Notes: a model not told the origin generated them from the letters alone. A stretch of 60,569 bases of DNA from Fidelibacterota bacterium (GCA_046861385.1 JBHHTW010000011.1:1-60569), one strand, 5' to 3'. Counted from the first letter of the stretch, positions 1-60,569 are shown. Numbers and translations: made by a program.

Positions 1-41
1 ACCAGTTACCACTCTACCAGTTACCACTCTACCAATCACCC
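1..41. repeat. 15-bp tandem repeat ACCAGTTACCACTCT x2 plus a degenerate third unit (may extend beyond the window edge)
   Basis: 1-15 and 16-30 are identical, and 31-41 is ACCAATCACCC. It lies immediately downstream of the DUF2723 stop codon. Confidence 0.85.
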
Positions 42-42
42 A

Positions 43-3006
43 TTACCCCTCACCAATCTCTAATTCATCCAGAAGTTTCTTGGCTTCTTTATCTTTAGGA
101 TTTTTTTCCAACCATGATGAAAGCAGCTCCTTTGCTTCTTCATTCATTTCCAACTTTCGATAATTTATCACCAAACTTGAAACTATTTCCGGGTAATATT
201 TCCGATACTGGTTCCATAATTTTTTATTAATATTTTTTCTATTTTGACCGCCATCCAGGATTTTCGTTTCTAATTCCTGGTAATCACTATATAGATCATT
301 CAATAGTAATAAACTGGAATGATATTCCTTCATTTCCATATAGGATTGAGCGTACTCAAGGTTATAGCGAACCGTATTTCCTTTTCTATTTACCAATTCT
401 AAAAGTATTTCTTTATATTTGGAATCATTACCGATTCCATGATATAATCTACCGACCTGATAATAAAGGTCTCTATTTTCCATCCGGATCGTGTTTACCG
501 GTAAATTTTCAGCCATTTTATCTAATACCATTTCTGCTTTTTTCCGACTGGCTTCAGCGCTATCTTTATTTGCAGCCTGCAGACGTTGAAACTCCATAAA
601 ATGATGAACTGCTAATTGCATATATGCACTGCGGTAATTCTGGAGTAATCGTATAATTTGAGTATTATAAAAAACATTTTCGTTTCCCAAATTACGGAAT
701 AAATATTTATCATGGGGACTGCGGAACCATAACGAACCTTCATCTTTTTCCCATTTTGATCCTACTCGATTTTGATTCCAGGTTTCTTTATTAAACTCCG
801 TTAATAAATGATCTTCCATTCGATCAGGATTAATTCCTTTGGTTTTGAAGGGGCGAAGACGATAAACCAGTCCTTCCATTTCCAAATAATTTTCAAGACC
901 GATGCGATTACTGGGGGAAACTGTTACAGCAAAATATATGGGGGAAGACCAATCTGTATCATTAATGATTTGCATAATCATCATATCCTGAACTTTTAAT
1001 GCCTGTTTGGCATAAGTAGGTTTAACGGTCCAAGTGATCTGCTGTTCGCTTTCCACCGGGAAGGTCACCTCGCGGGTTTTCCAACGGGTTAGTCCGGCAG
1101 TAACATTACGTATATCATCATCAGATATTTTTATAAATCGCTTACCAATTATTTCATCCTCATCACGTTCGCGAATCCGTGTATTATATTCTTTATCACT
1201 CAGTCGAGATTCACGGAGTTGTTTAATATACCAAGGTGTATTTAATAAACTCAAATTCACAACCGATACATCTTTCCGAATCTTTTCCACTTCTTGTAAA
1301 TACCATAATGGGAATGTATCATTATCACCGTTTGTAAATAAAATTCCGTTTGGCTCGCAGGATTGGAGCAGATTATAACTATAATCCCAGGCGACATAAT
1401 TACCGCTTCGGTCATGTTCTTTATAATTGGCCTTTAGCATCACGAGTGGAATAAATATAATCTGTAGCAATAGGGTGCCCATAATAACCTGATGGCTCAA
1501 TTTTGGCTTTTTAATAAAATTCAAGATCCACTCACTGATTGCAGCTGAACCTACTCCAATCCATACAGAAAAGGCCAGAAAGCTGCCAACGTAAGAATAA
1601 TCCCGTTCCCTGGGCTGTGGGTTATCCTGGTTCAAATAAAAAATGAGCAGCCAACTGGTGACAAAAAATAGAGAGAATATTGAGAATGAAACGGTCCAAT
1701 CTTTTTTAGAATGATACACGAGTCCAATCATTCCGAATATGAGTGCAAAGGGCAGGCCAAATTGAAACCAGTTAACACCGTCCTCTCGATTATTGGCTCC
1801 CATTGCACTTGTAAAGTCATCGGTTGAAGGACCTCTGCCGGCAAACTGCCATAGAAAATATCGATTATACATTTTCCGAATCTGGTAATTCCACAAAAAA
1901 TCCCATTGTTTATTGAAATTATAAAATTTATACTTTCTGTCTTGGCGTGAAGAATATGTATTTCTTCCTGCTGCCGGTCTCCCAACGACTTCATGTTTGG
2001 GTGGAAGTCCATTATAGCGCCTGGGGAATTGACTGATTTCGCCATATTGTTCGCGCTGCATATATGAAATGGCAGCAGACATATTTTCCGGGTTATTTTC
2101 ATCTATTGCCGGATCCTGTCCAGAACGGATAAATATCAATGAATAACTTGAAAATCCAATTAATATAAGAACAGCCGAAGACAGGGCTAAAGACACTAAC
2201 TGATGCTTATTCTTTATAGACCAAATTGCAGCACCCAGAACGAAGAGGACTAAAAAAATAACACCTTTGAGTCCGGCAAATTCAGCGAAGTTTGGCAGGC
2301 CAAGGATGATTCCATTATGGATGATCAGAAAAATTAAAATTGTAATTATGGTTGTAATAAAAAAGGTCTTCCATTGAAATTCCATTTTACGGAAATATAT
2401 AATTAATGCAATGAACGGTAGTGTCAATAAATTTAAAATATGAACACCGATTGCCATACCAAACATGTAGGCTATTATCAGAATATAACGCTCGCTTCCT
2501 GGTTTATCAGCTCTGTCAGACCAATGGAGGATCAACCAGACAACAATCGCCGTAAAGAAGGTACTCATTGCATACACTTCTGCTTCAACGGCATTGAACC
2601 AATGACTGTCGGTAAATGCAAAAGTCATAGCTCCGACAAACGCGGCGCCAAAGGCTATTAATGAATCTTGACGGGTTCGAATTTCACCACGCCAATGGGC
2701 AATCACCTTAACAATAATTAAATAAAGAAGCATCACGGCTATAGCGCTCGTTATGGGTGAGATAAGATTTACACGGTAGGCAATATCTGTATTAAGGGGC
2801 AGCATTGAAAATAGTCTACCAAGAATCAAATAGAGCGGACTCCCCGGAGGATGAGGAACACCCAATATGTACGATGTGGCGATGAATTCTCCACAGTCCC
2901 AATACGGTACTGTAGAAGCCATAGTGCTCAAATAAACAATAAATGAAACGACCAGAGTGATGGCCGCAATTATTCTATTTAATAACATATTATCTTTAGA
3001 AATCAC
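43..3006 (-). CDS. DUF2723 / TMEM260-like multi-TM membrane protein (GT-C-like glycosyltransferase candidate) with helical/TPR-like C-terminus
   Basis: Family-typical motifs YWDCGEFIA, GVPHPPGSPL, AVEAEVY, QPRERDYSY and FTNGDNDTFPLWY. It has many TM segments in the N-terminal half. Confidence 0.85.
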   Translation of the reverse strand: MISKDNMLLNRIIAAITLVVSFIVYLSTMASTVPYWDCGEFIATSYILGVPHPPGSPLYLILGRLFSMLPLNTDIAYRVNLISPITSAIAVMLLYLIIVKVIAHWRGEIRTRQDSLIAFGAAFVGAMTFAFTDSHWFNAVEAEVYAMSTFFTAIVVWLILHWSDRADKPGSERYILIIAYMFGMAIGVHILNLLTLPFIALIIYFRKMEFQWKTFFITTIITILIFLIIHNGIILGLPNFAEFAGLKGVIFLVLFVLGAAIWSIKNKHQLVSLALSSAVLILIGFSSYSLIFIRSGQDPAIDENNPENMSAAISYMQREQYGEISQFPRRYNGLPPKHEVVGRPAAGRNTYSSRQDRKYKFYNFNKQWDFLWNYQIRKMYNRYFLWQFAGRGPSTDDFTSAMGANNREDGVNWFQFGLPFALIFGMIGLVYHSKKDWTVSFSIFSLFFVTSWLLIFYLNQDNPQPRERDYSYVGSFLAFSVWIGVGSAAISEWILNFIKKPKLSHQVIMGTLLLQIIFIPLVMLKANYKEHDRSGNYVAWDYSYNLLQSCEPNGILFTNGDNDTFPLWYLQEVEKIRKDVSVVNLSLLNTPWYIKQLRESRLSDKEYNTRIRERDEDEIIGKRFIKISDDDIRNVTAGLTRWKTREVTFPVESEQQITWTVKPTYAKQALKVQDMMIMQIINDTDWSSPIYFAVTVSPSNRIGLENYLEMEGLVYRLRPFKTKGINPDRMEDHLLTEFNKETWNQNRVGSKWEKDEGSLWFRSPHDKYLFRNLGNENVFYNTQIIRLLQNYRSAYMQLAVHHFMEFQRLQAANKDSAEASRKKAEMVLDKMAENLPVNTIRMENRDLYYQVGRLYHGIGNDSKYKEILLELVNRKGNTVRYNLEYAQSYMEMKEYHSSLLLLNDLYSDYQELETKILDGGQNRKNINKKLWNQYRKYYPEIVSSLVINYRKLEMNEEAKELLSSWLEKNPKDKEAKKLLDELEIGEG

Positions 3007-3407
3007 TTTTTCCCCTCGTTGTTTTTATCTACACCATTATTGGTGTTCCTTGACTCTTCTTCCAGTTTGTTTTTTTGCCCTTTCCCCTCTTTCTCGCCTT
3101 CGCTAAAGCTTCGGCCGGTAGGCATCTTATCTTCAGTTTTTTTATTCTTTTCCTCAACAAAATTCATTTTTAACTCTCGAACAAGGTGGTCTAAATATTG
3201 ATCCTCATTTTGAGACAAATTTCCTTTCATACGCTTGTGAAGCATTTCCAGCATATCGATTTGTATAGTCGCTTGATCTAAGTCTTTTTCCAATTGATCA
3301 TTAATGGGATTTTTGATTTTCCCCAAAAATACCCAGGAACTATGGACCAAAGATGAAATGAGTTGATCAAATAATTGCTGTTCTGTTAATTTATTCCCCG
3401 GAGACAT
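3003..3407 (-). CDS. DUF1844 domain protein with K/E-rich tail
   Basis: LGKIKNP...DLDQA...IDMLEML..KMKGNL..E...L...L.MNFV pattern. Its stop overlaps the next start (ATGA). Confidence 0.8.
   Translation of the reverse strand: MSPGNKLTEQQLFDQLISSLVHSSWVFLGKIKNPINDQLEKDLDQATIQIDMLEMLHKRMKGNLSQNEDQYLDHLVRELKMNFVEEKNKKTEDKMPTGRSFSEGEKEGKGQKNKLEEESRNTNNGVDKNNEGKK
3093..3122. repeat. GC-rich REP-like mini-palindrome inside the DUF1844 coding tail
   Basis: The minus strand reads CCTACCGGCCGAAGCTTTAGCGAAGGCGAG (hairpin GCC-GAA-GCT-TT-AGC-GAA-GGC) within an otherwise A-rich tail. Confidence 0.55.
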
Positions 3408-3533
3408 ATTTTCTTACTTAACGTCGTATTATTGCTGTTGTTTCAACGAAATAAAGTCCGCGAATTTATGTCTTATATTGGAAAAGATGAATGTTTGATT
3501 ATCTACTTGTTAAAATATGATATTATTATCATT

Positions 3534-4406
3534 TTATTTCATTACATAAATCAACGAACTGCATTTCTCTTTATTCAATAATGAAGAAACCCATGAAACA
3601 AGTCCGTTCCAAAGTCCGGAGATTGCTGACTGACCCCTATGTTGAGCACTTAGCATTGAAACATAAAACCCATCAAATTGCATTCTACGAATATCCATAA
3701 TTGAAAACCCATTTCCAGTCATGATTTTTTCCGCGGAATGTGGAGAGAAATGATATAAATGTCTTGGGACATCATAAGCAGCCCAATCTGCTCCGTATTT
3801 ATCAGCATCAGTAGATTCATAATTCGGCAGTGCAGCGATCAATACACCGTTCGTATTTAGCTGCATTCGAATTTTTTCCAAATATATCCAAGGTTCATGA
3901 ACATGCTCTAAACTATGCCAGCAGGTAATGATATCATATTTTTCATCTGAGTTCAACCATTCAGTCTGGGAATTAACCGAAATCCCAAACTGATTTTTCA
4001 CAAATGTGCGTGCTTTGATTGAGGCATCTATTCCCGCGACATCCCAGCCGTTTGATTTCATCATATTCAAAAAATGTCCGGTGCCGCATCCCATATCCAG
4101 AAGTTTTCCGGTTTTCCTGCCAAGGGCGGATTCGACCAATCGCCTCTTCTTTGAAAGCATGATAGAGCGTACCATTTTATACACTCCATCAAATAGACTT
4201 CTTGTTTGATCAGAATGGGAGATATATTCATCCGATTCATAATAGCTGCCAATGATATCTTTTTCAGGAAATGGGCTTGTTATCCCCAATCGGCAGCTTG
4301 GACATTCCATAATGTCAAAATTGTCCTTGGACACCAAATAATCTTTGGTTGTAAAAAGGTTTTTCAACTCACGTTTGCATATGGGGCAATTTGTTTGCTC
4401 GATCAT
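3534..4406 (-). CDS. Class I SAM-dependent methyltransferase with N-terminal Zn ribbon
   Basis: CPIC...CPSC, motif I LDMGCGTG, WHSLEHV and YDVPRHLYHF. Confidence 0.85.
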   Translation of the reverse strand: MIEQTNCPICKRELKNLFTTKDYLVSKDNFDIMECPSCRLGITSPFPEKDIIGSYYESDEYISHSDQTRSLFDGVYKMVRSIMLSKKRRLVESALGRKTGKLLDMGCGTGHFLNMMKSNGWDVAGIDASIKARTFVKNQFGISVNSQTEWLNSDEKYDIITCWHSLEHVHEPWIYLEKIRMQLNTNGVLIAALPNYESTDADKYGADWAAYDVPRHLYHFSPHSAEKIMTGNGFSIMDIRRMQFDGFYVSMLSAQHRGQSAISGLWNGLVSWVSSLLNKEKCSSLIYVMK

Positions 4407-6481
4407 CAGCCAATGTTCACCGTATCCAAATATTGTGCATAATCTCTCATCAGCCTTTCTTTCATTAGAACGTGCTTCTCTAATTTCAAATCCCTCTTGG
4501 CTATCTCTTGAGCTGCTTTTCTCGCTTTTCTTATAATGGGTCCATCGGTGACTAAATCTGCAATCTTATATTTAAAAAATCCACTTTGTTCGGTACTAAA
4601 AAACTTACCGGGTCCACGTAACTTCAAGTCTTCATCTGCAATAACAAAACCATCATTGGTTTTTTCCATGATAGACAGACGCTTTCGGGATGTGTCTCTA
4701 ATATTCCGTTCCACTAAAATACAATAACTTTTTGCACTGCTTCGACCCACGCGTCCCCGGAGTTGGTGGAGTTGCGTTAAGCCAAATCGCTCTGCATGTT
4801 CAATAAGCATAACGGTTGCATTGGGTATATCAATCCCTACTTCAATCACCGTAGTTGAAACCAAAATGTGAATTTTATTCTTTTCATACGCATTCATAAT
4901 CGCATCTTTTTCATCTTTTTTCATTCTTCCATGAATGAGCCCGATATTCAACCCTGAAAATATTTTTTTCAGATTCTCAAACCCTTCTGTGGCAGCCAAA
5001 AGATCAGACTTTTCAGTTTCTTCCACCAGAGGATATACAATCATACATTGATGACCGGCTTTTACTTCTTCGCTCATAAATTTATACACATTCTGCAAAC
5101 GGTTTTCATCCACTATTTTAGTCGTAACCGGCTTTCGATTTTTGGGCATTTCATCTATGATGGAAATATCCATATCGCCGTGATAAGTGATCGCCATGGT
5201 CCGGGGAATGGGTGTAGCCGTCATAGCTAACAAATGAGGATTAAGACCCTTTTTTAATAAATCTCCTCGCTGCACTACACCAAAACGATGCTGTTCATCC
5301 ACCACGACAAACCCCAATTTTTTGAATTCAACCGTCTTTTGGATTAAGGCATGAGTTCCGATTAGGATGTCAATAGATCCATTTTTCACAGACTCTAATA
5401 TTTTATTCCGCTCACTTGTTTTCTGATTGCCCACTAATAGCGCACAGATGATGTGAACTTTATTTAATTGTATTTTGAATGATTCATAATGCTGGTGCGC
5501 CAATATTTCTGTGGGAACCATCACGGCAGCTTGTACACCATTGGCGACTGCATTTATCGCTGCTAATATAGTGACGATTGTTTTCCCTGAACCGACATCT
5601 CCCTGAAGTAATCGATTCATAGGTATGGGTTTTTCCATGTCATGGTGTATTTCTTTTAATACCCTTTTCTGTGCAGGTGTAAGTGCGAATTCCAGGGAAT
5701 CCAATATCCATTTCATTCTTGAGTCCGATTTTTTCAATGGATTCGTCCCCTGTTTTTGATACGATCGATGGCGAAGAATCATCAAAAGCTGCAAAAAATA
5801 ATGTTCATCAAACTTCAGTCGATAAGTCGCCTGTTTTAAATCCTCGAGAGATTCGGGGAAATGAATATTTTGTATAGCATTTCTCTGAGAACATAAATTA
5901 TTCGATTGGATGATCTCTTTATCCAAATAATCAGCAAACGATTGAATTTGATCTGACAATGTTTTAATGATTCTGCGCAGACTGCGATGATCAATATGAG
6001 CATTCCTCAATTGAGAAGATAGCGGATAGAGTGGAATAATAGTACCTGTATTGATTGGGTCAGCATCCGTATCCAATTTATCATAATCGGGGTGGATAAT
6101 TTGCAAGCCATTGTAAAACTCCACCTTCCCATGGATAGCCATTCGATCTCCTTTTTCCATGGCATTCTTTATATATTTAACTCCATTGAACCAGACCAAT
6201 GAAATTAATCCCGTCCCATCAGAGAGAACCGCTTCATAAATTTTACGCTTTCGAGTCTGCCGTTCACCGCAGATTTCAATCGTTCCGATTATGGTCGTTT
6301 CGTCACCTTTTTTGATATCTCGAATGGATTTAACCGTTGTACGATCCAGGTATCGCCGAGGATAATAATGTAAAATATCATTTACAGTTTGGATGCCGGT
6401 TAATGCTAAAGCTTCAGCCCTTTTTGGACCGATACCCTTAATATATTGTATAGGGGTATTTAAATCAGGCTGTGTTGACAC
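4406..6481 (-). CDS. recG: ATP-dependent DNA helicase RecG
   Basis: KGIGPKRA wedge domain, LLQGDVGSGKT, DEQHRFG, MTATPIPRT, QLHQLRGRVGR and DLKLRGPG. Confidence 0.97.
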   Translation of the reverse strand: MSTQPDLNTPIQYIKGIGPKRAEALALTGIQTVNDILHYYPRRYLDRTTVKSIRDIKKGDETTIIGTIEICGERQTRKRKIYEAVLSDGTGLISLVWFNGVKYIKNAMEKGDRMAIHGKVEFYNGLQIIHPDYDKLDTDADPINTGTIIPLYPLSSQLRNAHIDHRSLRRIIKTLSDQIQSFADYLDKEIIQSNNLCSQRNAIQNIHFPESLEDLKQATYRLKFDEHYFLQLLMILRHRSYQKQGTNPLKKSDSRMKWILDSLEFALTPAQKRVLKEIHHDMEKPIPMNRLLQGDVGSGKTIVTILAAINAVANGVQAAVMVPTEILAHQHYESFKIQLNKVHIICALLVGNQKTSERNKILESVKNGSIDILIGTHALIQKTVEFKKLGFVVVDEQHRFGVVQRGDLLKKGLNPHLLAMTATPIPRTMAITYHGDMDISIIDEMPKNRKPVTTKIVDENRLQNVYKFMSEEVKAGHQCMIVYPLVEETEKSDLLAATEGFENLKKIFSGLNIGLIHGRMKKDEKDAIMNAYEKNKIHILVSTTVIEVGIDIPNATVMLIEHAERFGLTQLHQLRGRVGRSSAKSYCILVERNIRDTSRKRLSIMEKTNDGFVIADEDLKLRGPGKFFSTEQSGFFKYKIADLVTDGPIIRKARKAAQEIAKRDLKLEKHVLMKERLMRDYAQYLDTVNIG

Positions 6482-6487
6482 AAGGAA

Positions 6488-7801
6488 TTATTTCCATTCC
6501 TTGCGATATGTATAAGTCACTGTTTTTGAATCTCCTGGTTCTACCGTAAATGGGAAATAAATGGTGGATGCATCTTTTTTAATATAATTATCCGATGCAT
6601 CACGAATGACCCAATCACCATGAATTCGTTCTTCGAGACGGATAGAAATAGCTTCGTCTTTAATATTATTCACAACGATCTCAATGGATGCGTCTTCACT
6701 TTTTCGTTGGCGGTCGTAATGCAGGACTGTCCTTTTACCAATCACATCAAAAGCCCGTCCACCGGAAATCGTTGCTGTTTCGCCTTTGGGAACTTGTTTT
6801 AGTTCATCCTGACCGGCATATTCCATGGAACCATCAGATGATTGTAAATACAAACTAATTTTTCCATGAGGCAGAGGAATATTCAATCCGTTTTCCTCAG
6901 TGTTTGCAAACTGAATCTCAATTTGAAGTGGTTCTTCTTTTTTGCTTCGTTCAGAATTTTTAAAAACATAGGTTCTTGTAAAATCTACTGTCCGAGGCTC
7001 ATATAACCTGACTGTGATATTTTGGTTTTGTTTCAAGTCAATTTTCCCCGGTATAGAGTAAATATGAAAATCACCTAGTGCCTCTTCTGCTGCCACAGCA
7101 CTGATTTCATCTGCCATCATACTTGTTTTCGCCCGATATACCGGCTGGGGCCGTCCCCCTTTTTTTTGCAAATTTCCTTCCACCAATTTCAAAGAATAAC
7201 GATTAAAATCGATGCTGCTATGATTAACAATGACCGCTTCAGTAATAAGTTCGCCTTTTGTTCCATTCTGTACAAAGCGATACACAGCATTCCAATGGAA
7301 ACCTCCTGTAAGGTATACAAGGTTCCCTCGGACATTCCCACCTTTTGAGCTATAAATATCCCAAGTCAATTCGGGCCGTAACTTTGGGACTATTTTTGTA
7401 TCCCGTGTGTACATATAAGTCACTTTATTACCTGAAATAGTAAGGATTTCTTTCCGAGTTTTAAGGGAAATACTGTTCTCATTAAATTCGATCAAAGTGC
7501 CTTCATGAATTTTTTCATTTTCAACCATTACATAAACATTCTCTCCAATTTTATTTCTGAAATATTCGTCTCCATTGAAGACATCGTTTTTAAAATGCTG
7601 ATAATGAACCACCGTATTTTCTAACATTAAAAATGGTGAATCCGGAAGGAGATCAGCGGGTAATTTATTATAAGTGATTTCAAATTGCTTTGAAGGAATA
7701 CTCCACTGGACTGATTCTTTCACCAATGCTATATTATCTTTATAAATAGTCATATTTTGGCTAAATAAAAGAAGGGGTATTAATAAGATGAATATTCTCA
7801 T
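6488..7801 (-). CDS. DUF4139/DUF4140-like secreted protein
   Basis: Signal peptide, then TIYKDNIALVKE, YLTGGFHWNAVY, NTEENGLNIPLPHGKI and GRAFDV. Confidence 0.75.
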   Translation of the reverse strand: MRIFILLIPLLLFSQNMTIYKDNIALVKESVQWSIPSKQFEITYNKLPADLLPDSPFLMLENTVVHYQHFKNDVFNGDEYFRNKIGENVYVMVENEKIHEGTLIEFNENSISLKTRKEILTISGNKVTYMYTRDTKIVPKLRPELTWDIYSSKGGNVRGNLVYLTGGFHWNAVYRFVQNGTKGELITEAVIVNHSSIDFNRYSLKLVEGNLQKKGGRPQPVYRAKTSMMADEISAVAAEEALGDFHIYSIPGKIDLKQNQNITVRLYEPRTVDFTRTYVFKNSERSKKEEPLQIEIQFANTEENGLNIPLPHGKISLYLQSSDGSMEYAGQDELKQVPKGETATISGGRAFDVIGKRTVLHYDRQRKSEDASIEIVVNNIKDEAISIRLEERIHGDWVIRDASDNYIKKDASTIYFPFTVEPGDSKTVTYTYRKEWK

Positions 7802-10431
7802 TGCAGCATCTCCAAATTGGCATTTACTTTTTCTAGTTCAGTAGACATTTCTTCCTGTTTTTCTTTTTCTCTCATTATGATATGGTTGGGCGCTTTACTA
7901 ATAAACTGATCATTTAACAGCTTTCCAGCTATCCCTTTTAAATGACCTTTAATTTCGTTGGCTCTTTTCTGAAGACGAGATCGCTCCACATCCAAGTCAA
8001 TTAAACCACCCAAAGGGATATAAAGTTCATTTTTTCCTATAACAACTGTGGCTGATTGATCCGGTTTTTTCTGATTTGCACTTGCCTCAATGGATGACGT
8101 CCCGGTAAGAGAAGATATTACGGTTCCATATTGATTTAAGAAACCTGCCATACCATTATCACATTTTGCAATTAGATCGGACTTTTTTGCAGGAGGTATA
8201 TTCATACGACTTCGAATGGTTCGAATACCCGAAATAACATCCTGTAATAATGTCATCTCCTTTTCTGACTCATTATTTAACCAATTTTCCTCAACTTTTG
8301 GCCAGCTTGTTACTATGATATCCGGATCATTATCATTCTTAAAATGAGACCATAATTCTTCAGAGATGAATGGGGCAAATGGATGGAGGATCGCCAAAGT
8401 GTTTCTTAATACATAAATAGCTACTGCCCTTGAAACATTGGCCACATGGGCATCTTCTCCATAAAATCGCGTCTTCGCAATTTCTATGTACCAGTCACAA
8501 AAATCACTCCACGTAAATTCATAGAGCACTTTTGCAGCTTCGTTAAAGTGAAACCTGTCTAACTGTTTGTTAAATGCAATGATGGCTTTTTGCAATTTGC
8601 TCATTATCCAGCGTTCCGGCAGATCCAATTCTTCATTCATAAGATCAATATCCTGGTTTTTCCCCTCTTCTAAGTTCATCAGAACAAAACGGGATGCGTT
8701 CCAGAGTTTATTCATAAAATTGCGACCTACTTCCAATCGGGAGGATGAAAATAAAACATCAAGACCCTGAGGCGCCATGAGCATGGTTCCAAAACGAACT
8801 GCGTCGGTACCGTATTTTTCAAATAGATCAAAAGGGTCCGGTGAGTTCCCCAATGATTTACTGAATTTCCGACCTGTTTCATCCCGGAGGATAGACGTGA
8901 AATACACATCTTTAAAAGGTAATTCATTCATGAATTCATAACCGGTGATAATCATTCGTGCAACCCAAAAAAAGATAATGTCCGGTCCGGTGACCAATGC
9001 ATTCGTGGGATAAAAATAACTTAATTCTTCACTCCTCTTTGGCCAATTAAGAACGGCAAAGGGCCACAGCCATGAACTTGCCCAGGTATCCAATACATCG
9101 GGATCTCTATCCCAATTTTCAGGATCGTCCGGCCCATCTACAGATACGTGTAATCTTTTAGGATCATCTTTATGATACCAAACCGGAATCTGGTGTCCCC
9201 ACCAGAGCTGACGGCTGATACACCAATCTCTAATATTTCCCATCCAATGATTATAAGTTTTAACCCAATGCTGTGGATGAAATTTAATTTTGCCGTCAGA
9301 CACTGCTTCCAGTGCCGGTTTGGCCAGCTCATCCATTTTCATGAACCATTGTTCGGACATATAAAACTCAATGGGTACTTGGCCTCGTTCGGAATATCCA
9401 ACTTTATTTACGTAATCTTCTGTCAATTCCAAATAACCCTGCTCATCTAAATCTTTTACAACTGCTTTTCGAGCTTCTTCTCTGGATAAATACTGATAGA
9501 CCTTTGGAACATTTTCATTAAGGGACGCATCATCATTCATAATGTTGATGAATTCAAGATGATGACGCTCGCCCATTGCAAAATCATTGGGATCATGTGC
9601 CGGTGTTACCTTTACGCAGCCCGTTCCAAATTCCGGATCTACATATTTATCGGCAATGACAGGTATCTCTCGCCCCACTAATGGAAGTATAATCGCTTTG
9701 CCGACTAAATGTGCATATCGTTCATCTTTTGGATGTACTGCGACTGCTGTATCTCCCAGCATTGTTTCTGGTCTTGTTGTGGCTACAACCATGAATTCAT
9801 CACTATCTTTTACCGGATATTTGAAATACCACAAATGACCTTTTACTTCTCGATGAATCACTTCTTCATCACTAATGGCAGATTTAGATATGGGACACCA
9901 GTTTACTAAACGGTGACCTTTATAGATCAATCCTTTTTCAAATAATTTTACAAAAGCAGATGAAACGGCTTTTGAATACCCTTCATCCATGGTGAACCGC
10001 TCTCGCTCCCAGTCACAGGAACAGCCAAGCTTTTTCAGCTGCTGGATAATAATTCCGCCATATTTCTCTTTCCATTCCCAGGCGTATTTTAAAAAATCTT
10101 CTCTAGAGAGATTGTTCTTATCTATCCCCTGTTGTTTGAGGCTTTGAACTACTTTTCCTTCTGTAGCAATGGATGCGTGATCTGTGCCGGGAATCCAACA
10201 TGCTTCTTTTCCTTCCATGCGAGCTTTACGAATTAAAATATCCTGAATCGTATTATTCAGTACGTGTCCCATCGTAAGCATGCCCGTTACATTCGGCGGA
10301 GGAATAACAATCGTATAGGGTTCTTTATCTGAGTTTACTATTGCATGGAAATAGTCTTCAGCCATCCAATGCTGATACCATTTCTCTTCAATTGCGGTGG
10401 GCGTATAAACTTTATCCAGCTTTACAGTCAT
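7798..10431 (-). CDS. valS: Valine--tRNA ligase
   Basis: PPPNVTG, GTDHASIAT, ATTRPET, DWCISRQLWWGH, DVLDTW, KFSKS and a C-terminal coiled coil. Confidence 0.98.
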   Translation of the reverse strand: MTVKLDKVYTPTAIEEKWYQHWMAEDYFHAIVNSDKEPYTIVIPPPNVTGMLTMGHVLNNTIQDILIRKARMEGKEACWIPGTDHASIATEGKVVQSLKQQGIDKNNLSREDFLKYAWEWKEKYGGIIIQQLKKLGCSCDWERERFTMDEGYSKAVSSAFVKLFEKGLIYKGHRLVNWCPISKSAISDEEVIHREVKGHLWYFKYPVKDSDEFMVVATTRPETMLGDTAVAVHPKDERYAHLVGKAIILPLVGREIPVIADKYVDPEFGTGCVKVTPAHDPNDFAMGERHHLEFINIMNDDASLNENVPKVYQYLSREEARKAVVKDLDEQGYLELTEDYVNKVGYSERGQVPIEFYMSEQWFMKMDELAKPALEAVSDGKIKFHPQHWVKTYNHWMGNIRDWCISRQLWWGHQIPVWYHKDDPKRLHVSVDGPDDPENWDRDPDVLDTWASSWLWPFAVLNWPKRSEELSYFYPTNALVTGPDIIFFWVARMIITGYEFMNELPFKDVYFTSILRDETGRKFSKSLGNSPDPFDLFEKYGTDAVRFGTMLMAPQGLDVLFSSSRLEVGRNFMNKLWNASRFVLMNLEEGKNQDIDLMNEELDLPERWIMSKLQKAIIAFNKQLDRFHFNEAAKVLYEFTWSDFCDWYIEIAKTRFYGEDAHVANVSRAVAIYVLRNTLAILHPFAPFISEELWSHFKNDNDPDIIVTSWPKVEENWLNNESEKEMTLLQDVISGIRTIRSRMNIPPAKKSDLIAKCDNGMAGFLNQYGTVISSLTGTSSIEASANQKKPDQSATVVIGKNELYIPLGGLIDLDVERSRLQKRANEIKGHLKGIAGKLLNDQFISKAPNHIIMREKEKQEEMSTELEKVNANLEMLQ

Positions 10432-10527
10432 GATTCACGTGATCCCGATGACGGCAATAAAACAGGTGAACTAATAGTGGGCATGAACACAAATCTATCG
10501 GTTACCATTTACCGCTATCCATTTCCC

Positions 10528-11031
10528 TTACCGTTCTAATATCAGACTAAAAGCAGTCGTGAGTTTCAGCACGTTTTGATTTGCTTTTACAAGATTTCTG
10601 CACAATGTACGGCATAAATTCTGCATTACCTTATATCCTGTTTCCGGATGCTCATTACAAATTTCAAATAATTCATCCTTACCTATTTTGGATAGTGTAC
10701 AATTTGTTAACGCCTTTACGCTGGCTGTTCGTCGATCCCCATCATTAAACAAAGACATCTCTCCAAAAAATAATTTGTAGTCGCTTGAAAGTTTAGTGAT
10801 TGCTTTTTCACGGTTATCTGCTTCACTTTTATTCATTGAAAGTGTTAGTGCTTGATTCACCTCCACTTCGCCTTTTAGCAAAAGAAAAATAGAATCCCCT
10901 ACTTCTCCTTCAACAATAAAAGTATCTCCTTTTGTAACATTTACCGTATGTGCTTTATCGATAAATAGTTTTATTTCTGTAATATCTAAACCATCAAAAA
11001 TTGAATATTCTTTATATGCTTTTAAATCCAT
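10528..11031 (-). CDS. Stand-alone cyclic-nucleotide-binding domain protein (start probably MDLKAY at 11031; ORF track starts at 11067)
   Basis: EGEVGDSIFLLLKGEV and phosphate-binding cassette FFGEMSL...RRTASV. There is no HTH, and GAGG lies upstream of the ATG at 11031. Confidence 0.85.
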   Translation of the reverse strand: MDLKAYKEYSIFDGLDITEIKLFIDKAHTVNVTKGDTFIVEGEVGDSIFLLLKGEVEVNQALTLSMNKSEADNREKAITKLSSDYKLFFGEMSLFNDGDRRTASVKALTNCTLSKIGKDELFEICNEHPETGYKVMQNLCRTLCRNLVKANQNVLKLTTAFSLILER

Positions 11032-11038
11032 ACGCGCC

Positions 11039-12163
11039 TCAAGGTATGATGATGGCTCGTTCACCATCTTTTATTATATAATCTAATTCGGGGTTTATTG
11101 TCGTGGTTATTTTACTTTCTTCCTGTAAAGGAATTCCGCCCTCTTTTAATTTGCGTTCGATAAATGCGTCCAACGCCGATGAATCTGCAGACAGTACTTC
11201 GCCTATACCCAAGTTTTCTTCTTCAGAAAAAAGGCCGATTAAAATAGATCTATTTATTCCACGAAAATGATTAAAAAGATCTTCAAATGTTTTCCCAACA
11301 AATTCTCTTGGAATGTCTACTCGCTTGAATTTATTTACTGAAACGTTATCCAACAACCTGTTGACTGCTTGCGGTATTCCAGGATCCATCACGTGGGCAG
11401 CAATCATGTAGGCTCCAAAATCATCACTTATAACCACTTCATCGGCGTTGGCTCGCTTAATATGCGTTAAGTTATCACGGCTGTATAAATAAGCTATTAA
11501 TCGAATATTCGGCTCTAACCCTTTGATTGTTAAAGTTGCTAAAATGGTTTTTTCATCGGGATTTTGTATTAATTCGTTTACATCACTGGGTATAATCACT
11601 ACGGTCTCTGCCTCACTCAAATTGGCTCTTTCTAATATTCGTTCATTCGTATAATCACCCGCAACAAAATGTAAGCGAATATCCCGATATCTAGTTTTCA
11701 AGCGGGCAATTTGCTCTTCCTCCAGATCATTGATCAGCACCATATCTCTTTCGGCCCCTTCTGCAAGATACTGGATTGAATCAATGACTTTATCGGTGTT
11801 TCTGTTCCACCCGCAAAGAATAATATGATTGTGTACGTTTACTTTTTCCAAACCTTTTTCCTCTCGAATTCTTTTAGCAACAAAGATAGATGATATAATA
11901 GCTGTAAACATGGCTGTAAGTGAAATCCCCGCAAACATGATCAAAACAGCAAATATACGCCCCTGGGGTGTCGTCGGAGAATAATCGCCGTAACCAACAG
12001 TTGTCATGGTAACGATGGACCACCAGAATGGATTCTCATTTTCAGTAATAGACCCTGTTTCCAGAGTGCGCAAAATCAAGCCTCCCAAGATCATGACAAC
12101 AAAGATACCAAGACCAATCTGGAAAAAACTGTTATGAATTAGTAATCGAAACCAGCGACGCAT
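11039..12163 (-). CDS. 2-TM potassium channel with RCK (TrkA-N) domain, MthK-like
   Basis: Selectivity filter TMTTVGYGD, followed by a Rossmann-type HIILCGWN. Confidence 0.93.
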   Translation of the reverse strand: MRRWFRLLIHNSFFQIGLGIFVVMILGGLILRTLETGSITENENPFWWSIVTMTTVGYGDYSPTTPQGRIFAVLIMFAGISLTAMFTAIISSIFVAKRIREEKGLEKVNVHNHIILCGWNRNTDKVIDSIQYLAEGAERDMVLINDLEEEQIARLKTRYRDIRLHFVAGDYTNERILERANLSEAETVVIIPSDVNELIQNPDEKTILATLTIKGLEPNIRLIAYLYSRDNLTHIKRANADEVVISDDFGAYMIAAHVMDPGIPQAVNRLLDNVSVNKFKRVDIPREFVGKTFEDLFNHFRGINRSILIGLFSEEENLGIGEVLSADSSALDAFIERKLKEGGIPLQEESKITTTINPELDYIIKDGERAIIIP

Positions 12164-12285
12164 ATCAAAAAATTTAAGTTAGTTCTGACAAAGAAATAAG
12201 TGTTGAATAAAAGAAAATTAACTGAAAAATATGATGGCTAAAACTATGAAACGTATATTATTAAAACGTAAACAAAAACTAATAT

Positions 12286-12320
12286 CATTGGTTGATTGAA
12301 TGATTGGCTGGTTGATTAAG
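12286..12320. repeat. Short degenerate 4/8-bp tandem repeat (TTGGTTGA-type)
   Basis: CATTGGTTGATTGAATGATTGGCTGGTTGATTAAG in the rlmD/K+-channel spacer. Confidence 0.5.
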
Positions 12321-12376
12321 TGCAAATCATCTTTGGAAACTCATCTTATATAAACGCAAAAACACACAAATACCTA

Positions 12377-13786
12377 TTAATCTTTTTCTAATACACCCAC
12401 AGTTTCAATATGAGGTGTATGGGGAAACATATCCACCATGGCTAATTTTTTAAGTTTAAATCCGTTTTCCAATAAAAGAGCAATATCCCGCGATTGAGTA
12501 GTTGGATTACAGGAAATATACACGATTCGTTTTGCTCCAAATTTTGTTAATGCACTGACCATATCTTTATGCATTCCTGCTCGCGGTGGATCAACAATAA
12601 TCACATCAGGATTTAGTATATTTTTTTTATCGGTTCCTTTTTTAAAAAAGAAATCCAGATTCGCCTTATGAAAGTAAACATTGGTAATTCCATTGGAAAT
12701 AGCATTCCGCGTGGCATCCTCTAAGGAGGATACGATGACTTCAAATCCATGAACTTCTTTTGCTTTTTGAGCTAAAAACAAAGATATAGATCCCGTTCCG
12801 CAGTAAAGATCGTATACTATTTCTTCTCCTGTGAGGTCAGCGCCATTCAATGCTGATTCATATAATTTTTCCCCTTGCTTTGTATTTGTCTGGAAAAAAG
12901 AATTAGCAGAAATCTCAAACGTGAGATCGCTAATCTTATCTTTGATGGTGGGTTCTCCATAAAAGAGTGTTTCATATTCACCATAGGCTATATCGGCTTT
13001 CTTTGTATTAATGTTATTAATAATGGTAGTCACCTGTGGGAATTGTTCATGAATATGATCAGCCAAGGGTTGGATCAGTTCCGGATTTTCATAACTGGTA
13101 ACCAAATTTACCATCACGTCACCGGTATTGTGACCAAAACGCAAAACCAAGTGTCGAAGATAACCGTTGTGTGTTTTCACATCATACGGCTTGAGTTTTA
13201 ATTCCCTGGCTTTTGTTTTTACCGCGTTCAGAATATCATTACCCAATTCCGGTTGAATGAAACATTGATTAATATCCAATATTTTGTCGTAGCGCCGGGG
13301 GACATGGAGTCCCAGCGCAAAATCTTTATCAGAATCTTCCGCTTCGCCTGGTAAAATCCAACGTCTGTTGGAAAATGAAAATTCCATTTTATTACGGTAA
13401 TGATAAATTTCATCTGCACAAATAACTTCATCAACTTTGAAATCTTCTATTCCAGCCTGTCTAATAAATAAGTCCTCAACTTGCTGACGTTTTTGATTGA
13501 GCTGTTCTTCATAATCCAGTTGTTGAAAAGTACAGCCACCACAGAATGCGAAATGTTCACATGGTGCGTCTGTTTTGAAAATTGATTCCTTCAGTACTTC
13601 CAAAGGTCTTGCTTCGGCGTACCCTTTTCGTTTTCTATATACCAGTGCGCGGATTTCTTGCCCGGGAATTGCATTTTTCACAAAGACTACAAAACCATTT
13701 ACTTTAGCGATTCCTTTTCCACCGTATGCCAAAGATTCAATGGTTAATTCGTATTCCTGACCTTTTTTTATAGATGTTTCTATCAT
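12377..13786 (-). CDS. rlmD: 23S rRNA m5U1939 methyltransferase RlmD
   Basis: TRAM domain, CEHFAFCGGC, YRNKMEF, SFFQTN, DLYCGTG, DPPRAG, YISCNP and DMFPHTPHIE. Confidence 0.93.
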   Translation of the reverse strand: MIETSIKKGQEYELTIESLAYGGKGIAKVNGFVVFVKNAIPGQEIRALVYRKRKGYAEARPLEVLKESIFKTDAPCEHFAFCGGCTFQQLDYEEQLNQKRQQVEDLFIRQAGIEDFKVDEVICADEIYHYRNKMEFSFSNRRWILPGEAEDSDKDFALGLHVPRRYDKILDINQCFIQPELGNDILNAVKTKARELKLKPYDVKTHNGYLRHLVLRFGHNTGDVMVNLVTSYENPELIQPLADHIHEQFPQVTTIINNINTKKADIAYGEYETLFYGEPTIKDKISDLTFEISANSFFQTNTKQGEKLYESALNGADLTGEEIVYDLYCGTGSISLFLAQKAKEVHGFEVIVSSLEDATRNAISNGITNVYFHKANLDFFFKKGTDKKNILNPDVIIVDPPRAGMHKDMVSALTKFGAKRIVYISCNPTTQSRDIALLLENGFKLKKLAMVDMFPHTPHIETVGVLEKD

Positions 13787-13866
13787 TTTACTTTTTATAA
13801 TTAGATAAGATTTTTCAAATATGTTCTTGAATTAATTTGTGTAAAAAATTATAAATGTGAAAAATG

Positions 13867-14670
13867 TCAGGAATACATTTCCAAAAAACCCACAAGCAGA
13901 GATTTCAAATTTTTCACCCCTTTGTTGGCATTTTCTATGGTCTGTTCGTGGCTCAATATTTCACCGCTCATACCGGCCGCCATATTGGTGATTACAGAAA
14001 GGGCTGCAATTTTTAATCCCCCATAACGAGCCAAAATCACTTCCGGTACGGTAGACATACCGACCACATTGGCTCCCAACATTTTTGCCGCTCGTATTTC
14101 TGCCGGTGTTTCAAAGTTGGGCCCGCAAAACCAAATATAAACACCTTCGTGGAGTTTGATTCCTTCCCGTTCTGCGATCTGATAAAATCTTGATCTCAAA
14201 TCAGGATCATAAGCATCTGCCATATCCACAAATCGTGAATTTCCTTTTTCTCCAAACAGGGGTGAAACACCTGTGAAATTGATATGATCTGTCAATAACA
14301 TGACGCTTCCGGGAATTGCTTCTTTCATTAAGCTTCCGGCTGAGTTCGTCAGAATCAATGTTTCGCATCCCAAAGCGGATAAGGTTTGAATCGGGACTGA
14401 CATTTCATCAGAAGAACCGGTTTCATAATAATGCACTCGACCCTGGAGAATAGCTATATGAGTTCCCTTAACTTTACCCAAAACCAGCTCACCTTTATGA
14501 CCCGGTACACCCGATGCTGGGAATCCGTTTAATTCATCATAGGAAAATGACATTGGGTTTTCCAACACATCCGCAAAGGACCCAAGTCCAGACCCCAAAA
14601 TGATTCCGACTTGGGGTTTAAATCCTTGTGATTTTGATTGAATAAATTCGACTGTCTTATTGATGCTCAT
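13867..14670 (-). CDS. Purine-nucleoside phosphorylase (trimeric PNP-I, XapA/PunA type)
   Basis: GIILGSGLG, QGRVHYYE, TNSAG, GPNFETPAE, GMSTVPE, TNMAAG and LSHE. Confidence 0.95.
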   Translation of the reverse strand: MSINKTVEFIQSKSQGFKPQVGIILGSGLGSFADVLENPMSFSYDELNGFPASGVPGHKGELVLGKVKGTHIAILQGRVHYYETGSSDEMSVPIQTLSALGCETLILTNSAGSLMKEAIPGSVMLLTDHINFTGVSPLFGEKGNSRFVDMADAYDPDLRSRFYQIAEREGIKLHEGVYIWFCGPNFETPAEIRAAKMLGANVVGMSTVPEVILARYGGLKIAALSVITNMAAGMSGEILSHEQTIENANKGVKNLKSLLVGFLEMYS

Positions 14671-14679
14671 TATATAAAA

Positions 14680-15555
14680 TCAAATTCCAATTGGATGCCA
14701 TGTTGTTTTTGTTTCTAATGTATTTAAAATACGATAGGGATCCTGTACTTTTTTATCCAGCCAATTTTCGTCTGTATAGATGATTGGACGTTTGACGTTT
14801 AATGCAGCATTCTCCTGGACCATTTTTATTTCTTCCTTAATATTACCGCAATAAACGATAGCATTTACATCCATATGAGTAGAAAATTGTTCCAATAATT
14901 CCTCACGGTAACCGGTTAAAATATTCACGACGCCGCCGGGAACATCAGACGTATGCAGAACTTCAGCGAATGTGATTGAGCAAAGGGGCTTTGTTTCCGA
15001 TGCCAGGACAACGACTGTATTTCCACCGGTGATGGCCGGAGCGACAATGGATATCAAACCAATTAATGATGGTTCATTGGGTGAAATCGCAGATACGACT
15101 CCTGTTGGTTCCGGGTAGGAAAAATTAAAATATGGTGATGCAACCGGATTCACCCGGCTAAATACCTGCTGGTATTTATCCGCCCATCCCGCATAATAAA
15201 TGAGCCGGTCAATGGATTGATTGATTTCATTTTCAGCTGCTTTTTTGGAAGCTCCCTGGAGTATCAATTCATCCAAGAATTGGCTGCGTCTGCCTTCAAG
15301 CATTTCCCCGACTCGATATAATATTTGGCTTCTGTTATAAGCTGTGCGTGAACACCATCCGGAAAATGCATTCCGGGCAGAAACAACAGCATTCCTGAAA
15401 TCTTTTCGTGAACCACGGCAAATATTCACTGTTGTAGAATTTGTTGGATCAGTCCATTTAATATAACGACCGGATTCGGTTCTGGGGAATTTCCCTCCGA
15501 TAAATAATTTGTACGTTTTTTTAATTTCTTCCCGTTTATTCATTATATTTTCCAA
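14680..15555 (-). CDS. Truncated aldehyde dehydrogenase-family subunit (NAD-binding-type domain only; start may be 15543)
   Basis: KTYKLFIGGKFPRTESGR, YYAGWADK, EPTGVV and GGVVNILTG. It lacks the ELGG and catalytic Cys region, and ends KTTWHPIG. Confidence 0.85.
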   Translation of the reverse strand: MENIMNKREEIKKTYKLFIGGKFPRTESGRYIKWTDPTNSTTVNICRGSRKDFRNAVVSARNAFSGWCSRTAYNRSQILYRVGEMLEGRRSQFLDELILQGASKKAAENEINQSIDRLIYYAGWADKYQQVFSRVNPVASPYFNFSYPEPTGVVSAISPNEPSLIGLISIVAPAITGGNTVVVLASETKPLCSITFAEVLHTSDVPGGVVNILTGYREELLEQFSTHMDVNAIVYCGNIKEEIKMVQENAALNVKRPIIYTDENWLDKKVQDPYRILNTLETKTTWHPIGI

Positions 15556-15594
15556 TAATCAAATTTCTTTCGTCAAAAAGATTAATCGATTGAG

Positions 15595-15612
15595 CGAAGT
15601 CTCCTGACTTCG
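15595..15612. repeat. REP-like hairpin between the two ALDH genes
   Basis: CGAAGTC-TCCT-GACTTCG, a perfect 7-bp stem. Confidence 0.6.
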
Positions 15613-15622
15613 TGAGCCAACT

Positions 15623-15674
15623 ACCAGTTACAGCTCGACCAATTACTGTTCTACCAATTATCATTACCAGCTAC
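15623..15674. repeat. Degenerate ~15-bp tandem repeat, same family as 1-41
   Basis: ACCAGTTACAGCTCG / ACCAATTACTGTTCT / ACCAATTATCATT / ACCAGCTAC. Confidence 0.7.
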
Positions 15675-17140
15675 ACCAAATTAACATAAGGCATCAATCC
15701 TTCTAAACCGCCTTCACGGCCCATACCACTTTCTTTATAACCGCCGAATGGCGAAGACGGATCAAATTTATTAAATGTATTTGCCCATAAAACACCGGCG
15801 CGAATCGCTTTTGACATTTTGAATATTTTTGCTCCTTTATCCGTCCATACTCCGCCTGATAATCCATAAGGTGAATTGTTTGATTTTGCGATAACTTCAT
15901 CTATCGTACGAAAAGTTTGGATAGCCAGAACAGGACCAAAAATTTCTTCCTGCACAATGCGGTGAGACTGACTGACATCTTCAAACAGTGTTGGAGCATA
16001 CCAAAAACCTTTTTCCGGCAGCGAACACGATGTTTGATAAATCGTTCCGCCTTCTTTTTGACCAATATCAACATACATCTCTATTTTATCTAATTGCATT
16101 TTCGAATTGATGGCGCCAATATCTGTATTTTTATCAAGGGGGTCTCCAACGATCAGTGTCTCCATTCTGTCTTTTAATTTTGAAATAACCATATCCGCTA
16201 CACTTTCCTGAACAAATAAGCGCGAACCGGCGCAGCAGACATGACCCTGATTAAAAAATATACCGTTAATAATTCCTTCCACCGCCTGATCAATAGCTGC
16301 ATCTTCAAAAATAATATTGGCCGCTTTACCACCAAGTTCTAGTGTATATCTCTTCCCGGTTCCTGCCACAGTTTTCATAATCAGTTTCCCAACATCTGTA
16401 GAGCCGGTAAATGCTATTTTATCCACATCGGAATGTTCCACAAGCGCCCTTCCGGTTTTTCCATCACCATTAATAATATTTACAACGCCGGGAGGTAAAT
16501 CTGCTTCTTGAGTAATTTCCGCAAGTATCATAGCAGTCAATGGTGTTGTTTCTGCAGGTTTTAATACAACGGTATTTCCAGTGGCTAACGCCGGCGCCAG
16601 TTTCCAGGAAGCCATTAATAATGGGAAATTCCATGGAATAATCTGCCCGGCAACTCCTATAGGTTTTGCCTTTTTCCCAGGAAAAGCGTATTCCAACTTA
16701 TCCGCCCAACCTGCATAATAAAAGAAATGGGCTGCTGCCAGCGGAATATCAATATCCCGCGACTCGCGGATGGGTTTACCGCCATCCATTGATTCAATAA
16801 CCGCTACCTCCCGTGCCCGTTCTTGAATTAATCTGGCAATACGGTAAACATATTTTCCCCGCTCGGCTGAATCCATTTTTGACCATACATTTTCATAAGC
16901 CTCTCTTGCAGCCGAGACCGCTTTGTTAACATCGTCTTTGTCAGCTTCGGCGACTTCAGCCAATTTTTTCTCATTGGCCGGATTAATCGTTTCAAAATAT
17001 TTTTCTTTCTCCGATGGAATAAATTCACCATTAATAAAAAGATCATATTTTTGTTTAATGCGAATATGGTCTGTACTTTCCGGGGCCGGGCTGTACGACC
17101 AGTCCGTTTCTAAAATTAATTTGTTCGTTGATGTTTCCAT
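15671..17140 (-). CDS. Aldehyde dehydrogenase (catalytic)
   Basis: QIIPWNFP, KPAETTP, FTGSTDVG, ELGGK, FNQGHVCCAGSR, EEIFGPV and PFGGYKESG. Confidence 0.95.
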   Translation of the reverse strand: METSTNKLILETDWSYSPAPESTDHIRIKQKYDLFINGEFIPSEKEKYFETINPANEKKLAEVAEADKDDVNKAVSAAREAYENVWSKMDSAERGKYVYRIARLIQERAREVAVIESMDGGKPIRESRDIDIPLAAAHFFYYAGWADKLEYAFPGKKAKPIGVAGQIIPWNFPLLMASWKLAPALATGNTVVLKPAETTPLTAMILAEITQEADLPPGVVNIINGDGKTGRALVEHSDVDKIAFTGSTDVGKLIMKTVAGTGKRYTLELGGKAANIIFEDAAIDQAVEGIINGIFFNQGHVCCAGSRLFVQESVADMVISKLKDRMETLIVGDPLDKNTDIGAINSKMQLDKIEMYVDIGQKEGGTIYQTSCSLPEKGFWYAPTLFEDVSQSHRIVQEEIFGPVLAIQTFRTIDEVIAKSNNSPYGLSGGVWTDKGAKIFKMSKAIRAGVLWANTFNKFDPSSPFGGYKESGMGREGGLEGLMPYVNLV

Positions 17141-17152
17141 TTTATAAATTCC

Positions 17153-18040
17153 CTAATCCAAAGAAAAATAATTTGACGACTGGTATATACCTGTCGATTG
17201 TTTTACCATCTGCATCAAAACATCATTCGCCAATGAACTGGCTCCAAAACGAAATAGGTCCGCATTCAGCCAATCTTGTCCTAAAGTTTCCTTGACCATT
17301 ACTAAGTATTGAATCGCCAATTTTGCTTTACTAATGCCTCCTGCCGGTTTCATTCCAATTTTTTTCCCCGTTTTTTTGTAATAATCACGAATGGCTTCCA
17401 GCATCACAAGAACCACTGGAGGCGTGGCTGCTGGAGATACTTTTCCAGTGGATGTTTTGATAAAATCAGCACCGGATCGCATAGCGATATCACTGGCAGA
17501 TCGAACATTATCCAAAGTTACCAACTCTCCAGTTTCCAAAATGACTTTTAAATGGGATTCTCCGCATGCTTCTTTCACCTGGGTAATTTCATCAGCGATA
17601 TAGTCATACTCTCCTCCAAGAAATTTTCCTCGGGAAATAACCATATCCACTTCGTCCGCTCCGGCATCAACTACCATCCTTACCTCTTCCAGCTTATTTT
17701 CTATGGACGTCATACCACTGGGGAATGCTGTCGCCACAGAAGCGATTTTTATCCCGGTACCTTCCAGGGCTTTTTTTGCAATTGGTACCATAGTAGGATA
17801 GACACAAATCGCAGCCACTACGGGCATATCTGGAAATTTATCGTGCAAATGAGCTGCTTTGTAACATAATTGTTTTACTTTCCCAGGCGAATCTTTTCCT
17901 TCCAGGGTGGTTAAATCAATCATGCTTAAAATCGTTTTTAGAGCATTGATTTTGGATTCTTTTTTAATGCTCCGTGAAAAAAGTCTTTTAACTCTTTCTT
18001 GAGTGCCCACCTCGTCAATGCGATGTACAAATGTTTTCAT
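17153..18040 (-). CDS. deoC: Deoxyribose-phosphate aldolase
   Basis: DLTTLEG, AICVYP, ATAFPSG, DEVDMV, LKVILETGEL, DFIKTSTGK, KPAGGI and FRFGASSL. Confidence 0.97.
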   Translation of the reverse strand: MKTFVHRIDEVGTQERVKRLFSRSIKKESKINALKTILSMIDLTTLEGKDSPGKVKQLCYKAAHLHDKFPDMPVVAAICVYPTMVPIAKKALEGTGIKIASVATAFPSGMTSIENKLEEVRMVVDAGADEVDMVISRGKFLGGEYDYIADEITQVKEACGESHLKVILETGELVTLDNVRSASDIAMRSGADFIKTSTGKVSPAATPPVVLVMLEAIRDYYKKTGKKIGMKPAGGISKAKLAIQYLVMVKETLGQDWLNADLFRFGASSLANDVLMQMVKQSTGIYQSSNYFSLD

Positions 18041-18110
18041 TATTAGATTTTTTGTTCTGAAGCCGATATCTGTCCACAGCAGATAGTGCTAATTAATGTG
18101 CTGAATATAC

Positions 18111-19445
18111 TCAATTTAGGATTCCTTTCACTTTATCAACAAGCAATTGTGCATCCTCTTTGGTTCTACCTTCTGCATAAATGCGCATGATGGGTTCAGT
18201 ATTTGAAGTACGGAGATGAATCCACCGATCCTCCCAAGAAAATTTTACACCATCGACATCATTGATTTCTGCATTGCTAAAAACAGACTTAGCTTTTTCA
18301 AAAACAACATTTTTATCTATTCCCTTAATTTCTACTTTATCCTTTACAATTCTGAACTGAGGTAATGAATAAAAAATGGTGCTGATGGGTTCATCTGTCA
18401 ATGTCATCCGATGGAGAACCATGGCTGCTGCGACCAGAGAATCTCTCCCGAGATGGGCTTCTTTCAGAATAACACCGCCATTTCCTTCGCCGCCAAAGTC
18501 GGCATTTAATTCAACCATTTTCTGAACCACGTTGATTTCACCAACCGCTGATCTTTCAACGGTGGAATGATATTTTTCAGCCAATTTATCCAAAGCCATT
18601 GTTGTAGATAAGTTTGTAACCAGCGACTCGGACTGCCCGGTTGTTTGTAAATATCCATCTGCCGCAAAGACCAAAGTATATTCATCCCCTGCCGTATGAC
18701 CATCCTCCATTACCACCGCCAAACGATCGCCATCTGGATCGGATGCAAAACCGATATCTGCATTATTTTCAACGACAGCTTGACTTAAATCAGTCAGGTT
18801 TTCAGGAAGAGGTTCCGGTTTCCGGGCAAAAACACCGTCACCCTCACAATATAGTTTAACGACGTCACAACCCAGTGCTTCCAACATGGCAGGAAGTGCG
18901 TCCGAAGCAGCGCCGTTGACCGCATCTACCACCACTTTATAGTGACGATTTCGAATCCTTTTCTGATCAATGCAGGATAAACCAACTACACGAATAAGGT
19001 GTTTTTGAATTGCGTTCACATCGGGATAATGCAGACCGGATTCGTTTTCGGCTATTGATATATCACTATCTACAATTCTGAATAATTCCTCACAATCACC
19101 AAGATGTAAAAAAGTACCGTCAGAACGAACAAATTTTAATCCGTTCCATTCAATCGGATTATGACTGGCGGTGATAATAACCCCTCCAGCCGCGTCGGTA
19201 ATTTCAACCATGAATTGAACCGTGGGCGTGGGAACAATATTCAAATTAATAACATCTCTTCCTACTGAATTGAGGGCAAGGGCAAATTTTTCTAAATACA
19301 TTTCACCGCTGGGGCGGGTGTCTCTTCCCAGGATAAACACTCCTTTTGGCTGCATAGAGTGGAATGCACAGGCATATTTTTTAATAGTTTCAGAATTGAA
19401 TTCAGGAGCAGTTCCCCGAACTCCTGATATGCTGCGTATGATCAT
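18111..19445 (-). CDS. alpha-D-phosphohexomutase (GlmM/PMM-PGM family)
   Basis: SISGVRG, GRDTRPSG, TASHNP (phospho-Ser), DPDGDR (metal loop), GGEGNGG and RTSNTEP. Exact substrate is uncertain. Confidence 0.9.
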   Translation of the reverse strand: MIIRSISGVRGTAPEFNSETIKKYACAFHSMQPKGVFILGRDTRPSGEMYLEKFALALNSVGRDVINLNIVPTPTVQFMVEITDAAGGVIITASHNPIEWNGLKFVRSDGTFLHLGDCEELFRIVDSDISIAENESGLHYPDVNAIQKHLIRVVGLSCIDQKRIRNRHYKVVVDAVNGAASDALPAMLEALGCDVVKLYCEGDGVFARKPEPLPENLTDLSQAVVENNADIGFASDPDGDRLAVVMEDGHTAGDEYTLVFAADGYLQTTGQSESLVTNLSTTMALDKLAEKYHSTVERSAVGEINVVQKMVELNADFGGEGNGGVILKEAHLGRDSLVAAAMVLHRMTLTDEPISTIFYSLPQFRIVKDKVEIKGIDKNVVFEKAKSVFSNAEINDVDGVKFSWEDRWIHLRTSNTEPIMRIYAEGRTKEDAQLLVDKVKGILN

Positions 19446-19491
19446 AGGGTGAAATTACAGTTTTCGAATATAAATAATTCAAATGTTACAG

Positions 19492-19523
19492 AAAAAAAGG
19501 CTTCGAAATATTTCGAAGCCTTT
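19492..19523 (-). terminator. Intrinsic terminator after sigA-rpsU
   Basis: The minus strand reads AAAGGCTTCGAAATATTTCGAAGCCTTTTTTT, a perfect palindrome followed by a T-run. Confidence 0.85.
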
Positions 19524-19545
19524 ATATTTTGAAGAAAGGATATGA

Positions 19546-19743
19546 TCAGCGATTCGCGATGCGTCTCATTCTGGCCATACGGCGTAATGCTTTTTTACGG
19601 GAATCTCTCTTCGTATCACTGGGCTTTTCGTAAAAAGCTCTCTTTTTTATATCCCTGAGTACTCCGGCTCGTTCCCATTTCTTTTTAAACCGACGTAACG
19701 CCTTTTCCAGCGGTTCGCCTTCTCTAACGGTCACTTCAACCAT
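19546..19743 (-). CDS. rpsU: 30S ribosomal protein bS21
   Basis: MVEVTVREGEPLEKALRRFKKK...FYEKPS. A strong SD supports the start at 19743. Confidence 0.95.
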   Translation of the reverse strand: MVEVTVREGEPLEKALRRFKKKWERAGVLRDIKKRAFYEKPSDTKRDSRKKALRRMARMRRIANR

Positions 19744-19747
19744 GTGC

Positions 19748-19761
19748 AATCACCTCCTTCC
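19748..19761 (-). promoter_or_regulatory. Exceptionally long Shine-Dalgarno sequence of rpsU
   Basis: The minus strand reads GGAAGGAGGTGATT-GCAC-ATG. Confidence 0.85.
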
Positions 19762-19763
19762 AA

Positions 19764-20618
19764 TTATCCTAAATATGTTCGTAACGTTTTACTTCGTGAA
19801 CGATGCCGTAAACGACGGATTGCCTTTTCCTTGATCTGTCTGACACGTTCCCGAGTTAAACTAAATTCTTCACCGATTTCATTCAGTGTCAATGCGTAAT
19901 CCCGATCTATGCCGAAATACATTTTAATCACCTGTCGCTCCCGTTCTTTTAATGTAAAAAGTGACTGGCGTATTTCATCCTTTAAGGAATCGTTCATTAA
20001 CGGTTCATCGGGAGAAGATTGATTTTCATCCTTGATTACATCAATCAATGAATTCTTATCCCCTTCACGGAACGGTGCATTCAAGGAATGATGACGACGG
20101 GAAATCCGCATGGCGTCAATCACTTCATCGGGAGTCATTTCTAACTGACGTCCGATTTCTTCTTCATTGGGTGATCGCTCAATTTCCGCTTCCAGTTTTT
20201 CAGCTGTTTTTGTGATTTTGCTAATGGTTCCAACACGATTTAACGGCAATCGAACGATTCGTGAATGTTCTGCCAACGCTTGGAGAATGGATTGACGAAT
20301 CCACCAAACAGCATAAGAAATAAATTTAAAACCACGTGTTTCATCAAATCGCCCGGCGGCTTTAATCAGACCTAAATTCCCTTCATTGATTAAATCAGTA
20401 AGAGGCAGACCCTGCCCTTGATAATCTTTTGCAACTGAAACAACAAAACGCAGATTTGCCTTCACTAACTCTTCCATGGCAACCTGATCACCTTTGTGTA
20501 TCAGTTGAGCCAATTCCACTTCCCTTGCAGGGGGCAGTGGTTCGTAATGACCAATTTCTTCTAAATATCTGCTAAGACTTCTGTTCGATTCATTTACTGT
20601 GCGTGCAGCTTTTGCCAT
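19764..20618 (-). CDS. Sigma-70 factor RpoD/SigA, short form lacking region 1.1
   Basis: [57 protein letters not shown] and [17 protein letters not shown]. Confidence 0.93.
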
Positions 20619-20702
20619 AGGTTTCCTCTAATTTGCGTTTCGGATAAAGCATGGTAATTTACATCAAATTCATTAGCATCTCAAGATGTAGACACAATTA
20701 TT

Positions 20703-21479
20703 TTATCCATCTTTTAGGATCATTGAAAACTCTTCAACTGATAAAGTTTCCGGACGTCGTGAAAAATCAATTTTTTCCATAACTTGTTCTGAAATTTCGA
20801 AACCCGATAATGTATTACGAAGCATTTTTCTTCTTCTTGAGAAAGCCGCTCCAACAATTTTTTCGAAGCGGTCAAATTCAGGATCTTCTACGAGAGAATT
20901 TCTCTTTTTTACCAAGCGTATTATAGCTGAATTCACTCGTGGTTTCGGGATAAATACTTCCGGTGGAATTGTAAAACAAATTTCAACATCTAAAAATGCG
21001 CCAATCATGACGGTTAAACGTCCATAGGATTTTGATCCACAGCTGCTGGTGAGTCTGTCGGCTACTTCTTTTTGAATCATGAAAAATGCTTCCGACCAGT
21101 CCCTTCGCTGTTTGATTAACCAAAATAATATGGGAGATGTTATATTGTATGGAATATTGCCAACCACTTTCACCGGCTTTGGTATGGGTAACTCTTCCAA
21201 TACTTGATTCAGTACATCATTCTGAATAAAATGGCAGTTCTTTAAATCATTTCGATTGTGCAGATATTTGATAAGTAATGGATCAATTTCAATTGCTGCC
21301 ATATTCTTAACAAGGGGTAAAATCTGTTCCGTTAAAGCACCTTCACCGGGGCCGATTTCAAGAATGGAATCATTGGGCTGGGGATTAATTGTCCGAACAA
21401 TTTTACGTAAAAGATTGGTATCGGTTAAAAAGTTCTGACCCCATTTTTTACGAAAAGGATGGTGCGTTGATTGAGTCAT
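20703..21479 (-). CDS. rsmA: 16S rRNA dimethyltransferase RsmA/KsgA
   Basis: KKWGQNFL, EIGPGEG, GNIPYNI, QKEVA, YGRL and RRKMLRN. Confidence 0.96.
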   Translation of the reverse strand: MTQSTHHPFRKKWGQNFLTDTNLLRKIVRTINPQPNDSILEIGPGEGALTEQILPLVKNMAAIEIDPLLIKYLHNRNDLKNCHFIQNDVLNQVLEELPIPKPVKVVGNIPYNITSPILFWLIKQRRDWSEAFFMIQKEVADRLTSSCGSKSYGRLTVMIGAFLDVEICFTIPPEVFIPKPRVNSAIIRLVKKRNSLVEDPEFDRFEKIVGAAFSRRRKMLRNTLSGFEISEQVMEKIDFSRRPETLSVEEFSMILKDG

Positions 21480-21488
21480 GTTGGAATA

Positions 21489-22247
21489 TTATATTCCAAA
21501 AAGTGCTTCAGCATTTTCTGTTGTTTTTTCGGCTATCAATTCAATTGAAACATGATGAATTTCCGCCAATTTTTCTGCGACGTAGTAGGTACGTCCGGGT
21601 TCGTTGGATTTTCCACGAAATGGCACAGGACTCAAAAAGGGCGAATCTGTTTCAACCAGAATTTTGTTTAATGGTAATTCCATTGCAACATTGGGTAAAA
21701 GACTGTTTTTAAATGTAAGATTTCCTGAAAATGATATATAATAACCCAATTCCAAAAAAGTACTGGCTGTTTCCAGATCACTGGAAAAACAATGGGCAAC
21801 TCCTGTTACATCCGGAAATTCTGAGAGAACCTGAATGACATCTTTATCCGCATCGCGGTTATGAAAAATGACCGGTTTTTTTAGTTCTTGTGCTAATGCC
21901 ATTTGTTTCCGAAAAACTTTCTTCTGTATTTCCGGATCAGAAATGTTTCGAAAATAATCCAGACCCATTTCCCCCACTGCAACCATTTGGTCTGATGTCA
22001 TCAGATCAGTAATTTGGTCTATAAAATCTTCCGGAGAATCCTTTGCATCATGGGGATGCACTCCCGCTGCAGCATAAATTGTATCATGTTGCTCTGCCAA
22101 CTCCAGACATTCTTGAGAATCCTCTAAATTCGTGCCTATACAAATGAATCGGTTTACGTTCAACTCAGCGGCGCGATCTAATACACCATCTAGTTCATTT
22201 TTAAGATTTTTGTAAAATAGGTGGCAGTGAGTATCTATCAATTCCAT
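21489..22247 (-). CDS. TatD family hydrolase
   Basis: DTHCH, GVHPH, GEMGLDY, HNRDA, HCFS and ETDSPFL. Confidence 0.95.
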   Translation of the reverse strand: MELIDTHCHLFYKNLKNELDGVLDRAAELNVNRFICIGTNLEDSQECLELAEQHDTIYAAAGVHPHDAKDSPEDFIDQITDLMTSDQMVAVGEMGLDYFRNISDPEIQKKVFRKQMALAQELKKPVIFHNRDADKDVIQVLSEFPDVTGVAHCFSSDLETASTFLELGYYISFSGNLTFKNSLLPNVAMELPLNKILVETDSPFLSPVPFRGKSNEPGRTYYVAEKLAEIHHVSIELIAEKTTENAEALFGI

Positions 22248-22280
22248 TTGATTTATAACAGAAAATGAGAAAAATTATTT

Positions 22281-24137
22281 TTAATGGACGTCTGCACCTG
22301 ACTCCGTTTTATGACTATCAAGAACAATCAAAGATAATTCATTTTTACGGGAAGCGGCTAATAGCATCCCTTTGGATTCCACACCTCGAATCGCTGCCGA
22401 CTCCAGATTGGAAACAACTACGACCATTTTCCCAACCAATTCATCCAGTGAATAATGATCTGCAATACCGGAAACAATCTGACGTTTTTCATCCCCCAAT
22501 TGAATTTGAAGTTTGTAAAGTTTATCGGCTCCTTTCATTTTTTCCGCTGCTATTATTTCTGCCGACTTTAAGCCAAGTTTCTTAAAATCATCAACCGTGA
22601 CTGTTTTTACTTTTTGTTCTTTAGGCTGCTTAGTATCCTTTTTAACATCTATTCGAGGGAATAAGGGTGGATGCGGATTAATTGTTATACCGGGTTTTAA
22701 TCCGCCCCATTGCAAGTCTGTGCCTTTTGCATTTAACGTTTCTAAAACGAATTCTATCCGGTGCGGCATAACCGGCGTAAGTAACAGTGTGCCAATCCGC
22801 AATGCTTCCGCAGCGGTATACAGCACACGTCCTGCTGATTCTTTGTCTTCCTTTACCAGTTTCCAAGGCGCCTGTTGCTCCATATACTTGTTCACGCCAC
22901 GGATGAACTGCATCGTTTCTTCGATAGCATCATTTACTTTCATTTCATGGATTAACCTATGAATTGAACCAATCGTTTTTTCTGCTGAAAATTGAATTTC
23001 ATTTTCAGCCTCAGTATTTTGCCCAGGGTCGGGAATATTTCCTTCAAAGTTTTTTTCAATTAATTTCGTCACCCTACTTAATAAATTTCCAAAATCATTT
23101 GCCAGATCACTATTATATCGCTTTATAAATGATTCCATAGTAAAACTAGCATCCTGACCCAAAACCATTTCCCTCATCAGATAATATCGAACCGGGTCAA
23201 CGCCATATTTCTCAACCAAGTCCAATGGGTTTACGACGTTACCAAGGGATTTACTCATTTTTGATTCACCCAACAGCCACCACCCGTGGGCGAAAATAGA
23301 ATGTGGCAATGGTATTTTGGCTGACATGAGCATTGTTGGCCAGTAAACTGTGTGGGTGGTTAAAATATCCTTCCCGATTAAATGATATTCACAAGGCCAC
23401 CATTTTGAATATGAATTATTATCTGTACCAAATCCAGTTGCTGTTACATAATTGATAAGGGCGTCAAACCATACATAAGTCACATAATCCGTGTCGAAAG
23501 GCAAATCGATACCCCAACTCAATCTGGATTTGGGACGGGAAATACATAAATCTCCCAATGGTTTCCGCAAAAATCCTAATACTTCATTTTTCCGATGTTC
23601 TGGTTGAATAAAATTCGGATTACTATTGATATGATCGATCAATGTTTGCTGATAGTTAGACATTCTGAAGAAATAATTTTTTTCTTTCAGATTTGTTATA
23701 TCACGAAATTCTCCTGATTCTGCTTCTTTTTCCGTAATAAATCGCTCTTCAGAAACAGAATAAAGACCTTCGTATTCATCTTCGTAAATATCGCCATTAT
23801 CAAAAACTGTTTGTAGAATATTTTGGACAACATCCACATGACGCTTCTCTGTAGTGCGGATAAAATCGTCATTGGAAATATGAAGTTTGTCCCACAGGTC
23901 TAAGAATCTTGGCGCCATTTCATCACAATGCTGCTTGGGTTCAATTTTCCTTTTTTCTGCTGCTTGCTGCACTTTCTGTCCATGTTCATCCAACCCTGTA
24001 AGAAAGAAAACATCATCACCATCCACCCGATGGTATCGGGCAAGTACATCCGCTAAAATCGTTGTATACGCATGACCAATGTGAGGCTTATCGTTCACAT
24101 AATAGATGGGTGTGGTAATATAGAATTTTCCGGACAT
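22281..24137 (-). CDS. metG: Methionine--tRNA ligase with C-terminal Trbp111-like domain
   Basis: YYVNDKPHIGH, DEHGQK, YVWFDAL, GKDI and KMSKS, with a C-terminal RQIVSGI...SKGMLL. Confidence 0.97.
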   Translation of the reverse strand: MSGKFYITTPIYYVNDKPHIGHAYTTILADVLARYHRVDGDDVFFLTGLDEHGQKVQQAAEKRKIEPKQHCDEMAPRFLDLWDKLHISNDDFIRTTEKRHVDVVQNILQTVFDNGDIYEDEYEGLYSVSEERFITEKEAESGEFRDITNLKEKNYFFRMSNYQQTLIDHINSNPNFIQPEHRKNEVLGFLRKPLGDLCISRPKSRLSWGIDLPFDTDYVTYVWFDALINYVTATGFGTDNNSYSKWWPCEYHLIGKDILTTHTVYWPTMLMSAKIPLPHSIFAHGWWLLGESKMSKSLGNVVNPLDLVEKYGVDPVRYYLMREMVLGQDASFTMESFIKRYNSDLANDFGNLLSRVTKLIEKNFEGNIPDPGQNTEAENEIQFSAEKTIGSIHRLIHEMKVNDAIEETMQFIRGVNKYMEQQAPWKLVKEDKESAGRVLYTAAEALRIGTLLLTPVMPHRIEFVLETLNAKGTDLQWGGLKPGITINPHPPLFPRIDVKKDTKQPKEQKVKTVTVDDFKKLGLKSAEIIAAEKMKGADKLYKLQIQLGDEKRQIVSGIADHYSLDELVGKMVVVVSNLESAAIRGVESKGMLLAASRKNELSLIVLDSHKTESGADVH

Positions 24138-25273
24138 TAATTATTTCCCTGTAAATGATGCTGTATATCAATCAACATATTCGTCAGTTTCAACGGCATA
24201 TAAAAGTTTTTATTGATCGAATTTATCGCATCCTCGATAGCTGAATTAATCGCTGAAAAATCTGCACCTGGAAATAAGGTCGAAAAAGATGTAATTGAGT
24301 CTGTAAAACCGTTTTGAGCCAAGGGGGCTGTTAGATTTTGTTTTATTCTATATGTTTGTAAAAACCACGTTTGTACAAGGAATAATTTATACTTGAATTC
24401 CTCAATGTCACTTCTTGCCAATCGAGACATTTCATTAATAAATTTTCTCCATCCGGCACTATTTGAATTCACAATCGCTTCAACTTGTTCTTTCATTTCT
24501 TCTAATATTATTTTAACCGATCGTTTTTGAAGATATTTTGCCCTTTGAATATTCCCATCTGCAAGAACTGCATAAAACTCCGATTCTTTAGACGAAATGC
24601 CGGTCGATTCAAAATAGGATTGTATAATATCTTCTGGCAAAGGTGGAAAATCGATTTGCTGACATCGTGATTGAATGGTGGGCAGAAGCAGCGATTTATG
24701 GTTCGTTACAAGAATAAGTGTTGTTTTGCTCGGCGGCTCTTCAAGGATTTTTAATAATGCATTGGCTGAAGCTCCATCTCCAATAGATAAATAATGTGCA
24801 TCAAATATCAATACTGTTTTTACCCCTTGATCGATGGATTTCAGGTAAAGCTTTTTTCGTAATTCACGAATGGAATTGATTAAAATTCTATTTGATTTTG
24901 GTAATTGAATTTTTACAAACGGATCCGACCCTTTTTTCCTTAATAAGTCTGTAAGTAATTCATGGTTATTTTTCCCGATGATAGTTAATACGTCTGTATC
25001 CCGATCAACGCCATCTTTTACCCTGGGTAAAGGTGTAACGATATGTAGATGTTCATGTTGGAGTGAGGCGAATCGTTTACATGATGTGCAGATTCCACAT
25101 AAAGCGTCCTCTCCCTTACAATTAAGTGCGGCTGCAAATGAAATAGCTGTCGCTTCTTTTCCACAACCTTCCGGCCCGCTAAACAGGTACGCATTGCCGA
25201 TTCGATTGGAATCGATTATTTTCACCAATCGATTCCATACATTTGTTTGATAAAGAGATGGATCCCAACTCAT
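24137..25273 (-). CDS. holB: DNA polymerase III delta' subunit (start probably 25273, ATGA overlap)
   Basis: NAYLFSGPEGCGK, Zn module CGICTSC, ANALLKILEEPP and LLPTIQSRCQ. Confidence 0.88.
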   Translation of the reverse strand: MSWDPSLYQTNVWNRLVKIIDSNRIGNAYLFSGPEGCGKEATAISFAAALNCKGEDALCGICTSCKRFASLQHEHLHIVTPLPRVKDGVDRDTDVLTIIGKNNHELLTDLLRKKGSDPFVKIQLPKSNRILINSIRELRKKLYLKSIDQGVKTVLIFDAHYLSIGDGASANALLKILEEPPSKTTLILVTNHKSLLLPTIQSRCQQIDFPPLPEDIIQSYFESTGISSKESEFYAVLADGNIQRAKYLQKRSVKIILEEMKEQVEAIVNSNSAGWRKFINEMSRLARSDIEEFKYKLFLVQTWFLQTYRIKQNLTAPLAQNGFTDSITSFSTLFPGADFSAINSAIEDAINSINKNFYMPLKLTNMLIDIQHHLQGNN

Positions 25274-26640
25274 TGTTTTACGAGCCATTTTTCAGGGTCT
25301 AGTTTTTGATCTTTCCCCCAAATTTCAAAATGTAATTTCGCTCCATTAATGGATCCTGATTCTCCCATATAGGCGATGATATCGCCTGCTTGTACTTGAC
25401 TATCCACATTTGTTTGAATATGGGTAATATGGCTGTAAATCGTGAAAAAACTCCCGCCATGATCAATAATAATAATATTACCATAACCACGAATAAATGT
25501 AATCGTTGTCACGATTCCTCCCATGATCGTTGATATGGGAGAACCGGGCTGTCCTTTTATGTCAATCCCTGTATTATTCGTAGTGGTTTTTAATTCGGGG
25601 TTCCATTTTCGTCCAAACTTGCTTATCACCCGGCCCTCAGCTGGCCAGGGCAACTGCCCTTTTAACGATTTAAATGACTTGGATTTAAGCGCTTCCTTTT
25701 GTCTTCGTATTCGCTCTTCACGATCTCTTCGCAATTTATCCTTTTTAATTTTTTCCATTAATTTTTCAAGTTCAATTACACCCTGTTTTTTTTCTTTTAA
25801 ATATTGAGCCAGTTCTTTTTTATTATGGTGAATTCTCTCTAATTCTCTTTTCTTTTTGATTCTTTTTGATCGTATTTCTTTTATTTGTTTTTCACGTTCA
25901 TTTTTTAAATGAGTGCTTCTACGTAAGGAGGCTTCATGGTCCAGTTTACTTTTGCCTATCTTAATGAGTAAATTATGGATTCTAATTTTATTTTTCCGAT
26001 CAATGTCAGCGATAATTTTTTGATATTTTGCTCTATAAACAGCCTGTCGCCAAGAGGTTGAGCTCAACACTTTTTCAAGGTCAGACAAAGTTCCTTTTTT
26101 GTATAAATGTTTAACACGTGCTGCGTAGCGGAATTTTAACTCTTCCAGCATTTTTTCATTAGAGCTGATCTCCTTTTCCAGAAGAAATATTTGGGCTTTT
26201 GTTTCTTTTTCTTCCTTTTTAATTTGGTTTATCAACCGCTCAACCAAAGAAATTTCCTTTTCAAGATTCAGAATGATTTTTGCAGTCGATTTTTCTTTAT
26301 ATGTTTCTGATTGCAGCTTTTTCTGCGTTGCAGCGATCTCATTTTTCAAGTCTCTAACCGCTTTAGACTGATAATTTATTTCTCGATCAAAATCCCTGTC
26401 ATTGATCTGTGACACGATGGAATTTGAAAAAAGAATTATGATTAAGAAACCTTTGCAAAACCTTGTGTATGAAGAAAAAAGAATTAAAATTTGTTTGATT
26501 CCTGCCCGCTCCTGCCTTGTATGGGTAGGCGGGAAGGCGGGAAATGCATTTAATGGCATCACCATTGATAAGTTTTTCAACGATAAGCAGGCAAATTTTA
26601 ATCTTTTGAATTTGTGCAGCAGATTTTGCATGGGTCTCAT
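25270..26640 (-). CDS. EnvC-like murein hydrolase activator (coiled coil plus degenerate M23/LytM); the first ~65 codons derive from a MITE
   Basis: Long coiled coil, LPWPAEG, NTGIDI (HxxxD lost), GYGNIIIIDHG and KLHFE (HxH lost). Confidence 0.85.
   Translation of the reverse strand: MRPMQNLLHKFKRLKFACLSLKNLSMVMPLNAFPAFPPTHTRQERAGIKQILILFSSYTRFCKGFLIIILFSNSIVSQINDRDFDREINYQSKAVRDLKNEIAATQKKLQSETYKEKSTAKIILNLEKEISLVERLINQIKKEEKETKAQIFLLEKEISSNEKMLEELKFRYAARVKHLYKKGTLSDLEKVLSSTSWRQAVYRAKYQKIIADIDRKNKIRIHNLLIKIGKSKLDHEASLRRSTHLKNEREKQIKEIRSKRIKKKRELERIHHNKKELAQYLKEKKQGVIELEKLMEKIKKDKLRRDREERIRRQKEALKSKSFKSLKGQLPWPAEGRVISKFGRKWNPELKTTTNNTGIDIKGQPGSPISTIMGGIVTTITFIRGYGNIIIIDHGGSFFTIYSHITHIQTNVDSQVQAGDIIAYMGESGSINGAKLHFEIWGKDQKLDPEKWLVKQ
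26446..26638 (-). mobile_element. MITE-like 160-bp palindromic element, copy 1 (193 bp including a nested 33-bp insert), within the 5' end of the envC-like ORF
   Basis: Terminal IRs GAGACCCATGCAAAATCT / GAAACCTTTGCAAAACCT. It aligns without gaps to 52007-52166 once 26501-26533 is removed. Confidence 0.85.
26501..26533. repeat. 33-bp GC-rich mini-palindrome nested in the MITE at a TT^AA site
   Basis: CCTGCCCGCTCCTGCCTTGTATGGGTAGGCGGG is absent from copy 2, which reads GCCTT|AATC at this position. Confidence 0.8.
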
Positions 26641-26908
26641 TTATCTTATTCGGATATACATAGATGCAAAAGCTACCGAGGTGGTCAATTTCAATACAAA
26701 GGATTTTATGTCAAGAATCAGAATAATCAAACTGGATCAAATATAATATTAATATTTTATTTAATGGAGATACCACTATTGCCATGAAGAAATATTGAAA
26801 ACCCAGCCACTCTTATCATTTCACAACTCAACCAGAAGAAATAGAATGGTTCTTGACTGATCATCCGTAAGGTGACTATTTTCCCCTTTCAACCCACAGG
26901 AGAGAATA

Positions 26909-27403
26909 TTGAAAAGTCCACTTTGGTCCAATTTATTTACTCACTGGAATTCAGAAGAAAGTGAAAAAGTTCAGGTATTAAGAGAAGTGCCAGTGTTCAC
27001 CGGTCTCAGTAAAAAAGAGATAAATGAAATCGAAAAGCTCACTCATGAAAGAACATATCAAGCAGGCGAGAGTATATTCAAACAGCTCGCCCCCGCAGAA
27101 GGAATGTTTATTATAATCTCGGGAGCAGTAGAAATTTATTTTGAAAATAAAGGAATAAAAAATATTTTAGCAGAATTAGGGGATCATGAATTTTTTGGTG
27201 AAATTGCATTATTAGATGATAAACCTCGTACTGCGAGCGCTGTTGCTCAAAAACCATCCGTATTATTAGGATTTTTTAAACCTGATTTATTATCACTTAT
27301 GGATCGAAATCCGGTTTTGAGCAATAAAATTTTAACTAATCTGGGCACCGTTCTTTCGGAGCGTCTCCGCAAAACAAACGAATTATTAGCTGAAAAAAGT
27401 TGA
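26909..27403 (+). CDS. Stand-alone cyclic-nucleotide-binding domain protein
   Basis: GMFIIISGAV, FFGEIALL..KPRTASA and ERLRKTN. TTG start preceded by AGGAG. Confidence 0.88.
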   Translation: MKSPLWSNLFTHWNSEESEKVQVLREVPVFTGLSKKEINEIEKLTHERTYQAGESIFKQLAPAEGMFIIISGAVEIYFENKGIKNILAELGDHEFFGEIALLDDKPRTASAVAQKPSVLLGFFKPDLLSLMDRNPVLSNKILTNLGTVLSERLRKTNELLAEKS

Positions 27404-28521
27404 TCTCTCAGGAAAAAAACTACCTTCAGCTTATCTATCGCTTACTGGTTGGCATACTGGCTGTCACCTTTTTAGTTATTATCTGGCCATATATTTCATC
27501 TGTGGTAACTATGCTTATTTTTGCATTTTTATTTACGACCGTTTTATTACCCAGTGTTGATGTATTAGAGCGCAAGATTGGAAGCCGGGGGATTAGTGTG
27601 CTTATTATTACTGTTGGGCTTATCGCCGCAATTATTGTCTTTATCAGTAGTTTTGCATCCAATATAGCAGATCAAGCAGGTGAATTTTCTCAAAGGATAC
27701 AAACAGAATCATTCACAGAAGATTTCAATTCATTTATTGAAAACGCTAAATCAAAAATGCCTGATTTCATTACGGAACTTCAGACAGAAGAAATGGATTC
27801 AGCGTCGAGGCTAAATCAGATGATCAGTAAAGTTGTATCAAAATTATTAACGTTCGCCGGTGCCTTGGGAAGCTTTGTATTTACGCTGATAATGGTCCTA
27901 ATATTTATGATTATTCTTTTACAGAATTACCATCAATTCAAAAAATCATTGGTTGGATTTATTCCCAATAAATATTTCGAAATCGGGTTACGTCTGATTT
28001 ACAATATTGAACAGCAAGTTTCCAATTATTTAAGAGGTCAGCTTATGGCGGCAACAAGTGTTGCGATTATGTCAATTATCGGACTCTATATTCTGAATTT
28101 CTTTGGCGCTAATTTAACACTCGTTATTTTTATTGGTATCATCGCCGGGCTGGCTAATTTGATTCCGCTTGTGGGACCTTTTATTGGCATGCTTATTGCT
28201 TTTTCCATGGCAATTATGAATAACCTGGGAATTGAAGCGGCGCAATCCCATTTACTTTTTAATACGATTCCCTCTCCCTTTTACTTACTGGATATTGTTG
28301 TAATGTTTATCATTGTCCAACAGATTGACAATAATATCATTACACCCATGATGGTTGGTGAAAGTGTTGGGCTGCACCCGATGATGGTCATGATTGCATT
28401 ACTCATCGGCGGTACTCTAATAGGCCCAATGGGAATGCTGTTTGCGGTTCCTGCAGCCGGAATTATAAAAGTAATCGGTCATGAGGTTTCTTTTTTATCC
28501 AAAAATACACATTTACTTTAA
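27400..28521 (+). CDS. AI-2E family (PerM/UPF0118) transporter
   Basis: YLRGQ, NLIPLVGP, QQIDNNIITP...GLHP and GMLFAVP. Its start overlaps the cNMP gene stop. Confidence 0.92.
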   Translation: MISQEKNYLQLIYRLLVGILAVTFLVIIWPYISSVVTMLIFAFLFTTVLLPSVDVLERKIGSRGISVLIITVGLIAAIIVFISSFASNIADQAGEFSQRIQTESFTEDFNSFIENAKSKMPDFITELQTEEMDSASRLNQMISKVVSKLLTFAGALGSFVFTLIMVLIFMIILLQNYHQFKKSLVGFIPNKYFEIGLRLIYNIEQQVSNYLRGQLMAATSVAIMSIIGLYILNFFGANLTLVIFIGIIAGLANLIPLVGPFIGMLIAFSMAIMNNLGIEAAQSHLLFNTIPSPFYLLDIVVMFIIVQQIDNNIITPMMVGESVGLHPMMVMIALLIGGTLIGPMGMLFAVPAAGIIKVIGHEVSFLSKNTHLL

Positions 28522-30419
28522 CCCGTTCGTTCGACCTTAAACAAAATATAATCCTTAAAAGATAAGTGCAATTCACCTCCTCCTTCTAACGGATAAATCC
28601 ATAATTGAATGGAGGATCTGGTGTTATCGATCTTTTTGATAATATCATCAGGTGAACCAAGAAGTGATTGAATATCCGGTACTGTCATACCCACAGAAAT
28701 GGGCGGATTTGACTTGGTGTCAATAGAACGAATCCGAACATCCTCCATTCTGGCGTCAATCCGATTATACATTTCCCGCTCTTGATCCACTTCAAATTTT
28801 TCCATTAAAACAGCTAATACTTTTTCATTTTTTTCACCAAGCCCACCGGTCATTTCACTTGCATCTTTCAACAATTGAATCGCCGATCTCAATTCACTAT
28901 GGGACGTGATCGTATTGGCGAGTTTGACCAAATGGGTCGCCACTTGATAACGCAAAGTATTTACTTCAAATTCCACCGATTTATCTTTTGCTATTGCTTG
29001 ATTTAATAACTCTAATGATTTCCTGAAAAATCCATACTTCAGGGCTTTTTCTGATTCTTGTATGAATTTTTTTGCTTCAAAATAGGGTATTTTATTTTTT
29101 GCTTCTTGTGAGAAATGAGCGATATTTTCCATCAATCGAATTGCCTCAACATTTTTCCCAATTGAGGACAATTTTTCTGCTTTTTCAATTTCAAGTATTG
29201 CCAGATGATTCAGTTTCTCATTAATCATGATTTTTGTTTCTTTATTGGCTCTTTTTCTGGCTTCAAGAAATCTGTCAATTCCTTTTTTCATCATTCCCTT
29301 GTTCTCAAATTCAACACCTTCCTTGTAAAGTTGAATCGGAATTTGTTCCCTGCATTCAGCGATATACTTCTCTGCTCGGACTCGATTGGAATGATTCGGA
29401 TAATTTTCTAAAAATGTTTTAAAATGCTTATTAGCGGTAATATAATCCCCGCGATAAAAATAGTCCTTTGCCTTATCACCTGATGTGAGTGATCCGCCGT
29501 ACAACACAGAAAAAGTCAGATGAATTCCGAAGTCCTGTAGTCGGATTTTCTTTATGGGCGTCACGTTGTCCGGATCGTTTATTGTATTTAACTTGGTGTA
29601 TGCATATCGAAGATCGAGGCCCACAGAAAAACGATTTTGAATTTTCTGACCCGACCCGCTTCCACCGAGAAAATTCCCAATATTGATAATAAATCTGGGG
29701 CCTGCTGAAACGGACATGGTGGGTCCGAATCCCGTTGGTGTCGTCATTAATTGATCTTTATTATCCATATAAAATTTGGCTGTTGAAATACCATAAGTAA
29801 ATCGTGTATCAATATACCATAATTCAAACCACTGAAACATGGTGGTATGGCTGATCCCAAACGTCAATATCCTCGGAGCAAATCGAATATTCCCAATATC
29901 CCAGCTTGGATTAATGCTCCCCCATGACGATATTTTATCAATTTTCCCAGGTATGAGTAAGTTGCTGTATCGAAAATTCAATCCTGTCTGCATATCCAGC
30001 CAACTCGCATTAAGAAAATAATAGAACAAATTGGTTTTGATAAAATCAATATCTAATTGATGACCCAATCTTGCGGTAAATGATCCACCGGTAAAATTGG
30101 ATACAGATTCATCATATTTTATCCAATCAGATTTTATATTCTTGCCTTCAGTTCCACCGCCTCCTAAAAAAAATGCTCCATAGCGAATTTCTACCGGAGC
30201 AAACGTCAGAGGCGCATGAAATTCACGCCGGTGCAATGCCTGGTCTACCCAATAACCTGTCTCATGCTTGATACCTTGACTTGGCTTAAATTGAATCAGT
30301 CCCCAAAGATAGGATTTGACTTCATCTGGCGGAGAACCAAATAGGGTCCCAAGAAACAATAATGGGAATATGTATGTATTTAACCTCGGATGCATACCTA
30401 TGCAAAATACTGAATGCAT
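28518..30419 (-). CDS. Hypothetical exported protein: beta-rich N-terminal half, TPR-like middle, SmpA/BamE-like C-terminus (start may be 30395)
   Basis: Hydrophobic N-terminus, alternating beta-strand patterns (FSVGLDLRYAY, FGIHLTFSVLY), FKTFLENYPN helix pair, and GMT...LLGSPD...WIY at the end. Confidence 0.65.
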   Translation of the reverse strand: MHSVFCIGMHPRLNTYIFPLLFLGTLFGSPPDEVKSYLWGLIQFKPSQGIKHETGYWVDQALHRREFHAPLTFAPVEIRYGAFFLGGGGTEGKNIKSDWIKYDESVSNFTGGSFTARLGHQLDIDFIKTNLFYYFLNASWLDMQTGLNFRYSNLLIPGKIDKISSWGSINPSWDIGNIRFAPRILTFGISHTTMFQWFELWYIDTRFTYGISTAKFYMDNKDQLMTTPTGFGPTMSVSAGPRFIINIGNFLGGSGSGQKIQNRFSVGLDLRYAYTKLNTINDPDNVTPIKKIRLQDFGIHLTFSVLYGGSLTSGDKAKDYFYRGDYITANKHFKTFLENYPNHSNRVRAEKYIAECREQIPIQLYKEGVEFENKGMMKKGIDRFLEARKRANKETKIMINEKLNHLAILEIEKAEKLSSIGKNVEAIRLMENIAHFSQEAKNKIPYFEAKKFIQESEKALKYGFFRKSLELLNQAIAKDKSVEFEVNTLRYQVATHLVKLANTITSHSELRSAIQLLKDASEMTGGLGEKNEKVLAVLMEKFEVDQEREMYNRIDARMEDVRIRSIDTKSNPPISVGMTVPDIQSLLGSPDDIIKKIDNTRSSIQLWIYPLEGGGELHLSFKDYILFKVERTG

Positions 30420-30737
30420 AGATTTTGAGCAAGTATCTTGTTGCGGGTGGTTTATCTGTTCTATGTGACTGCTGAATTATAAAAACAGGTCAATGATAAC
30501 CCTCTGTGAACATTCAATCCTTGATCAGAAGTGAATTTCATGCTTACAGATATCGGAATCGTACTTGGATTTTCAACAGAGAATAAAAATTAGTAAAATG
30601 TATTTTTCCCTACCTATAATTAAATCAAAATAAATTTAATAAGATTCCCATCAAGTTCAGTAGTAGAAAAAAGGAATGTGTAAATTTACCATTCGAATTA
30701 CGGAACTATTTTAAGGACAGAATATTCCAAAACTAAA

Positions 30738-31385
30738 ATGAAGATAAAAAGTTTATACCTATTATTATTCTTATTCGCTTTTGTTTTTGGACAGGAGTTC
30801 ACCATTGCTCGCCTTCATTATAGCGGCGGGGGTGACTGGTACAGCGATCCCAGCAGCATTCCTAACCTGCTTAATTATATGCAGACACACACAGCCATAA
30901 AATCCACTGACAAAGAAGCGAGAGTGAAATTAACCGACGAAGATTTATACTCATTCCCCTATTTATATATGACCGGCCACGGCAATGTACGATTTGATGA
31001 AAAGGAAATAATCCGTTTGAGGACATTTCTTAAACGCGGGGGATTTTTACACGCTGATGATAATTATGGTATGGATCAATCGTTCAGAAGAGAGATGAAA
31101 CGGGTGTTTCCAAATAAAGAATTTGTGGAATTACCATTTGATCATCCTGTATTTCACCAGGTATACGACTTTCCGAAAGGTCTGCCTAAAGTTCATGAGC
31201 ATGACAACAAACCGCCACAGGCTCTGGCATTATTTGAAGGGAGTCGAATGATAGTCCTATATACTTATGAATGTGATTTAGGAGATGGATGGGAAGATAA
31301 TGAGGTTCATAATGACCCTGAATTTATTCGAGATGCAGCTTTGCAAATGGGTGTTAATATTATTCACTTTGCATTAACACAATAA
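30738..31385 (+). CDS. DUF4159 domain protein, secreted
   Basis: IARLHYSGGGDWY, PYLYMTGHG, GGFLHADD, LPKVHEHD and DLGDGWE. Confidence 0.88.
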   Translation: MKIKSLYLLLFLFAFVFGQEFTIARLHYSGGGDWYSDPSSIPNLLNYMQTHTAIKSTDKEARVKLTDEDLYSFPYLYMTGHGNVRFDEKEIIRLRTFLKRGGFLHADDNYGMDQSFRREMKRVFPNKEFVELPFDHPVFHQVYDFPKGLPKVHEHDNKPPQALALFEGSRMIVLYTYECDLGDGWEDNEVHNDPEFIRDAALQMGVNIIHFALTQ

Positions 31386-31419
31386 TGTTGTCAAAGAATG
31401 GGTAAAAGATCATAATTAA

Positions 31420-34400
31420 ATGAACTCCATTGAAAAACAGTTAAACAGACTTTTAAGGATATTCCTTCTGAGAGACGCACAAACGACGGCATGGATTATT
31501 TATTCCTTATTACTGACTATAATATTTATAGCAATAAGTGTAGAAAGTATATTTTATTTTTCACCTACTATCCGCTTTGGTGCTTTGAAATTAGGTTTTA
31601 TTTTGTTTAGCATATTTATTTTTTCGTCCATTATATATCTCCTTCTTGCATTCAATAATCGAATAAACAGATACCGCAAATCAACTTTAGCCAGAGTTGC
31701 CGGGCAAATTGCTTTTCCTAAAGAGGATACAATTATTAATGCCCTTCAACTGGAACGAACATTGGCCTCCAGTACATCCCGGGAACTGAGTCAATCCTTT
31801 GTAGATGAAACATCTCAAAAACTTGAACGAATCAACGAATCTGATTTATTTACATCCAAAAGAGGCACAAGATGGAAAATCGTTTCTTTGGTTATTTTAA
31901 TCATAGGGTGTCTTGTCTTTTCATTAAACTGGCAAAACAATGCTTTGTCCGTCTATCGCTGGTTTCATCCAACAATTGAATTTTCAGTCCCAAAACCATT
32001 CATAATTCATTCTGAAACCGGGAATATTAATTTATTGGGAAGCGAATCGGCGAATTTGTTATTCTCAGTCACCGGAGATGCTCCTGACTCTCTATTTATC
32101 GAGCTTAAATCCTATACTAAACAAGACTCTACTAAACCCATCCCGGTGGCTAAAAAGAATAGTAATGGATTTTATCAATATCATTTAGAGGATATTTCAG
32201 AAAATTATATGTATCGTTCCTATGTAACATCTACATCATTTTGGGAGCCTTGGGGAGAAATATCCTCTGAAATGCATACTATCTCCGTAACGGACCGACC
32301 GGTAATGGAGGATTTAACAATCACAGTTACTTCTCCGGATTATGCAAAATTAGATCCGGTCGTCCAAAAAGGAAATCAAGCCAATATTAGTGGTTTATTG
32401 GGCTCAACCATCGAAATTAAACTTCGCAGTAATAGGCCTCTGAAAAAGGGGAATCTGTTATTAGATGATTCTGAAATTCCCATGAAAATCAACGGAAAAC
32501 GAGCTGTTGGAGAATTTACAATCGAACAGGATAGTCAATTATCCATCCAACTGCTTGATATTCGCGGAATTTCAAACCGAAATCCTATTCCTTTCCAGAT
32601 TTCAGTCATAAAAGATTTTTATCCTGATATTACGGTACTTAGGCCTGAAAGGTCTTTTGAGCTTGGAGGTGATCAATCGGTATTATTACACGTTCAAATC
32701 GAAGATGATTTTGGATTTTCCAACCTTCAGGTTGCTTATGAAATACATCGTCCAGTTTATATTAATATCGATCCGCTGATGTCTCTGTTCACTATTCCTA
32801 TTCAGGACCCTCAAAATATTAGTCAGGATATTATTTATTCCTGGCAATTAGGTGAATTCGGTTTAATGCCGGAAGATGAGGTGCATTTCCATTTTGAGTT
32901 GTCTGATAATGATGATGTATCCGGTCCCAAGAAAAAAGTGACCGAAGATTTCATTGCCCGAATACCCGGATTAGCAGAATTATTCACATCGTTCGAGAAT
33001 AAAGAAACAAATATTTTAAATGACGTCTTTGAAACTCAGGAAGAATTGGAATCTATTCGTGAAAATCTTGATCAATTAAATTTGGATATTTTAAAACAAG
33101 ATCAGCTGACTTGGGATCAGCACCAAGACCTGCAGAAAATGCTTGAAGGAATACAAGAAGAAATTCAGAAAACTAAAGACCTCAAAGAAACAATCGATGC
33201 TTTACAGGAAATCGGAGAAAAACACGGATTATTCTCATCTGACCTCATGGAAAAATTCAGTCGTTTACAGGAATTAGTGGATGAAATATTATCCAACGAC
33301 CTTATGGAAAATCTACTTGATTTAGAAAAGCTGATGTCAGAAATGGATACACAAAAACTCCAGGAATCACTGGAATCATTAACAGATAATATGAGCCAAA
33401 TCGAACAGCAATTGGATCGTTTTATCGATATTTTCGAACGGTTAAAAGCTGAGCAAAAAATGGATGAATTGCGTACCCGCATAGAAAGTTTGGCAGACCA
33501 ACAAGAACAAATTCACAACCGAATCGAACAGGTGCAAGAATCAGATGATTCATCTAATTTTCCAAGGTTAAGCGAAGAACAGCAGCGGCAGGTTGAGGAG
33601 TTTTCCAATATTCGGAACGAGATGGAGGAAACTGCGGAAGCTGTAGAAAAGTTTCATCAGAAATCTTCTGATTTGCTTCAAGAGTTAAAAAATAACCCAT
33701 TAATGAATCAAACTTATGCTGACCTCCAGCGGACTGTAAATCAATTGCGCCGACAAAATGCAGACACGGCCCTGAAACACAGCTCTCAATCGTTGGAGAA
33801 TCTTGAAAAATTGCTATCAGAAATGGAGAATATTCAAAAAGGTTTTCAATCTGCGACCACTCGGGAAATGGCAGAAAAATTTCAACAAACGATGAGAGAT
33901 GTGCTAAACTTATCCAAGTCCCAGGAACATTTGCAAACCGAAACAAATTCCCTGTCAAGAAACTCTCCCAGACTTGGTGGATTGGCAAACCAACAGCAAA
34001 TGAATCAGGATCAACTAAGACAAATAATGGAACAGTTGATGAATTTATCTCGAGAGACCTTCGCTGTTACACCTGAAATGGGGCAGGCAATCGGAATGGC
34101 TAACGCAATGATGGAAGAAGCAAAAAATGCTTTGGCTCAACAAAATGGAAGCGGTGCCGCGCAGTTTCAAAATGATGCTATGTCATCATTGAACGAAGCT
34201 GCTTTAGCGATTCATCAATCAATGAAAGCCATGAGATCTTCCGGTTCCGCAGGCGGTTATGAGCAATTTCTGGAACAAATGCAGAAAATGGCCGGACAGC
34301 AGCAGGGAATTAATAACCAAAGTATGCAATTGGCTTTGGGACAAATGGCAGCGGCGGCTCAAGAAGGATTATTGCAGAGATTGCTCCAAGAACAAAGACA

Positions 34401-34833
34401 AGTCAGAAAATCTCTTCAGGAATTAATGAGTGAATCAAAACAAACCGGCGGAAAAGGTTTGGGTGATATGGGTGGTATAGCAAAAGAAATGGATGATGTC
34501 CTGAAAGACTTACAGCGCCGAAAAGTAACCCCTAAAACGATTGAGCGTCAGCAGCGTATTTTATCCCGGATGCTCGACAGTCAAAAATCCATGACCCAAA
34601 GAGGTGAAAAAGAGAAACGAAAAAGTGAAACAGGGACTGAAATTATTACAGCAGGACCCGGCGGTCTTCCTACAGATATGGGGCAAAGAAGAAGTTTAGC
34701 GTTGGATGCGCTGGATCGTGCTTTAAAATCCGGCTATCCACGGGATTATCAAATAATGATCCGCCGGTATTTTAATTCCATCAGTGAGAATGAAGCGTTT
34801 CTTTTAAAAGGAGATTCCACAATTGCGAATTAA
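31420..34833 (+). CDS. DUF4175-like membrane-anchored protein (3 TM, Ig-like domains, long Q/E-rich coiled coil)
   Basis: N-terminal TMs, DDFGFS...LMPEDEV...DND..SGPK, coiled coil, and C-terminal RQQRILSRML...YP..Y...IRRYF. Confidence 0.75.
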   Translation: MNSIEKQLNRLLRIFLLRDAQTTAWIIYSLLLTIIFIAISVESIFYFSPTIRFGALKLGFILFSIFIFSSIIYLLLAFNNRINRYRKSTLARVAGQIAFPKEDTIINALQLERTLASSTSRELSQSFVDETSQKLERINESDLFTSKRGTRWKIVSLVILIIGCLVFSLNWQNNALSVYRWFHPTIEFSVPKPFIIHSETGNINLLGSESANLLFSVTGDAPDSLFIELKSYTKQDSTKPIPVAKKNSNGFYQYHLEDISENYMYRSYVTSTSFWEPWGEISSEMHTISVTDRPVMEDLTITVTSPDYAKLDPVVQKGNQANISGLLGSTIEIKLRSNRPLKKGNLLLDDSEIPMKINGKRAVGEFTIEQDSQLSIQLLDIRGISNRNPIPFQISVIKDFYPDITVLRPERSFELGGDQSVLLHVQIEDDFGFSNLQVAYEIHRPVYINIDPLMSLFTIPIQDPQNISQDIIYSWQLGEFGLMPEDEVHFHFELSDNDDVSGPKKKVTEDFIARIPGLAELFTSFENKETNILNDVFETQEELESIRENLDQLNLDILKQDQLTWDQHQDLQKMLEGIQEEIQKTKDLKETIDALQEIGEKHGLFSSDLMEKFSRLQELVDEILSNDLMENLLDLEKLMSEMDTQKLQESLESLTDNMSQIEQQLDRFIDIFERLKAEQKMDELRTRIESLADQQEQIHNRIEQVQESDDSSNFPRLSEEQQRQVEEFSNIRNEMEETAEAVEKFHQKSSDLLQELKNNPLMNQTYADLQRTVNQLRRQNADTALKHSSQSLENLEKLLSEMENIQKGFQSATTREMAEKFQQTMRDVLNLSKSQEHLQTETNSLSRNSPRLGGLANQQQMNQDQLRQIMEQLMNLSRETFAVTPEMGQAIGMANAMMEEAKNALAQQNGSGAAQFQNDAMSSLNEAALAIHQSMKAMRSSGSAGGYEQFLEQMQKMAGQQQGINNQSMQLALGQMAAAAQEGLLQRLLQEQRQVRKSLQELMSESKQTGGKGLGDMGGIAKEMDDVLKDLQRRKVTPKTIERQQRILSRMLDSQKSMTQRGEKEKRKSETGTEIITAGPGGLPTDMGQRRSLALDALDRALKSGYPRDYQIMIRRYFNSISENEAFLLKGDSTIAN

Positions 34834-36721
34834 ATATTATACAATATTGTTATTAATCAGTATCAATTTTTCCCAAGTTATCCTTCCTTCCATTGGTCGT
34901 GGAGCTTTACAAAATGCGCTTTTGATGGAACGGAAGGGTGATATTGAAGAAGCGAAAAATGTATATATAACGATTCTGGAGTTAAAACCCAAAAACCGTC
35001 AAGCTTATACACAATTAAAAAATATTTATAAACGACTCGGAGATTATACACCTGCGATTGAATTAATCAATAATTGGCTCCTGCATTCCCCGCATGATCT
35101 TCAACAGCGTGTTGAACTCGGGGAACTATATTATATTAACGGGCAGGAAAATGAAGCCACAGAAATCTGGAAACAGTTTATTATTCAACATGGTCAAAAT
35201 CCCAGTACGTATAGGATGCTAATACATACATATAGCAGAATGGGGCTTTCTGATAAAATGCTGGAAACTGTTCTCATGGCACGTGAACGATTTAATGATC
35301 GAGCTTTTATGTCCTTAGATTTGGGTAATTATTATCAATCACGGCAACGTGTTGATAAAGCTGTTTCAGAGTTATTAATCTATCTTGAAACCAACCCAAA
35401 ACAATTTAAAATGGTCAATAAAAAAATATTAATGATGTGTGATGATAAAGAAAATGTGAATATTATTGAACACCATTTAAATAATTATATGGATAATTCA
35501 CCTGCAATTGTTCATAACCTCCTTTCATCTCTTTATTTTAAAACAGGTCGCTATCGTCAGTCACTAGATCATCAATTTCTGATTAATGATAGCATGGATA
35601 TGCGTTTGGATCGTTTGATTTATTTTGCAAATAGCCTCCGAAAAGAACGTCAATTTGATCTTGCCGTGTTAACGTATCAGACCATTCTTACTGATTTGCG
35701 CAGTTCACCAATTTTTGTTGATTCAAAAAAACTGGGAAATGTTTTGCTTGGGTTGGGGCATGTTTACGAGGATCAAATACAACCTCACATTTTCAATAAT
35801 TCACTGATTTTGAGTGAGATTAATAATGCATTTTTTAATAGTCAGTTTAATTTGAAAACAACCATTTCTACTGAGTCCCTCGAGCAGGCCTTAGGCATGT
35901 ATAACACCATATTGATCGATTTACAATCAACGACATTTTCACCCCAAGCCCATTTTCGCCTTGGTGAGATTCAGTTTAAAATTCTGCAGGATATCGATGG
36001 CGCCCGCGATGCTTATACGACTGCCCTATCTATGAATCCAAATCAAAACCTGGCATTCAAAATTCATTCGAGTCTGATGGATATTCTGATTGCTGAGGGG
36101 AAAATAGAGGAAGGCAAAGTCTATCTTCAAAATTTACCGATATCATTGAAAAACAAATACAAAAATGAGATTGCAGTAAAGTTCATCCAAATGGGTCTTT
36201 ATTCTGGAGAAATAGATTCAACATTAGCAATATTGGATAACATGTTGTCAAATATGACCCCCACTGATAATCAATTCAATGATTTTATGGAATTACAATC
36301 TATCATTAATAGTCATTATACCGATGTGGATGCAAATAGTAGACATGCTTTTCAGCAATATTTATTTGGTGAATTGTTATTGAAACAAAACAACCTTTCT
36401 GAAGCAGCATCGATTTTTTCAGCCATTCGGAAAAACCAAAATTTTGTAACTATATCTGGAATAGCATCTACCAGAGAAATAGTAACGCAATTGCAATTGA
36501 ATCAATTTGATGAAGCTATGAAGAGTCTTAATTGGCTTATACATTCGGAGACGGGAGACAAAGGGCTTGTGTTGGCGGGAGAAATATTTCAGTACATCCG
36601 TAATGATCAACAAAAGGCCTTAGATTATTATGAACAATTTCTGCAAAAATATCCACATTCATTTTTATATGAGCCCGTTCGACAACGGGTACGACTAATA
36701 AAGTCTGAATTGGAGAGTTAA
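34823..36721 (+). CDS. Exported tetratricopeptide-repeat protein
   Basis: Signal peptide, repeated TPR helices (AHFRLGEIQ...A..AY), and a C-terminal YEQFLQKYPHS..YEPVRQR. Confidence 0.8.
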   Translation: MRIKYYTILLLISINFSQVILPSIGRGALQNALLMERKGDIEEAKNVYITILELKPKNRQAYTQLKNIYKRLGDYTPAIELINNWLLHSPHDLQQRVELGELYYINGQENEATEIWKQFIIQHGQNPSTYRMLIHTYSRMGLSDKMLETVLMARERFNDRAFMSLDLGNYYQSRQRVDKAVSELLIYLETNPKQFKMVNKKILMMCDDKENVNIIEHHLNNYMDNSPAIVHNLLSSLYFKTGRYRQSLDHQFLINDSMDMRLDRLIYFANSLRKERQFDLAVLTYQTILTDLRSSPIFVDSKKLGNVLLGLGHVYEDQIQPHIFNNSLILSEINNAFFNSQFNLKTTISTESLEQALGMYNTILIDLQSTTFSPQAHFRLGEIQFKILQDIDGARDAYTTALSMNPNQNLAFKIHSSLMDILIAEGKIEEGKVYLQNLPISLKNKYKNEIAVKFIQMGLYSGEIDSTLAILDNMLSNMTPTDNQFNDFMELQSIINSHYTDVDANSRHAFQQYLFGELLLKQNNLSEAASIFSAIRKNQNFVTISGIASTREIVTQLQLNQFDEAMKSLNWLIHSETGDKGLVLAGEIFQYIRNDQQKALDYYEQFLQKYPHSFLYEPVRQRVRLIKSELES

Positions 36722-37971
36722 TGAAACAAGCAATTATCGTCATTTCATTCATCCATATCCTATTGGGTCAAAAAATCCTGATTCCCATGGACATGGATCA
36801 GCGGGATCATTTAAAAGCATACGGGTTGGCTTTTTGGATTTTAGAAAAAAACATCAATGTGGAATGGCTACTGAATTACAGAGGCGGATCATTCTTGACT
36901 GATACAAATATAGATATTGAAAAAGAGTGCCGTATCCGTGGAATTAATTATGAACTCATCAACGCCGGCGAAGCATTATCGATATATAGCGTGACAGAAC
37001 AAAATAATATGGATGTAGTCCTGCTGGAAAAATCACCGAAAATTGCCATCTATTCTCCTCCCAATAAGCAGCCCTGGGACGATGCGGTTACTCTTGCTCT
37101 AACCTACGCTGAAGTTCCATATGATATTTTATGGGATGATGAAGTTTTCCAAGGTAAACTGGAAGAATACGATTGGCTTCACCTTCATCATGAAGACTTC
37201 ACAGGTCAATATGGCAAGTTCTATCGCAATTATCATTCCGCACCCTGGTACATTCAGCAGCAACGGGAGTTTCAGGCAATGGCCTTAAGAAATGGTTTTC
37301 CAACAGTACATGAAGAGAAAAAAGCGGTGGCACGGTTGATTAAATCCTATGTGGGACAAGGAGGCTTTCTGTTTGCCATGTGCAGCGCAACTGATTCATA
37401 TGACATTGCACTGGCATGCGAAGGTATTGACGCAGCACACACTGTTTTTGATGGATCCCCCATTGATCCTCTTGTTCAGAAGAATCTGGATTTTTCAAAA
37501 ACATTTGCATTTACGAATTTTACAATTATGCCTGACCCAATGGTTTATGAGTTCTCTGATATCGATTATCCTCCAAGCAACAATCCCGTTTTAAGGGGCG
37601 CTAAGGCCGATTATTTTACACTCTTTGAATTCTCAGCTAAATATGACCCTGTACCCACGATGCTAACACAAAACCACGTTCAAGTTATCAAGGGTTTTAT
37701 GGGACAAACCACAGGATATCACCGGGATCGTATTAAATCTCATGTTGTTATCTTGGGTGAGGATCAAACAACGCCTCAAGTCAAATATCTTCACGGCAAT
37801 TTTGGAAATGGATCATTCACATTTTTGGGGGGACATGATCCGGAAGATTACCAGCATTTTGTGGGTGATCCTCCGACCGATCTCTCCCTGCACCGAAACT
37901 CTCCCGGATACAGACTTATATTGAATAATATTCTCTTCCCGGCTGCGCGTAAAAAAGAGAGGAAAACATAA
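36721..37971 (+). CDS. Conserved FCB-group exported protein (often mis-annotated 'asparagine synthetase B'), class I GATase-like
   Basis: LIPMD..Q.DHLKAYG, WLLNYRGGSF, QPWDDAVT, LHLHHEDFTGQYGKF, GGFLFAMCSATD, GGHDPED and PGYRLILNN. Confidence 0.8.
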   Translation: MKQAIIVISFIHILLGQKILIPMDMDQRDHLKAYGLAFWILEKNINVEWLLNYRGGSFLTDTNIDIEKECRIRGINYELINAGEALSIYSVTEQNNMDVVLLEKSPKIAIYSPPNKQPWDDAVTLALTYAEVPYDILWDDEVFQGKLEEYDWLHLHHEDFTGQYGKFYRNYHSAPWYIQQQREFQAMALRNGFPTVHEEKKAVARLIKSYVGQGGFLFAMCSATDSYDIALACEGIDAAHTVFDGSPIDPLVQKNLDFSKTFAFTNFTIMPDPMVYEFSDIDYPPSNNPVLRGAKADYFTLFEFSAKYDPVPTMLTQNHVQVIKGFMGQTTGYHRDRIKSHVVILGEDQTTPQVKYLHGNFGNGSFTFLGGHDPEDYQHFVGDPPTDLSLHRNSPGYRLILNNILFPAARKKERKT

Positions 37972-38010
37972 AGTCAGTTCGAATAGAATCCTTAGGTTTT
38001 CCATAAGAAA

Positions 38011-38961
38011 ATGACTGATATACTTCCAAAATTTTCAGATGTAGAAAAGGCGGTCGTCCGCATCGCCCCATATATTGAAAAAACGTCAGTTTTAACAAGC
38101 TCTGCTATAAATGAAATGGTAGGAACTGAAATATTTTTTAAATGTGAAAATTTCCAGAAAGTAGGTGCATTTAAATTTCGTGGTGCATGTAATGCTGTTT
38201 TTAGACTCACTGACGCTGAAATCAAACTGGGAGTGGCAACCCATTCATCCGGGAATCACGGTGCAGCACTGGCCTTATCAGGTAAATTGCGGGGGATACC
38301 TGTTCATGTGGTGATGCCGGAAAATGCTCCCAAAATAAAAAAACAGGCAGTCATTGGTTATGGAGGAAAAATCACTTTTTGTGAATCCACACTCCCGGCA
38401 AGAGAAGCCACGTTGGATAATGTCATCGCCGAAACAGGTTCGACTATTATCCATCCATATAACGACGAAAATATAATTGCAGGACAGGGAACAGCCGCTT
38501 TGGAGTTCTTGGGAGATTATCCTGAATTAGATACCATCATAACACCGATTGGCGGAGGTGGGCTGATCGCAGGAACATGTGTTGCTGCTAAAGAGATAAA
38601 TCCAAATATTAATATCATTGGTGTAGAACCAATGGGTGCAGACGATGCATATCAATCATTATTAAAAGGAGTGATTGTTCCCCAAAGGAATCCACAAACG
38701 ATTGCAGATGGTTTGCTCACCTCCCTTGGAGACAAAACATTTCCAATTATTCAAAAATACGTTGATAAAATTTTAACCGTCAGTGAAGAATGGATCGTTA
38801 AGGCCATGCGGTTAATTTGGGAAAGGATGAATATTATTGTTGAACCATCTTCTGCAGTCGTTTTAGCGGCATTGTTGGAACATCCTAAAGAGTATGTCGG
38901 AGACCGTATCGGCCTTATTTTAACTGGCGGTAATGCTGACTTGGATCATCTACCTTGGTAG
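38011..38961 (+). CDS. PLP fold-type II serine racemase / serine-threonine dehydratase family enzyme
   Basis: KCENFQKVGAFKFRGA, THSSGNHG, GQGT, PIGGGG, TIADG, VEPSSA and TGGN. Confidence 0.92.
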   Translation: MTDILPKFSDVEKAVVRIAPYIEKTSVLTSSAINEMVGTEIFFKCENFQKVGAFKFRGACNAVFRLTDAEIKLGVATHSSGNHGAALALSGKLRGIPVHVVMPENAPKIKKQAVIGYGGKITFCESTLPAREATLDNVIAETGSTIIHPYNDENIIAGQGTAALEFLGDYPELDTIITPIGGGGLIAGTCVAAKEINPNINIIGVEPMGADDAYQSLLKGVIVPQRNPQTIADGLLTSLGDKTFPIIQKYVDKILTVSEEWIVKAMRLIWERMNIIVEPSSAVVLAALLEHPKEYVGDRIGLILTGGNADLDHLPW

Positions 38962-38962
38962 A

Positions 38963-39397
38963 ATGATGATTACAATCGTTGAAGACCAATTAGAGGATGC
39001 GGTTGCAGTTTCAAAGAAAATTTCGGAATTTGATCAACCATTTGAATTAGAAGAATATCAAATAAGATTGAAGAATAATCATTTAATTTTGACCGCTTTA
39101 TTCCATAACAAGCCTGTGGGTTTCAAAATAGGGTATGATCGATTTGAGGACGGATCTTTTTACAGCTGGATGGGGGGTGTCTTACCTGAATATCGAAAAA
39201 AAGGTATTGCCAAAATGTTAGCGGATTACCAGGAAAAATGGGCAGTTGAAAATGGATATTCTGCCATCCGTCTGAAAACACGAAAAAAATACAAAGCAAT
39301 GGTGGCATTTTCACTAAAACAGGGATTTAAAATATTAAATAAAATACCGAAAATTCCTGATAGGGAATCCAGAATTTGGATGGAAAAACAGGTATAA
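38963..39397 (+). CDS. GNAT family N-acetyltransferase
   Basis: GFKIGY, YSWMGGVLPEYRKKGIA and LKQGF. Confidence 0.88.
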   Translation: MMITIVEDQLEDAVAVSKKISEFDQPFELEEYQIRLKNNHLILTALFHNKPVGFKIGYDRFEDGSFYSWMGGVLPEYRKKGIAKMLADYQEKWAVENGYSAIRLKTRKKYKAMVAFSLKQGFKILNKIPKIPDRESRIWMEKQV

Positions 39398-39398
39398 T

Positions 39399-39824
39399 AT
39401 GTGGAAACAAAAACAGATCACGTCCCCTTCCTTTCCCCGGGGATTTCATCTCATTACAAACTTCATTGTAGACAAATTCCCTGAAATCGAAGATATTTCA
39501 GTTGGGCTGCTCCATGTGTTTATCATGCACACATCCGCTTCATTAACTATCAACGAAGACGCTGATCCAACGGTCAGGACCGACTTCGAAGCTCATTTTA
39601 ACGCTACGATACCGGAAAATGCCCCATATTATCAACATACATTTGAAGGACCGGATGACATGCCTGCCCATTTAAAATCATCCATTCTCGGGTCATCGGT
39701 GAGTATTCCGATTTCCAGAGGTCGATTGAACCTTGGCACTTGGCAGGGAATATATTTGTGCGAACATAGAAATCGAGGCGGAAGTCGAAATCTAATCATC
39801 ACTTTGACCGGGGAGACAAAATAA
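39399..39824 (+). CDS. yjbQ: YjbQ / UPF0047 protein
   Basis: HTSASLTINE.ADP, EGPDDMPAHLK and LGTWQGIYLCEH. Confidence 0.93.
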   Translation: MWKQKQITSPSFPRGFHLITNFIVDKFPEIEDISVGLLHVFIMHTSASLTINEDADPTVRTDFEAHFNATIPENAPYYQHTFEGPDDMPAHLKSSILGSSVSIPISRGRLNLGTWQGIYLCEHRNRGGSRNLIITLTGETK

Positions 39825-39825
39825 A

Positions 39826-40845
39826 ATGAAATCCATTTGGACCATATTTACTCTGTCATTTGCAATCTTTTCTTCCTGTACACTCCCTCCTCAAAAACCC
39901 CAGTCGCTATTTCAATCTCAGAATTATACGATTACCTACCCATCGGATGATATGGCATCGCAGTTAGATGATGTTTTAAAATCAGTGAAAATGTTAAGTA
40001 CGTATGCCACTTATACTTCATATCAATTCAATTTTGACCAGAATATTAATAAGGATATAATAAATCAAATACATTTTGATACAGAAGCTCATTCAAAATC
40101 TTATTTTAATGAATCCTCGTCGGGAACAGCAACTATCATTGCAAATGACCCCACCCGCATTCTGGTTCTTACATGCGCTCATGTAGGAGATTATCCCGAC
40201 ACAATTATCACCTACTTTAAGGAGGATCCGGAAATTATTTCATCCATTGCGGTCAGAAGTCGATTGGATTTCTTTATTCAAGGAATTCCCGATGGGGATC
40301 AATTAATTGAATTGGCGCTGGATCGTGTAAATGATTTGGCTCTGTATGGAAAACAGTATATGTCTTCCCAGGATTTCCAATTTCTTCAATTAAATATTCC
40401 TATTGGAAACGTAGATGATCTGCAGTGGGGTAGTTTTGTTTATATGGCTGGTTTTCCCATGGGAGTAAAAATGGTCACTCGTGGCGTTGTCAGTTTATTT
40501 GAAAACGGCCAAAAGGATATGTATTTGATAGATGCCAATTTTAATCGAGGATTTAGTGGCGGGTTGGTTTTAGCTTACAAACAAGGAACTAATCAAATGG
40601 AATGGGTTGGCATTGTTAAATCAGTTTCTGCCAATTCATATTTCCGATTAAAACCAGTAGAAAACAAAACAAAATATGTCGATGAGCATCGCCCATATAC
40701 CGATGATTTATATTTGGAGCGAACTGAGGATATTAATTATGGAGTCACTTATGCTGTCAGTTCAAATACAATTCAGTCCTTTTTAATGGAAAATAAACAT
40801 AAGTTAGAACAAGCCGGTTTTAATGTTTCCCGTTGGGTCGAATAA
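39826..40845 (+). CDS. Lipoprotein, trypsin-like serine protease
   Basis: Lipobox FSSC, with triad motifs LTCAHV (His), DLAL (Asp) and DANFNRGFSGG (Ser). Confidence 0.8.
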   Translation: MKSIWTIFTLSFAIFSSCTLPPQKPQSLFQSQNYTITYPSDDMASQLDDVLKSVKMLSTYATYTSYQFNFDQNINKDIINQIHFDTEAHSKSYFNESSSGTATIIANDPTRILVLTCAHVGDYPDTIITYFKEDPEIISSIAVRSRLDFFIQGIPDGDQLIELALDRVNDLALYGKQYMSSQDFQFLQLNIPIGNVDDLQWGSFVYMAGFPMGVKMVTRGVVSLFENGQKDMYLIDANFNRGFSGGLVLAYKQGTNQMEWVGIVKSVSANSYFRLKPVENKTKYVDEHRPYTDDLYLERTEDINYGVTYAVSSNTIQSFLMENKHKLEQAGFNVSRWVE

Positions 40846-40849
40846 ATAT

Positions 40850-41629
40850 TTATTCTCTCTCTTTCACACGGTTCCAAATTTCTTCCATTTCCTCTAACGG
40901 TGATTCCTCTACCGTTTTTCCCTTTCGCTTTAATTCTTCTTCTACCCGTGTGAAACGTATCGTGAACTTTTTATTTGTTTTCCTCAGAGCGTCTTCGGCA
41001 GATATATCCAAAAACCGAGCCAGATTCACAACGGAAAAAAGTACATCTCCAATTTCTTCTTCAATATGTTTTTTGGTACGTTTTGTTTGTGCTTCTTTTA
41101 ATTCAAGGATTTCTTCATGAATTTTATCCCAAACTTCCTCCACTTTATCCCAGTCGAATCCTGCATAACTGGCTTTCTGCTGTAAACGCTGTCCTCTCAC
41201 CAGAGCAGGTAATGTAATGGGAACACCATCCAACCTGGATTTTCGTTTCTTTTCCTTGTGTTTTACTGCTTCCCAATTCTGCTTAGCATGGAAAGCTGCT
41301 TCAGCCTTTAAGTCGCCGAAAACATGGGGATGCCGACGCACTAGCTTATCATTGATATTCCCCAGAGAATCACCAATGGAAAAATGATTGTTCTCCTCAG
41401 CAATGACCGCCTGCAGCACTGCGTGGAGTAAAATATCACCCACTTCCTCCTTTAGCTCTGACCAGTTTTCGTTATCAACACTTTCAATAACTTCATAGGT
41501 CTCTTCTAAAAAATAAGGGAGCAGTGAGGCGTTTGTCTGTTCCCTATCCCAAGGACATCCATCGGGAGAGCGAAGTTTTTTTACGATACGTATCAGTTCT
41601 GTAAATTTCTTGGAAATATTATCGCTCAT
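40850..41629 (-). CDS. mazG: Nucleoside triphosphate pyrophosphohydrolase MazG
   Basis: LRSPDGCPWDREQT, EETYE, EEVGD, RRHPHVF, GFDW and EEIGD. Confidence 0.96.
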   Translation of the reverse strand: MSDNISKKFTELIRIVKKLRSPDGCPWDREQTNASLLPYFLEETYEVIESVDNENWSELKEEVGDILLHAVLQAVIAEENNHFSIGDSLGNINDKLVRRHPHVFGDLKAEAAFHAKQNWEAVKHKEKKRKSRLDGVPITLPALVRGQRLQQKASYAGFDWDKVEEVWDKIHEEILELKEAQTKRTKKHIEEEIGDVLFSVVNLARFLDISAEDALRKTNKKFTIRFTRVEEELKRKGKTVEESPLEEMEEIWNRVKERE

Positions 41630-42062
41630 GAATTAAATCCTGCCAGTTGCATTGGTGTAGGTATTTTTCTTCCTTCCGTGTCATGATATCTTTCTCAGCT
41701 TCTGTTTGATCATTATAATTCAGCAAATGCAGTCCACCATGAATGATCAATCGCCCGACCTCCCTCGCAAGCGGTTCGTCAAATGTTTTGGCGTTTTCCT
41801 TTGCCCGGGGTATACTGATGTAAATCTCTCCTTCAACTTCGTTTCTTTCATAGTCATTTAAACGGAAGGCGACCACGTCCGTCAATTGATCTAAATGGAA
41901 AAATTCAATTTTTAATTTTTTTAATAGATTATCATTCCCAAAAATGATAGATATATTATCAACTGAAAAACCCTCCTGCTCAATGACATGAGTCAGAATG
42001 CTACCAGCTATTGGAGCAATTACTCCAGAGATATTTGGATCAATTTCAATTGAAACGGCCAT
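41619..42062 (-). CDS. ybeY: rRNA maturation endonuclease YbeY
   Basis: TDVVAF, GEIYIS and IIHGGLHLLNYND (the third His of HxxxHxxxxxH is replaced by Q after ND). Confidence 0.9.
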   Translation of the reverse strand: MAVSIEIDPNISGVIAPIAGSILTHVIEQEGFSVDNISIIFGNDNLLKKLKIEFFHLDQLTDVVAFRLNDYERNEVEGEIYISIPRAKENAKTFDEPLAREVGRLIIHGGLHLLNYNDQTEAEKDIMTRKEEKYLHQCNWQDLIHER

Positions 42063-44398
42063 TAAGCATTCGCAGGGTTATCCATTTGCTGCTCTTCCGG
42101 ATATTCAATACGGATATGATAAATACCCCTCAATACCGGGAGCATTCCGGTCTGACCATCAACACTTCCTTTAATTTTGCGTAAATCATCAATGGTGAGT
42201 GGACATTCATCCAATTGACCATCATCCAGCCGTTTTTTAATGATTTTATCAATCATATCTTCCACTTTGAATATATCAGGATTTTTAATAGAGCGAACGG
42301 CTGCTTCTATGGCTTCACACAGCATTAATATACCAGTTTCTTTTGAGTTGGGTTTCGGTCCGGGGTATCGAAAGGCTAGATCGTCTACCAGCTTTTCATC
42401 ACTGCCAGCTTTATTTACGGCTTTTCGATAAAAATATTCTACTTTCGTTGTTCCATGGTGCATTGGAATAAAATTGCTGACTATTTTTGGCAGTCTATAT
42501 TCTTCAGCCAATTTCAATCCTTCAGTAACATGGTTTCGGATAATTTTAGAGCTCATAGATTCTTTCAAACCATCATGAATATTTTCGCCGCTGTATTGGT
42601 TTTCAATAAAATATTCGGGACGTATCATTTTTCCGATATCGTGATAATAAGCACCCACTCTGCACAACAGCGCGCGGGCATCTATGGCATCAGCACACGC
42701 TTCTGCCAGATTCCCCACAATAATACTGTGATTGAATGTGCCGTTGGCATCCCGCTGCATTCGTTTTAATAAAGGATGATTAAAATCCAAAAGTTCCAAT
42801 AATGTTAAATCAGTTGTAATACCGGAGGAGACTTCAACGATTCCAATAAGGCCATAGGTAATGACAGGTGTGAAGAGGCTGATGACCATTAAATAAATCA
42901 AATCAAATCTCATATCGGGCCATGAGTGTCCTTTAAAAAAACCGTGGGCGAATACCACAAAAATACTGGCAACTATCATGGCTAATATAGTAGTAATAAA
43001 CTGGCTTCTTGTTCGCAATCGTCTCACCATATACATGGCGACAGATGAAATAAAAATGACGGTGACGATAAATTCCAGATCATTTCCAATCAATATTCCA
43101 CTTAATAATGCAATAGAAATTGTCCCCATAAAGCCGATCCTTGCATCGAACAGGATAGTCAACAGCATTGCGGCAACACTGACAGGTACCAGGTATTCCG
43201 ACAATTCAAATCTCAATACAAATAAATCTGTGAGTCCAATGATTATTACAAATATTATGGAAATTAATAAAACCATTTTCCAATTATTAAAAATGTAACT
43301 GCGATATGTAAGCAAAAAGGTGAAAAAGAAAGAGATAACAACACCCACAATCATTAAACGTCCTATGTAAGCCACGATTTTTTCCCACACACTTTGCTGT
43401 AAATTTCTCTTGCTGATTGCGCTGGCAAGTGAATACAATTTTTGATAGATATCAGGTGTAATTCGCTGATTGGCATCTACGATCATTTCATCTTTGAGCA
43501 TAATCCCCTGGTTCCGAGGAACGCGATCCAATCGACTTTGTTGTCGGCGTTCGGTGGTTTCTTTATCAAAAATGATATTTGGTTTCATAAATTCAACTAA
43601 TATTATATAACCGATTTCTCGACGGATATCCTGCTCGTCTTCAAATAATGTATTGATTTCTTTTTTTGATTTTGTCCAAGCAATATTTAAATCATTCAAT
43701 TCTTCCGGCTTAATGAGAATGGGAATATCTCCCTGATCAATCGAAACTTCATTGCTCAAAATATTTTCAACGCTAATATCCAGGATTCCCTCTGCCCATC
43801 TATTTCGAAATATTTGTAATATACTTTCATGAAATTTATTTAACGCTTTATCGTTTTCAAGGGGTTCTTGAATTGTAAAAATAGAAAACCGTTCTTCATC
43901 TGTTTTTAATGAGGGATTATCTTGATTGTATTGGTTCATTAAAACACTCAAGGTGGCACTATCTGCTTGAAACATGGAGCGAACTTCTGAATATTTTTCG
44001 TCATGCCGATATCTATAGAGAAGTTCTTTTGTTTTTTCAAGCTGAATTGATGCCTCTCTGATTTCTTTAACCATTAGAAAATATTCATCTAATTTTTCAA
44101 TAGATTGATTTACAATACTTTGGTCCCGATGAAATAGTGATGGTTCAGAGCGCAATGCTTCATTCAAATCGGATTCTAGTTTGTCCTTAGTTTTTGATAT
44201 GGGAAAATTGAATGGAGCAATAACCGGTTCCCGTGCTATATCGTCTACTTGATAACTGAATTGCAGCGTCTTGCCCTGTCGAAAAAACAATGAAGCGATG
44301 ACTACCAGTACAAACAGAATGATAATCTGGCGGTAGTTCACTTTTATTGAACCAATTGTCAGTTCAATCGATTGCTGTATATTTTTTGAAATGATCAA
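42062..44398 (-). CDS. 7TM-HD (HDIG) phosphohydrolase, PgpH-like c-di-AMP phosphodiesterase candidate
   Basis: Extracellular domain plus 7 TM, GTFNHS, YYHDIGK..RP.YFIENQ, HHGT and FRYPGPKP. It has the typical adjacency to ybeY. Confidence 0.88.
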   Translation of the reverse strand: MIISKNIQQSIELTIGSIKVNYRQIIILFVLVVIASLFFRQGKTLQFSYQVDDIAREPVIAPFNFPISKTKDKLESDLNEALRSEPSLFHRDQSIVNQSIEKLDEYFLMVKEIREASIQLEKTKELLYRYRHDEKYSEVRSMFQADSATLSVLMNQYNQDNPSLKTDEERFSIFTIQEPLENDKALNKFHESILQIFRNRWAEGILDISVENILSNEVSIDQGDIPILIKPEELNDLNIAWTKSKKEINTLFEDEQDIRREIGYIILVEFMKPNIIFDKETTERRQQSRLDRVPRNQGIMLKDEMIVDANQRITPDIYQKLYSLASAISKRNLQQSVWEKIVAYIGRLMIVGVVISFFFTFLLTYRSYIFNNWKMVLLISIIFVIIIGLTDLFVLRFELSEYLVPVSVAAMLLTILFDARIGFMGTISIALLSGILIGNDLEFIVTVIFISSVAMYMVRRLRTRSQFITTILAMIVASIFVVFAHGFFKGHSWPDMRFDLIYLMVISLFTPVITYGLIGIVEVSSGITTDLTLLELLDFNHPLLKRMQRDANGTFNHSIIVGNLAEACADAIDARALLCRVGAYYHDIGKMIRPEYFIENQYSGENIHDGLKESMSSKIIRNHVTEGLKLAEEYRLPKIVSNFIPMHHGTTKVEYFYRKAVNKAGSDEKLVDDLAFRYPGPKPNSKETGILMLCEAIEAAVRSIKNPDIFKVEDMIDKIIKKRLDDGQLDECPLTIDDLRKIKGSVDGQTGMLPVLRGIYHIRIEYPEEQQMDNPANA

Positions 44399-45555
44399 GC
44401 TGCTTTTCGAAAAGTGTTCATTAATTGGCGTGCAATAATCATCCGTTGGATTTCACTGGTTCCCTCACCGATTTCCAGCACTTTTGCATCCCGGAAAAAT
44501 CGTTCCACATCATATTCTTTTACATATCCATAACCACCTAAAACCTGTATGGCTTCGGTCGTAATCTTCATGGCTGCTTCACTGGCGAAGAGTTTTGCCA
44601 TCGCCGCTTCTTTCGTAATATCCATCCCCTGGTCTTTCATCCAGGCAACGTGGAACGTCAGCAATTTTGCTGCTTCAATTTGTGTGGCCATATCTGCTAA
44701 TTTAAATCCAATGGCCTGAAATTTGTAGATTTCGGAACCGAACGCTTTTCTTTCAGCGGCGTAATTTAACGCTTTTTGATACGCTCCCTCTCCCGTACCT
44801 ACTGAAAGTGCCGCTATTGATATTCTTCCACCCGATAGTGTTTTTAAAAATGTTTTGAATCCATCCATTGGCTGACCGAGCATGTTTTCCCTTGGGACGC
44901 GCATATTTTCGAAAAATAATTGACGGGTGTCACTGGCGCACCAACCCATTTTTTTCTCTTTTGAACCTATGACTAATCCTGGAGTGTTTGTGTCGACAAT
45001 GAGTGCTCCGATCCCCATATCTTCTCCATTTTCAACAATCCGGGTTGTTAATGAAAGAATACCTGCTCTCCCGGAATTCGTGATGAATATTTTGCTGCCA
45101 TTTACAACGTATTCATTCCCATCCAAAACAGCAGTCGTTTTGGTTCCTCCAGCATCACTCCCGGCCTCCGGCTCAGTTAGGCCAAAAGCACCTAAAACTT
45201 TTCCACTGGCAAGTTGTGGAACATATTTTTGTTTTTGTTCTTCCGTACCGGCAAGGACAATAGGCATCGTTCCTAATGACGTATGTGCTGCCATGGTAAT
45301 GGCAACAGATGCGTCTACTTTTGCCATTTCCATTACAGCGGCGGCGTAGGCAATCGTATCCATCCCTGCTCCTCCATATTTTTCCGGGATTGGAATTCCC
45401 ATTAGACCCAATTCACCCATTTTAGCTACGATCTCCTCAGGAAATCTTCCTGTTTCATCCAATTCACGGGCAATGGGTTCTACTTCTGTTTTGGCAAAAT
45501 CCCTTACCATTTTCACTAACATGTTATGCTCATTTGAAAAAAATAATTTATCCAT
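44395..45555 (-). CDS. Acyl-CoA dehydrogenase
   Basis: AFGLTEPEAGSDA, NGSKIFITN, KKMG, GRI, R..FG, AMAKL, GGYGY and EIGEGTSEIQR. Confidence 0.95.
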   Translation of the reverse strand: MDKLFFSNEHNMLVKMVRDFAKTEVEPIARELDETGRFPEEIVAKMGELGLMGIPIPEKYGGAGMDTIAYAAAVMEMAKVDASVAITMAAHTSLGTMPIVLAGTEEQKQKYVPQLASGKVLGAFGLTEPEAGSDAGGTKTTAVLDGNEYVVNGSKIFITNSGRAGILSLTTRIVENGEDMGIGALIVDTNTPGLVIGSKEKKMGWCASDTRQLFFENMRVPRENMLGQPMDGFKTFLKTLSGGRISIAALSVGTGEGAYQKALNYAAERKAFGSEIYKFQAIGFKLADMATQIEAAKLLTFHVAWMKDQGMDITKEAAMAKLFASEAAMKITTEAIQVLGGYGYVKEYDVERFFRDAKVLEIGEGTSEIQRMIIARQLMNTFRKAA

Positions 45556-45558
45556 GAC

Positions 45559-46560
45559 TTAACACCATTTTATTGCTGCGGATGCCCATGTAAATCCCGA
45601 CCCGAACGCTGCCAAGACAATATGATCATTCGCTGTGAATTTTCCTTCTTTAAATGCCTCACACATGGCGATGGGTATCGTTGCAGCTGTTGTATTCCCA
45701 TAACGATGAATGTTACTATAAATTCGATCCACATCCACATTAAGTCGTTTTGCAACAGCCTTTGTAATGCGATTATTGGCTTGATGGGGAATCACTTGAG
45801 CGATATCATCCATGGTTAAACCATTCGCTAAAAGCGCTTCGTTTATTACTTCCGGAAAACGGTTGACTGCATGTTTAAATACTTCACGACCATTCATTTG
45901 CAGACGATGTCTTTTTGCTTTTATTCTCTCCTCATCAAATCCCCTTCCATCAATTCTGAACGAAGGCAATTCAACCCAAAGATCCTTCAGATATTTTCCT
46001 TCTGAATGGAGATGTGTAGATAAAATGCCAGTCCCCTCTTCGCAAGGTTGCAGGATAACAGCGCCGGCACCATCGCCAAATAACACACCCACATCTCTAC
46101 CTTCAGGATTTTTCTCCAATGCGGGAGACAGCACATCCACTCCGACCAAAAGGACCGTATTACATTGTCCATTTTTAATAAACTGATCAGCGATAGACAT
46201 GCCATAAAGGAATGCGGAACACCCCACACGGATATCAAAAGCTCCGATGGTTCGTAATGACATCATATCTTGAAGTTGAGCTCCAATTCCTGGAAAATAA
46301 TAATCTGATGAAGCAGTTCCAACGATTACCATATCAATATCTTCAGGTGATATCTCCGCCATTTCTAAGGCTTTTTCACAGGCCTTTAACGATAAATCCG
46401 ATCCGGCTTCACCCTCAGAAATCCATCGCCGTTCCTCGATCCCGCTCCGTGAACGAATCCATTCATCGCTTGTATTCATCATATCCTCAAGTTCCATATT
46501 TGTGATAACTCTGTCTGGAACTTGGAATCCCATTCCTGTTATTTTTGAATTTCTCATCAT
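45559..46560 (-). CDS. fabH: Beta-ketoacyl-ACP synthase III
   Basis: TSDEWI, GCSAF (Cys), LFGDGAGA, HQANNRI (His), YGNT (Asn) and FGSGFTW. Confidence 0.93.
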   Translation of the reverse strand: MMRNSKITGMGFQVPDRVITNMELEDMMNTSDEWIRSRSGIEERRWISEGEAGSDLSLKACEKALEMAEISPEDIDMVIVGTASSDYYFPGIGAQLQDMMSLRTIGAFDIRVGCSAFLYGMSIADQFIKNGQCNTVLLVGVDVLSPALEKNPEGRDVGVLFGDGAGAVILQPCEEGTGILSTHLHSEGKYLKDLWVELPSFRIDGRGFDEERIKAKRHRLQMNGREVFKHAVNRFPEVINEALLANGLTMDDIAQVIPHQANNRITKAVAKRLNVDVDRIYSNIHRYGNTTAATIPIAMCEAFKEGKFTANDHIVLAAFGSGFTWASAAIKWC

Positions 46561-48257
46561 TATTTCGCCGGTCTAATATCTCTCACGTTTAGTTGAATTG
46601 AAGTATTCCCCTGCCATTCATTCGTTTCAATGACAAAGGCAATATCGACCGGTTTTCCTGTTATTAGCATTTCATATTTATTTGATAGGCCAAACCCGAT
46701 TGCCTGGTACGAACGCATGCCTTGTCTTACTTTGAACCTCAAATGTTCACCGGTTTTACCGACCACTTTAGGATTACCTACAATTTCTGCAGCAGAAATA
46801 GCAAATTTAGGTCTCATATTTCCCGGGCCATACGGCCCTAATTTATCTAAAAATTCCATAAACCTTGGTGTAATATCTTTCAATACCATAAAACTATCCA
46901 ATGTTAATGTTGCATCCATATCATCTTGGGATAAGGAGTCATTGGCATAGTGGATAAATGCTTTTTTAAAATCCTGTAAATTATCCGATGATATGGTTAA
47001 CCCTGCTGCCATTGGATGGCCTCCATATCCTTCCAAATGAACTTTACATTCTGTCAGTGCTTCATATAGATCAAACCCTTTAATACTTCTGGCAGAGCCT
47101 TTTCCCAACCCATTTTCCATTGCAATAATAATGGTTGGTCTGTGAAATTCCTCTTTTATTTTGGAGGCAACAATCCCAACAACACCCGCGTGCCAACCTT
47201 TAGAAGCAAGAACCAGTGCATAATCATTCTTTAAATCCGCTTCCGCATTTACTTTCAATAACGCCTCATCAAGAACTGATTGCTGAATGAATTGTCTTCG
47301 TTTATTTTCTTCATCTAATTCTTTTGCCAACTGCTTGGCCCGTTTCTCATCATTTGTTACAAATAATTCCAGAGCTCTATTTGCATCACCCAACCTACCG
47401 GCGGCGTTGATTCTGGGTGCAATACTGAAAACCAATTGTCCAACAGATATGTGGTCATTTAGCCCAGCAAGATCAAGCAGTGTTTTCAATCCCGGTTTTT
47501 CCAAATCATGAAGCAAAGACAAACCGTGGTAAACAATAATTCTATTTTCTTCTTTAATCGGAACTATATCTGCTGCAGTTCCCAATGTGATCAAGGGAAG
47601 AATTTCTGCATAATTGGAGACAGGAATATTGAGTTTACTGGCGATAGCAGTGATCAGTTTAAATGCAACACCTCCACCACAAAGTCCCTTAAAGGGATAT
47701 GGACAATCGCTGCGTTTGGGATTCAGAATCGCATACGCATTGGGGAGATTTTTCTCGGGTATATGGTGGTCTGTAATAATGACATCTATGGGTTTTTCAT
47801 TCGCATAATTAACTTTTTCAAACGCATTGATACCGCAATCGCACGTAATTAAAAGATCTGCATTTATTTTCTGGGCATAGTCAATACCTTTAGTAGATAG
47901 TCCATATCCTTCTTTTTCCCGATTCGGTATATAGTAGTCAACAACTCCACCAAATAGTCCCAACGCATTGCAAAGTGCCGCCGCGCCAGTCGTCCCGTCA
48001 ACGTCGTAATCACCAAATATTAATATGGGGTTTCCGTGATGAATATTTATCAAAATTCGGTCAACTGCTTTATCCATGTCCATCATCAGAAATGGATCGA
48101 AAAGGTTTTTCCAATCCGGGTTAAAAAATAAATCCGCTTCTAATTTTGTTTGAATTTTTCTATTGGCCAAAACTTTGGCAATAACCTCAGATGTCCGGAA
48201 GGACTTTTGTATTGAAGCCACAAGTTGACTGTCTGGATTTAGAATGGACCAGCGCAT
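46560..48257 (-). CDS. recJ: ssDNA exonuclease RecJ
   Basis: GDYDVDG, TCDCG, TDHH, PRINAAGR, GSARS, GGHPMAAG and LGPYGPGN. Confidence 0.96.
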   Translation of the reverse strand: MRWSILNPDSQLVASIQKSFRTSEVIAKVLANRKIQTKLEADLFFNPDWKNLFDPFLMMDMDKAVDRILINIHHGNPILIFGDYDVDGTTGAAALCNALGLFGGVVDYYIPNREKEGYGLSTKGIDYAQKINADLLITCDCGINAFEKVNYANEKPIDVIITDHHIPEKNLPNAYAILNPKRSDCPYPFKGLCGGGVAFKLITAIASKLNIPVSNYAEILPLITLGTAADIVPIKEENRIIVYHGLSLLHDLEKPGLKTLLDLAGLNDHISVGQLVFSIAPRINAAGRLGDANRALELFVTNDEKRAKQLAKELDEENKRRQFIQQSVLDEALLKVNAEADLKNDYALVLASKGWHAGVVGIVASKIKEEFHRPTIIIAMENGLGKGSARSIKGFDLYEALTECKVHLEGYGGHPMAAGLTISSDNLQDFKKAFIHYANDSLSQDDMDATLTLDSFMVLKDITPRFMEFLDKLGPYGPGNMRPKFAISAAEIVGNPKVVGKTGEHLRFKVRQGMRSYQAIGFGLSNKYEMLITGKPVDIAFVIETNEWQGNTSIQLNVRDIRPAK

Positions 48258-48510
48258 TTAAATAAAACCAAAGACCGGAAAAACGAAGGAATCATATAGT
48301 GTGTCATCATTCACAACAGATTGAAGGATTGTGTATCTATGCATACTTCTGCGTAAAAGCTTTGGAAGAGATAATTGAATCATATTATAGAATTCCTTAT
48401 TAAAAAGATAACGAATATTTGAATGAATAAAGTATGGTGTCATTCCGAATGGGTTAGCAAAAAAAATGAAATTCTGATGAAGTCCTAATCGTTTATTATG
48501 GAATTAATTT

Positions 48511-48919
48511 TCTGAGCCGGTCTATAAGCCGAGTTCTGTTCTTCCCGACAAAAAGTGTCAGGAATTAGTGGTCATTCCTCTGGACCCAACATCACTGCCG
48601 GGTTCAAGCAACCTACCCTCTCCTAATAACGATGCGAACCACATCTCAGAGACTATTCGGTCTTGCACTGGATGGGGTTTACCCAGCTTCCCAATTTTCA
48701 TTGGGAACTGGTGGTCTCTTACACCACCGTTTCACCTTTATCCCAACATTAATGTCGGGAAAGTCTACTCTCTGCTGCACTTTCCATATCCCGACATCTA
48801 AGATATCGGAACTCCTCCCGTTAGGAGGCATCCTGTTCTGCAGTGCCCGGACTTTCCTCCCCGATTCGTTCGTTGCACATTGGCAAAACAAATCAGAGTA
48901 ACCACTCAACCGACTCAGA
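48511..48919 (-). ncRNA. rnpB: RNase P RNA (type A)
   Basis: The minus strand has GAGGAAAGTCCGGGC, GGAAAGTGCAGCAGAGAG, GGTGAAACGGTGGTGTAAGAGACCACCAG, GGTAAACCCC, GCAAGACC and AACAGAACTCGGCTTA. The ends TCTGAGTCGGT / ACCGGCTCAGA pair as P1. Confidence 0.97.
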
Positions 48920-49129
48920 TTGTTAAATAACTGCCGAATTTAAAGAATTTAATTTTACGAAAAAAATCAATCTGAAATACGTTAACAGCGTTTTCACTTT
49001 TCATATTTACAGCAATTAACCTTAATTGGAGAAATAATACAAATCTGATTAATTAATGCTGTTTTTTAAAGATTGATAAACGACTCCAAAAATCATTTTT
49101 GAAACAATATACTATATTTTATCGATCGG

Positions 49130-49840
49130 TCAAGCTGTTTTGGATGGCCAGTATAAAAAACGATTACAAACATCACATGAGCTTATACTGTCTCCTTTTT
49201 TTACTTCTGCCAATTTTTGCGGAGGCACCATTGATCCACACCCACTACATGAAGAGGATAAAACTTCCACAACCCCAAGTCCCCCTCTAGCAGAAAATAC
49301 ACGGTTATATTTTGACACTATCGTATCTGAAAGATCCGAGATAACCAATTCTCTATCTTTTTTTAATTGTTCCTTCTTTTCTGATGATTCAGCAATCAAT
49401 GATTCCAAATTGGATCTTCTTTCATGCAAATTTGATGTTAAGGAACCCAGGTTATTTTCCTGTTTCTCAGTTTTTTCCAGCAACTGATCTTTTTCCATTG
49501 TTAGCTCTAATTCATTCGTCTCAATGCTATCCAACTCCTCTTTTAAGAAATCAATTTCTTGTGACAGAGCATCGTATTGTTTATTTGTTTTAACTAAGAA
49601 TAATTGATCTTTTAGTTTTTGGATTTTCTCTTGGATCACTTTTGCATTGTGATCCTTTTTGGATATGTTTAATTCGATTTCTTTTATGCGTGTTTTTGCG
49701 TGATCAATTTCTTCGACAGCTGATTTTTCATTCTGACTTAATTCATCTACTTTGAGAGGAAGATCTCCCAGTAATTCCCGAATTTCCTGTAGTTGACCAT
49801 CAATCTCCTGCAATTGGATCAATGATGCGATTGAGTTCAT
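49130..49840 (-). CDS. C4 zinc-ribbon / coiled-coil protein (DUF164, CT398/HP0958-like); start 49840
   Basis: LIQLQEID, coiled coil, KTNKQYDAL..EI and CSGC...CDVCNRFLY. CAGGAG lies upstream of the ATG at 49840. Confidence 0.9.
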   Translation of the reverse strand: MNSIASLIQLQEIDGQLQEIRELLGDLPLKVDELSQNEKSAVEEIDHAKTRIKEIELNISKKDHNAKVIQEKIQKLKDQLFLVKTNKQYDALSQEIDFLKEELDSIETNELELTMEKDQLLEKTEKQENNLGSLTSNLHERRSNLESLIAESSEKKEQLKKDRELVISDLSDTIVSKYNRVFSARGGLGVVEVLSSSCSGCGSMVPPQKLAEVKKGDSISSCDVCNRFLYWPSKTA

Positions 49841-49861
49841 AGCGTGGCTCCTGTTCACTAA

Positions 49862-49890
49862 ACAAAAAATGCACCTGCAAAGGTGCATTT
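49862..49890 (-). terminator. Intrinsic terminator-like hairpin between sat-cysC and the zinc-ribbon gene
   Basis: The minus strand reads AAATGCACCT-TTGC-AGGTGCATTT-TTTGTT. Confidence 0.75.
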
Positions 49891-50006
49891 AATATTTGAT
49901 TTTGGAAAAATAAACCGGGGTGTTCGCATTTTGTTCAATTCAGAACGCCCCTTTCTCTAGTAATTATCTTATTCATAAAGCTTGGTAATTTAAACATTAC
50001 TTTGAA

Positions 50007-51713
50007 TTATAGATAACCCAATTCTTTGATTTTTCGCAATATCTCATTTACTAATTCTTCCGGTGAGGCATTAGCAGAAGTGATGGTAATTTCAGGGGCC
50101 TCCGGTTCTTCATAGGGGTCATCAATCCCGGTAAACTGTTTTAATTTACCGGCTCTCGCTAATGCATAAAGGCCTTTGGCATCTCTTTCCTCGCATATCG
50201 ACAAAGAGGTATCGACATGTATCTCAATAAAGCCACCTAGAGGCGTAATAAGTTCACGGTTGAAGCGGCGGTCAGATTTATATGGTGCAATGGGTGCACA
50301 AATCGCAATCCCTCCATTTTTTGTAATCTCGCTGGCTACAAAACCAATTCGACGGACGTTTAGCTTACGATGTTCCTGAGAAAAACCAAGTTCGCTGGAT
50401 AAGTGAGTTCGGACAATATCACCATCAAGCAATGTTACCGGTCGCCGGCCGTCCTCCATCAGTTTGACCAGTAATCCATTTGCCAACGTGGATTTTCCTG
50501 ATCCGGAAAGACCCGTAAAGAATATAGTAAAGCCTCGTTTATCCAACGCGGGTCGAAACCGACGCAGTTCAGCCACAACGTTCGAATATGAAAACCATTC
50601 TGGTATTTCTTCATCGTTACGCAGTCGATTCCTGAGGTCTGTTCCGGAAATCATCTTGAATTCCTCATTATCTTTCAATTCATCTTTTGGGACATAAGCA
50701 TCTTTAGATGGAACATAAACCATGAGTTGAAATGGAACCATCTTAATCCCAAGTTCATCCTCATGTTCTTTAAGTAAATCTTGAGCGTCATAGGGGCCAT
50801 AAAATGGTTTACCGTCTTTTCCGTTTCCCGGGCTGGCATGATCTCTACCAACGATGAACATATTACACCCATAATTTTTACGAATGATGGCATGCCATAA
50901 AGCTTCCCTGGGTCCACCCATCCGCATCGCCAGAGGCAGTAAAGACAACATTGCTGTATTTTCCCGATACTTTTCTAAGACGTACTGGTAACATCTTACA
51001 CGGGTATAATGATCCACATCCCCCGGTTTTGTTAAGCCGACTACAGGATGAATAAGTACATTGGCATTATGTTCTTGAGCGGCACGAACAGTTAATTCTA
51101 CATGAGCACGGTGCATGGGATTTCGGGTTTGAAAAGCGACGACGTTATCCCATCCTCTTTCCAAAAATAAGTCTCGCACTTCCTGGGGCGTTTGACGTAA
51201 ATCGGTATAATCATATTGTTTTGGCAGCATCAGACCTACCAAAGGCCCTCCCAGATAAATCGGGTTGGATTCGTTCAGTAGATAATTGACCGCCGGATGT
51301 GTTTCATCGTCTGTTCCTAATACTTTTTCAGATTCGGCAATTTTATCCGGTGTCCACTTTGATTCAATTGTCATGATTGCAATTGCAAATCCTTCTTTAT
51401 CCCGTAAAGCAATTTGATCCGACAATTTTATCATTTCTGAAAAATTTTCAGAAACATCCAAGGTTACAGGAATGGGCCAAATAGTTCCATCTGCAAGACG
51501 CATATTATCCAAAACAGACTGATAATCACTCTCAGTTAAAAATCCTTTCAAGGGAGAAAATCCACCGTTTAAGATCATTTCTATATCACAAATTTGACGA
51601 TCGTTTAGAGTCCAGGATGGAAGTGATTTTGCTTTTTGTTTTAGAATTTCTAATTGATCGGCAGCTGATAATAGATTTTGTAGTTTGCCGCCGTGAGGTT
51701 CAATAAATGCCAT
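50007..51713 (-). CDS. Bifunctional sulfate adenylyltransferase / adenylylsulfate kinase (Sat-CysC); start probably MAFIEPHGG at 51713
   Basis: PHGGKL, NGGFSPL, FQTRNPMHRAH, IVGRDHA and ISGT, then the kinase P-loop GLSGSGKST, LDGD and FTGIDDPYE. Confidence 0.95.
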   Translation of the reverse strand: MAFIEPHGGKLQNLLSAADQLEILKQKAKSLPSWTLNDRQICDIEMILNGGFSPLKGFLTESDYQSVLDNMRLADGTIWPIPVTLDVSENFSEMIKLSDQIALRDKEGFAIAIMTIESKWTPDKIAESEKVLGTDDETHPAVNYLLNESNPIYLGGPLVGLMLPKQYDYTDLRQTPQEVRDLFLERGWDNVVAFQTRNPMHRAHVELTVRAAQEHNANVLIHPVVGLTKPGDVDHYTRVRCYQYVLEKYRENTAMLSLLPLAMRMGGPREALWHAIIRKNYGCNMFIVGRDHASPGNGKDGKPFYGPYDAQDLLKEHEDELGIKMVPFQLMVYVPSKDAYVPKDELKDNEEFKMISGTDLRNRLRNDEEIPEWFSYSNVVAELRRFRPALDKRGFTIFFTGLSGSGKSTLANGLLVKLMEDGRRPVTLLDGDIVRTHLSSELGFSQEHRKLNVRRIGFVASEITKNGGIAICAPIAPYKSDRRFNRELITPLGGFIEIHVDTSLSICEERDAKGLYALARAGKLKQFTGIDDPYEEPEAPEITITSANASPEELVNEILRKIKELGYL

Positions 51714-52006
51714 GTGTTTCCAATGTTTTAGTGTTAAAAAGGTGCGGAAGTTATGAAATTTCTTTTTAATCCGACATTTATTTTCGGTGTATTTTTGCCT
51801 ATCAGACAACTATATTCAATAAATAAAAGTATCTGTATAGGTCAAGCTGGAGAATGACCTTCATATAACAAAGTTGATAAAGTTCATTTTGGAATATGCA
51901 TAGTTAAATTCAGGAACAATATAATGATGTTAAAAGTTTAGTCATTTGTTAATCCGCAGATAATAACATCGGAAAAGCATTGCGATAGTTCAATAAATTA
52001 GTATTA

Positions 52007-52166
52007 GAGGGCTTTGCAAAACCTATTGCACAAATTAAAAAGTCTAAAATTCGTCTGCTTTTCGTTAGAAAACTTGTCCATAGCCCCGCTATTAACTATG
52101 TTTTCCGCCTTAATCAGACATATTTTACATCTTTTTCCTTTACACATCAGGTTTTGCAAAGCTCTC
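52007..52166 (+). mobile_element. MITE-like 160-bp palindromic element, copy 2, with TA flanks
   Basis: TA-GAGGGCTTTGCAAAACCT ... AGGTTTTGCAAAGCTCTC-TA (19/20 IR including TA). The imperfect IR extends ~55 bp, and there is a central ATAGC-CCC-GCTAT hairpin. Confidence 0.88.
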
Positions 52167-52293
52167 TAGTAAGGAATAAACGGGAAAAAATACTAAATCT
52201 TTAAATATTAATAGTGAATAACCATCATAACGTTTTAGCTTTGCTTTTTAATAAAATCATTAAATTCATAATTCAAAAACACAAGTATAACTT

Positions 52294-54627
52294 ATGATAC
52301 GAATATTATTTATTGGCTGTCTTTTATTTTCTGGAATATTTAGTCAAACTTCAGCAGAAATTAAAAGACAAATACGCAATTCAGGTATGTCTGAATCTCA
52401 ACTGAGGCAATTGGCAAAACAGCGGGGCCTTAGGGATAATGAAATTGATGCTAAAGTAAAGGAATTGGGGTTTAAAGCCCGATATCAAGACAATCGATAC
52501 TCCAGACAAGGGGTTGATTCTGTTCGGACTAGTTTACCTCAGGAAAAAGTCATCCAAATTATTAATGATTCATCATCCCTCAATGAATTTCCAACCCATG
52601 AAATAACTTATTTTGGCTACAAAATGTTTCAGAGAGATCCAGCAATTTTTCAAGGATCCGAATTGGGTGCGGTTGACCCTGGTTATAATATCGGTCCTGG
52701 AGATGAAATCATCATTATGCTCTGGGGGGAAACGCAGTTTCGAGAAATATTCTCCGTAGATCGTGAAGGATTTATTTTTATTCCGGAAGCGGGACAGGTT
52801 TTTGTTAATGGATTGACGATGAAACGACTGGAATCAAAATTATTTAATGTTTTGTCACAAAAATATTCAAGTTTAGTTCGGGCAAATGGCGGAAAACCAA
52901 CTACCTTTTTGGATGTGAGTTTAGGGAATCTCCGACCGATACGGATTCTTGTGGTTGGAGAGGTCGATCAACCCGGAGCTTATCAGGTTGGCCCTGCTAC
53001 AACCATATTTACATCCTTATATTATTTCAACGGTCCAACTAATTTAGGAAGTTTGCGAAATATTCAACTTATTCGGAATGGTCACGCCATGGCTTCCATT
53101 GATTTTTACGATTATTTGTTATCCGGTAAGAAAATCAATGATCTTCGCTTACAACTTGATGATACAGTATTTTTACCTCCCAGAGGGAAAACGGTAACAA
53201 TACGGGGAGAAATCAAGCGCCCTGCCATATATGAATTAAAAGAGAACGAAGGGCTACTCAACTTAATTACCATTGCCGGGGACTTTACTTCAAAAGCTTA
53301 TCTCGATCGGATCCAGATTGATCGTATTGTGCCCTCGGATCAGCGTGAATTATTGGGAATGGACCGGATGTTGCTAGATGTCAGTATCCATGATTTGAAA
53401 ACCAAGTCGACTGATATGGAATTAATGGATGGCGATACCATCAATATATTTTCTGTGCAAACCTTAATAGGAAATTATGTGGATATTTCCGGAAATGTCT
53501 ATAGACCCGGAAGATTTGAGTATACTGAAAAATTAAATGTATATGATCTTGTGGAAATGGCTGACGGCCTTGTAGAGGATACGTATTTGGACATGGCTCA
53601 CCTCATTCGCAGAAATGACGATTTAACCAAGGAAATATTGGAGTTCAATCTTGGGAATGCCATTAATCAAGCTGAAATGGATAATCTTGAATTACAACCC
53701 TTTGACAGTTTGGTTGTTTTTAATAAAAATAAAGTTTTTAATATATTTAAAACTGTTGCCGTTACAGGTGCAGTGAAATATCCTGATCGGTACAATTATT
53801 ATGAAGGAATGACCATTAATGATCTATTGATACAAGCAGGGGGATTTGCAGAAAATGTATACCGTGCCAAACTTGAAATAATGAGAGTTAACCCTGATTC
53901 TACGAACAAAAATGAGTTTGGTTATACTCTTGAAATACCGGAATTTTTGGCCATTGAAGAACTGCAACAAAATGATGGCAATAGTCCAATGAATAAATTG
54001 CATCCCTATGATGTGGTGTTTGTACGACCCGATCCTTATTTTAAACTGGATCAGAATGTTGAAGTGACCGGCGCTGTAGTTTATCCCGGTAAATATGCAT
54101 TAGCTTCTGCAAACGATTTTATATCTGATTTAATCCAAAGAGCCGGCGGATTTTATGATGATGCGTATCCAGAGGCATCTTCTTTAAATAGGGATAGCAT
54201 CGAAGTTAATATTGATTTGAATAAAATCATGGAGCAACCTGGTTCAAGTATCGATTTCACTTTATTGGCAGGTGACGTTATACATGTATCCAAACATCCA
54301 AATATGGTATATGTACACGGCGAGGTAAATAACCCGGGTGCATTTAAATATAAATCAGGGAAATCGGTAAAAGATTATATCAACGAAGCAGGTGGACTTA
54401 CATCCGATGCAGATAAAAATGGTATATCTATACGATATCCTAATGGAGAGGGAAATGAAGTCAAACGATTGTGGCTCTCCCCGCCTGTGATGGATGGCTC
54501 TATTATTACTATTTCCACTTATACGAGAGAACGCGTTGACAAAACAGAACTTGCGAAAGAAATTACTGCCATCATTGCAAATTTGGCACAAGTGATTACA
54601 ACAATTATTATTATAAGTAAATTATAA
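52294..54627 (+). CDS. Polysaccharide export protein, Wza/KpsD-like with multiple SLBB domains
   Basis: YFGY..F, YNIGPGDE...WG, V.VVGEV..PG.Y, GSLRNIQ and repeated V.GAV..PG/AGG units. Confidence 0.9.
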   Translation: MIRILFIGCLLFSGIFSQTSAEIKRQIRNSGMSESQLRQLAKQRGLRDNEIDAKVKELGFKARYQDNRYSRQGVDSVRTSLPQEKVIQIINDSSSLNEFPTHEITYFGYKMFQRDPAIFQGSELGAVDPGYNIGPGDEIIIMLWGETQFREIFSVDREGFIFIPEAGQVFVNGLTMKRLESKLFNVLSQKYSSLVRANGGKPTTFLDVSLGNLRPIRILVVGEVDQPGAYQVGPATTIFTSLYYFNGPTNLGSLRNIQLIRNGHAMASIDFYDYLLSGKKINDLRLQLDDTVFLPPRGKTVTIRGEIKRPAIYELKENEGLLNLITIAGDFTSKAYLDRIQIDRIVPSDQRELLGMDRMLLDVSIHDLKTKSTDMELMDGDTINIFSVQTLIGNYVDISGNVYRPGRFEYTEKLNVYDLVEMADGLVEDTYLDMAHLIRRNDDLTKEILEFNLGNAINQAEMDNLELQPFDSLVVFNKNKVFNIFKTVAVTGAVKYPDRYNYYEGMTINDLLIQAGGFAENVYRAKLEIMRVNPDSTNKNEFGYTLEIPEFLAIEELQQNDGNSPMNKLHPYDVVFVRPDPYFKLDQNVEVTGAVVYPGKYALASANDFISDLIQRAGGFYDDAYPEASSLNRDSIEVNIDLNKIMEQPGSSIDFTLLAGDVIHVSKHPNMVYVHGEVNNPGAFKYKSGKSVKDYINEAGGLTSDADKNGISIRYPNGEGNEVKRLWLSPPVMDGSIITISTYTRERVDKTELAKEITAIIANLAQVITTIIIISKL

Positions 54628-54628
54628 T

Positions 54629-55705
54629 ATGGAAGGACAACCTCAAATACCGCAAACACCTCCTCCCTATTATTACGAAGAGGATACGATTTCTCTTTCC
54701 GATATTTTAATGGTTCTGGCAAAACAGCTGAAGTTGCTCATCATCATACCATTAGTTTTCGGAATTTTGACTTCTTTTTATGTTCTTTTTATTGCAAGTC
54801 CGGTTTATATATCTTCAGCAAAAATTATGTCTTCCGGAGGGAATAATTCCGTATCTCAACTCCAGGGATTGGCCGCTCAATTCGGCGTTGCTGTTCCGGG
54901 CGGAAATGAAGGAGCTGAGTGGGTTTACCCCGATATCATTAAAAGCCGCACATTGGCAAGAGTTCTGCTTCAAAGAAAATTTGATACCGAAGAGTATGGA
55001 CCGCAGAAATCCCTACTTCAAATACTCACGTACGGCAATGAAGAACCTGAAGTTGGATTAGATACTCTCATGAAATTTGGAATTGAGAGTTATTTGGGAA
55101 TGATAGAAGTTGAGCAAGATCGCTCGTCGTCTATTTATACATTAACCATAAGCGCCTTTGAGCCGCAATTTGCAGCTGATTTATGTGCCGTATTGATAGA
55201 GGAGCTCGATGAACACCAGAGAAAGTATAAAACGGAAAAAGTAAAGGAAACACGGCTTTTCATTGAAGGACGCATCATTGAAATCCAAAAAGAATTAGAA
55301 CACGCTGAAGAAGCGTTAAAAGATTTTAGAGACAGAAACCGTCAGATTCAGCAATCCCCGGCATTGCAACTAGAGCAAGAACGCCTGACGCGGGAAACCT
55401 CTGTTTTAACCGGGGTCTTCACCACACTGAAACAGCAGTTGGAAATGACGAAAATTGATGAAGTGAAAGAGTCTGCTTTGGTCCAGATATTGGATCCGCC
55501 AGAAGCACCCCTTTACCGAGATAAGCCAAAGCGTAAACTTTCAGTCCTGTTATCGCTAATACTCGGCTTTGGAATGGCTGTCGTGGCTGCATTTGTACGG
55601 GAATACGCCAGCAATAGCGATGAGGAAGAAAAGGGGAAATTGAGAGAAATTGCTGAATTGATCAAATCTAATATTTCTGATTTACTTTGGTTCAGGAAAA
55701 AATAG
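54629..55705 (+). CDS. Wzz/GNVR-type polysaccharide co-polymerase without a kinase domain
   Basis: EDTISLSDIL, N-terminal TM, coiled coil, and QILDPPEAP..RDKPKR followed by a C-terminal TM. Confidence 0.88.
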   Translation: MEGQPQIPQTPPPYYYEEDTISLSDILMVLAKQLKLLIIIPLVFGILTSFYVLFIASPVYISSAKIMSSGGNNSVSQLQGLAAQFGVAVPGGNEGAEWVYPDIIKSRTLARVLLQRKFDTEEYGPQKSLLQILTYGNEEPEVGLDTLMKFGIESYLGMIEVEQDRSSSIYTLTISAFEPQFAADLCAVLIEELDEHQRKYKTEKVKETRLFIEGRIIEIQKELEHAEEALKDFRDRNRQIQQSPALQLEQERLTRETSVLTGVFTTLKQQLEMTKIDEVKESALVQILDPPEAPLYRDKPKRKLSVLLSLILGFGMAVVAAFVREYASNSDEEEKGKLREIAELIKSNISDLLWFRKK

Positions 55706-55859
55706 TTAAATTATTACTCCGGTATTGCTTGTCCGCGTGATACCCACCATTTCTACTCAATAAAAGATCCCTCACTTCAATCGGCTGTCTAAGGAGCTGT
55801 AATGCAAGTCATGTTATAGAAGTTGGTCATTATTTTCCATTTAAGTGTTATTGATATGA

Positions 55860-55948
55860 GACTCCTAACGGAGTCCCTTTATGACCCCGGAGTGGTTCGA
55901 TGTCTATAGGATTTAAAATGAATGGTTACCGAACTCCGCTAGGTGTTC
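55860..55948. repeat. Cluster of REP-like hairpins between converging genes
   Basis: GACTCC-TAAC-GGAGTC (55860-75), GACC-CCGGAGT-GGTT (55883-97) and GAACTCC-GCTA-GGTGTTC (55931-48). Confidence 0.65.
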
Positions 55949-56212
55949 AATTTTTGGTTTTTCAATAGGCAATTAATCTGCCGGGACACCCAATATGACC
56001 AAAACGGCTATATTAAATCTTAATATTATTGACGTTAGAGGAACGGAAAATCAAATTATTCAAAAGTGCGGAAGTCAGGAAAAAGGTCTGCCGGCCTGCC
56101 GATTCAAAATTAATTATATTGGTGCTGACTGATACGGGAATTCTCTACTTACAGAGAGAATGGAATAAGGATTAATTTTAATGCAGACAAGCAAGAATGC
56201 CTGTCTTACAGG

Positions 56213-56887
56213 TTATTCAAAAAAACGGAAGCGCAAACAAGCCAAAGCGGATATGAGTCCGTCTTTCAGTCGCAGTTTTTTCCCTTCAGCCGTTGTACGT
56301 CTGTTATATGTAATGGGAATTTCTTTTACTCGGAGGTTTCTTTTAAATACTTTTGCCGTTATTTCTGCTTCCAAGCCAAATCCATTTGATTTTAGTTCCA
56401 GATTTTTGAATGTTTCCACGGAGACGGCCTTGTAACAGGAGGCCATGTCATTAATCCACTTTAAATTCACTATATTTGAAAACCATGTGATTATTTTATT
56501 CCCAAAATAATGGAACGACCATTTTACGGTTTTTCCCATCCATCTACTACCGAATACCACATCAGCTTCCTCGTTTTCAATGGGTTCGATTAATTTTTTA
56601 TAATCATTGGGATCATACTCCAGATCCCCATCCTGTAAAATCACTACATTTCCTGTTAAATGGGGAATTGCCGTTTGGATTGCTCTTCCTTTTCCCATAT
56701 TAATATGATGTTTTAAAAGAATGATACCATCGATTCTGGATAAAATTTCACTTGTTCCATCGGTTGACCCATCGTCCACAACTATAATGTTAAAAACCAA
56801 ACGACTTGCTTTGACCCGATTGATCAGCTCATGACATGTGCGTGCTTCATTATAAACTGGTATAATAATTGATAATTTCGAATTCAT
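56213..56887 (-). CDS. Glycosyltransferase family 2 (DPM/DPG synthase-like)
   Basis: SIIIPVYNE, VVDDGSTDGT, GKG.A, QDGDLEYDP, VVFGSR and FGLEAEIT. Confidence 0.93.
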   Translation of the reverse strand: MNSKLSIIIPVYNEARTCHELINRVKASRLVFNIIVVDDGSTDGTSEILSRIDGIILLKHHINMGKGRAIQTAIPHLTGNVVILQDGDLEYDPNDYKKLIEPIENEEADVVFGSRWMGKTVKWSFHYFGNKIITWFSNIVNLKWINDMASCYKAVSVETFKNLELKSNGFGLEAEITAKVFKRNLRVKEIPITYNRRTTAEGKKLRLKDGLISALACLRFRFFE

Positions 56888-57030
56888 TGGGGTACGGAAG
56901 TTAAAGAATGTACCCGATAGATTATAAAACCAATAATATGCTGCTGTATTTTACGCTTTGATGAACTTTAAACAATTAATCAATATCTCATGCATGAGTA
57001 TCAACAGTAAATAATGTAAATGATCTAATG

Positions 57031-58431
57031 TTATTTTATCTTAAATCCTTTTTGGAATACATATTGATATTTTAGAAATATCTTTCCTTCAACCGTCTTT
57101 TCGATACCTTCATATGCAATCCAATTTGAGTATGGGATGGATGAATACCCCAATTCTATATTACCCATACGGCTCCACCAACCAATAGAAACCGATAATA
57201 TTTTATGATCCAGGATTGGTTTTGATGGAAAGGAACTCTTTTTTGTTTCGTGCCAATTATCATAAACTGATTGAAGCGTATTATTTCCTTTACTCAACCA
57301 GGTAAAATCCAAATGAAAATGCATTTGGTTTGATAGCCGGGCATTCGTTTGCAAATGGGCCGACCATAAATCTGAACCATATAAATATCCCAATGCATGA
57401 CCCCGGTTCACCCAAGAGGTTGATTGTCCATGATGAATATTTGCCCAGGTGTCTATTTTGGTAATGTCTGCTTCCCAGGTAACTGGACTCTTTCTCAACA
57501 TTATAGCGCCATCTGCACCAAAACGTAATCCAATCTGATTTTGTAAATTGCTCTTATCCACTTGAAAATCATCAATCACTAATTCGGTATATATTGATAA
57601 AGATGCTTTTACATTATATCTTGCTGTAAAATAAATAATAGAATTATCACTGTCATCCGGGTCATAAAGTTCGTCTCCCTCCAACGCAGAAAAAAAATAA
57701 GGAATGAATGGATTCAGATACATGAATTCAACTGAACGTTGTTGACCGGTATAAATAACCTGCTCACCGAGACTGATCATTATTTTCTTTGATTTAGGGA
57801 TCCAGATCATGCGATGCCCTGCTGTCAACCGTTTTATGCGCACTTTTACATTTGCAGTATCTGCCCCCAATTGCCCTGAAAAGAACTCAAATTGAAAATC
57901 AGCTATATTTATCTTAGCCATCACAAGATCATAGGTGGGGCCGATCGTTGTATGAACAATTGAATTTGATGTATTTTGTCCTAAAAATAAAGGGAACCGA
58001 CCCATTTGAACCTTAAACATTTGACCTGTATATCTTAAAAATGCATTTCGTAATCGACCACTCATTCCAAATCGTGTAAATGAAGATCCCAATACATTTT
58101 GACCATTGGGATCATTTACGACGACCGGTTCAACGAGTAATGACCAATTTTTTTCCTGAATACTTCCCCAGAAATACAATAATTGAAGGTCAGCAATAGC
58201 CCCTCCGGAATATAATTTGGGTGAGAACCCTATTTGGGTATTTTCCTCTGAAGAATCATTTTGGAGGTCATAAGGACTAAATAATTTAAATATTGATAAA
58301 TCATGGAATGTTCTAAAGGATTCATGGAGTTGATCACTATTTATATCATCCGGCTGAGGAAAATATTGTCCCAAAGCTATTGAAAATAAAAAAGCTCCCA
58401 AAAGCGGGAGCCTGATTAATCTAGTGACCAT
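57031..58431 (-). CDS. Capsule assembly Wzi-like outer-membrane beta-barrel
   Basis: Signal peptide, QMGR...G, AGHR, GEQVIY...YLNP, DNS, YTELVIDD and LGYLYGSD. It sits in a polysaccharide locus. Confidence 0.65.
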   Translation of the reverse strand: MVTRLIRLPLLGAFLFSIALGQYFPQPDDINSDQLHESFRTFHDLSIFKLFSPYDLQNDSSEENTQIGFSPKLYSGGAIADLQLLYFWGSIQEKNWSLLVEPVVVNDPNGQNVLGSSFTRFGMSGRLRNAFLRYTGQMFKVQMGRFPLFLGQNTSNSIVHTTIGPTYDLVMAKINIADFQFEFFSGQLGADTANVKVRIKRLTAGHRMIWIPKSKKIMISLGEQVIYTGQQRSVEFMYLNPFIPYFFSALEGDELYDPDDSDNSIIYFTARYNVKASLSIYTELVIDDFQVDKSNLQNQIGLRFGADGAIMLRKSPVTWEADITKIDTWANIHHGQSTSWVNRGHALGYLYGSDLWSAHLQTNARLSNQMHFHLDFTWLSKGNNTLQSVYDNWHETKKSSFPSKPILDHKILSVSIGWWSRMGNIELGYSSIPYSNWIAYEGIEKTVEGKIFLKYQYVFQKGFKIK

Positions 58432-58437
58432 TTCTTA

Positions 58438-60348
58438 TCAGGCTTGACCTTTGATTGAAACTACATCTAAATCCAGTTTTTTACCTAATGCAAAATAATC
58501 TTGCGGTGTATAATCCGGGACTAATAACTGTAATTTTTGTTTGATCGCATCCGATTCATAGGTTTCTGCAATTTTGATTAACGAGAGAATATCTTTTTTA
58601 AAGTATTCCCATTCAGGGTGGTTGTTTTGATCTTTAAGGACCATAATTTTTTTATGGGCTGTATGCTGAATTCTTTCTTCCTTCGCCACTAATTCTTCAT
58701 ATAGTTTTTCCCCGGGTCGGAGTCCTGTATACACAATGGAGATATCTTTTTCAGGTTCGAAGCCGGACAATCTAATCAAATCGTATGCCATATCTTTAAT
58801 CCGAATGGGTGTCCCCATGTCCAAAACCAATATACGGCCTTTTTTCCCCATGGTTCCTGCTTGGAAAATAAGCTGTGACGCTTCTGATACAGACATAAAA
58901 TATCGATACATTTCCGGGTGAGTAATTGTTATGGGTCCCCGATGTTTTATTTGTTTTTGAAATGTTGGAATCACGCTTCCGGAACTTCCTATCACGTTTC
59001 CAAATCTCACCGCTATCATTTTTGTTTGGCTAATTTTGTCTACAGAGAGTACAATTTTTTCTGCTAATCGTTTTGTTGCTCCCATAATATTTACGGGAGA
59101 CACAGCTTTGTCAGTGGAGACCAAAACAAATTTATCTACATGATATCTGGTAGACAATTCAGCCATAATCATGGTACCCAGAACATTCGTATTGACAGCG
59201 GCCCATGGATGCAATTCCTGCATGGGTACATGTTTATATGCTGCGGCATGGAACACAATTTGAGGGCGATATTCCTTAAACACGACATTCATTTGTTTTT
59301 CGTCTCGTACATTTGCAAGAATCGCCTTCGTAAGCGTTTTACCTTTCATTTCATTACAATCCTGCTCTATCGAAAATAGGTTCTGTTCACTATTATCAAT
59401 CATAATAAGAGAGCCGGGATCGTATTGAAGGCATTGCCGAACTAACTCAGAGCCAATGGATCCACCTGCACCTGTAACCAAAATTCGTTTATCACCCATA
59501 AAGTTTTTAATCGATTCCTTATCCAGCTGGACTTCTTCCCGTCCGAGTAAATCCAGGATTGAAACTTCTCGAATGTCCTTGATTGAAACTTGATTATTCA
59601 TAAGTTCCGAAAAGCTGGGGATTGTTCGAAAACGCTTACCTGTTTTTTCACATAGTTCAACTATTTGACGCATTTGCTCAGAGGTTGAAGACGGAGCCGT
59701 AATCAGTATTTCATCATAGGGGACCGAGATGCCTGCCAATTCGCGCATTGACCCTAATATGGGAATTCCGTGTATACTTGCCCCTAGTTTATGTACATCA
59801 TCTTCCAGAAATCCGATAATCTCAAAGTCTGACGGATAGGTTGCTAATATTTCTCTGGCAATTTTTTCGCCCGTATTCCCTGCGCCTAGTAATATTAATC
59901 TGGTTTTCTTTTTATGATTACTAATCGGGTTATTTTGAAAAGCAGAATAATAAAAGCGGACACTAACTCTCACAAAACCAACGAGTATGGAAGAAAGCAA
60001 ATAATCTATCACAAAAATAGATCGATTCAATCCTTCGAATTCCAGGGATAAACTATAGAAAACTATGATAACCAGAGACGCCGTAGTAGACGCTTTCAAT
60101 ACTTTAACACCGTCCCAGATAGATGTATAGCGATAAATACCACGATATAATCCAAAAGCACGAAAAATCAATAATTTTAACGGGATGATAAATAGCAGCG
60201 ATGTACCTATATTGCTCCAATATTGCGAGGGTAAACGAAAATCAAAGCGGAGCCAGTAAGCCAGCAACAAACTAAAAATAATTGCTACCCCATCCGCCAG
60301 TACGATAAAGTACATGCTTATGTTATTAAATCGCCCTCTATACATCAA
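58438..60348 (-). CDS. Membrane-bound UDP-sugar 4,6-dehydratase (CapD/PglF/WbpM family)
   Basis: 4 N-terminal TMs, DLLGRE, VTGAGGSIGSEL, HAAAYKHVP, STDKAV, MGATK, RFGNVIGSSGSV and GLRPGEKLYEE. Confidence 0.95.
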   Translation of the reverse strand: MMYRGRFNNISMYFIVLADGVAIIFSLLLAYWLRFDFRLPSQYWSNIGTSLLFIIPLKLLIFRAFGLYRGIYRYTSIWDGVKVLKASTTASLVIIVFYSLSLEFEGLNRSIFVIDYLLSSILVGFVRVSVRFYYSAFQNNPISNHKKKTRLILLGAGNTGEKIAREILATYPSDFEIIGFLEDDVHKLGASIHGIPILGSMRELAGISVPYDEILITAPSSTSEQMRQIVELCEKTGKRFRTIPSFSELMNNQVSIKDIREVSILDLLGREEVQLDKESIKNFMGDKRILVTGAGGSIGSELVRQCLQYDPGSLIMIDNSEQNLFSIEQDCNEMKGKTLTKAILANVRDEKQMNVVFKEYRPQIVFHAAAYKHVPMQELHPWAAVNTNVLGTMIMAELSTRYHVDKFVLVSTDKAVSPVNIMGATKRLAEKIVLSVDKISQTKMIAVRFGNVIGSSGSVIPTFQKQIKHRGPITITHPEMYRYFMSVSEASQLIFQAGTMGKKGRILVLDMGTPIRIKDMAYDLIRLSGFEPEKDISIVYTGLRPGEKLYEELVAKEERIQHTAHKKIMVLKDQNNHPEWEYFKKDILSLIKIAETYESDAIKQKLQLLVPDYTPQDYFALGKKLDLDVVSIKGQA

Positions 60349-60569
60349 TTACTTATCCATCTTTTCTGTTGAAAGTTATATATCCAATAGATAAAATGCA
60401 AAATGTATATTTAGTTACTATCGAGCCCGTGTGATTCAACTCACAGAATCCCTGATACAATTTTGGCGATCCACATGGAAGCCTTGTTTCTGCCATAAAA
60501 CCACAGTTGAACGAGAAAATGCATTAAATGAAGTCATTGATATTACACCTCATAAATTCATCAGGAGTA

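Follow-up and report, generated by a model that had tools for sequence, protein, structure and literature searches.

The Rickettsia palindromic elements (RPEs) are described in PMC2229807 and PMC10969869 as palindromic repeats of about 100 to 150 bp with long stem-loops and an open frame, which occur between genes and also as in-frame fusions within the genes of conserved proteins. The enterobacterial and neisserial MITEs ERIC, YPAL, RU-3, and the 107-bp Correia element are given in PMC2229807 as 100 to 170 bp long, with long hairpins, mostly TA ends, and short terminal repeats. Their contiguous open frames are fused to host frames, and one YPAL fusion supplies part of a predicted signal peptide (PMC2229807).

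A 160-bp element belonging to this known sort of mobile DNA, that of the RPEs and the ERIC- and YPAL-like MITEs, is present in two copies in a Marinimicrobia sequence of 60,569 nucleotides (GCA_046861385.1, JBHHTW010000011.1:1-60569), the whole of which is called the window here. The Marinimicrobia (SAR406) are an abundant uncultured phylum, the mobile elements of which are, to our knowledge, nearly undescribed. Literature searches for such an element in Marinimicrobia yielded no paper describing it, in keeping with the proposal of an earlier note, made from the window's sequence, that the family may be new. The repeats belong to a family of non-autonomous DNA transposons, or MITEs, with a 1.24-kb IS5-family insertion sequence as the likely parent. 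Table 1 lists the features of the window.

Table 1. Features of the window connected with the two element copies
Feature	Position	Strand	Remarks
Copy 2 of the MITE	52007..52166	+	Canonical 160 bp, between two divergent genes
Copy 1 of the MITE	26446..26638	-	193 bp = 160 + nested 33-bp insert; inside 5' end of M23 peptidase frame
Nested GC-rich palindromic insert in copy 1	26501..26533	.	33 bp
Target duplication of copy 2, left	52002..52006	.	4/5 bases identical to 52167-52171
Target duplication of copy 2, right	52167..52171	.	
Target duplication of copy 1, gene-internal side	26441..26445	.	4/5 bases identical to 26639-26643
Target duplication of copy 1, upstream side	26639..26643	.	Overlaps new start codon and stop of remnant frame
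M23 peptidase gene as now read	25270..26640	-	456 codons; from ORF list, Pfam PF01551, translation, and element-free orthologues
Remnant of native M23 start	26641..26661	-	ATG + 5 codons, then stop adjoining new ATG
Fused ATP-sulfurylase/APS-kinase gene, neighbor of copy 2	50007..51809	-	Start 198 nt from element
Polysaccharide export protein gene (Poly_export + SLBB domains), neighbor of copy 2	52294..54627	+	Start 128 nt from element

Both copies lie at the coordinates and on the strands given by the earlier note, and a global alignment reproduced exactly its hand count of 121 identities in 160 ungapped columns once the single 33-bp insert of copy 1 is taken out. Both are also free of stops on both strands in a shared frame, offset 1 in each direction, as had been claimed; the forward offset-0 frame, which had not been mentioned, is open in both copies as well. 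The 33-bp insert has a length divisible by 3 and is stop-free in all three open frames. Copy 2, an ordinary intergenic copy with 94% identity to copies from congeneric genomes, is indeed the long imperfect palindrome that had been described: each strand folds into a single long hairpin, with energies of −50.4 and −61.3 kcal/mol and z values of −8.9 and −9.3, and none of 200 shuffles folded equally well. The target site needs to be corrected: the TA on either side of copy 2, supposed to be the duplication, belongs to a longer one of 5 bp, and the actual addition is 165 bp or 55 codons instead of 162 bp or 54 codons. This number of whole codons leaves the insertion frame-neutral, as had been supposed. 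When the window was compared with the Rfam families at gathering score, the element was unmatched, and the sole match was an RNase P RNA elsewhere.

The element is small, multi-copy, and without a transposase gene. An nhmmer search found about eight near-full-model places plus fragments in the window's own genome, three congeneric genomes gave 25 to 33 BLAST matches apiece, and copies are present in 12 of the 41 related genomes, including all 5 congeners, which bears out the multi-copy mobile family that had been proposed. All records in which the element was found have Marinimicrobia, Neomarinimicrobiota, or “uncultured bacterium” in their titles. From the fetched loci, 78 end-to-end copies were gathered and 77 analyzed; 55 of these 77 are exactly 160 bp long. 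In the consensus, the first and last 18 bases are perfect complements, forming terminal inverted repeats, the bases of which pair in 46 to 53 of 53 sequences at the conserved positions; the element is imperfectly palindromic over its whole length. The 5-mers flanking a copy are identical in 41/77 cases and differ by one mismatch in another 24/77, compared to no identical and two one-mismatch pairs when the flanks were shifted by 5 nt as a control; they are variable in sequence and consist to 89% of A+T. Nested inserts, 14 in 13 copies, all have lengths divisible by 3. The open frames comprise about 53 codons and gave no Pfam match when read within host proteins. Presence or absence of the element varies among closely related genomes at every locus checked, and eight genic insertions have element-free orthologues. 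Several matches end at contig ends, indicating that assemblies break at the element.

Matching ends are carried by an IS5-family insertion sequence. In 15 metagenome loci, an IS5-family transposase gene has the terminal repeat of the element at both ends, with the repeats 1.22 to 1.31 kb apart in 14 of the 15. The enclosed transposase of 336 amino acids scores 264.9 bits on NF033581 (cut-off, 140) and contains the DUF772 and DDE_Tnp_1 domains of Pfam. A perfect 5-bp duplication surrounds 2 of the 15 loci and an imperfect one the others; all 15 are on metagenome contigs, which may be chimeric at repeats. Among the IS5 subgroups, duplications of 5 bp are not known to be the most frequent. A full copy of the insertion sequence was not found in the window's genome, and the relatives contained only two 5'-truncated copies, in G003 and G005, which terminate in the terminal repeat of the element. 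The case for mobilization by such a transposase is thus based on the shared ends. The inner 120 bp of the element had no nhmmer match to the insertion sequence fragments of G003 and G005 (L172 and L173). The element and the insertion sequence clearly have only the ends in common, the usual finding for MITEs and their parents, and the 160-bp element differs from the IS5-family insertion sequences by the missing transposase. Mobilization in trans, to which the earlier note had pointed, is plausible for this non-autonomous element.

In 11 of the 77 copies, a hydrophobic core or lipobox comes directly after the element without a start codon between the two, and all 11 are open in the frame of the host gene. 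This assignment was made by reading the translations and not with a signal-peptide predictor. The host genes are varied and include M23 (twice), M1, M43, SBP_bac_5, and small lipoproteins. In 8 of the 11 cases, copy 1 included, element-free orthologues with an unbroken signal peptide confirm the assignment; an orthologue search for the remaining 3 found none. Element peptide occurs at the same position in two public protein predictions, one of which is annotated in its source as aminopeptidase N. None of the 77 copies is located in a protein body. Two long frames through the element that appeared to be protein-body insertions were rejected as being antisense to real genes. The claim that the element can be inserted into proteins consequently stands for in-frame positions within coding sequences, restricted to the signal-peptide parts, and falls for protein bodies.

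Copy 1 is an old copy within the signal-peptide region of the M23 peptidase gene. As now read, this gene begins with an ATG at 26640-26638, to which the flank contributes two bases and the element its last one; codons 1 to 65 are encoded by the element, and the native signal peptide's hydrophobic core comes right after them. The duplicated bases on the gene-internal side align with the matching 5 bases at the orthologous empty sites. The native start was judged against the orthologue starts in G004, G005, G003, and G002. Both here and in L047, at its second copy, a stop cuts off the native start, so that translation is assumed to begin anew at the element or within it. A hairpin of −50 to −61 kcal/mol right after the start codon might hamper translation.

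These data are probably best explained by a Marinimicrobia MITE that is moved in trans by an IS5-family transposase and tolerated in frame in signal-peptide regions. The element would move by cut-and-paste, most likely via the DDE transposase of the 1.24-kb insertion sequence. It lands on AT-rich 5-bp targets, which are duplicated and are common between genes and in the AT-rich first codons of genes. A gene with the element inserted after the charged start and before the hydrophobic core of a signal peptide may stay readable, because 55 codons are added and three of the six frames are stop-free. If translation runs through the element and the product is exported and cleaved, the mature protein would stay unchanged because the presequence is removed, so that insertions into signal peptides would survive and those elsewhere in genes would be purged.

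Other origins and functions agree less well with the data. TA-duplicating MITEs of the IS630 or mariner type were rejected because the duplication is 5 bp long and variable in sequence, and the 5-bp duplication likewise led to the rejection of a REP element moved by a RAYT (Y1) transposase; an association with RAYT was also discarded, because the single copy at a Y1_Tnp-like gene interrupts this gene. A Tn3-derived miniature element (TIME) would be compatible with the duplication, as TIMEs make 5-bp AT-rich duplications, yet the Tn3-family transposase domain PF01526 is absent from all 41 related genomes while the control genomes matched, and an IS5-family insertion sequence with the ends of the element was found instead of a Tn3-family transposon, so that this origin is very improbable. 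Alternatively, the host may have co-opted the element as a regulatory module, which it would retain for this reason: as a terminator that separates convergent or tandem genes, or as a translational brake or processing site at the 5' end of secretome genes. Correia elements, for instance, are processed by RNase III. The hairpin is highly stable on both strands, the stop codon of an open reading frame of at least 100 codons adjoins 22/77 copies and the start side of such a frame 29/77, and in the window's genome (G000:C16:4572-4591) a 20-bp palindrome made of fused element ends is followed by a T run. However, the AT-rich target preference by itself explains why copies lie at gene borders, and close relatives differ in the presence of the element at each locus checked, which makes a regulatory role unlikely.

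In the family hairpin, 91% of the cells are paired, both sides have changed in 18 pairs compared to 11.4 ± 1.6 in shuffles, and compensatory cells number 106, whereas shuffles gave 33 and slid controls no more than 20. The earlier note's paired changes, in the terminal repeats and the apical stem, were confirmed and are seen again across the family. It is a serious possibility that they result from concerted evolution of the arms, for instance when mismatches are corrected in an extruded hairpin or repair is templated in the course of transposition, and not from selection for a functional folded RNA or DNA. The changes peak at terminal-repeat positions 3 to 5 (13 to 16 sequences each), where the two ends of the insertion sequence are often unlike each other, with full agreement in 4 of 15 loci by inspection, whereas the MITE ends agree; this difference indicates that the transposase seems not to require these positions. 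In addition, the copies are grouped in subfamilies, so that few events would explain many compensatory cells. The apical and middle stems likewise contain paired changes, and a G-U-compatible asymmetry stabilizes the minus-strand RNA (−61.3 versus −50.4 kcal/mol), which a DNA-only process would not predict, but neither observation is decisive. As for the open frames, the suggested comparison with shuffles revealed that three of six frames without a stop, as in the consensus, are rare: at least three open frames appeared in 64 of 20,000 dinucleotide shuffles and in 19 of 20,000 palindrome-preserving shuffles (0.1 to 0.3%). This argues against the reading that the element is an ordinary intergenic MITE with frames open by accident of base composition and palindromy, not shaped for coding compatibility, the genic in-frame copies being survivors of random insertion. 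Nevertheless, this reading is possible, although somewhat doubtful. The distinct stop-making substitutions among the copies, 25 observed versus 26.0 expected, agree with it, as do the 66/77 copies read as non-genic and a diverged subfamily consensus with a stop within one of the three frames; moreover, in a palindrome the two offset-1 frames, forward and reverse, tend to be open together, which weakens the coincidence. On the other hand, two subfamily consensi that are 24 to 25 substitutions away from the main one have kept all three frames open (P, 0.06 and 0.05 for random placement), one of them even gaining a fourth, all nested inserts preserve the frame by their length, and stop-making variants are rarer by occurrence (61/856) than among distinct variants (25/211).

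Individual copies thus gain stops at the neutral rate, and selection for open frames is suggested at the lineage level at most. As to the constraints postulated by the earlier note, the hairpin does show compensatory changes, and a constraint on the open frame is not visible in individual copies; of the observations it had named as speaking against its proposal, stops at the chance rate were found, but copies in frame in coding sequences do exist. An adaptation of the element to coding sequence may tentatively be considered, even if it is rather doubtful: persisting lineages would pass through cleavable signal peptides as a “presequence refuge,” in which host selection shields the copies from stops and frameshifts and from which later bursts are seeded. 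Such a refuge would jointly account for the three open frames, the insertion size of 55 codons, and the nested inserts divisible by 3, and also for the contrast between diverged subfamilies with open frames and individual intergenic copies in neutral decay. If so, a transposon would repeatedly remodel the export signals of the secretome, and possibly its expression, in an abundant ocean phylum.

With respect to the preferred explanation, a MITE tolerated in signal-peptide regions, the element would be a well-documented second case, outside Rickettsia, of a palindromic element living in protein genes, with a simple reason for the tolerance, since the insert falls into the part of the protein that is removed on export. 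At the insertion sites, the starts of exported proteins will be extended or wrongly placed by gene prediction programs, filled and empty sites may be used as strain markers, and the pairing of the MITE with a candidate transposase would allow a mobilization test.

Compared by published features as given in PMC2229807 and PMC10969869, the Marinimicrobia element resembles the RPEs as a small palindromic hairpin with an open frame and with in-frame gene fusions next to intergenic copies. The host phylum is different, however, and RPEs are inserted within enzyme bodies (guanylate kinase, for example), whereas the in-frame cases in Marinimicrobia are all in signal-peptide regions. The duplication of the RPEs is tabulated as uncertain in PMC2229807, in contrast to the clear 5 bp and the parent-like insertion sequence found here. 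With the TIMEs, the element shares the AT-rich 5-bp duplication but differs in having ends that match an IS5-family insertion sequence. ERIC, YPAL, RU-3, and Correia are distinguished from it by its 18-bp terminal repeats, perfect in the consensus, its 5-bp duplication, its three open frames, and its location, seen repeatedly and verified with orthologues, after the charged start and before the hydrophobic core of existing signal peptides.

The earlier note had described two copies of a 160-bp palindromic element in the window, and both were confirmed at the positions it gave. When copy 2 was globally aligned with copy 1 in reverse complement, exactly the 121 identities in 160 ungapped columns that had been counted were obtained, together with the single 33-bp insert in copy 1. 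The forward offset-1 and reverse offset-1 frames contained no stop codons in either copy, as had been claimed, and the same was true of forward offset-0. A duplication of TA, giving an insertion of 162 bp, was not borne out. In the 77 copies analyzed, the flanking 5-mers were identical in 41 and differed by one base in 24, compared to 0 and 2, respectively, when the comparison was shifted by 5 nt as a control. This match far beyond the control indicates a target duplication of 5 bp instead of TA, so that one insertion of the 160-bp element adds 165 bp, or 55 codons. The A+T content of the flanking 5-mers was 89%.

The exact length of 160 bp was found in 55 of the 77 copies. The consensus ends in perfect inverted repeats of 18 bases, and gap-free mirroring gives complementary bases at 45 of 80 positions. 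On both the plus strand (−50.4 kcal/mol, z −8.9) and the minus strand (−61.3 kcal/mol, z −9.3), copy 2 folds into a single long hairpin, and none of 200 shuffles was as stable in either case. The minus-strand RNA of copy 2 is thus about 11 kcal/mol more stable, because A-C mismatches turn into G-U pairs; this predicted asymmetry could be a hint of a preferred transcribed strand or could be meaningless. Between copy 2 and the start of a fused ATP-sulfurylase/APS-kinase gene there are 198 nt, and 128 nt separate it from the start of a polysaccharide export gene. The covariation in the hairpin and in the arms of the terminal repeat, which had been noticed from two copies, was recovered when the structure derived from a single member, copy 2, was applied to an alignment of 53 copies of 160 bp. 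Here, 91% of the cells were paired, 18 pairs were changed on both sides (11.4 ± 1.6 in shuffles), and 106 cells were compensatory, compared to 33 in shuffles and no more than 20 with the partners slid by 1 to 3 columns; because the copies share ancestry and form subfamilies, fewer events took place than these counts suggest. The paired changes were strongest in positions 3 to 5 of the terminal repeat and in the apical stem. A 20-bp perfect palindrome at G000:C16:4572-4591 in the window genome is identical to the two outer element ends fused head to head and has a T run behind it; it may represent a hairpin resembling an intrinsic terminator or, alternatively, a fully deleted copy.

The postulated multi-copy family exists. 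The window genome (G000; 2.43 Mb, 104 contigs) carried the element in near-complete form at 8 places, plus fragments, and matches were present in 12 of 41 genomes (its own and 40 relatives), including all five congeners, with a patchy occurrence beyond these within the family and order. Three congeners had 25 to 33 BLAST matches each, which are not copy numbers because both strands are listed, and identities of congener matches to copy 2 reached 94%. The fetched loci and the own genome contained 92 non-overlapping nhmmer matches, 78 of them end to end; those with sufficient flank are the 77 copies, which were taken from the top BLAST matches for copy 2 and are a sample instead of a census. The assemblies are fragmented metagenome-assembled genomes (MAGs) and under-represent repeats. 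In related assemblies, several contigs have an end within the element (for instance, G003:C7:1-127, G040:C24:1-51, and G004:C150:7-60), indicating that it breaks assemblies and that copy numbers in these MAGs are underestimates. A pattern scan with one genome per species returned 63 loci, 49 of them in records titled Candidatus Marinimicrobia or Neomarinimicrobiota, 13 titled “uncultured bacterium,” and one titled Cellvibrionaceae (L147); the latter had no nhmmer match and was discarded as a chance hit. Since 60 of the 63 loci gave a strong nhmmer match, the record titles make Marinimicrobia (SAR406) most likely the host lineage. The element had no match in plasmid and phage collections and no Rfam family.

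Positions of the element, its hosts, and other features
Feature	Location	Strand	Remark
Copy 1	window 26446-26638	-	
M23 peptidase gene	window 25270-26640	-	PF01551; holds copy 1
Copy 2	window 52007-52166	+	between divergent genes
RNase P RNA gene (bacterial, class A)	window 48509-48917	-	full-length Rfam match, 267.6 bits
Eight near-complete places in G000	contigs C75 (twice), C64, C36, C72, C57, C80, C2		BLAST and nhmmer
Nested GC-rich palindromic inserts, recurrent positions	window 26501-26533; G000:C36:23823-24024; G000:C72:36895-37096; L047:2226-2427; L085, L011, L019, L017, L084		
Host M23			element-free orthologues in four congeners
Host M1			element-free orthologues in five
Host M43			element-free orthologue in one
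Host in locus L078			element-free orthologues in five
Host in locus L079			element-free orthologues in three
Host in locus L075			element-free orthologues in two
Host in locus L040			two element-free orthologues, frames intact; third match (G001) has internal stop, uncounted

The claim that copies are located in frame within coding sequences stood for the signal-peptide region, but not for the interior of genes. In 11 of the 77 copies, a hydrophobic core or a lipobox followed directly after the element without a start codon in between, with signal peptides being assigned by reading the translations and not by a predictor. The frame of the gene was open through the element in all 11 cases. Forward offset-0 was used in 4, forward offset-1 in 2, reverse offset-1 in 4, and reverse offset-2 in 1, which belongs to a subfamily with a consensus also open in that frame. 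When the frame was closed, a start codon was always present within about 20 codons downstream of the element, meaning that such a copy is located upstream of the gene. The hosts are mutually unrelated: an M23 peptidase (in G000 and, with the element in opposite orientation, in the congener G001), an M1 aminopeptidase, an M43 peptidase, an SBP_bac_5 solute-binding protein, and several small lipoproteins. Element-free orthologues confirmed 8 of the 11 insertions, and in each of these the residues before and after the insert together form the uninterrupted signal peptide of the orthologue; no orthologues were found for L076, for the second copy in L047, or for L005. In a protein database, the offset-0 peptide within the M1 peptidase was found in the same position in two public predictions, one of 624 residues named aminopeptidase N by its source and the other a PF09992 protein of 366 residues, which represents a further host gene. 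For copy 2, the comparison of its offset-1 peptide with longer proteins gave one match among 11 candidates, an uninformative outcome.

The M23 gene of the window illustrates the arrangement. In its orthologues, the hydrophobic core is preceded by about 7 residues. In the window gene, only 5 codons separate the native ATG (26661-26659) from a stop, which abuts a new ATG (26640-26638), to which the flank contributes two bases and the element its last base. From this new ATG onward, the 193 bp of copy 1, its 33-bp nested insert included, lie in one open frame with the hydrophobic core and the remaining 391 codons, which are intact. Copy 1, which shares 76% identity with copy 2, is by its sequence an old copy, and its presence in an intact gene, 90% identical to the closest orthologue, argues that the arrangement is tolerated. 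The M23 gene of G001 contains a shortened copy of another subfamily in opposite orientation (L023:230-335) that aligns to the same 5 target bases as copy 1 (26441-26445/26639-26643). This insertion probably occurred independently of copy 1, and the shared target in the M23 genes of two congeners suggests a hot spot.

No copy had a convincing frame across a mid-gene junction when the element was removed in silico from all 77. Excision initially left junction-spanning frames at six loci. On closer inspection, the frames of the two best candidates ran antisense to a thioredoxin gene (L054) and to tsaB/rimI-like genes (L033), and in L065, L046, L037, and G000:C72 they ended at the edge of the element, which makes these four gene-end positions. 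Of the 77 copies, 22 abutted the stop codon of an open reading frame (ORF) and 29 the start side of an open frame, in each case at least 100 codons long; 9 copies did both and 35 neither. At L035:623-1262 (minus strand), a copy interrupts a Y1_Tnp-like (IS200/RAYT-like) gene at about codon 28; the frame is closed where the upstream part of the gene meets the element, and a candidate restart of this gene is located inside the element.

Evaluation of the proposed constraint on the open frames needs to distinguish single copies from lineages. Comparison of stop frequencies with shuffled controls showed that a consensus open in three of six frames is rare, arising in 64 of 20,000 dinucleotide shuffles and 19 of 20,000 palindrome-preserving shuffles. 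The three frames were stop-free in 45, 56, and 54 of the 77 copies, and the remaining three contained about 3 to 7 stops. Two subfamily consensi, 25 and 24 substitutions away from the main one, kept all three frames open (P of 0.06 and 0.05 if substitutions are placed at random); a third consensus, at a distance of 15 substitutions, had one stop. The element length plus 5 was divisible by 3 in 70 of the 77 copies, 55 of which share a single length. Nested GC-rich inserts, 14 in 13 longer copies, were 27, 30, 33, 36, 42, or 54 bp long, all multiples of 3, and two inserted pieces of 20 and 25 bp in L092 sum up to 45; the independent events are fewer than 14, perhaps 6 to 8, because some inserts were surely inherited or are the same event seen from the other arm. 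A composite copy of about 470 bp (G000:C102:407-876) is swollen by several different nested GC-rich repeats, and a similar repeat is present upstream of the M23 gene in L023. Against a constraint on single copies, the 53 copies contained 25 distinct stop-making substitutions, compared to 26.0 expected from the substitution spectrum (permutation P of 0.43), and such variants were only somewhat rarer by occurrence (61 of 856 occurrences versus 25 of 211 distinct variants). In our reading, individual copies, which are mostly intergenic, decay neutrally, but a constraint on the open frames of the propagating lineages is suggested.

A Tn3 parent was rejected, a Tn3-family transposase being present in 0 of 41 genomes. 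A fuzzy search of the window genome with the terminal repeat revealed no pair of ends at the spacing of an insertion sequence (IS), and loci with rve-type transposases had no ends resembling those of the element. Solo ends in L012 and L091 adjoined ordinary genes. One DDE_Tnp_1 locus in the loci of five genomes screened, in G003, terminates in the terminal repeat of the element, as does a G005 fragment 88% identical to it; both copies are truncated at the 5′ side. In G003, an IS110-like transposase gene is located directly upstream of the truncated IS5-family copy (L158:72-1067, minus, and L158:1300-2091, plus), which may have been cut by another IS. A metagenome scan with the G003 transposase yielded 42 loci, 15 of them with the terminal repeat at both ends in inverted orientation, spaced by 1.22 to 1.31 kb in 14 and 1.02 kb in one. 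The enclosed protein of 336 residues, with DUF772 and DDE_Tnp_1 domains, passes the NCBIfam IS5 model NF033581 with 264.9 bits (cut-off, 140). A perfect 5-bp duplication was present at 2 of the 15 loci. Positions 3 to 6 often differed between the two IS ends, with full agreement in 4 of 15 by reading; in the element, they agree in nearly all copies. This IS5-family IS stands to the element in the relation expected of an autonomous partner to a MITE, from which we infer that its transposase would mobilize the element.

No literature joining “Marinimicrobia” and “inverted-repeat transposable” was found, and nothing relevant was among the matches listed for SAR406 with “insertion sequence” and MITE. 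In a large census of MITEs (PMC11602168), the phylum is absent from the main text, and the supplements may list its elements. Passages of the Delihas review (PMC2229807) and of a 2024 review (PMC10969869) treat open-frame bacterial MITEs fused in frame to host genes as established, with the RPEs of Rickettsia, ERIC, YPAL, RU-3, and the 107-bp Correia form as examples, and one YPAL fusion supplies part of a predicted signal peptide. The Marinimicrobia element works in the same way. It differs from these systems, as described in those passages, in its host phylum, its 5-bp duplication, the identified IS5-family partner, and its exclusive and repeatedly verified location inside existing signal peptides.
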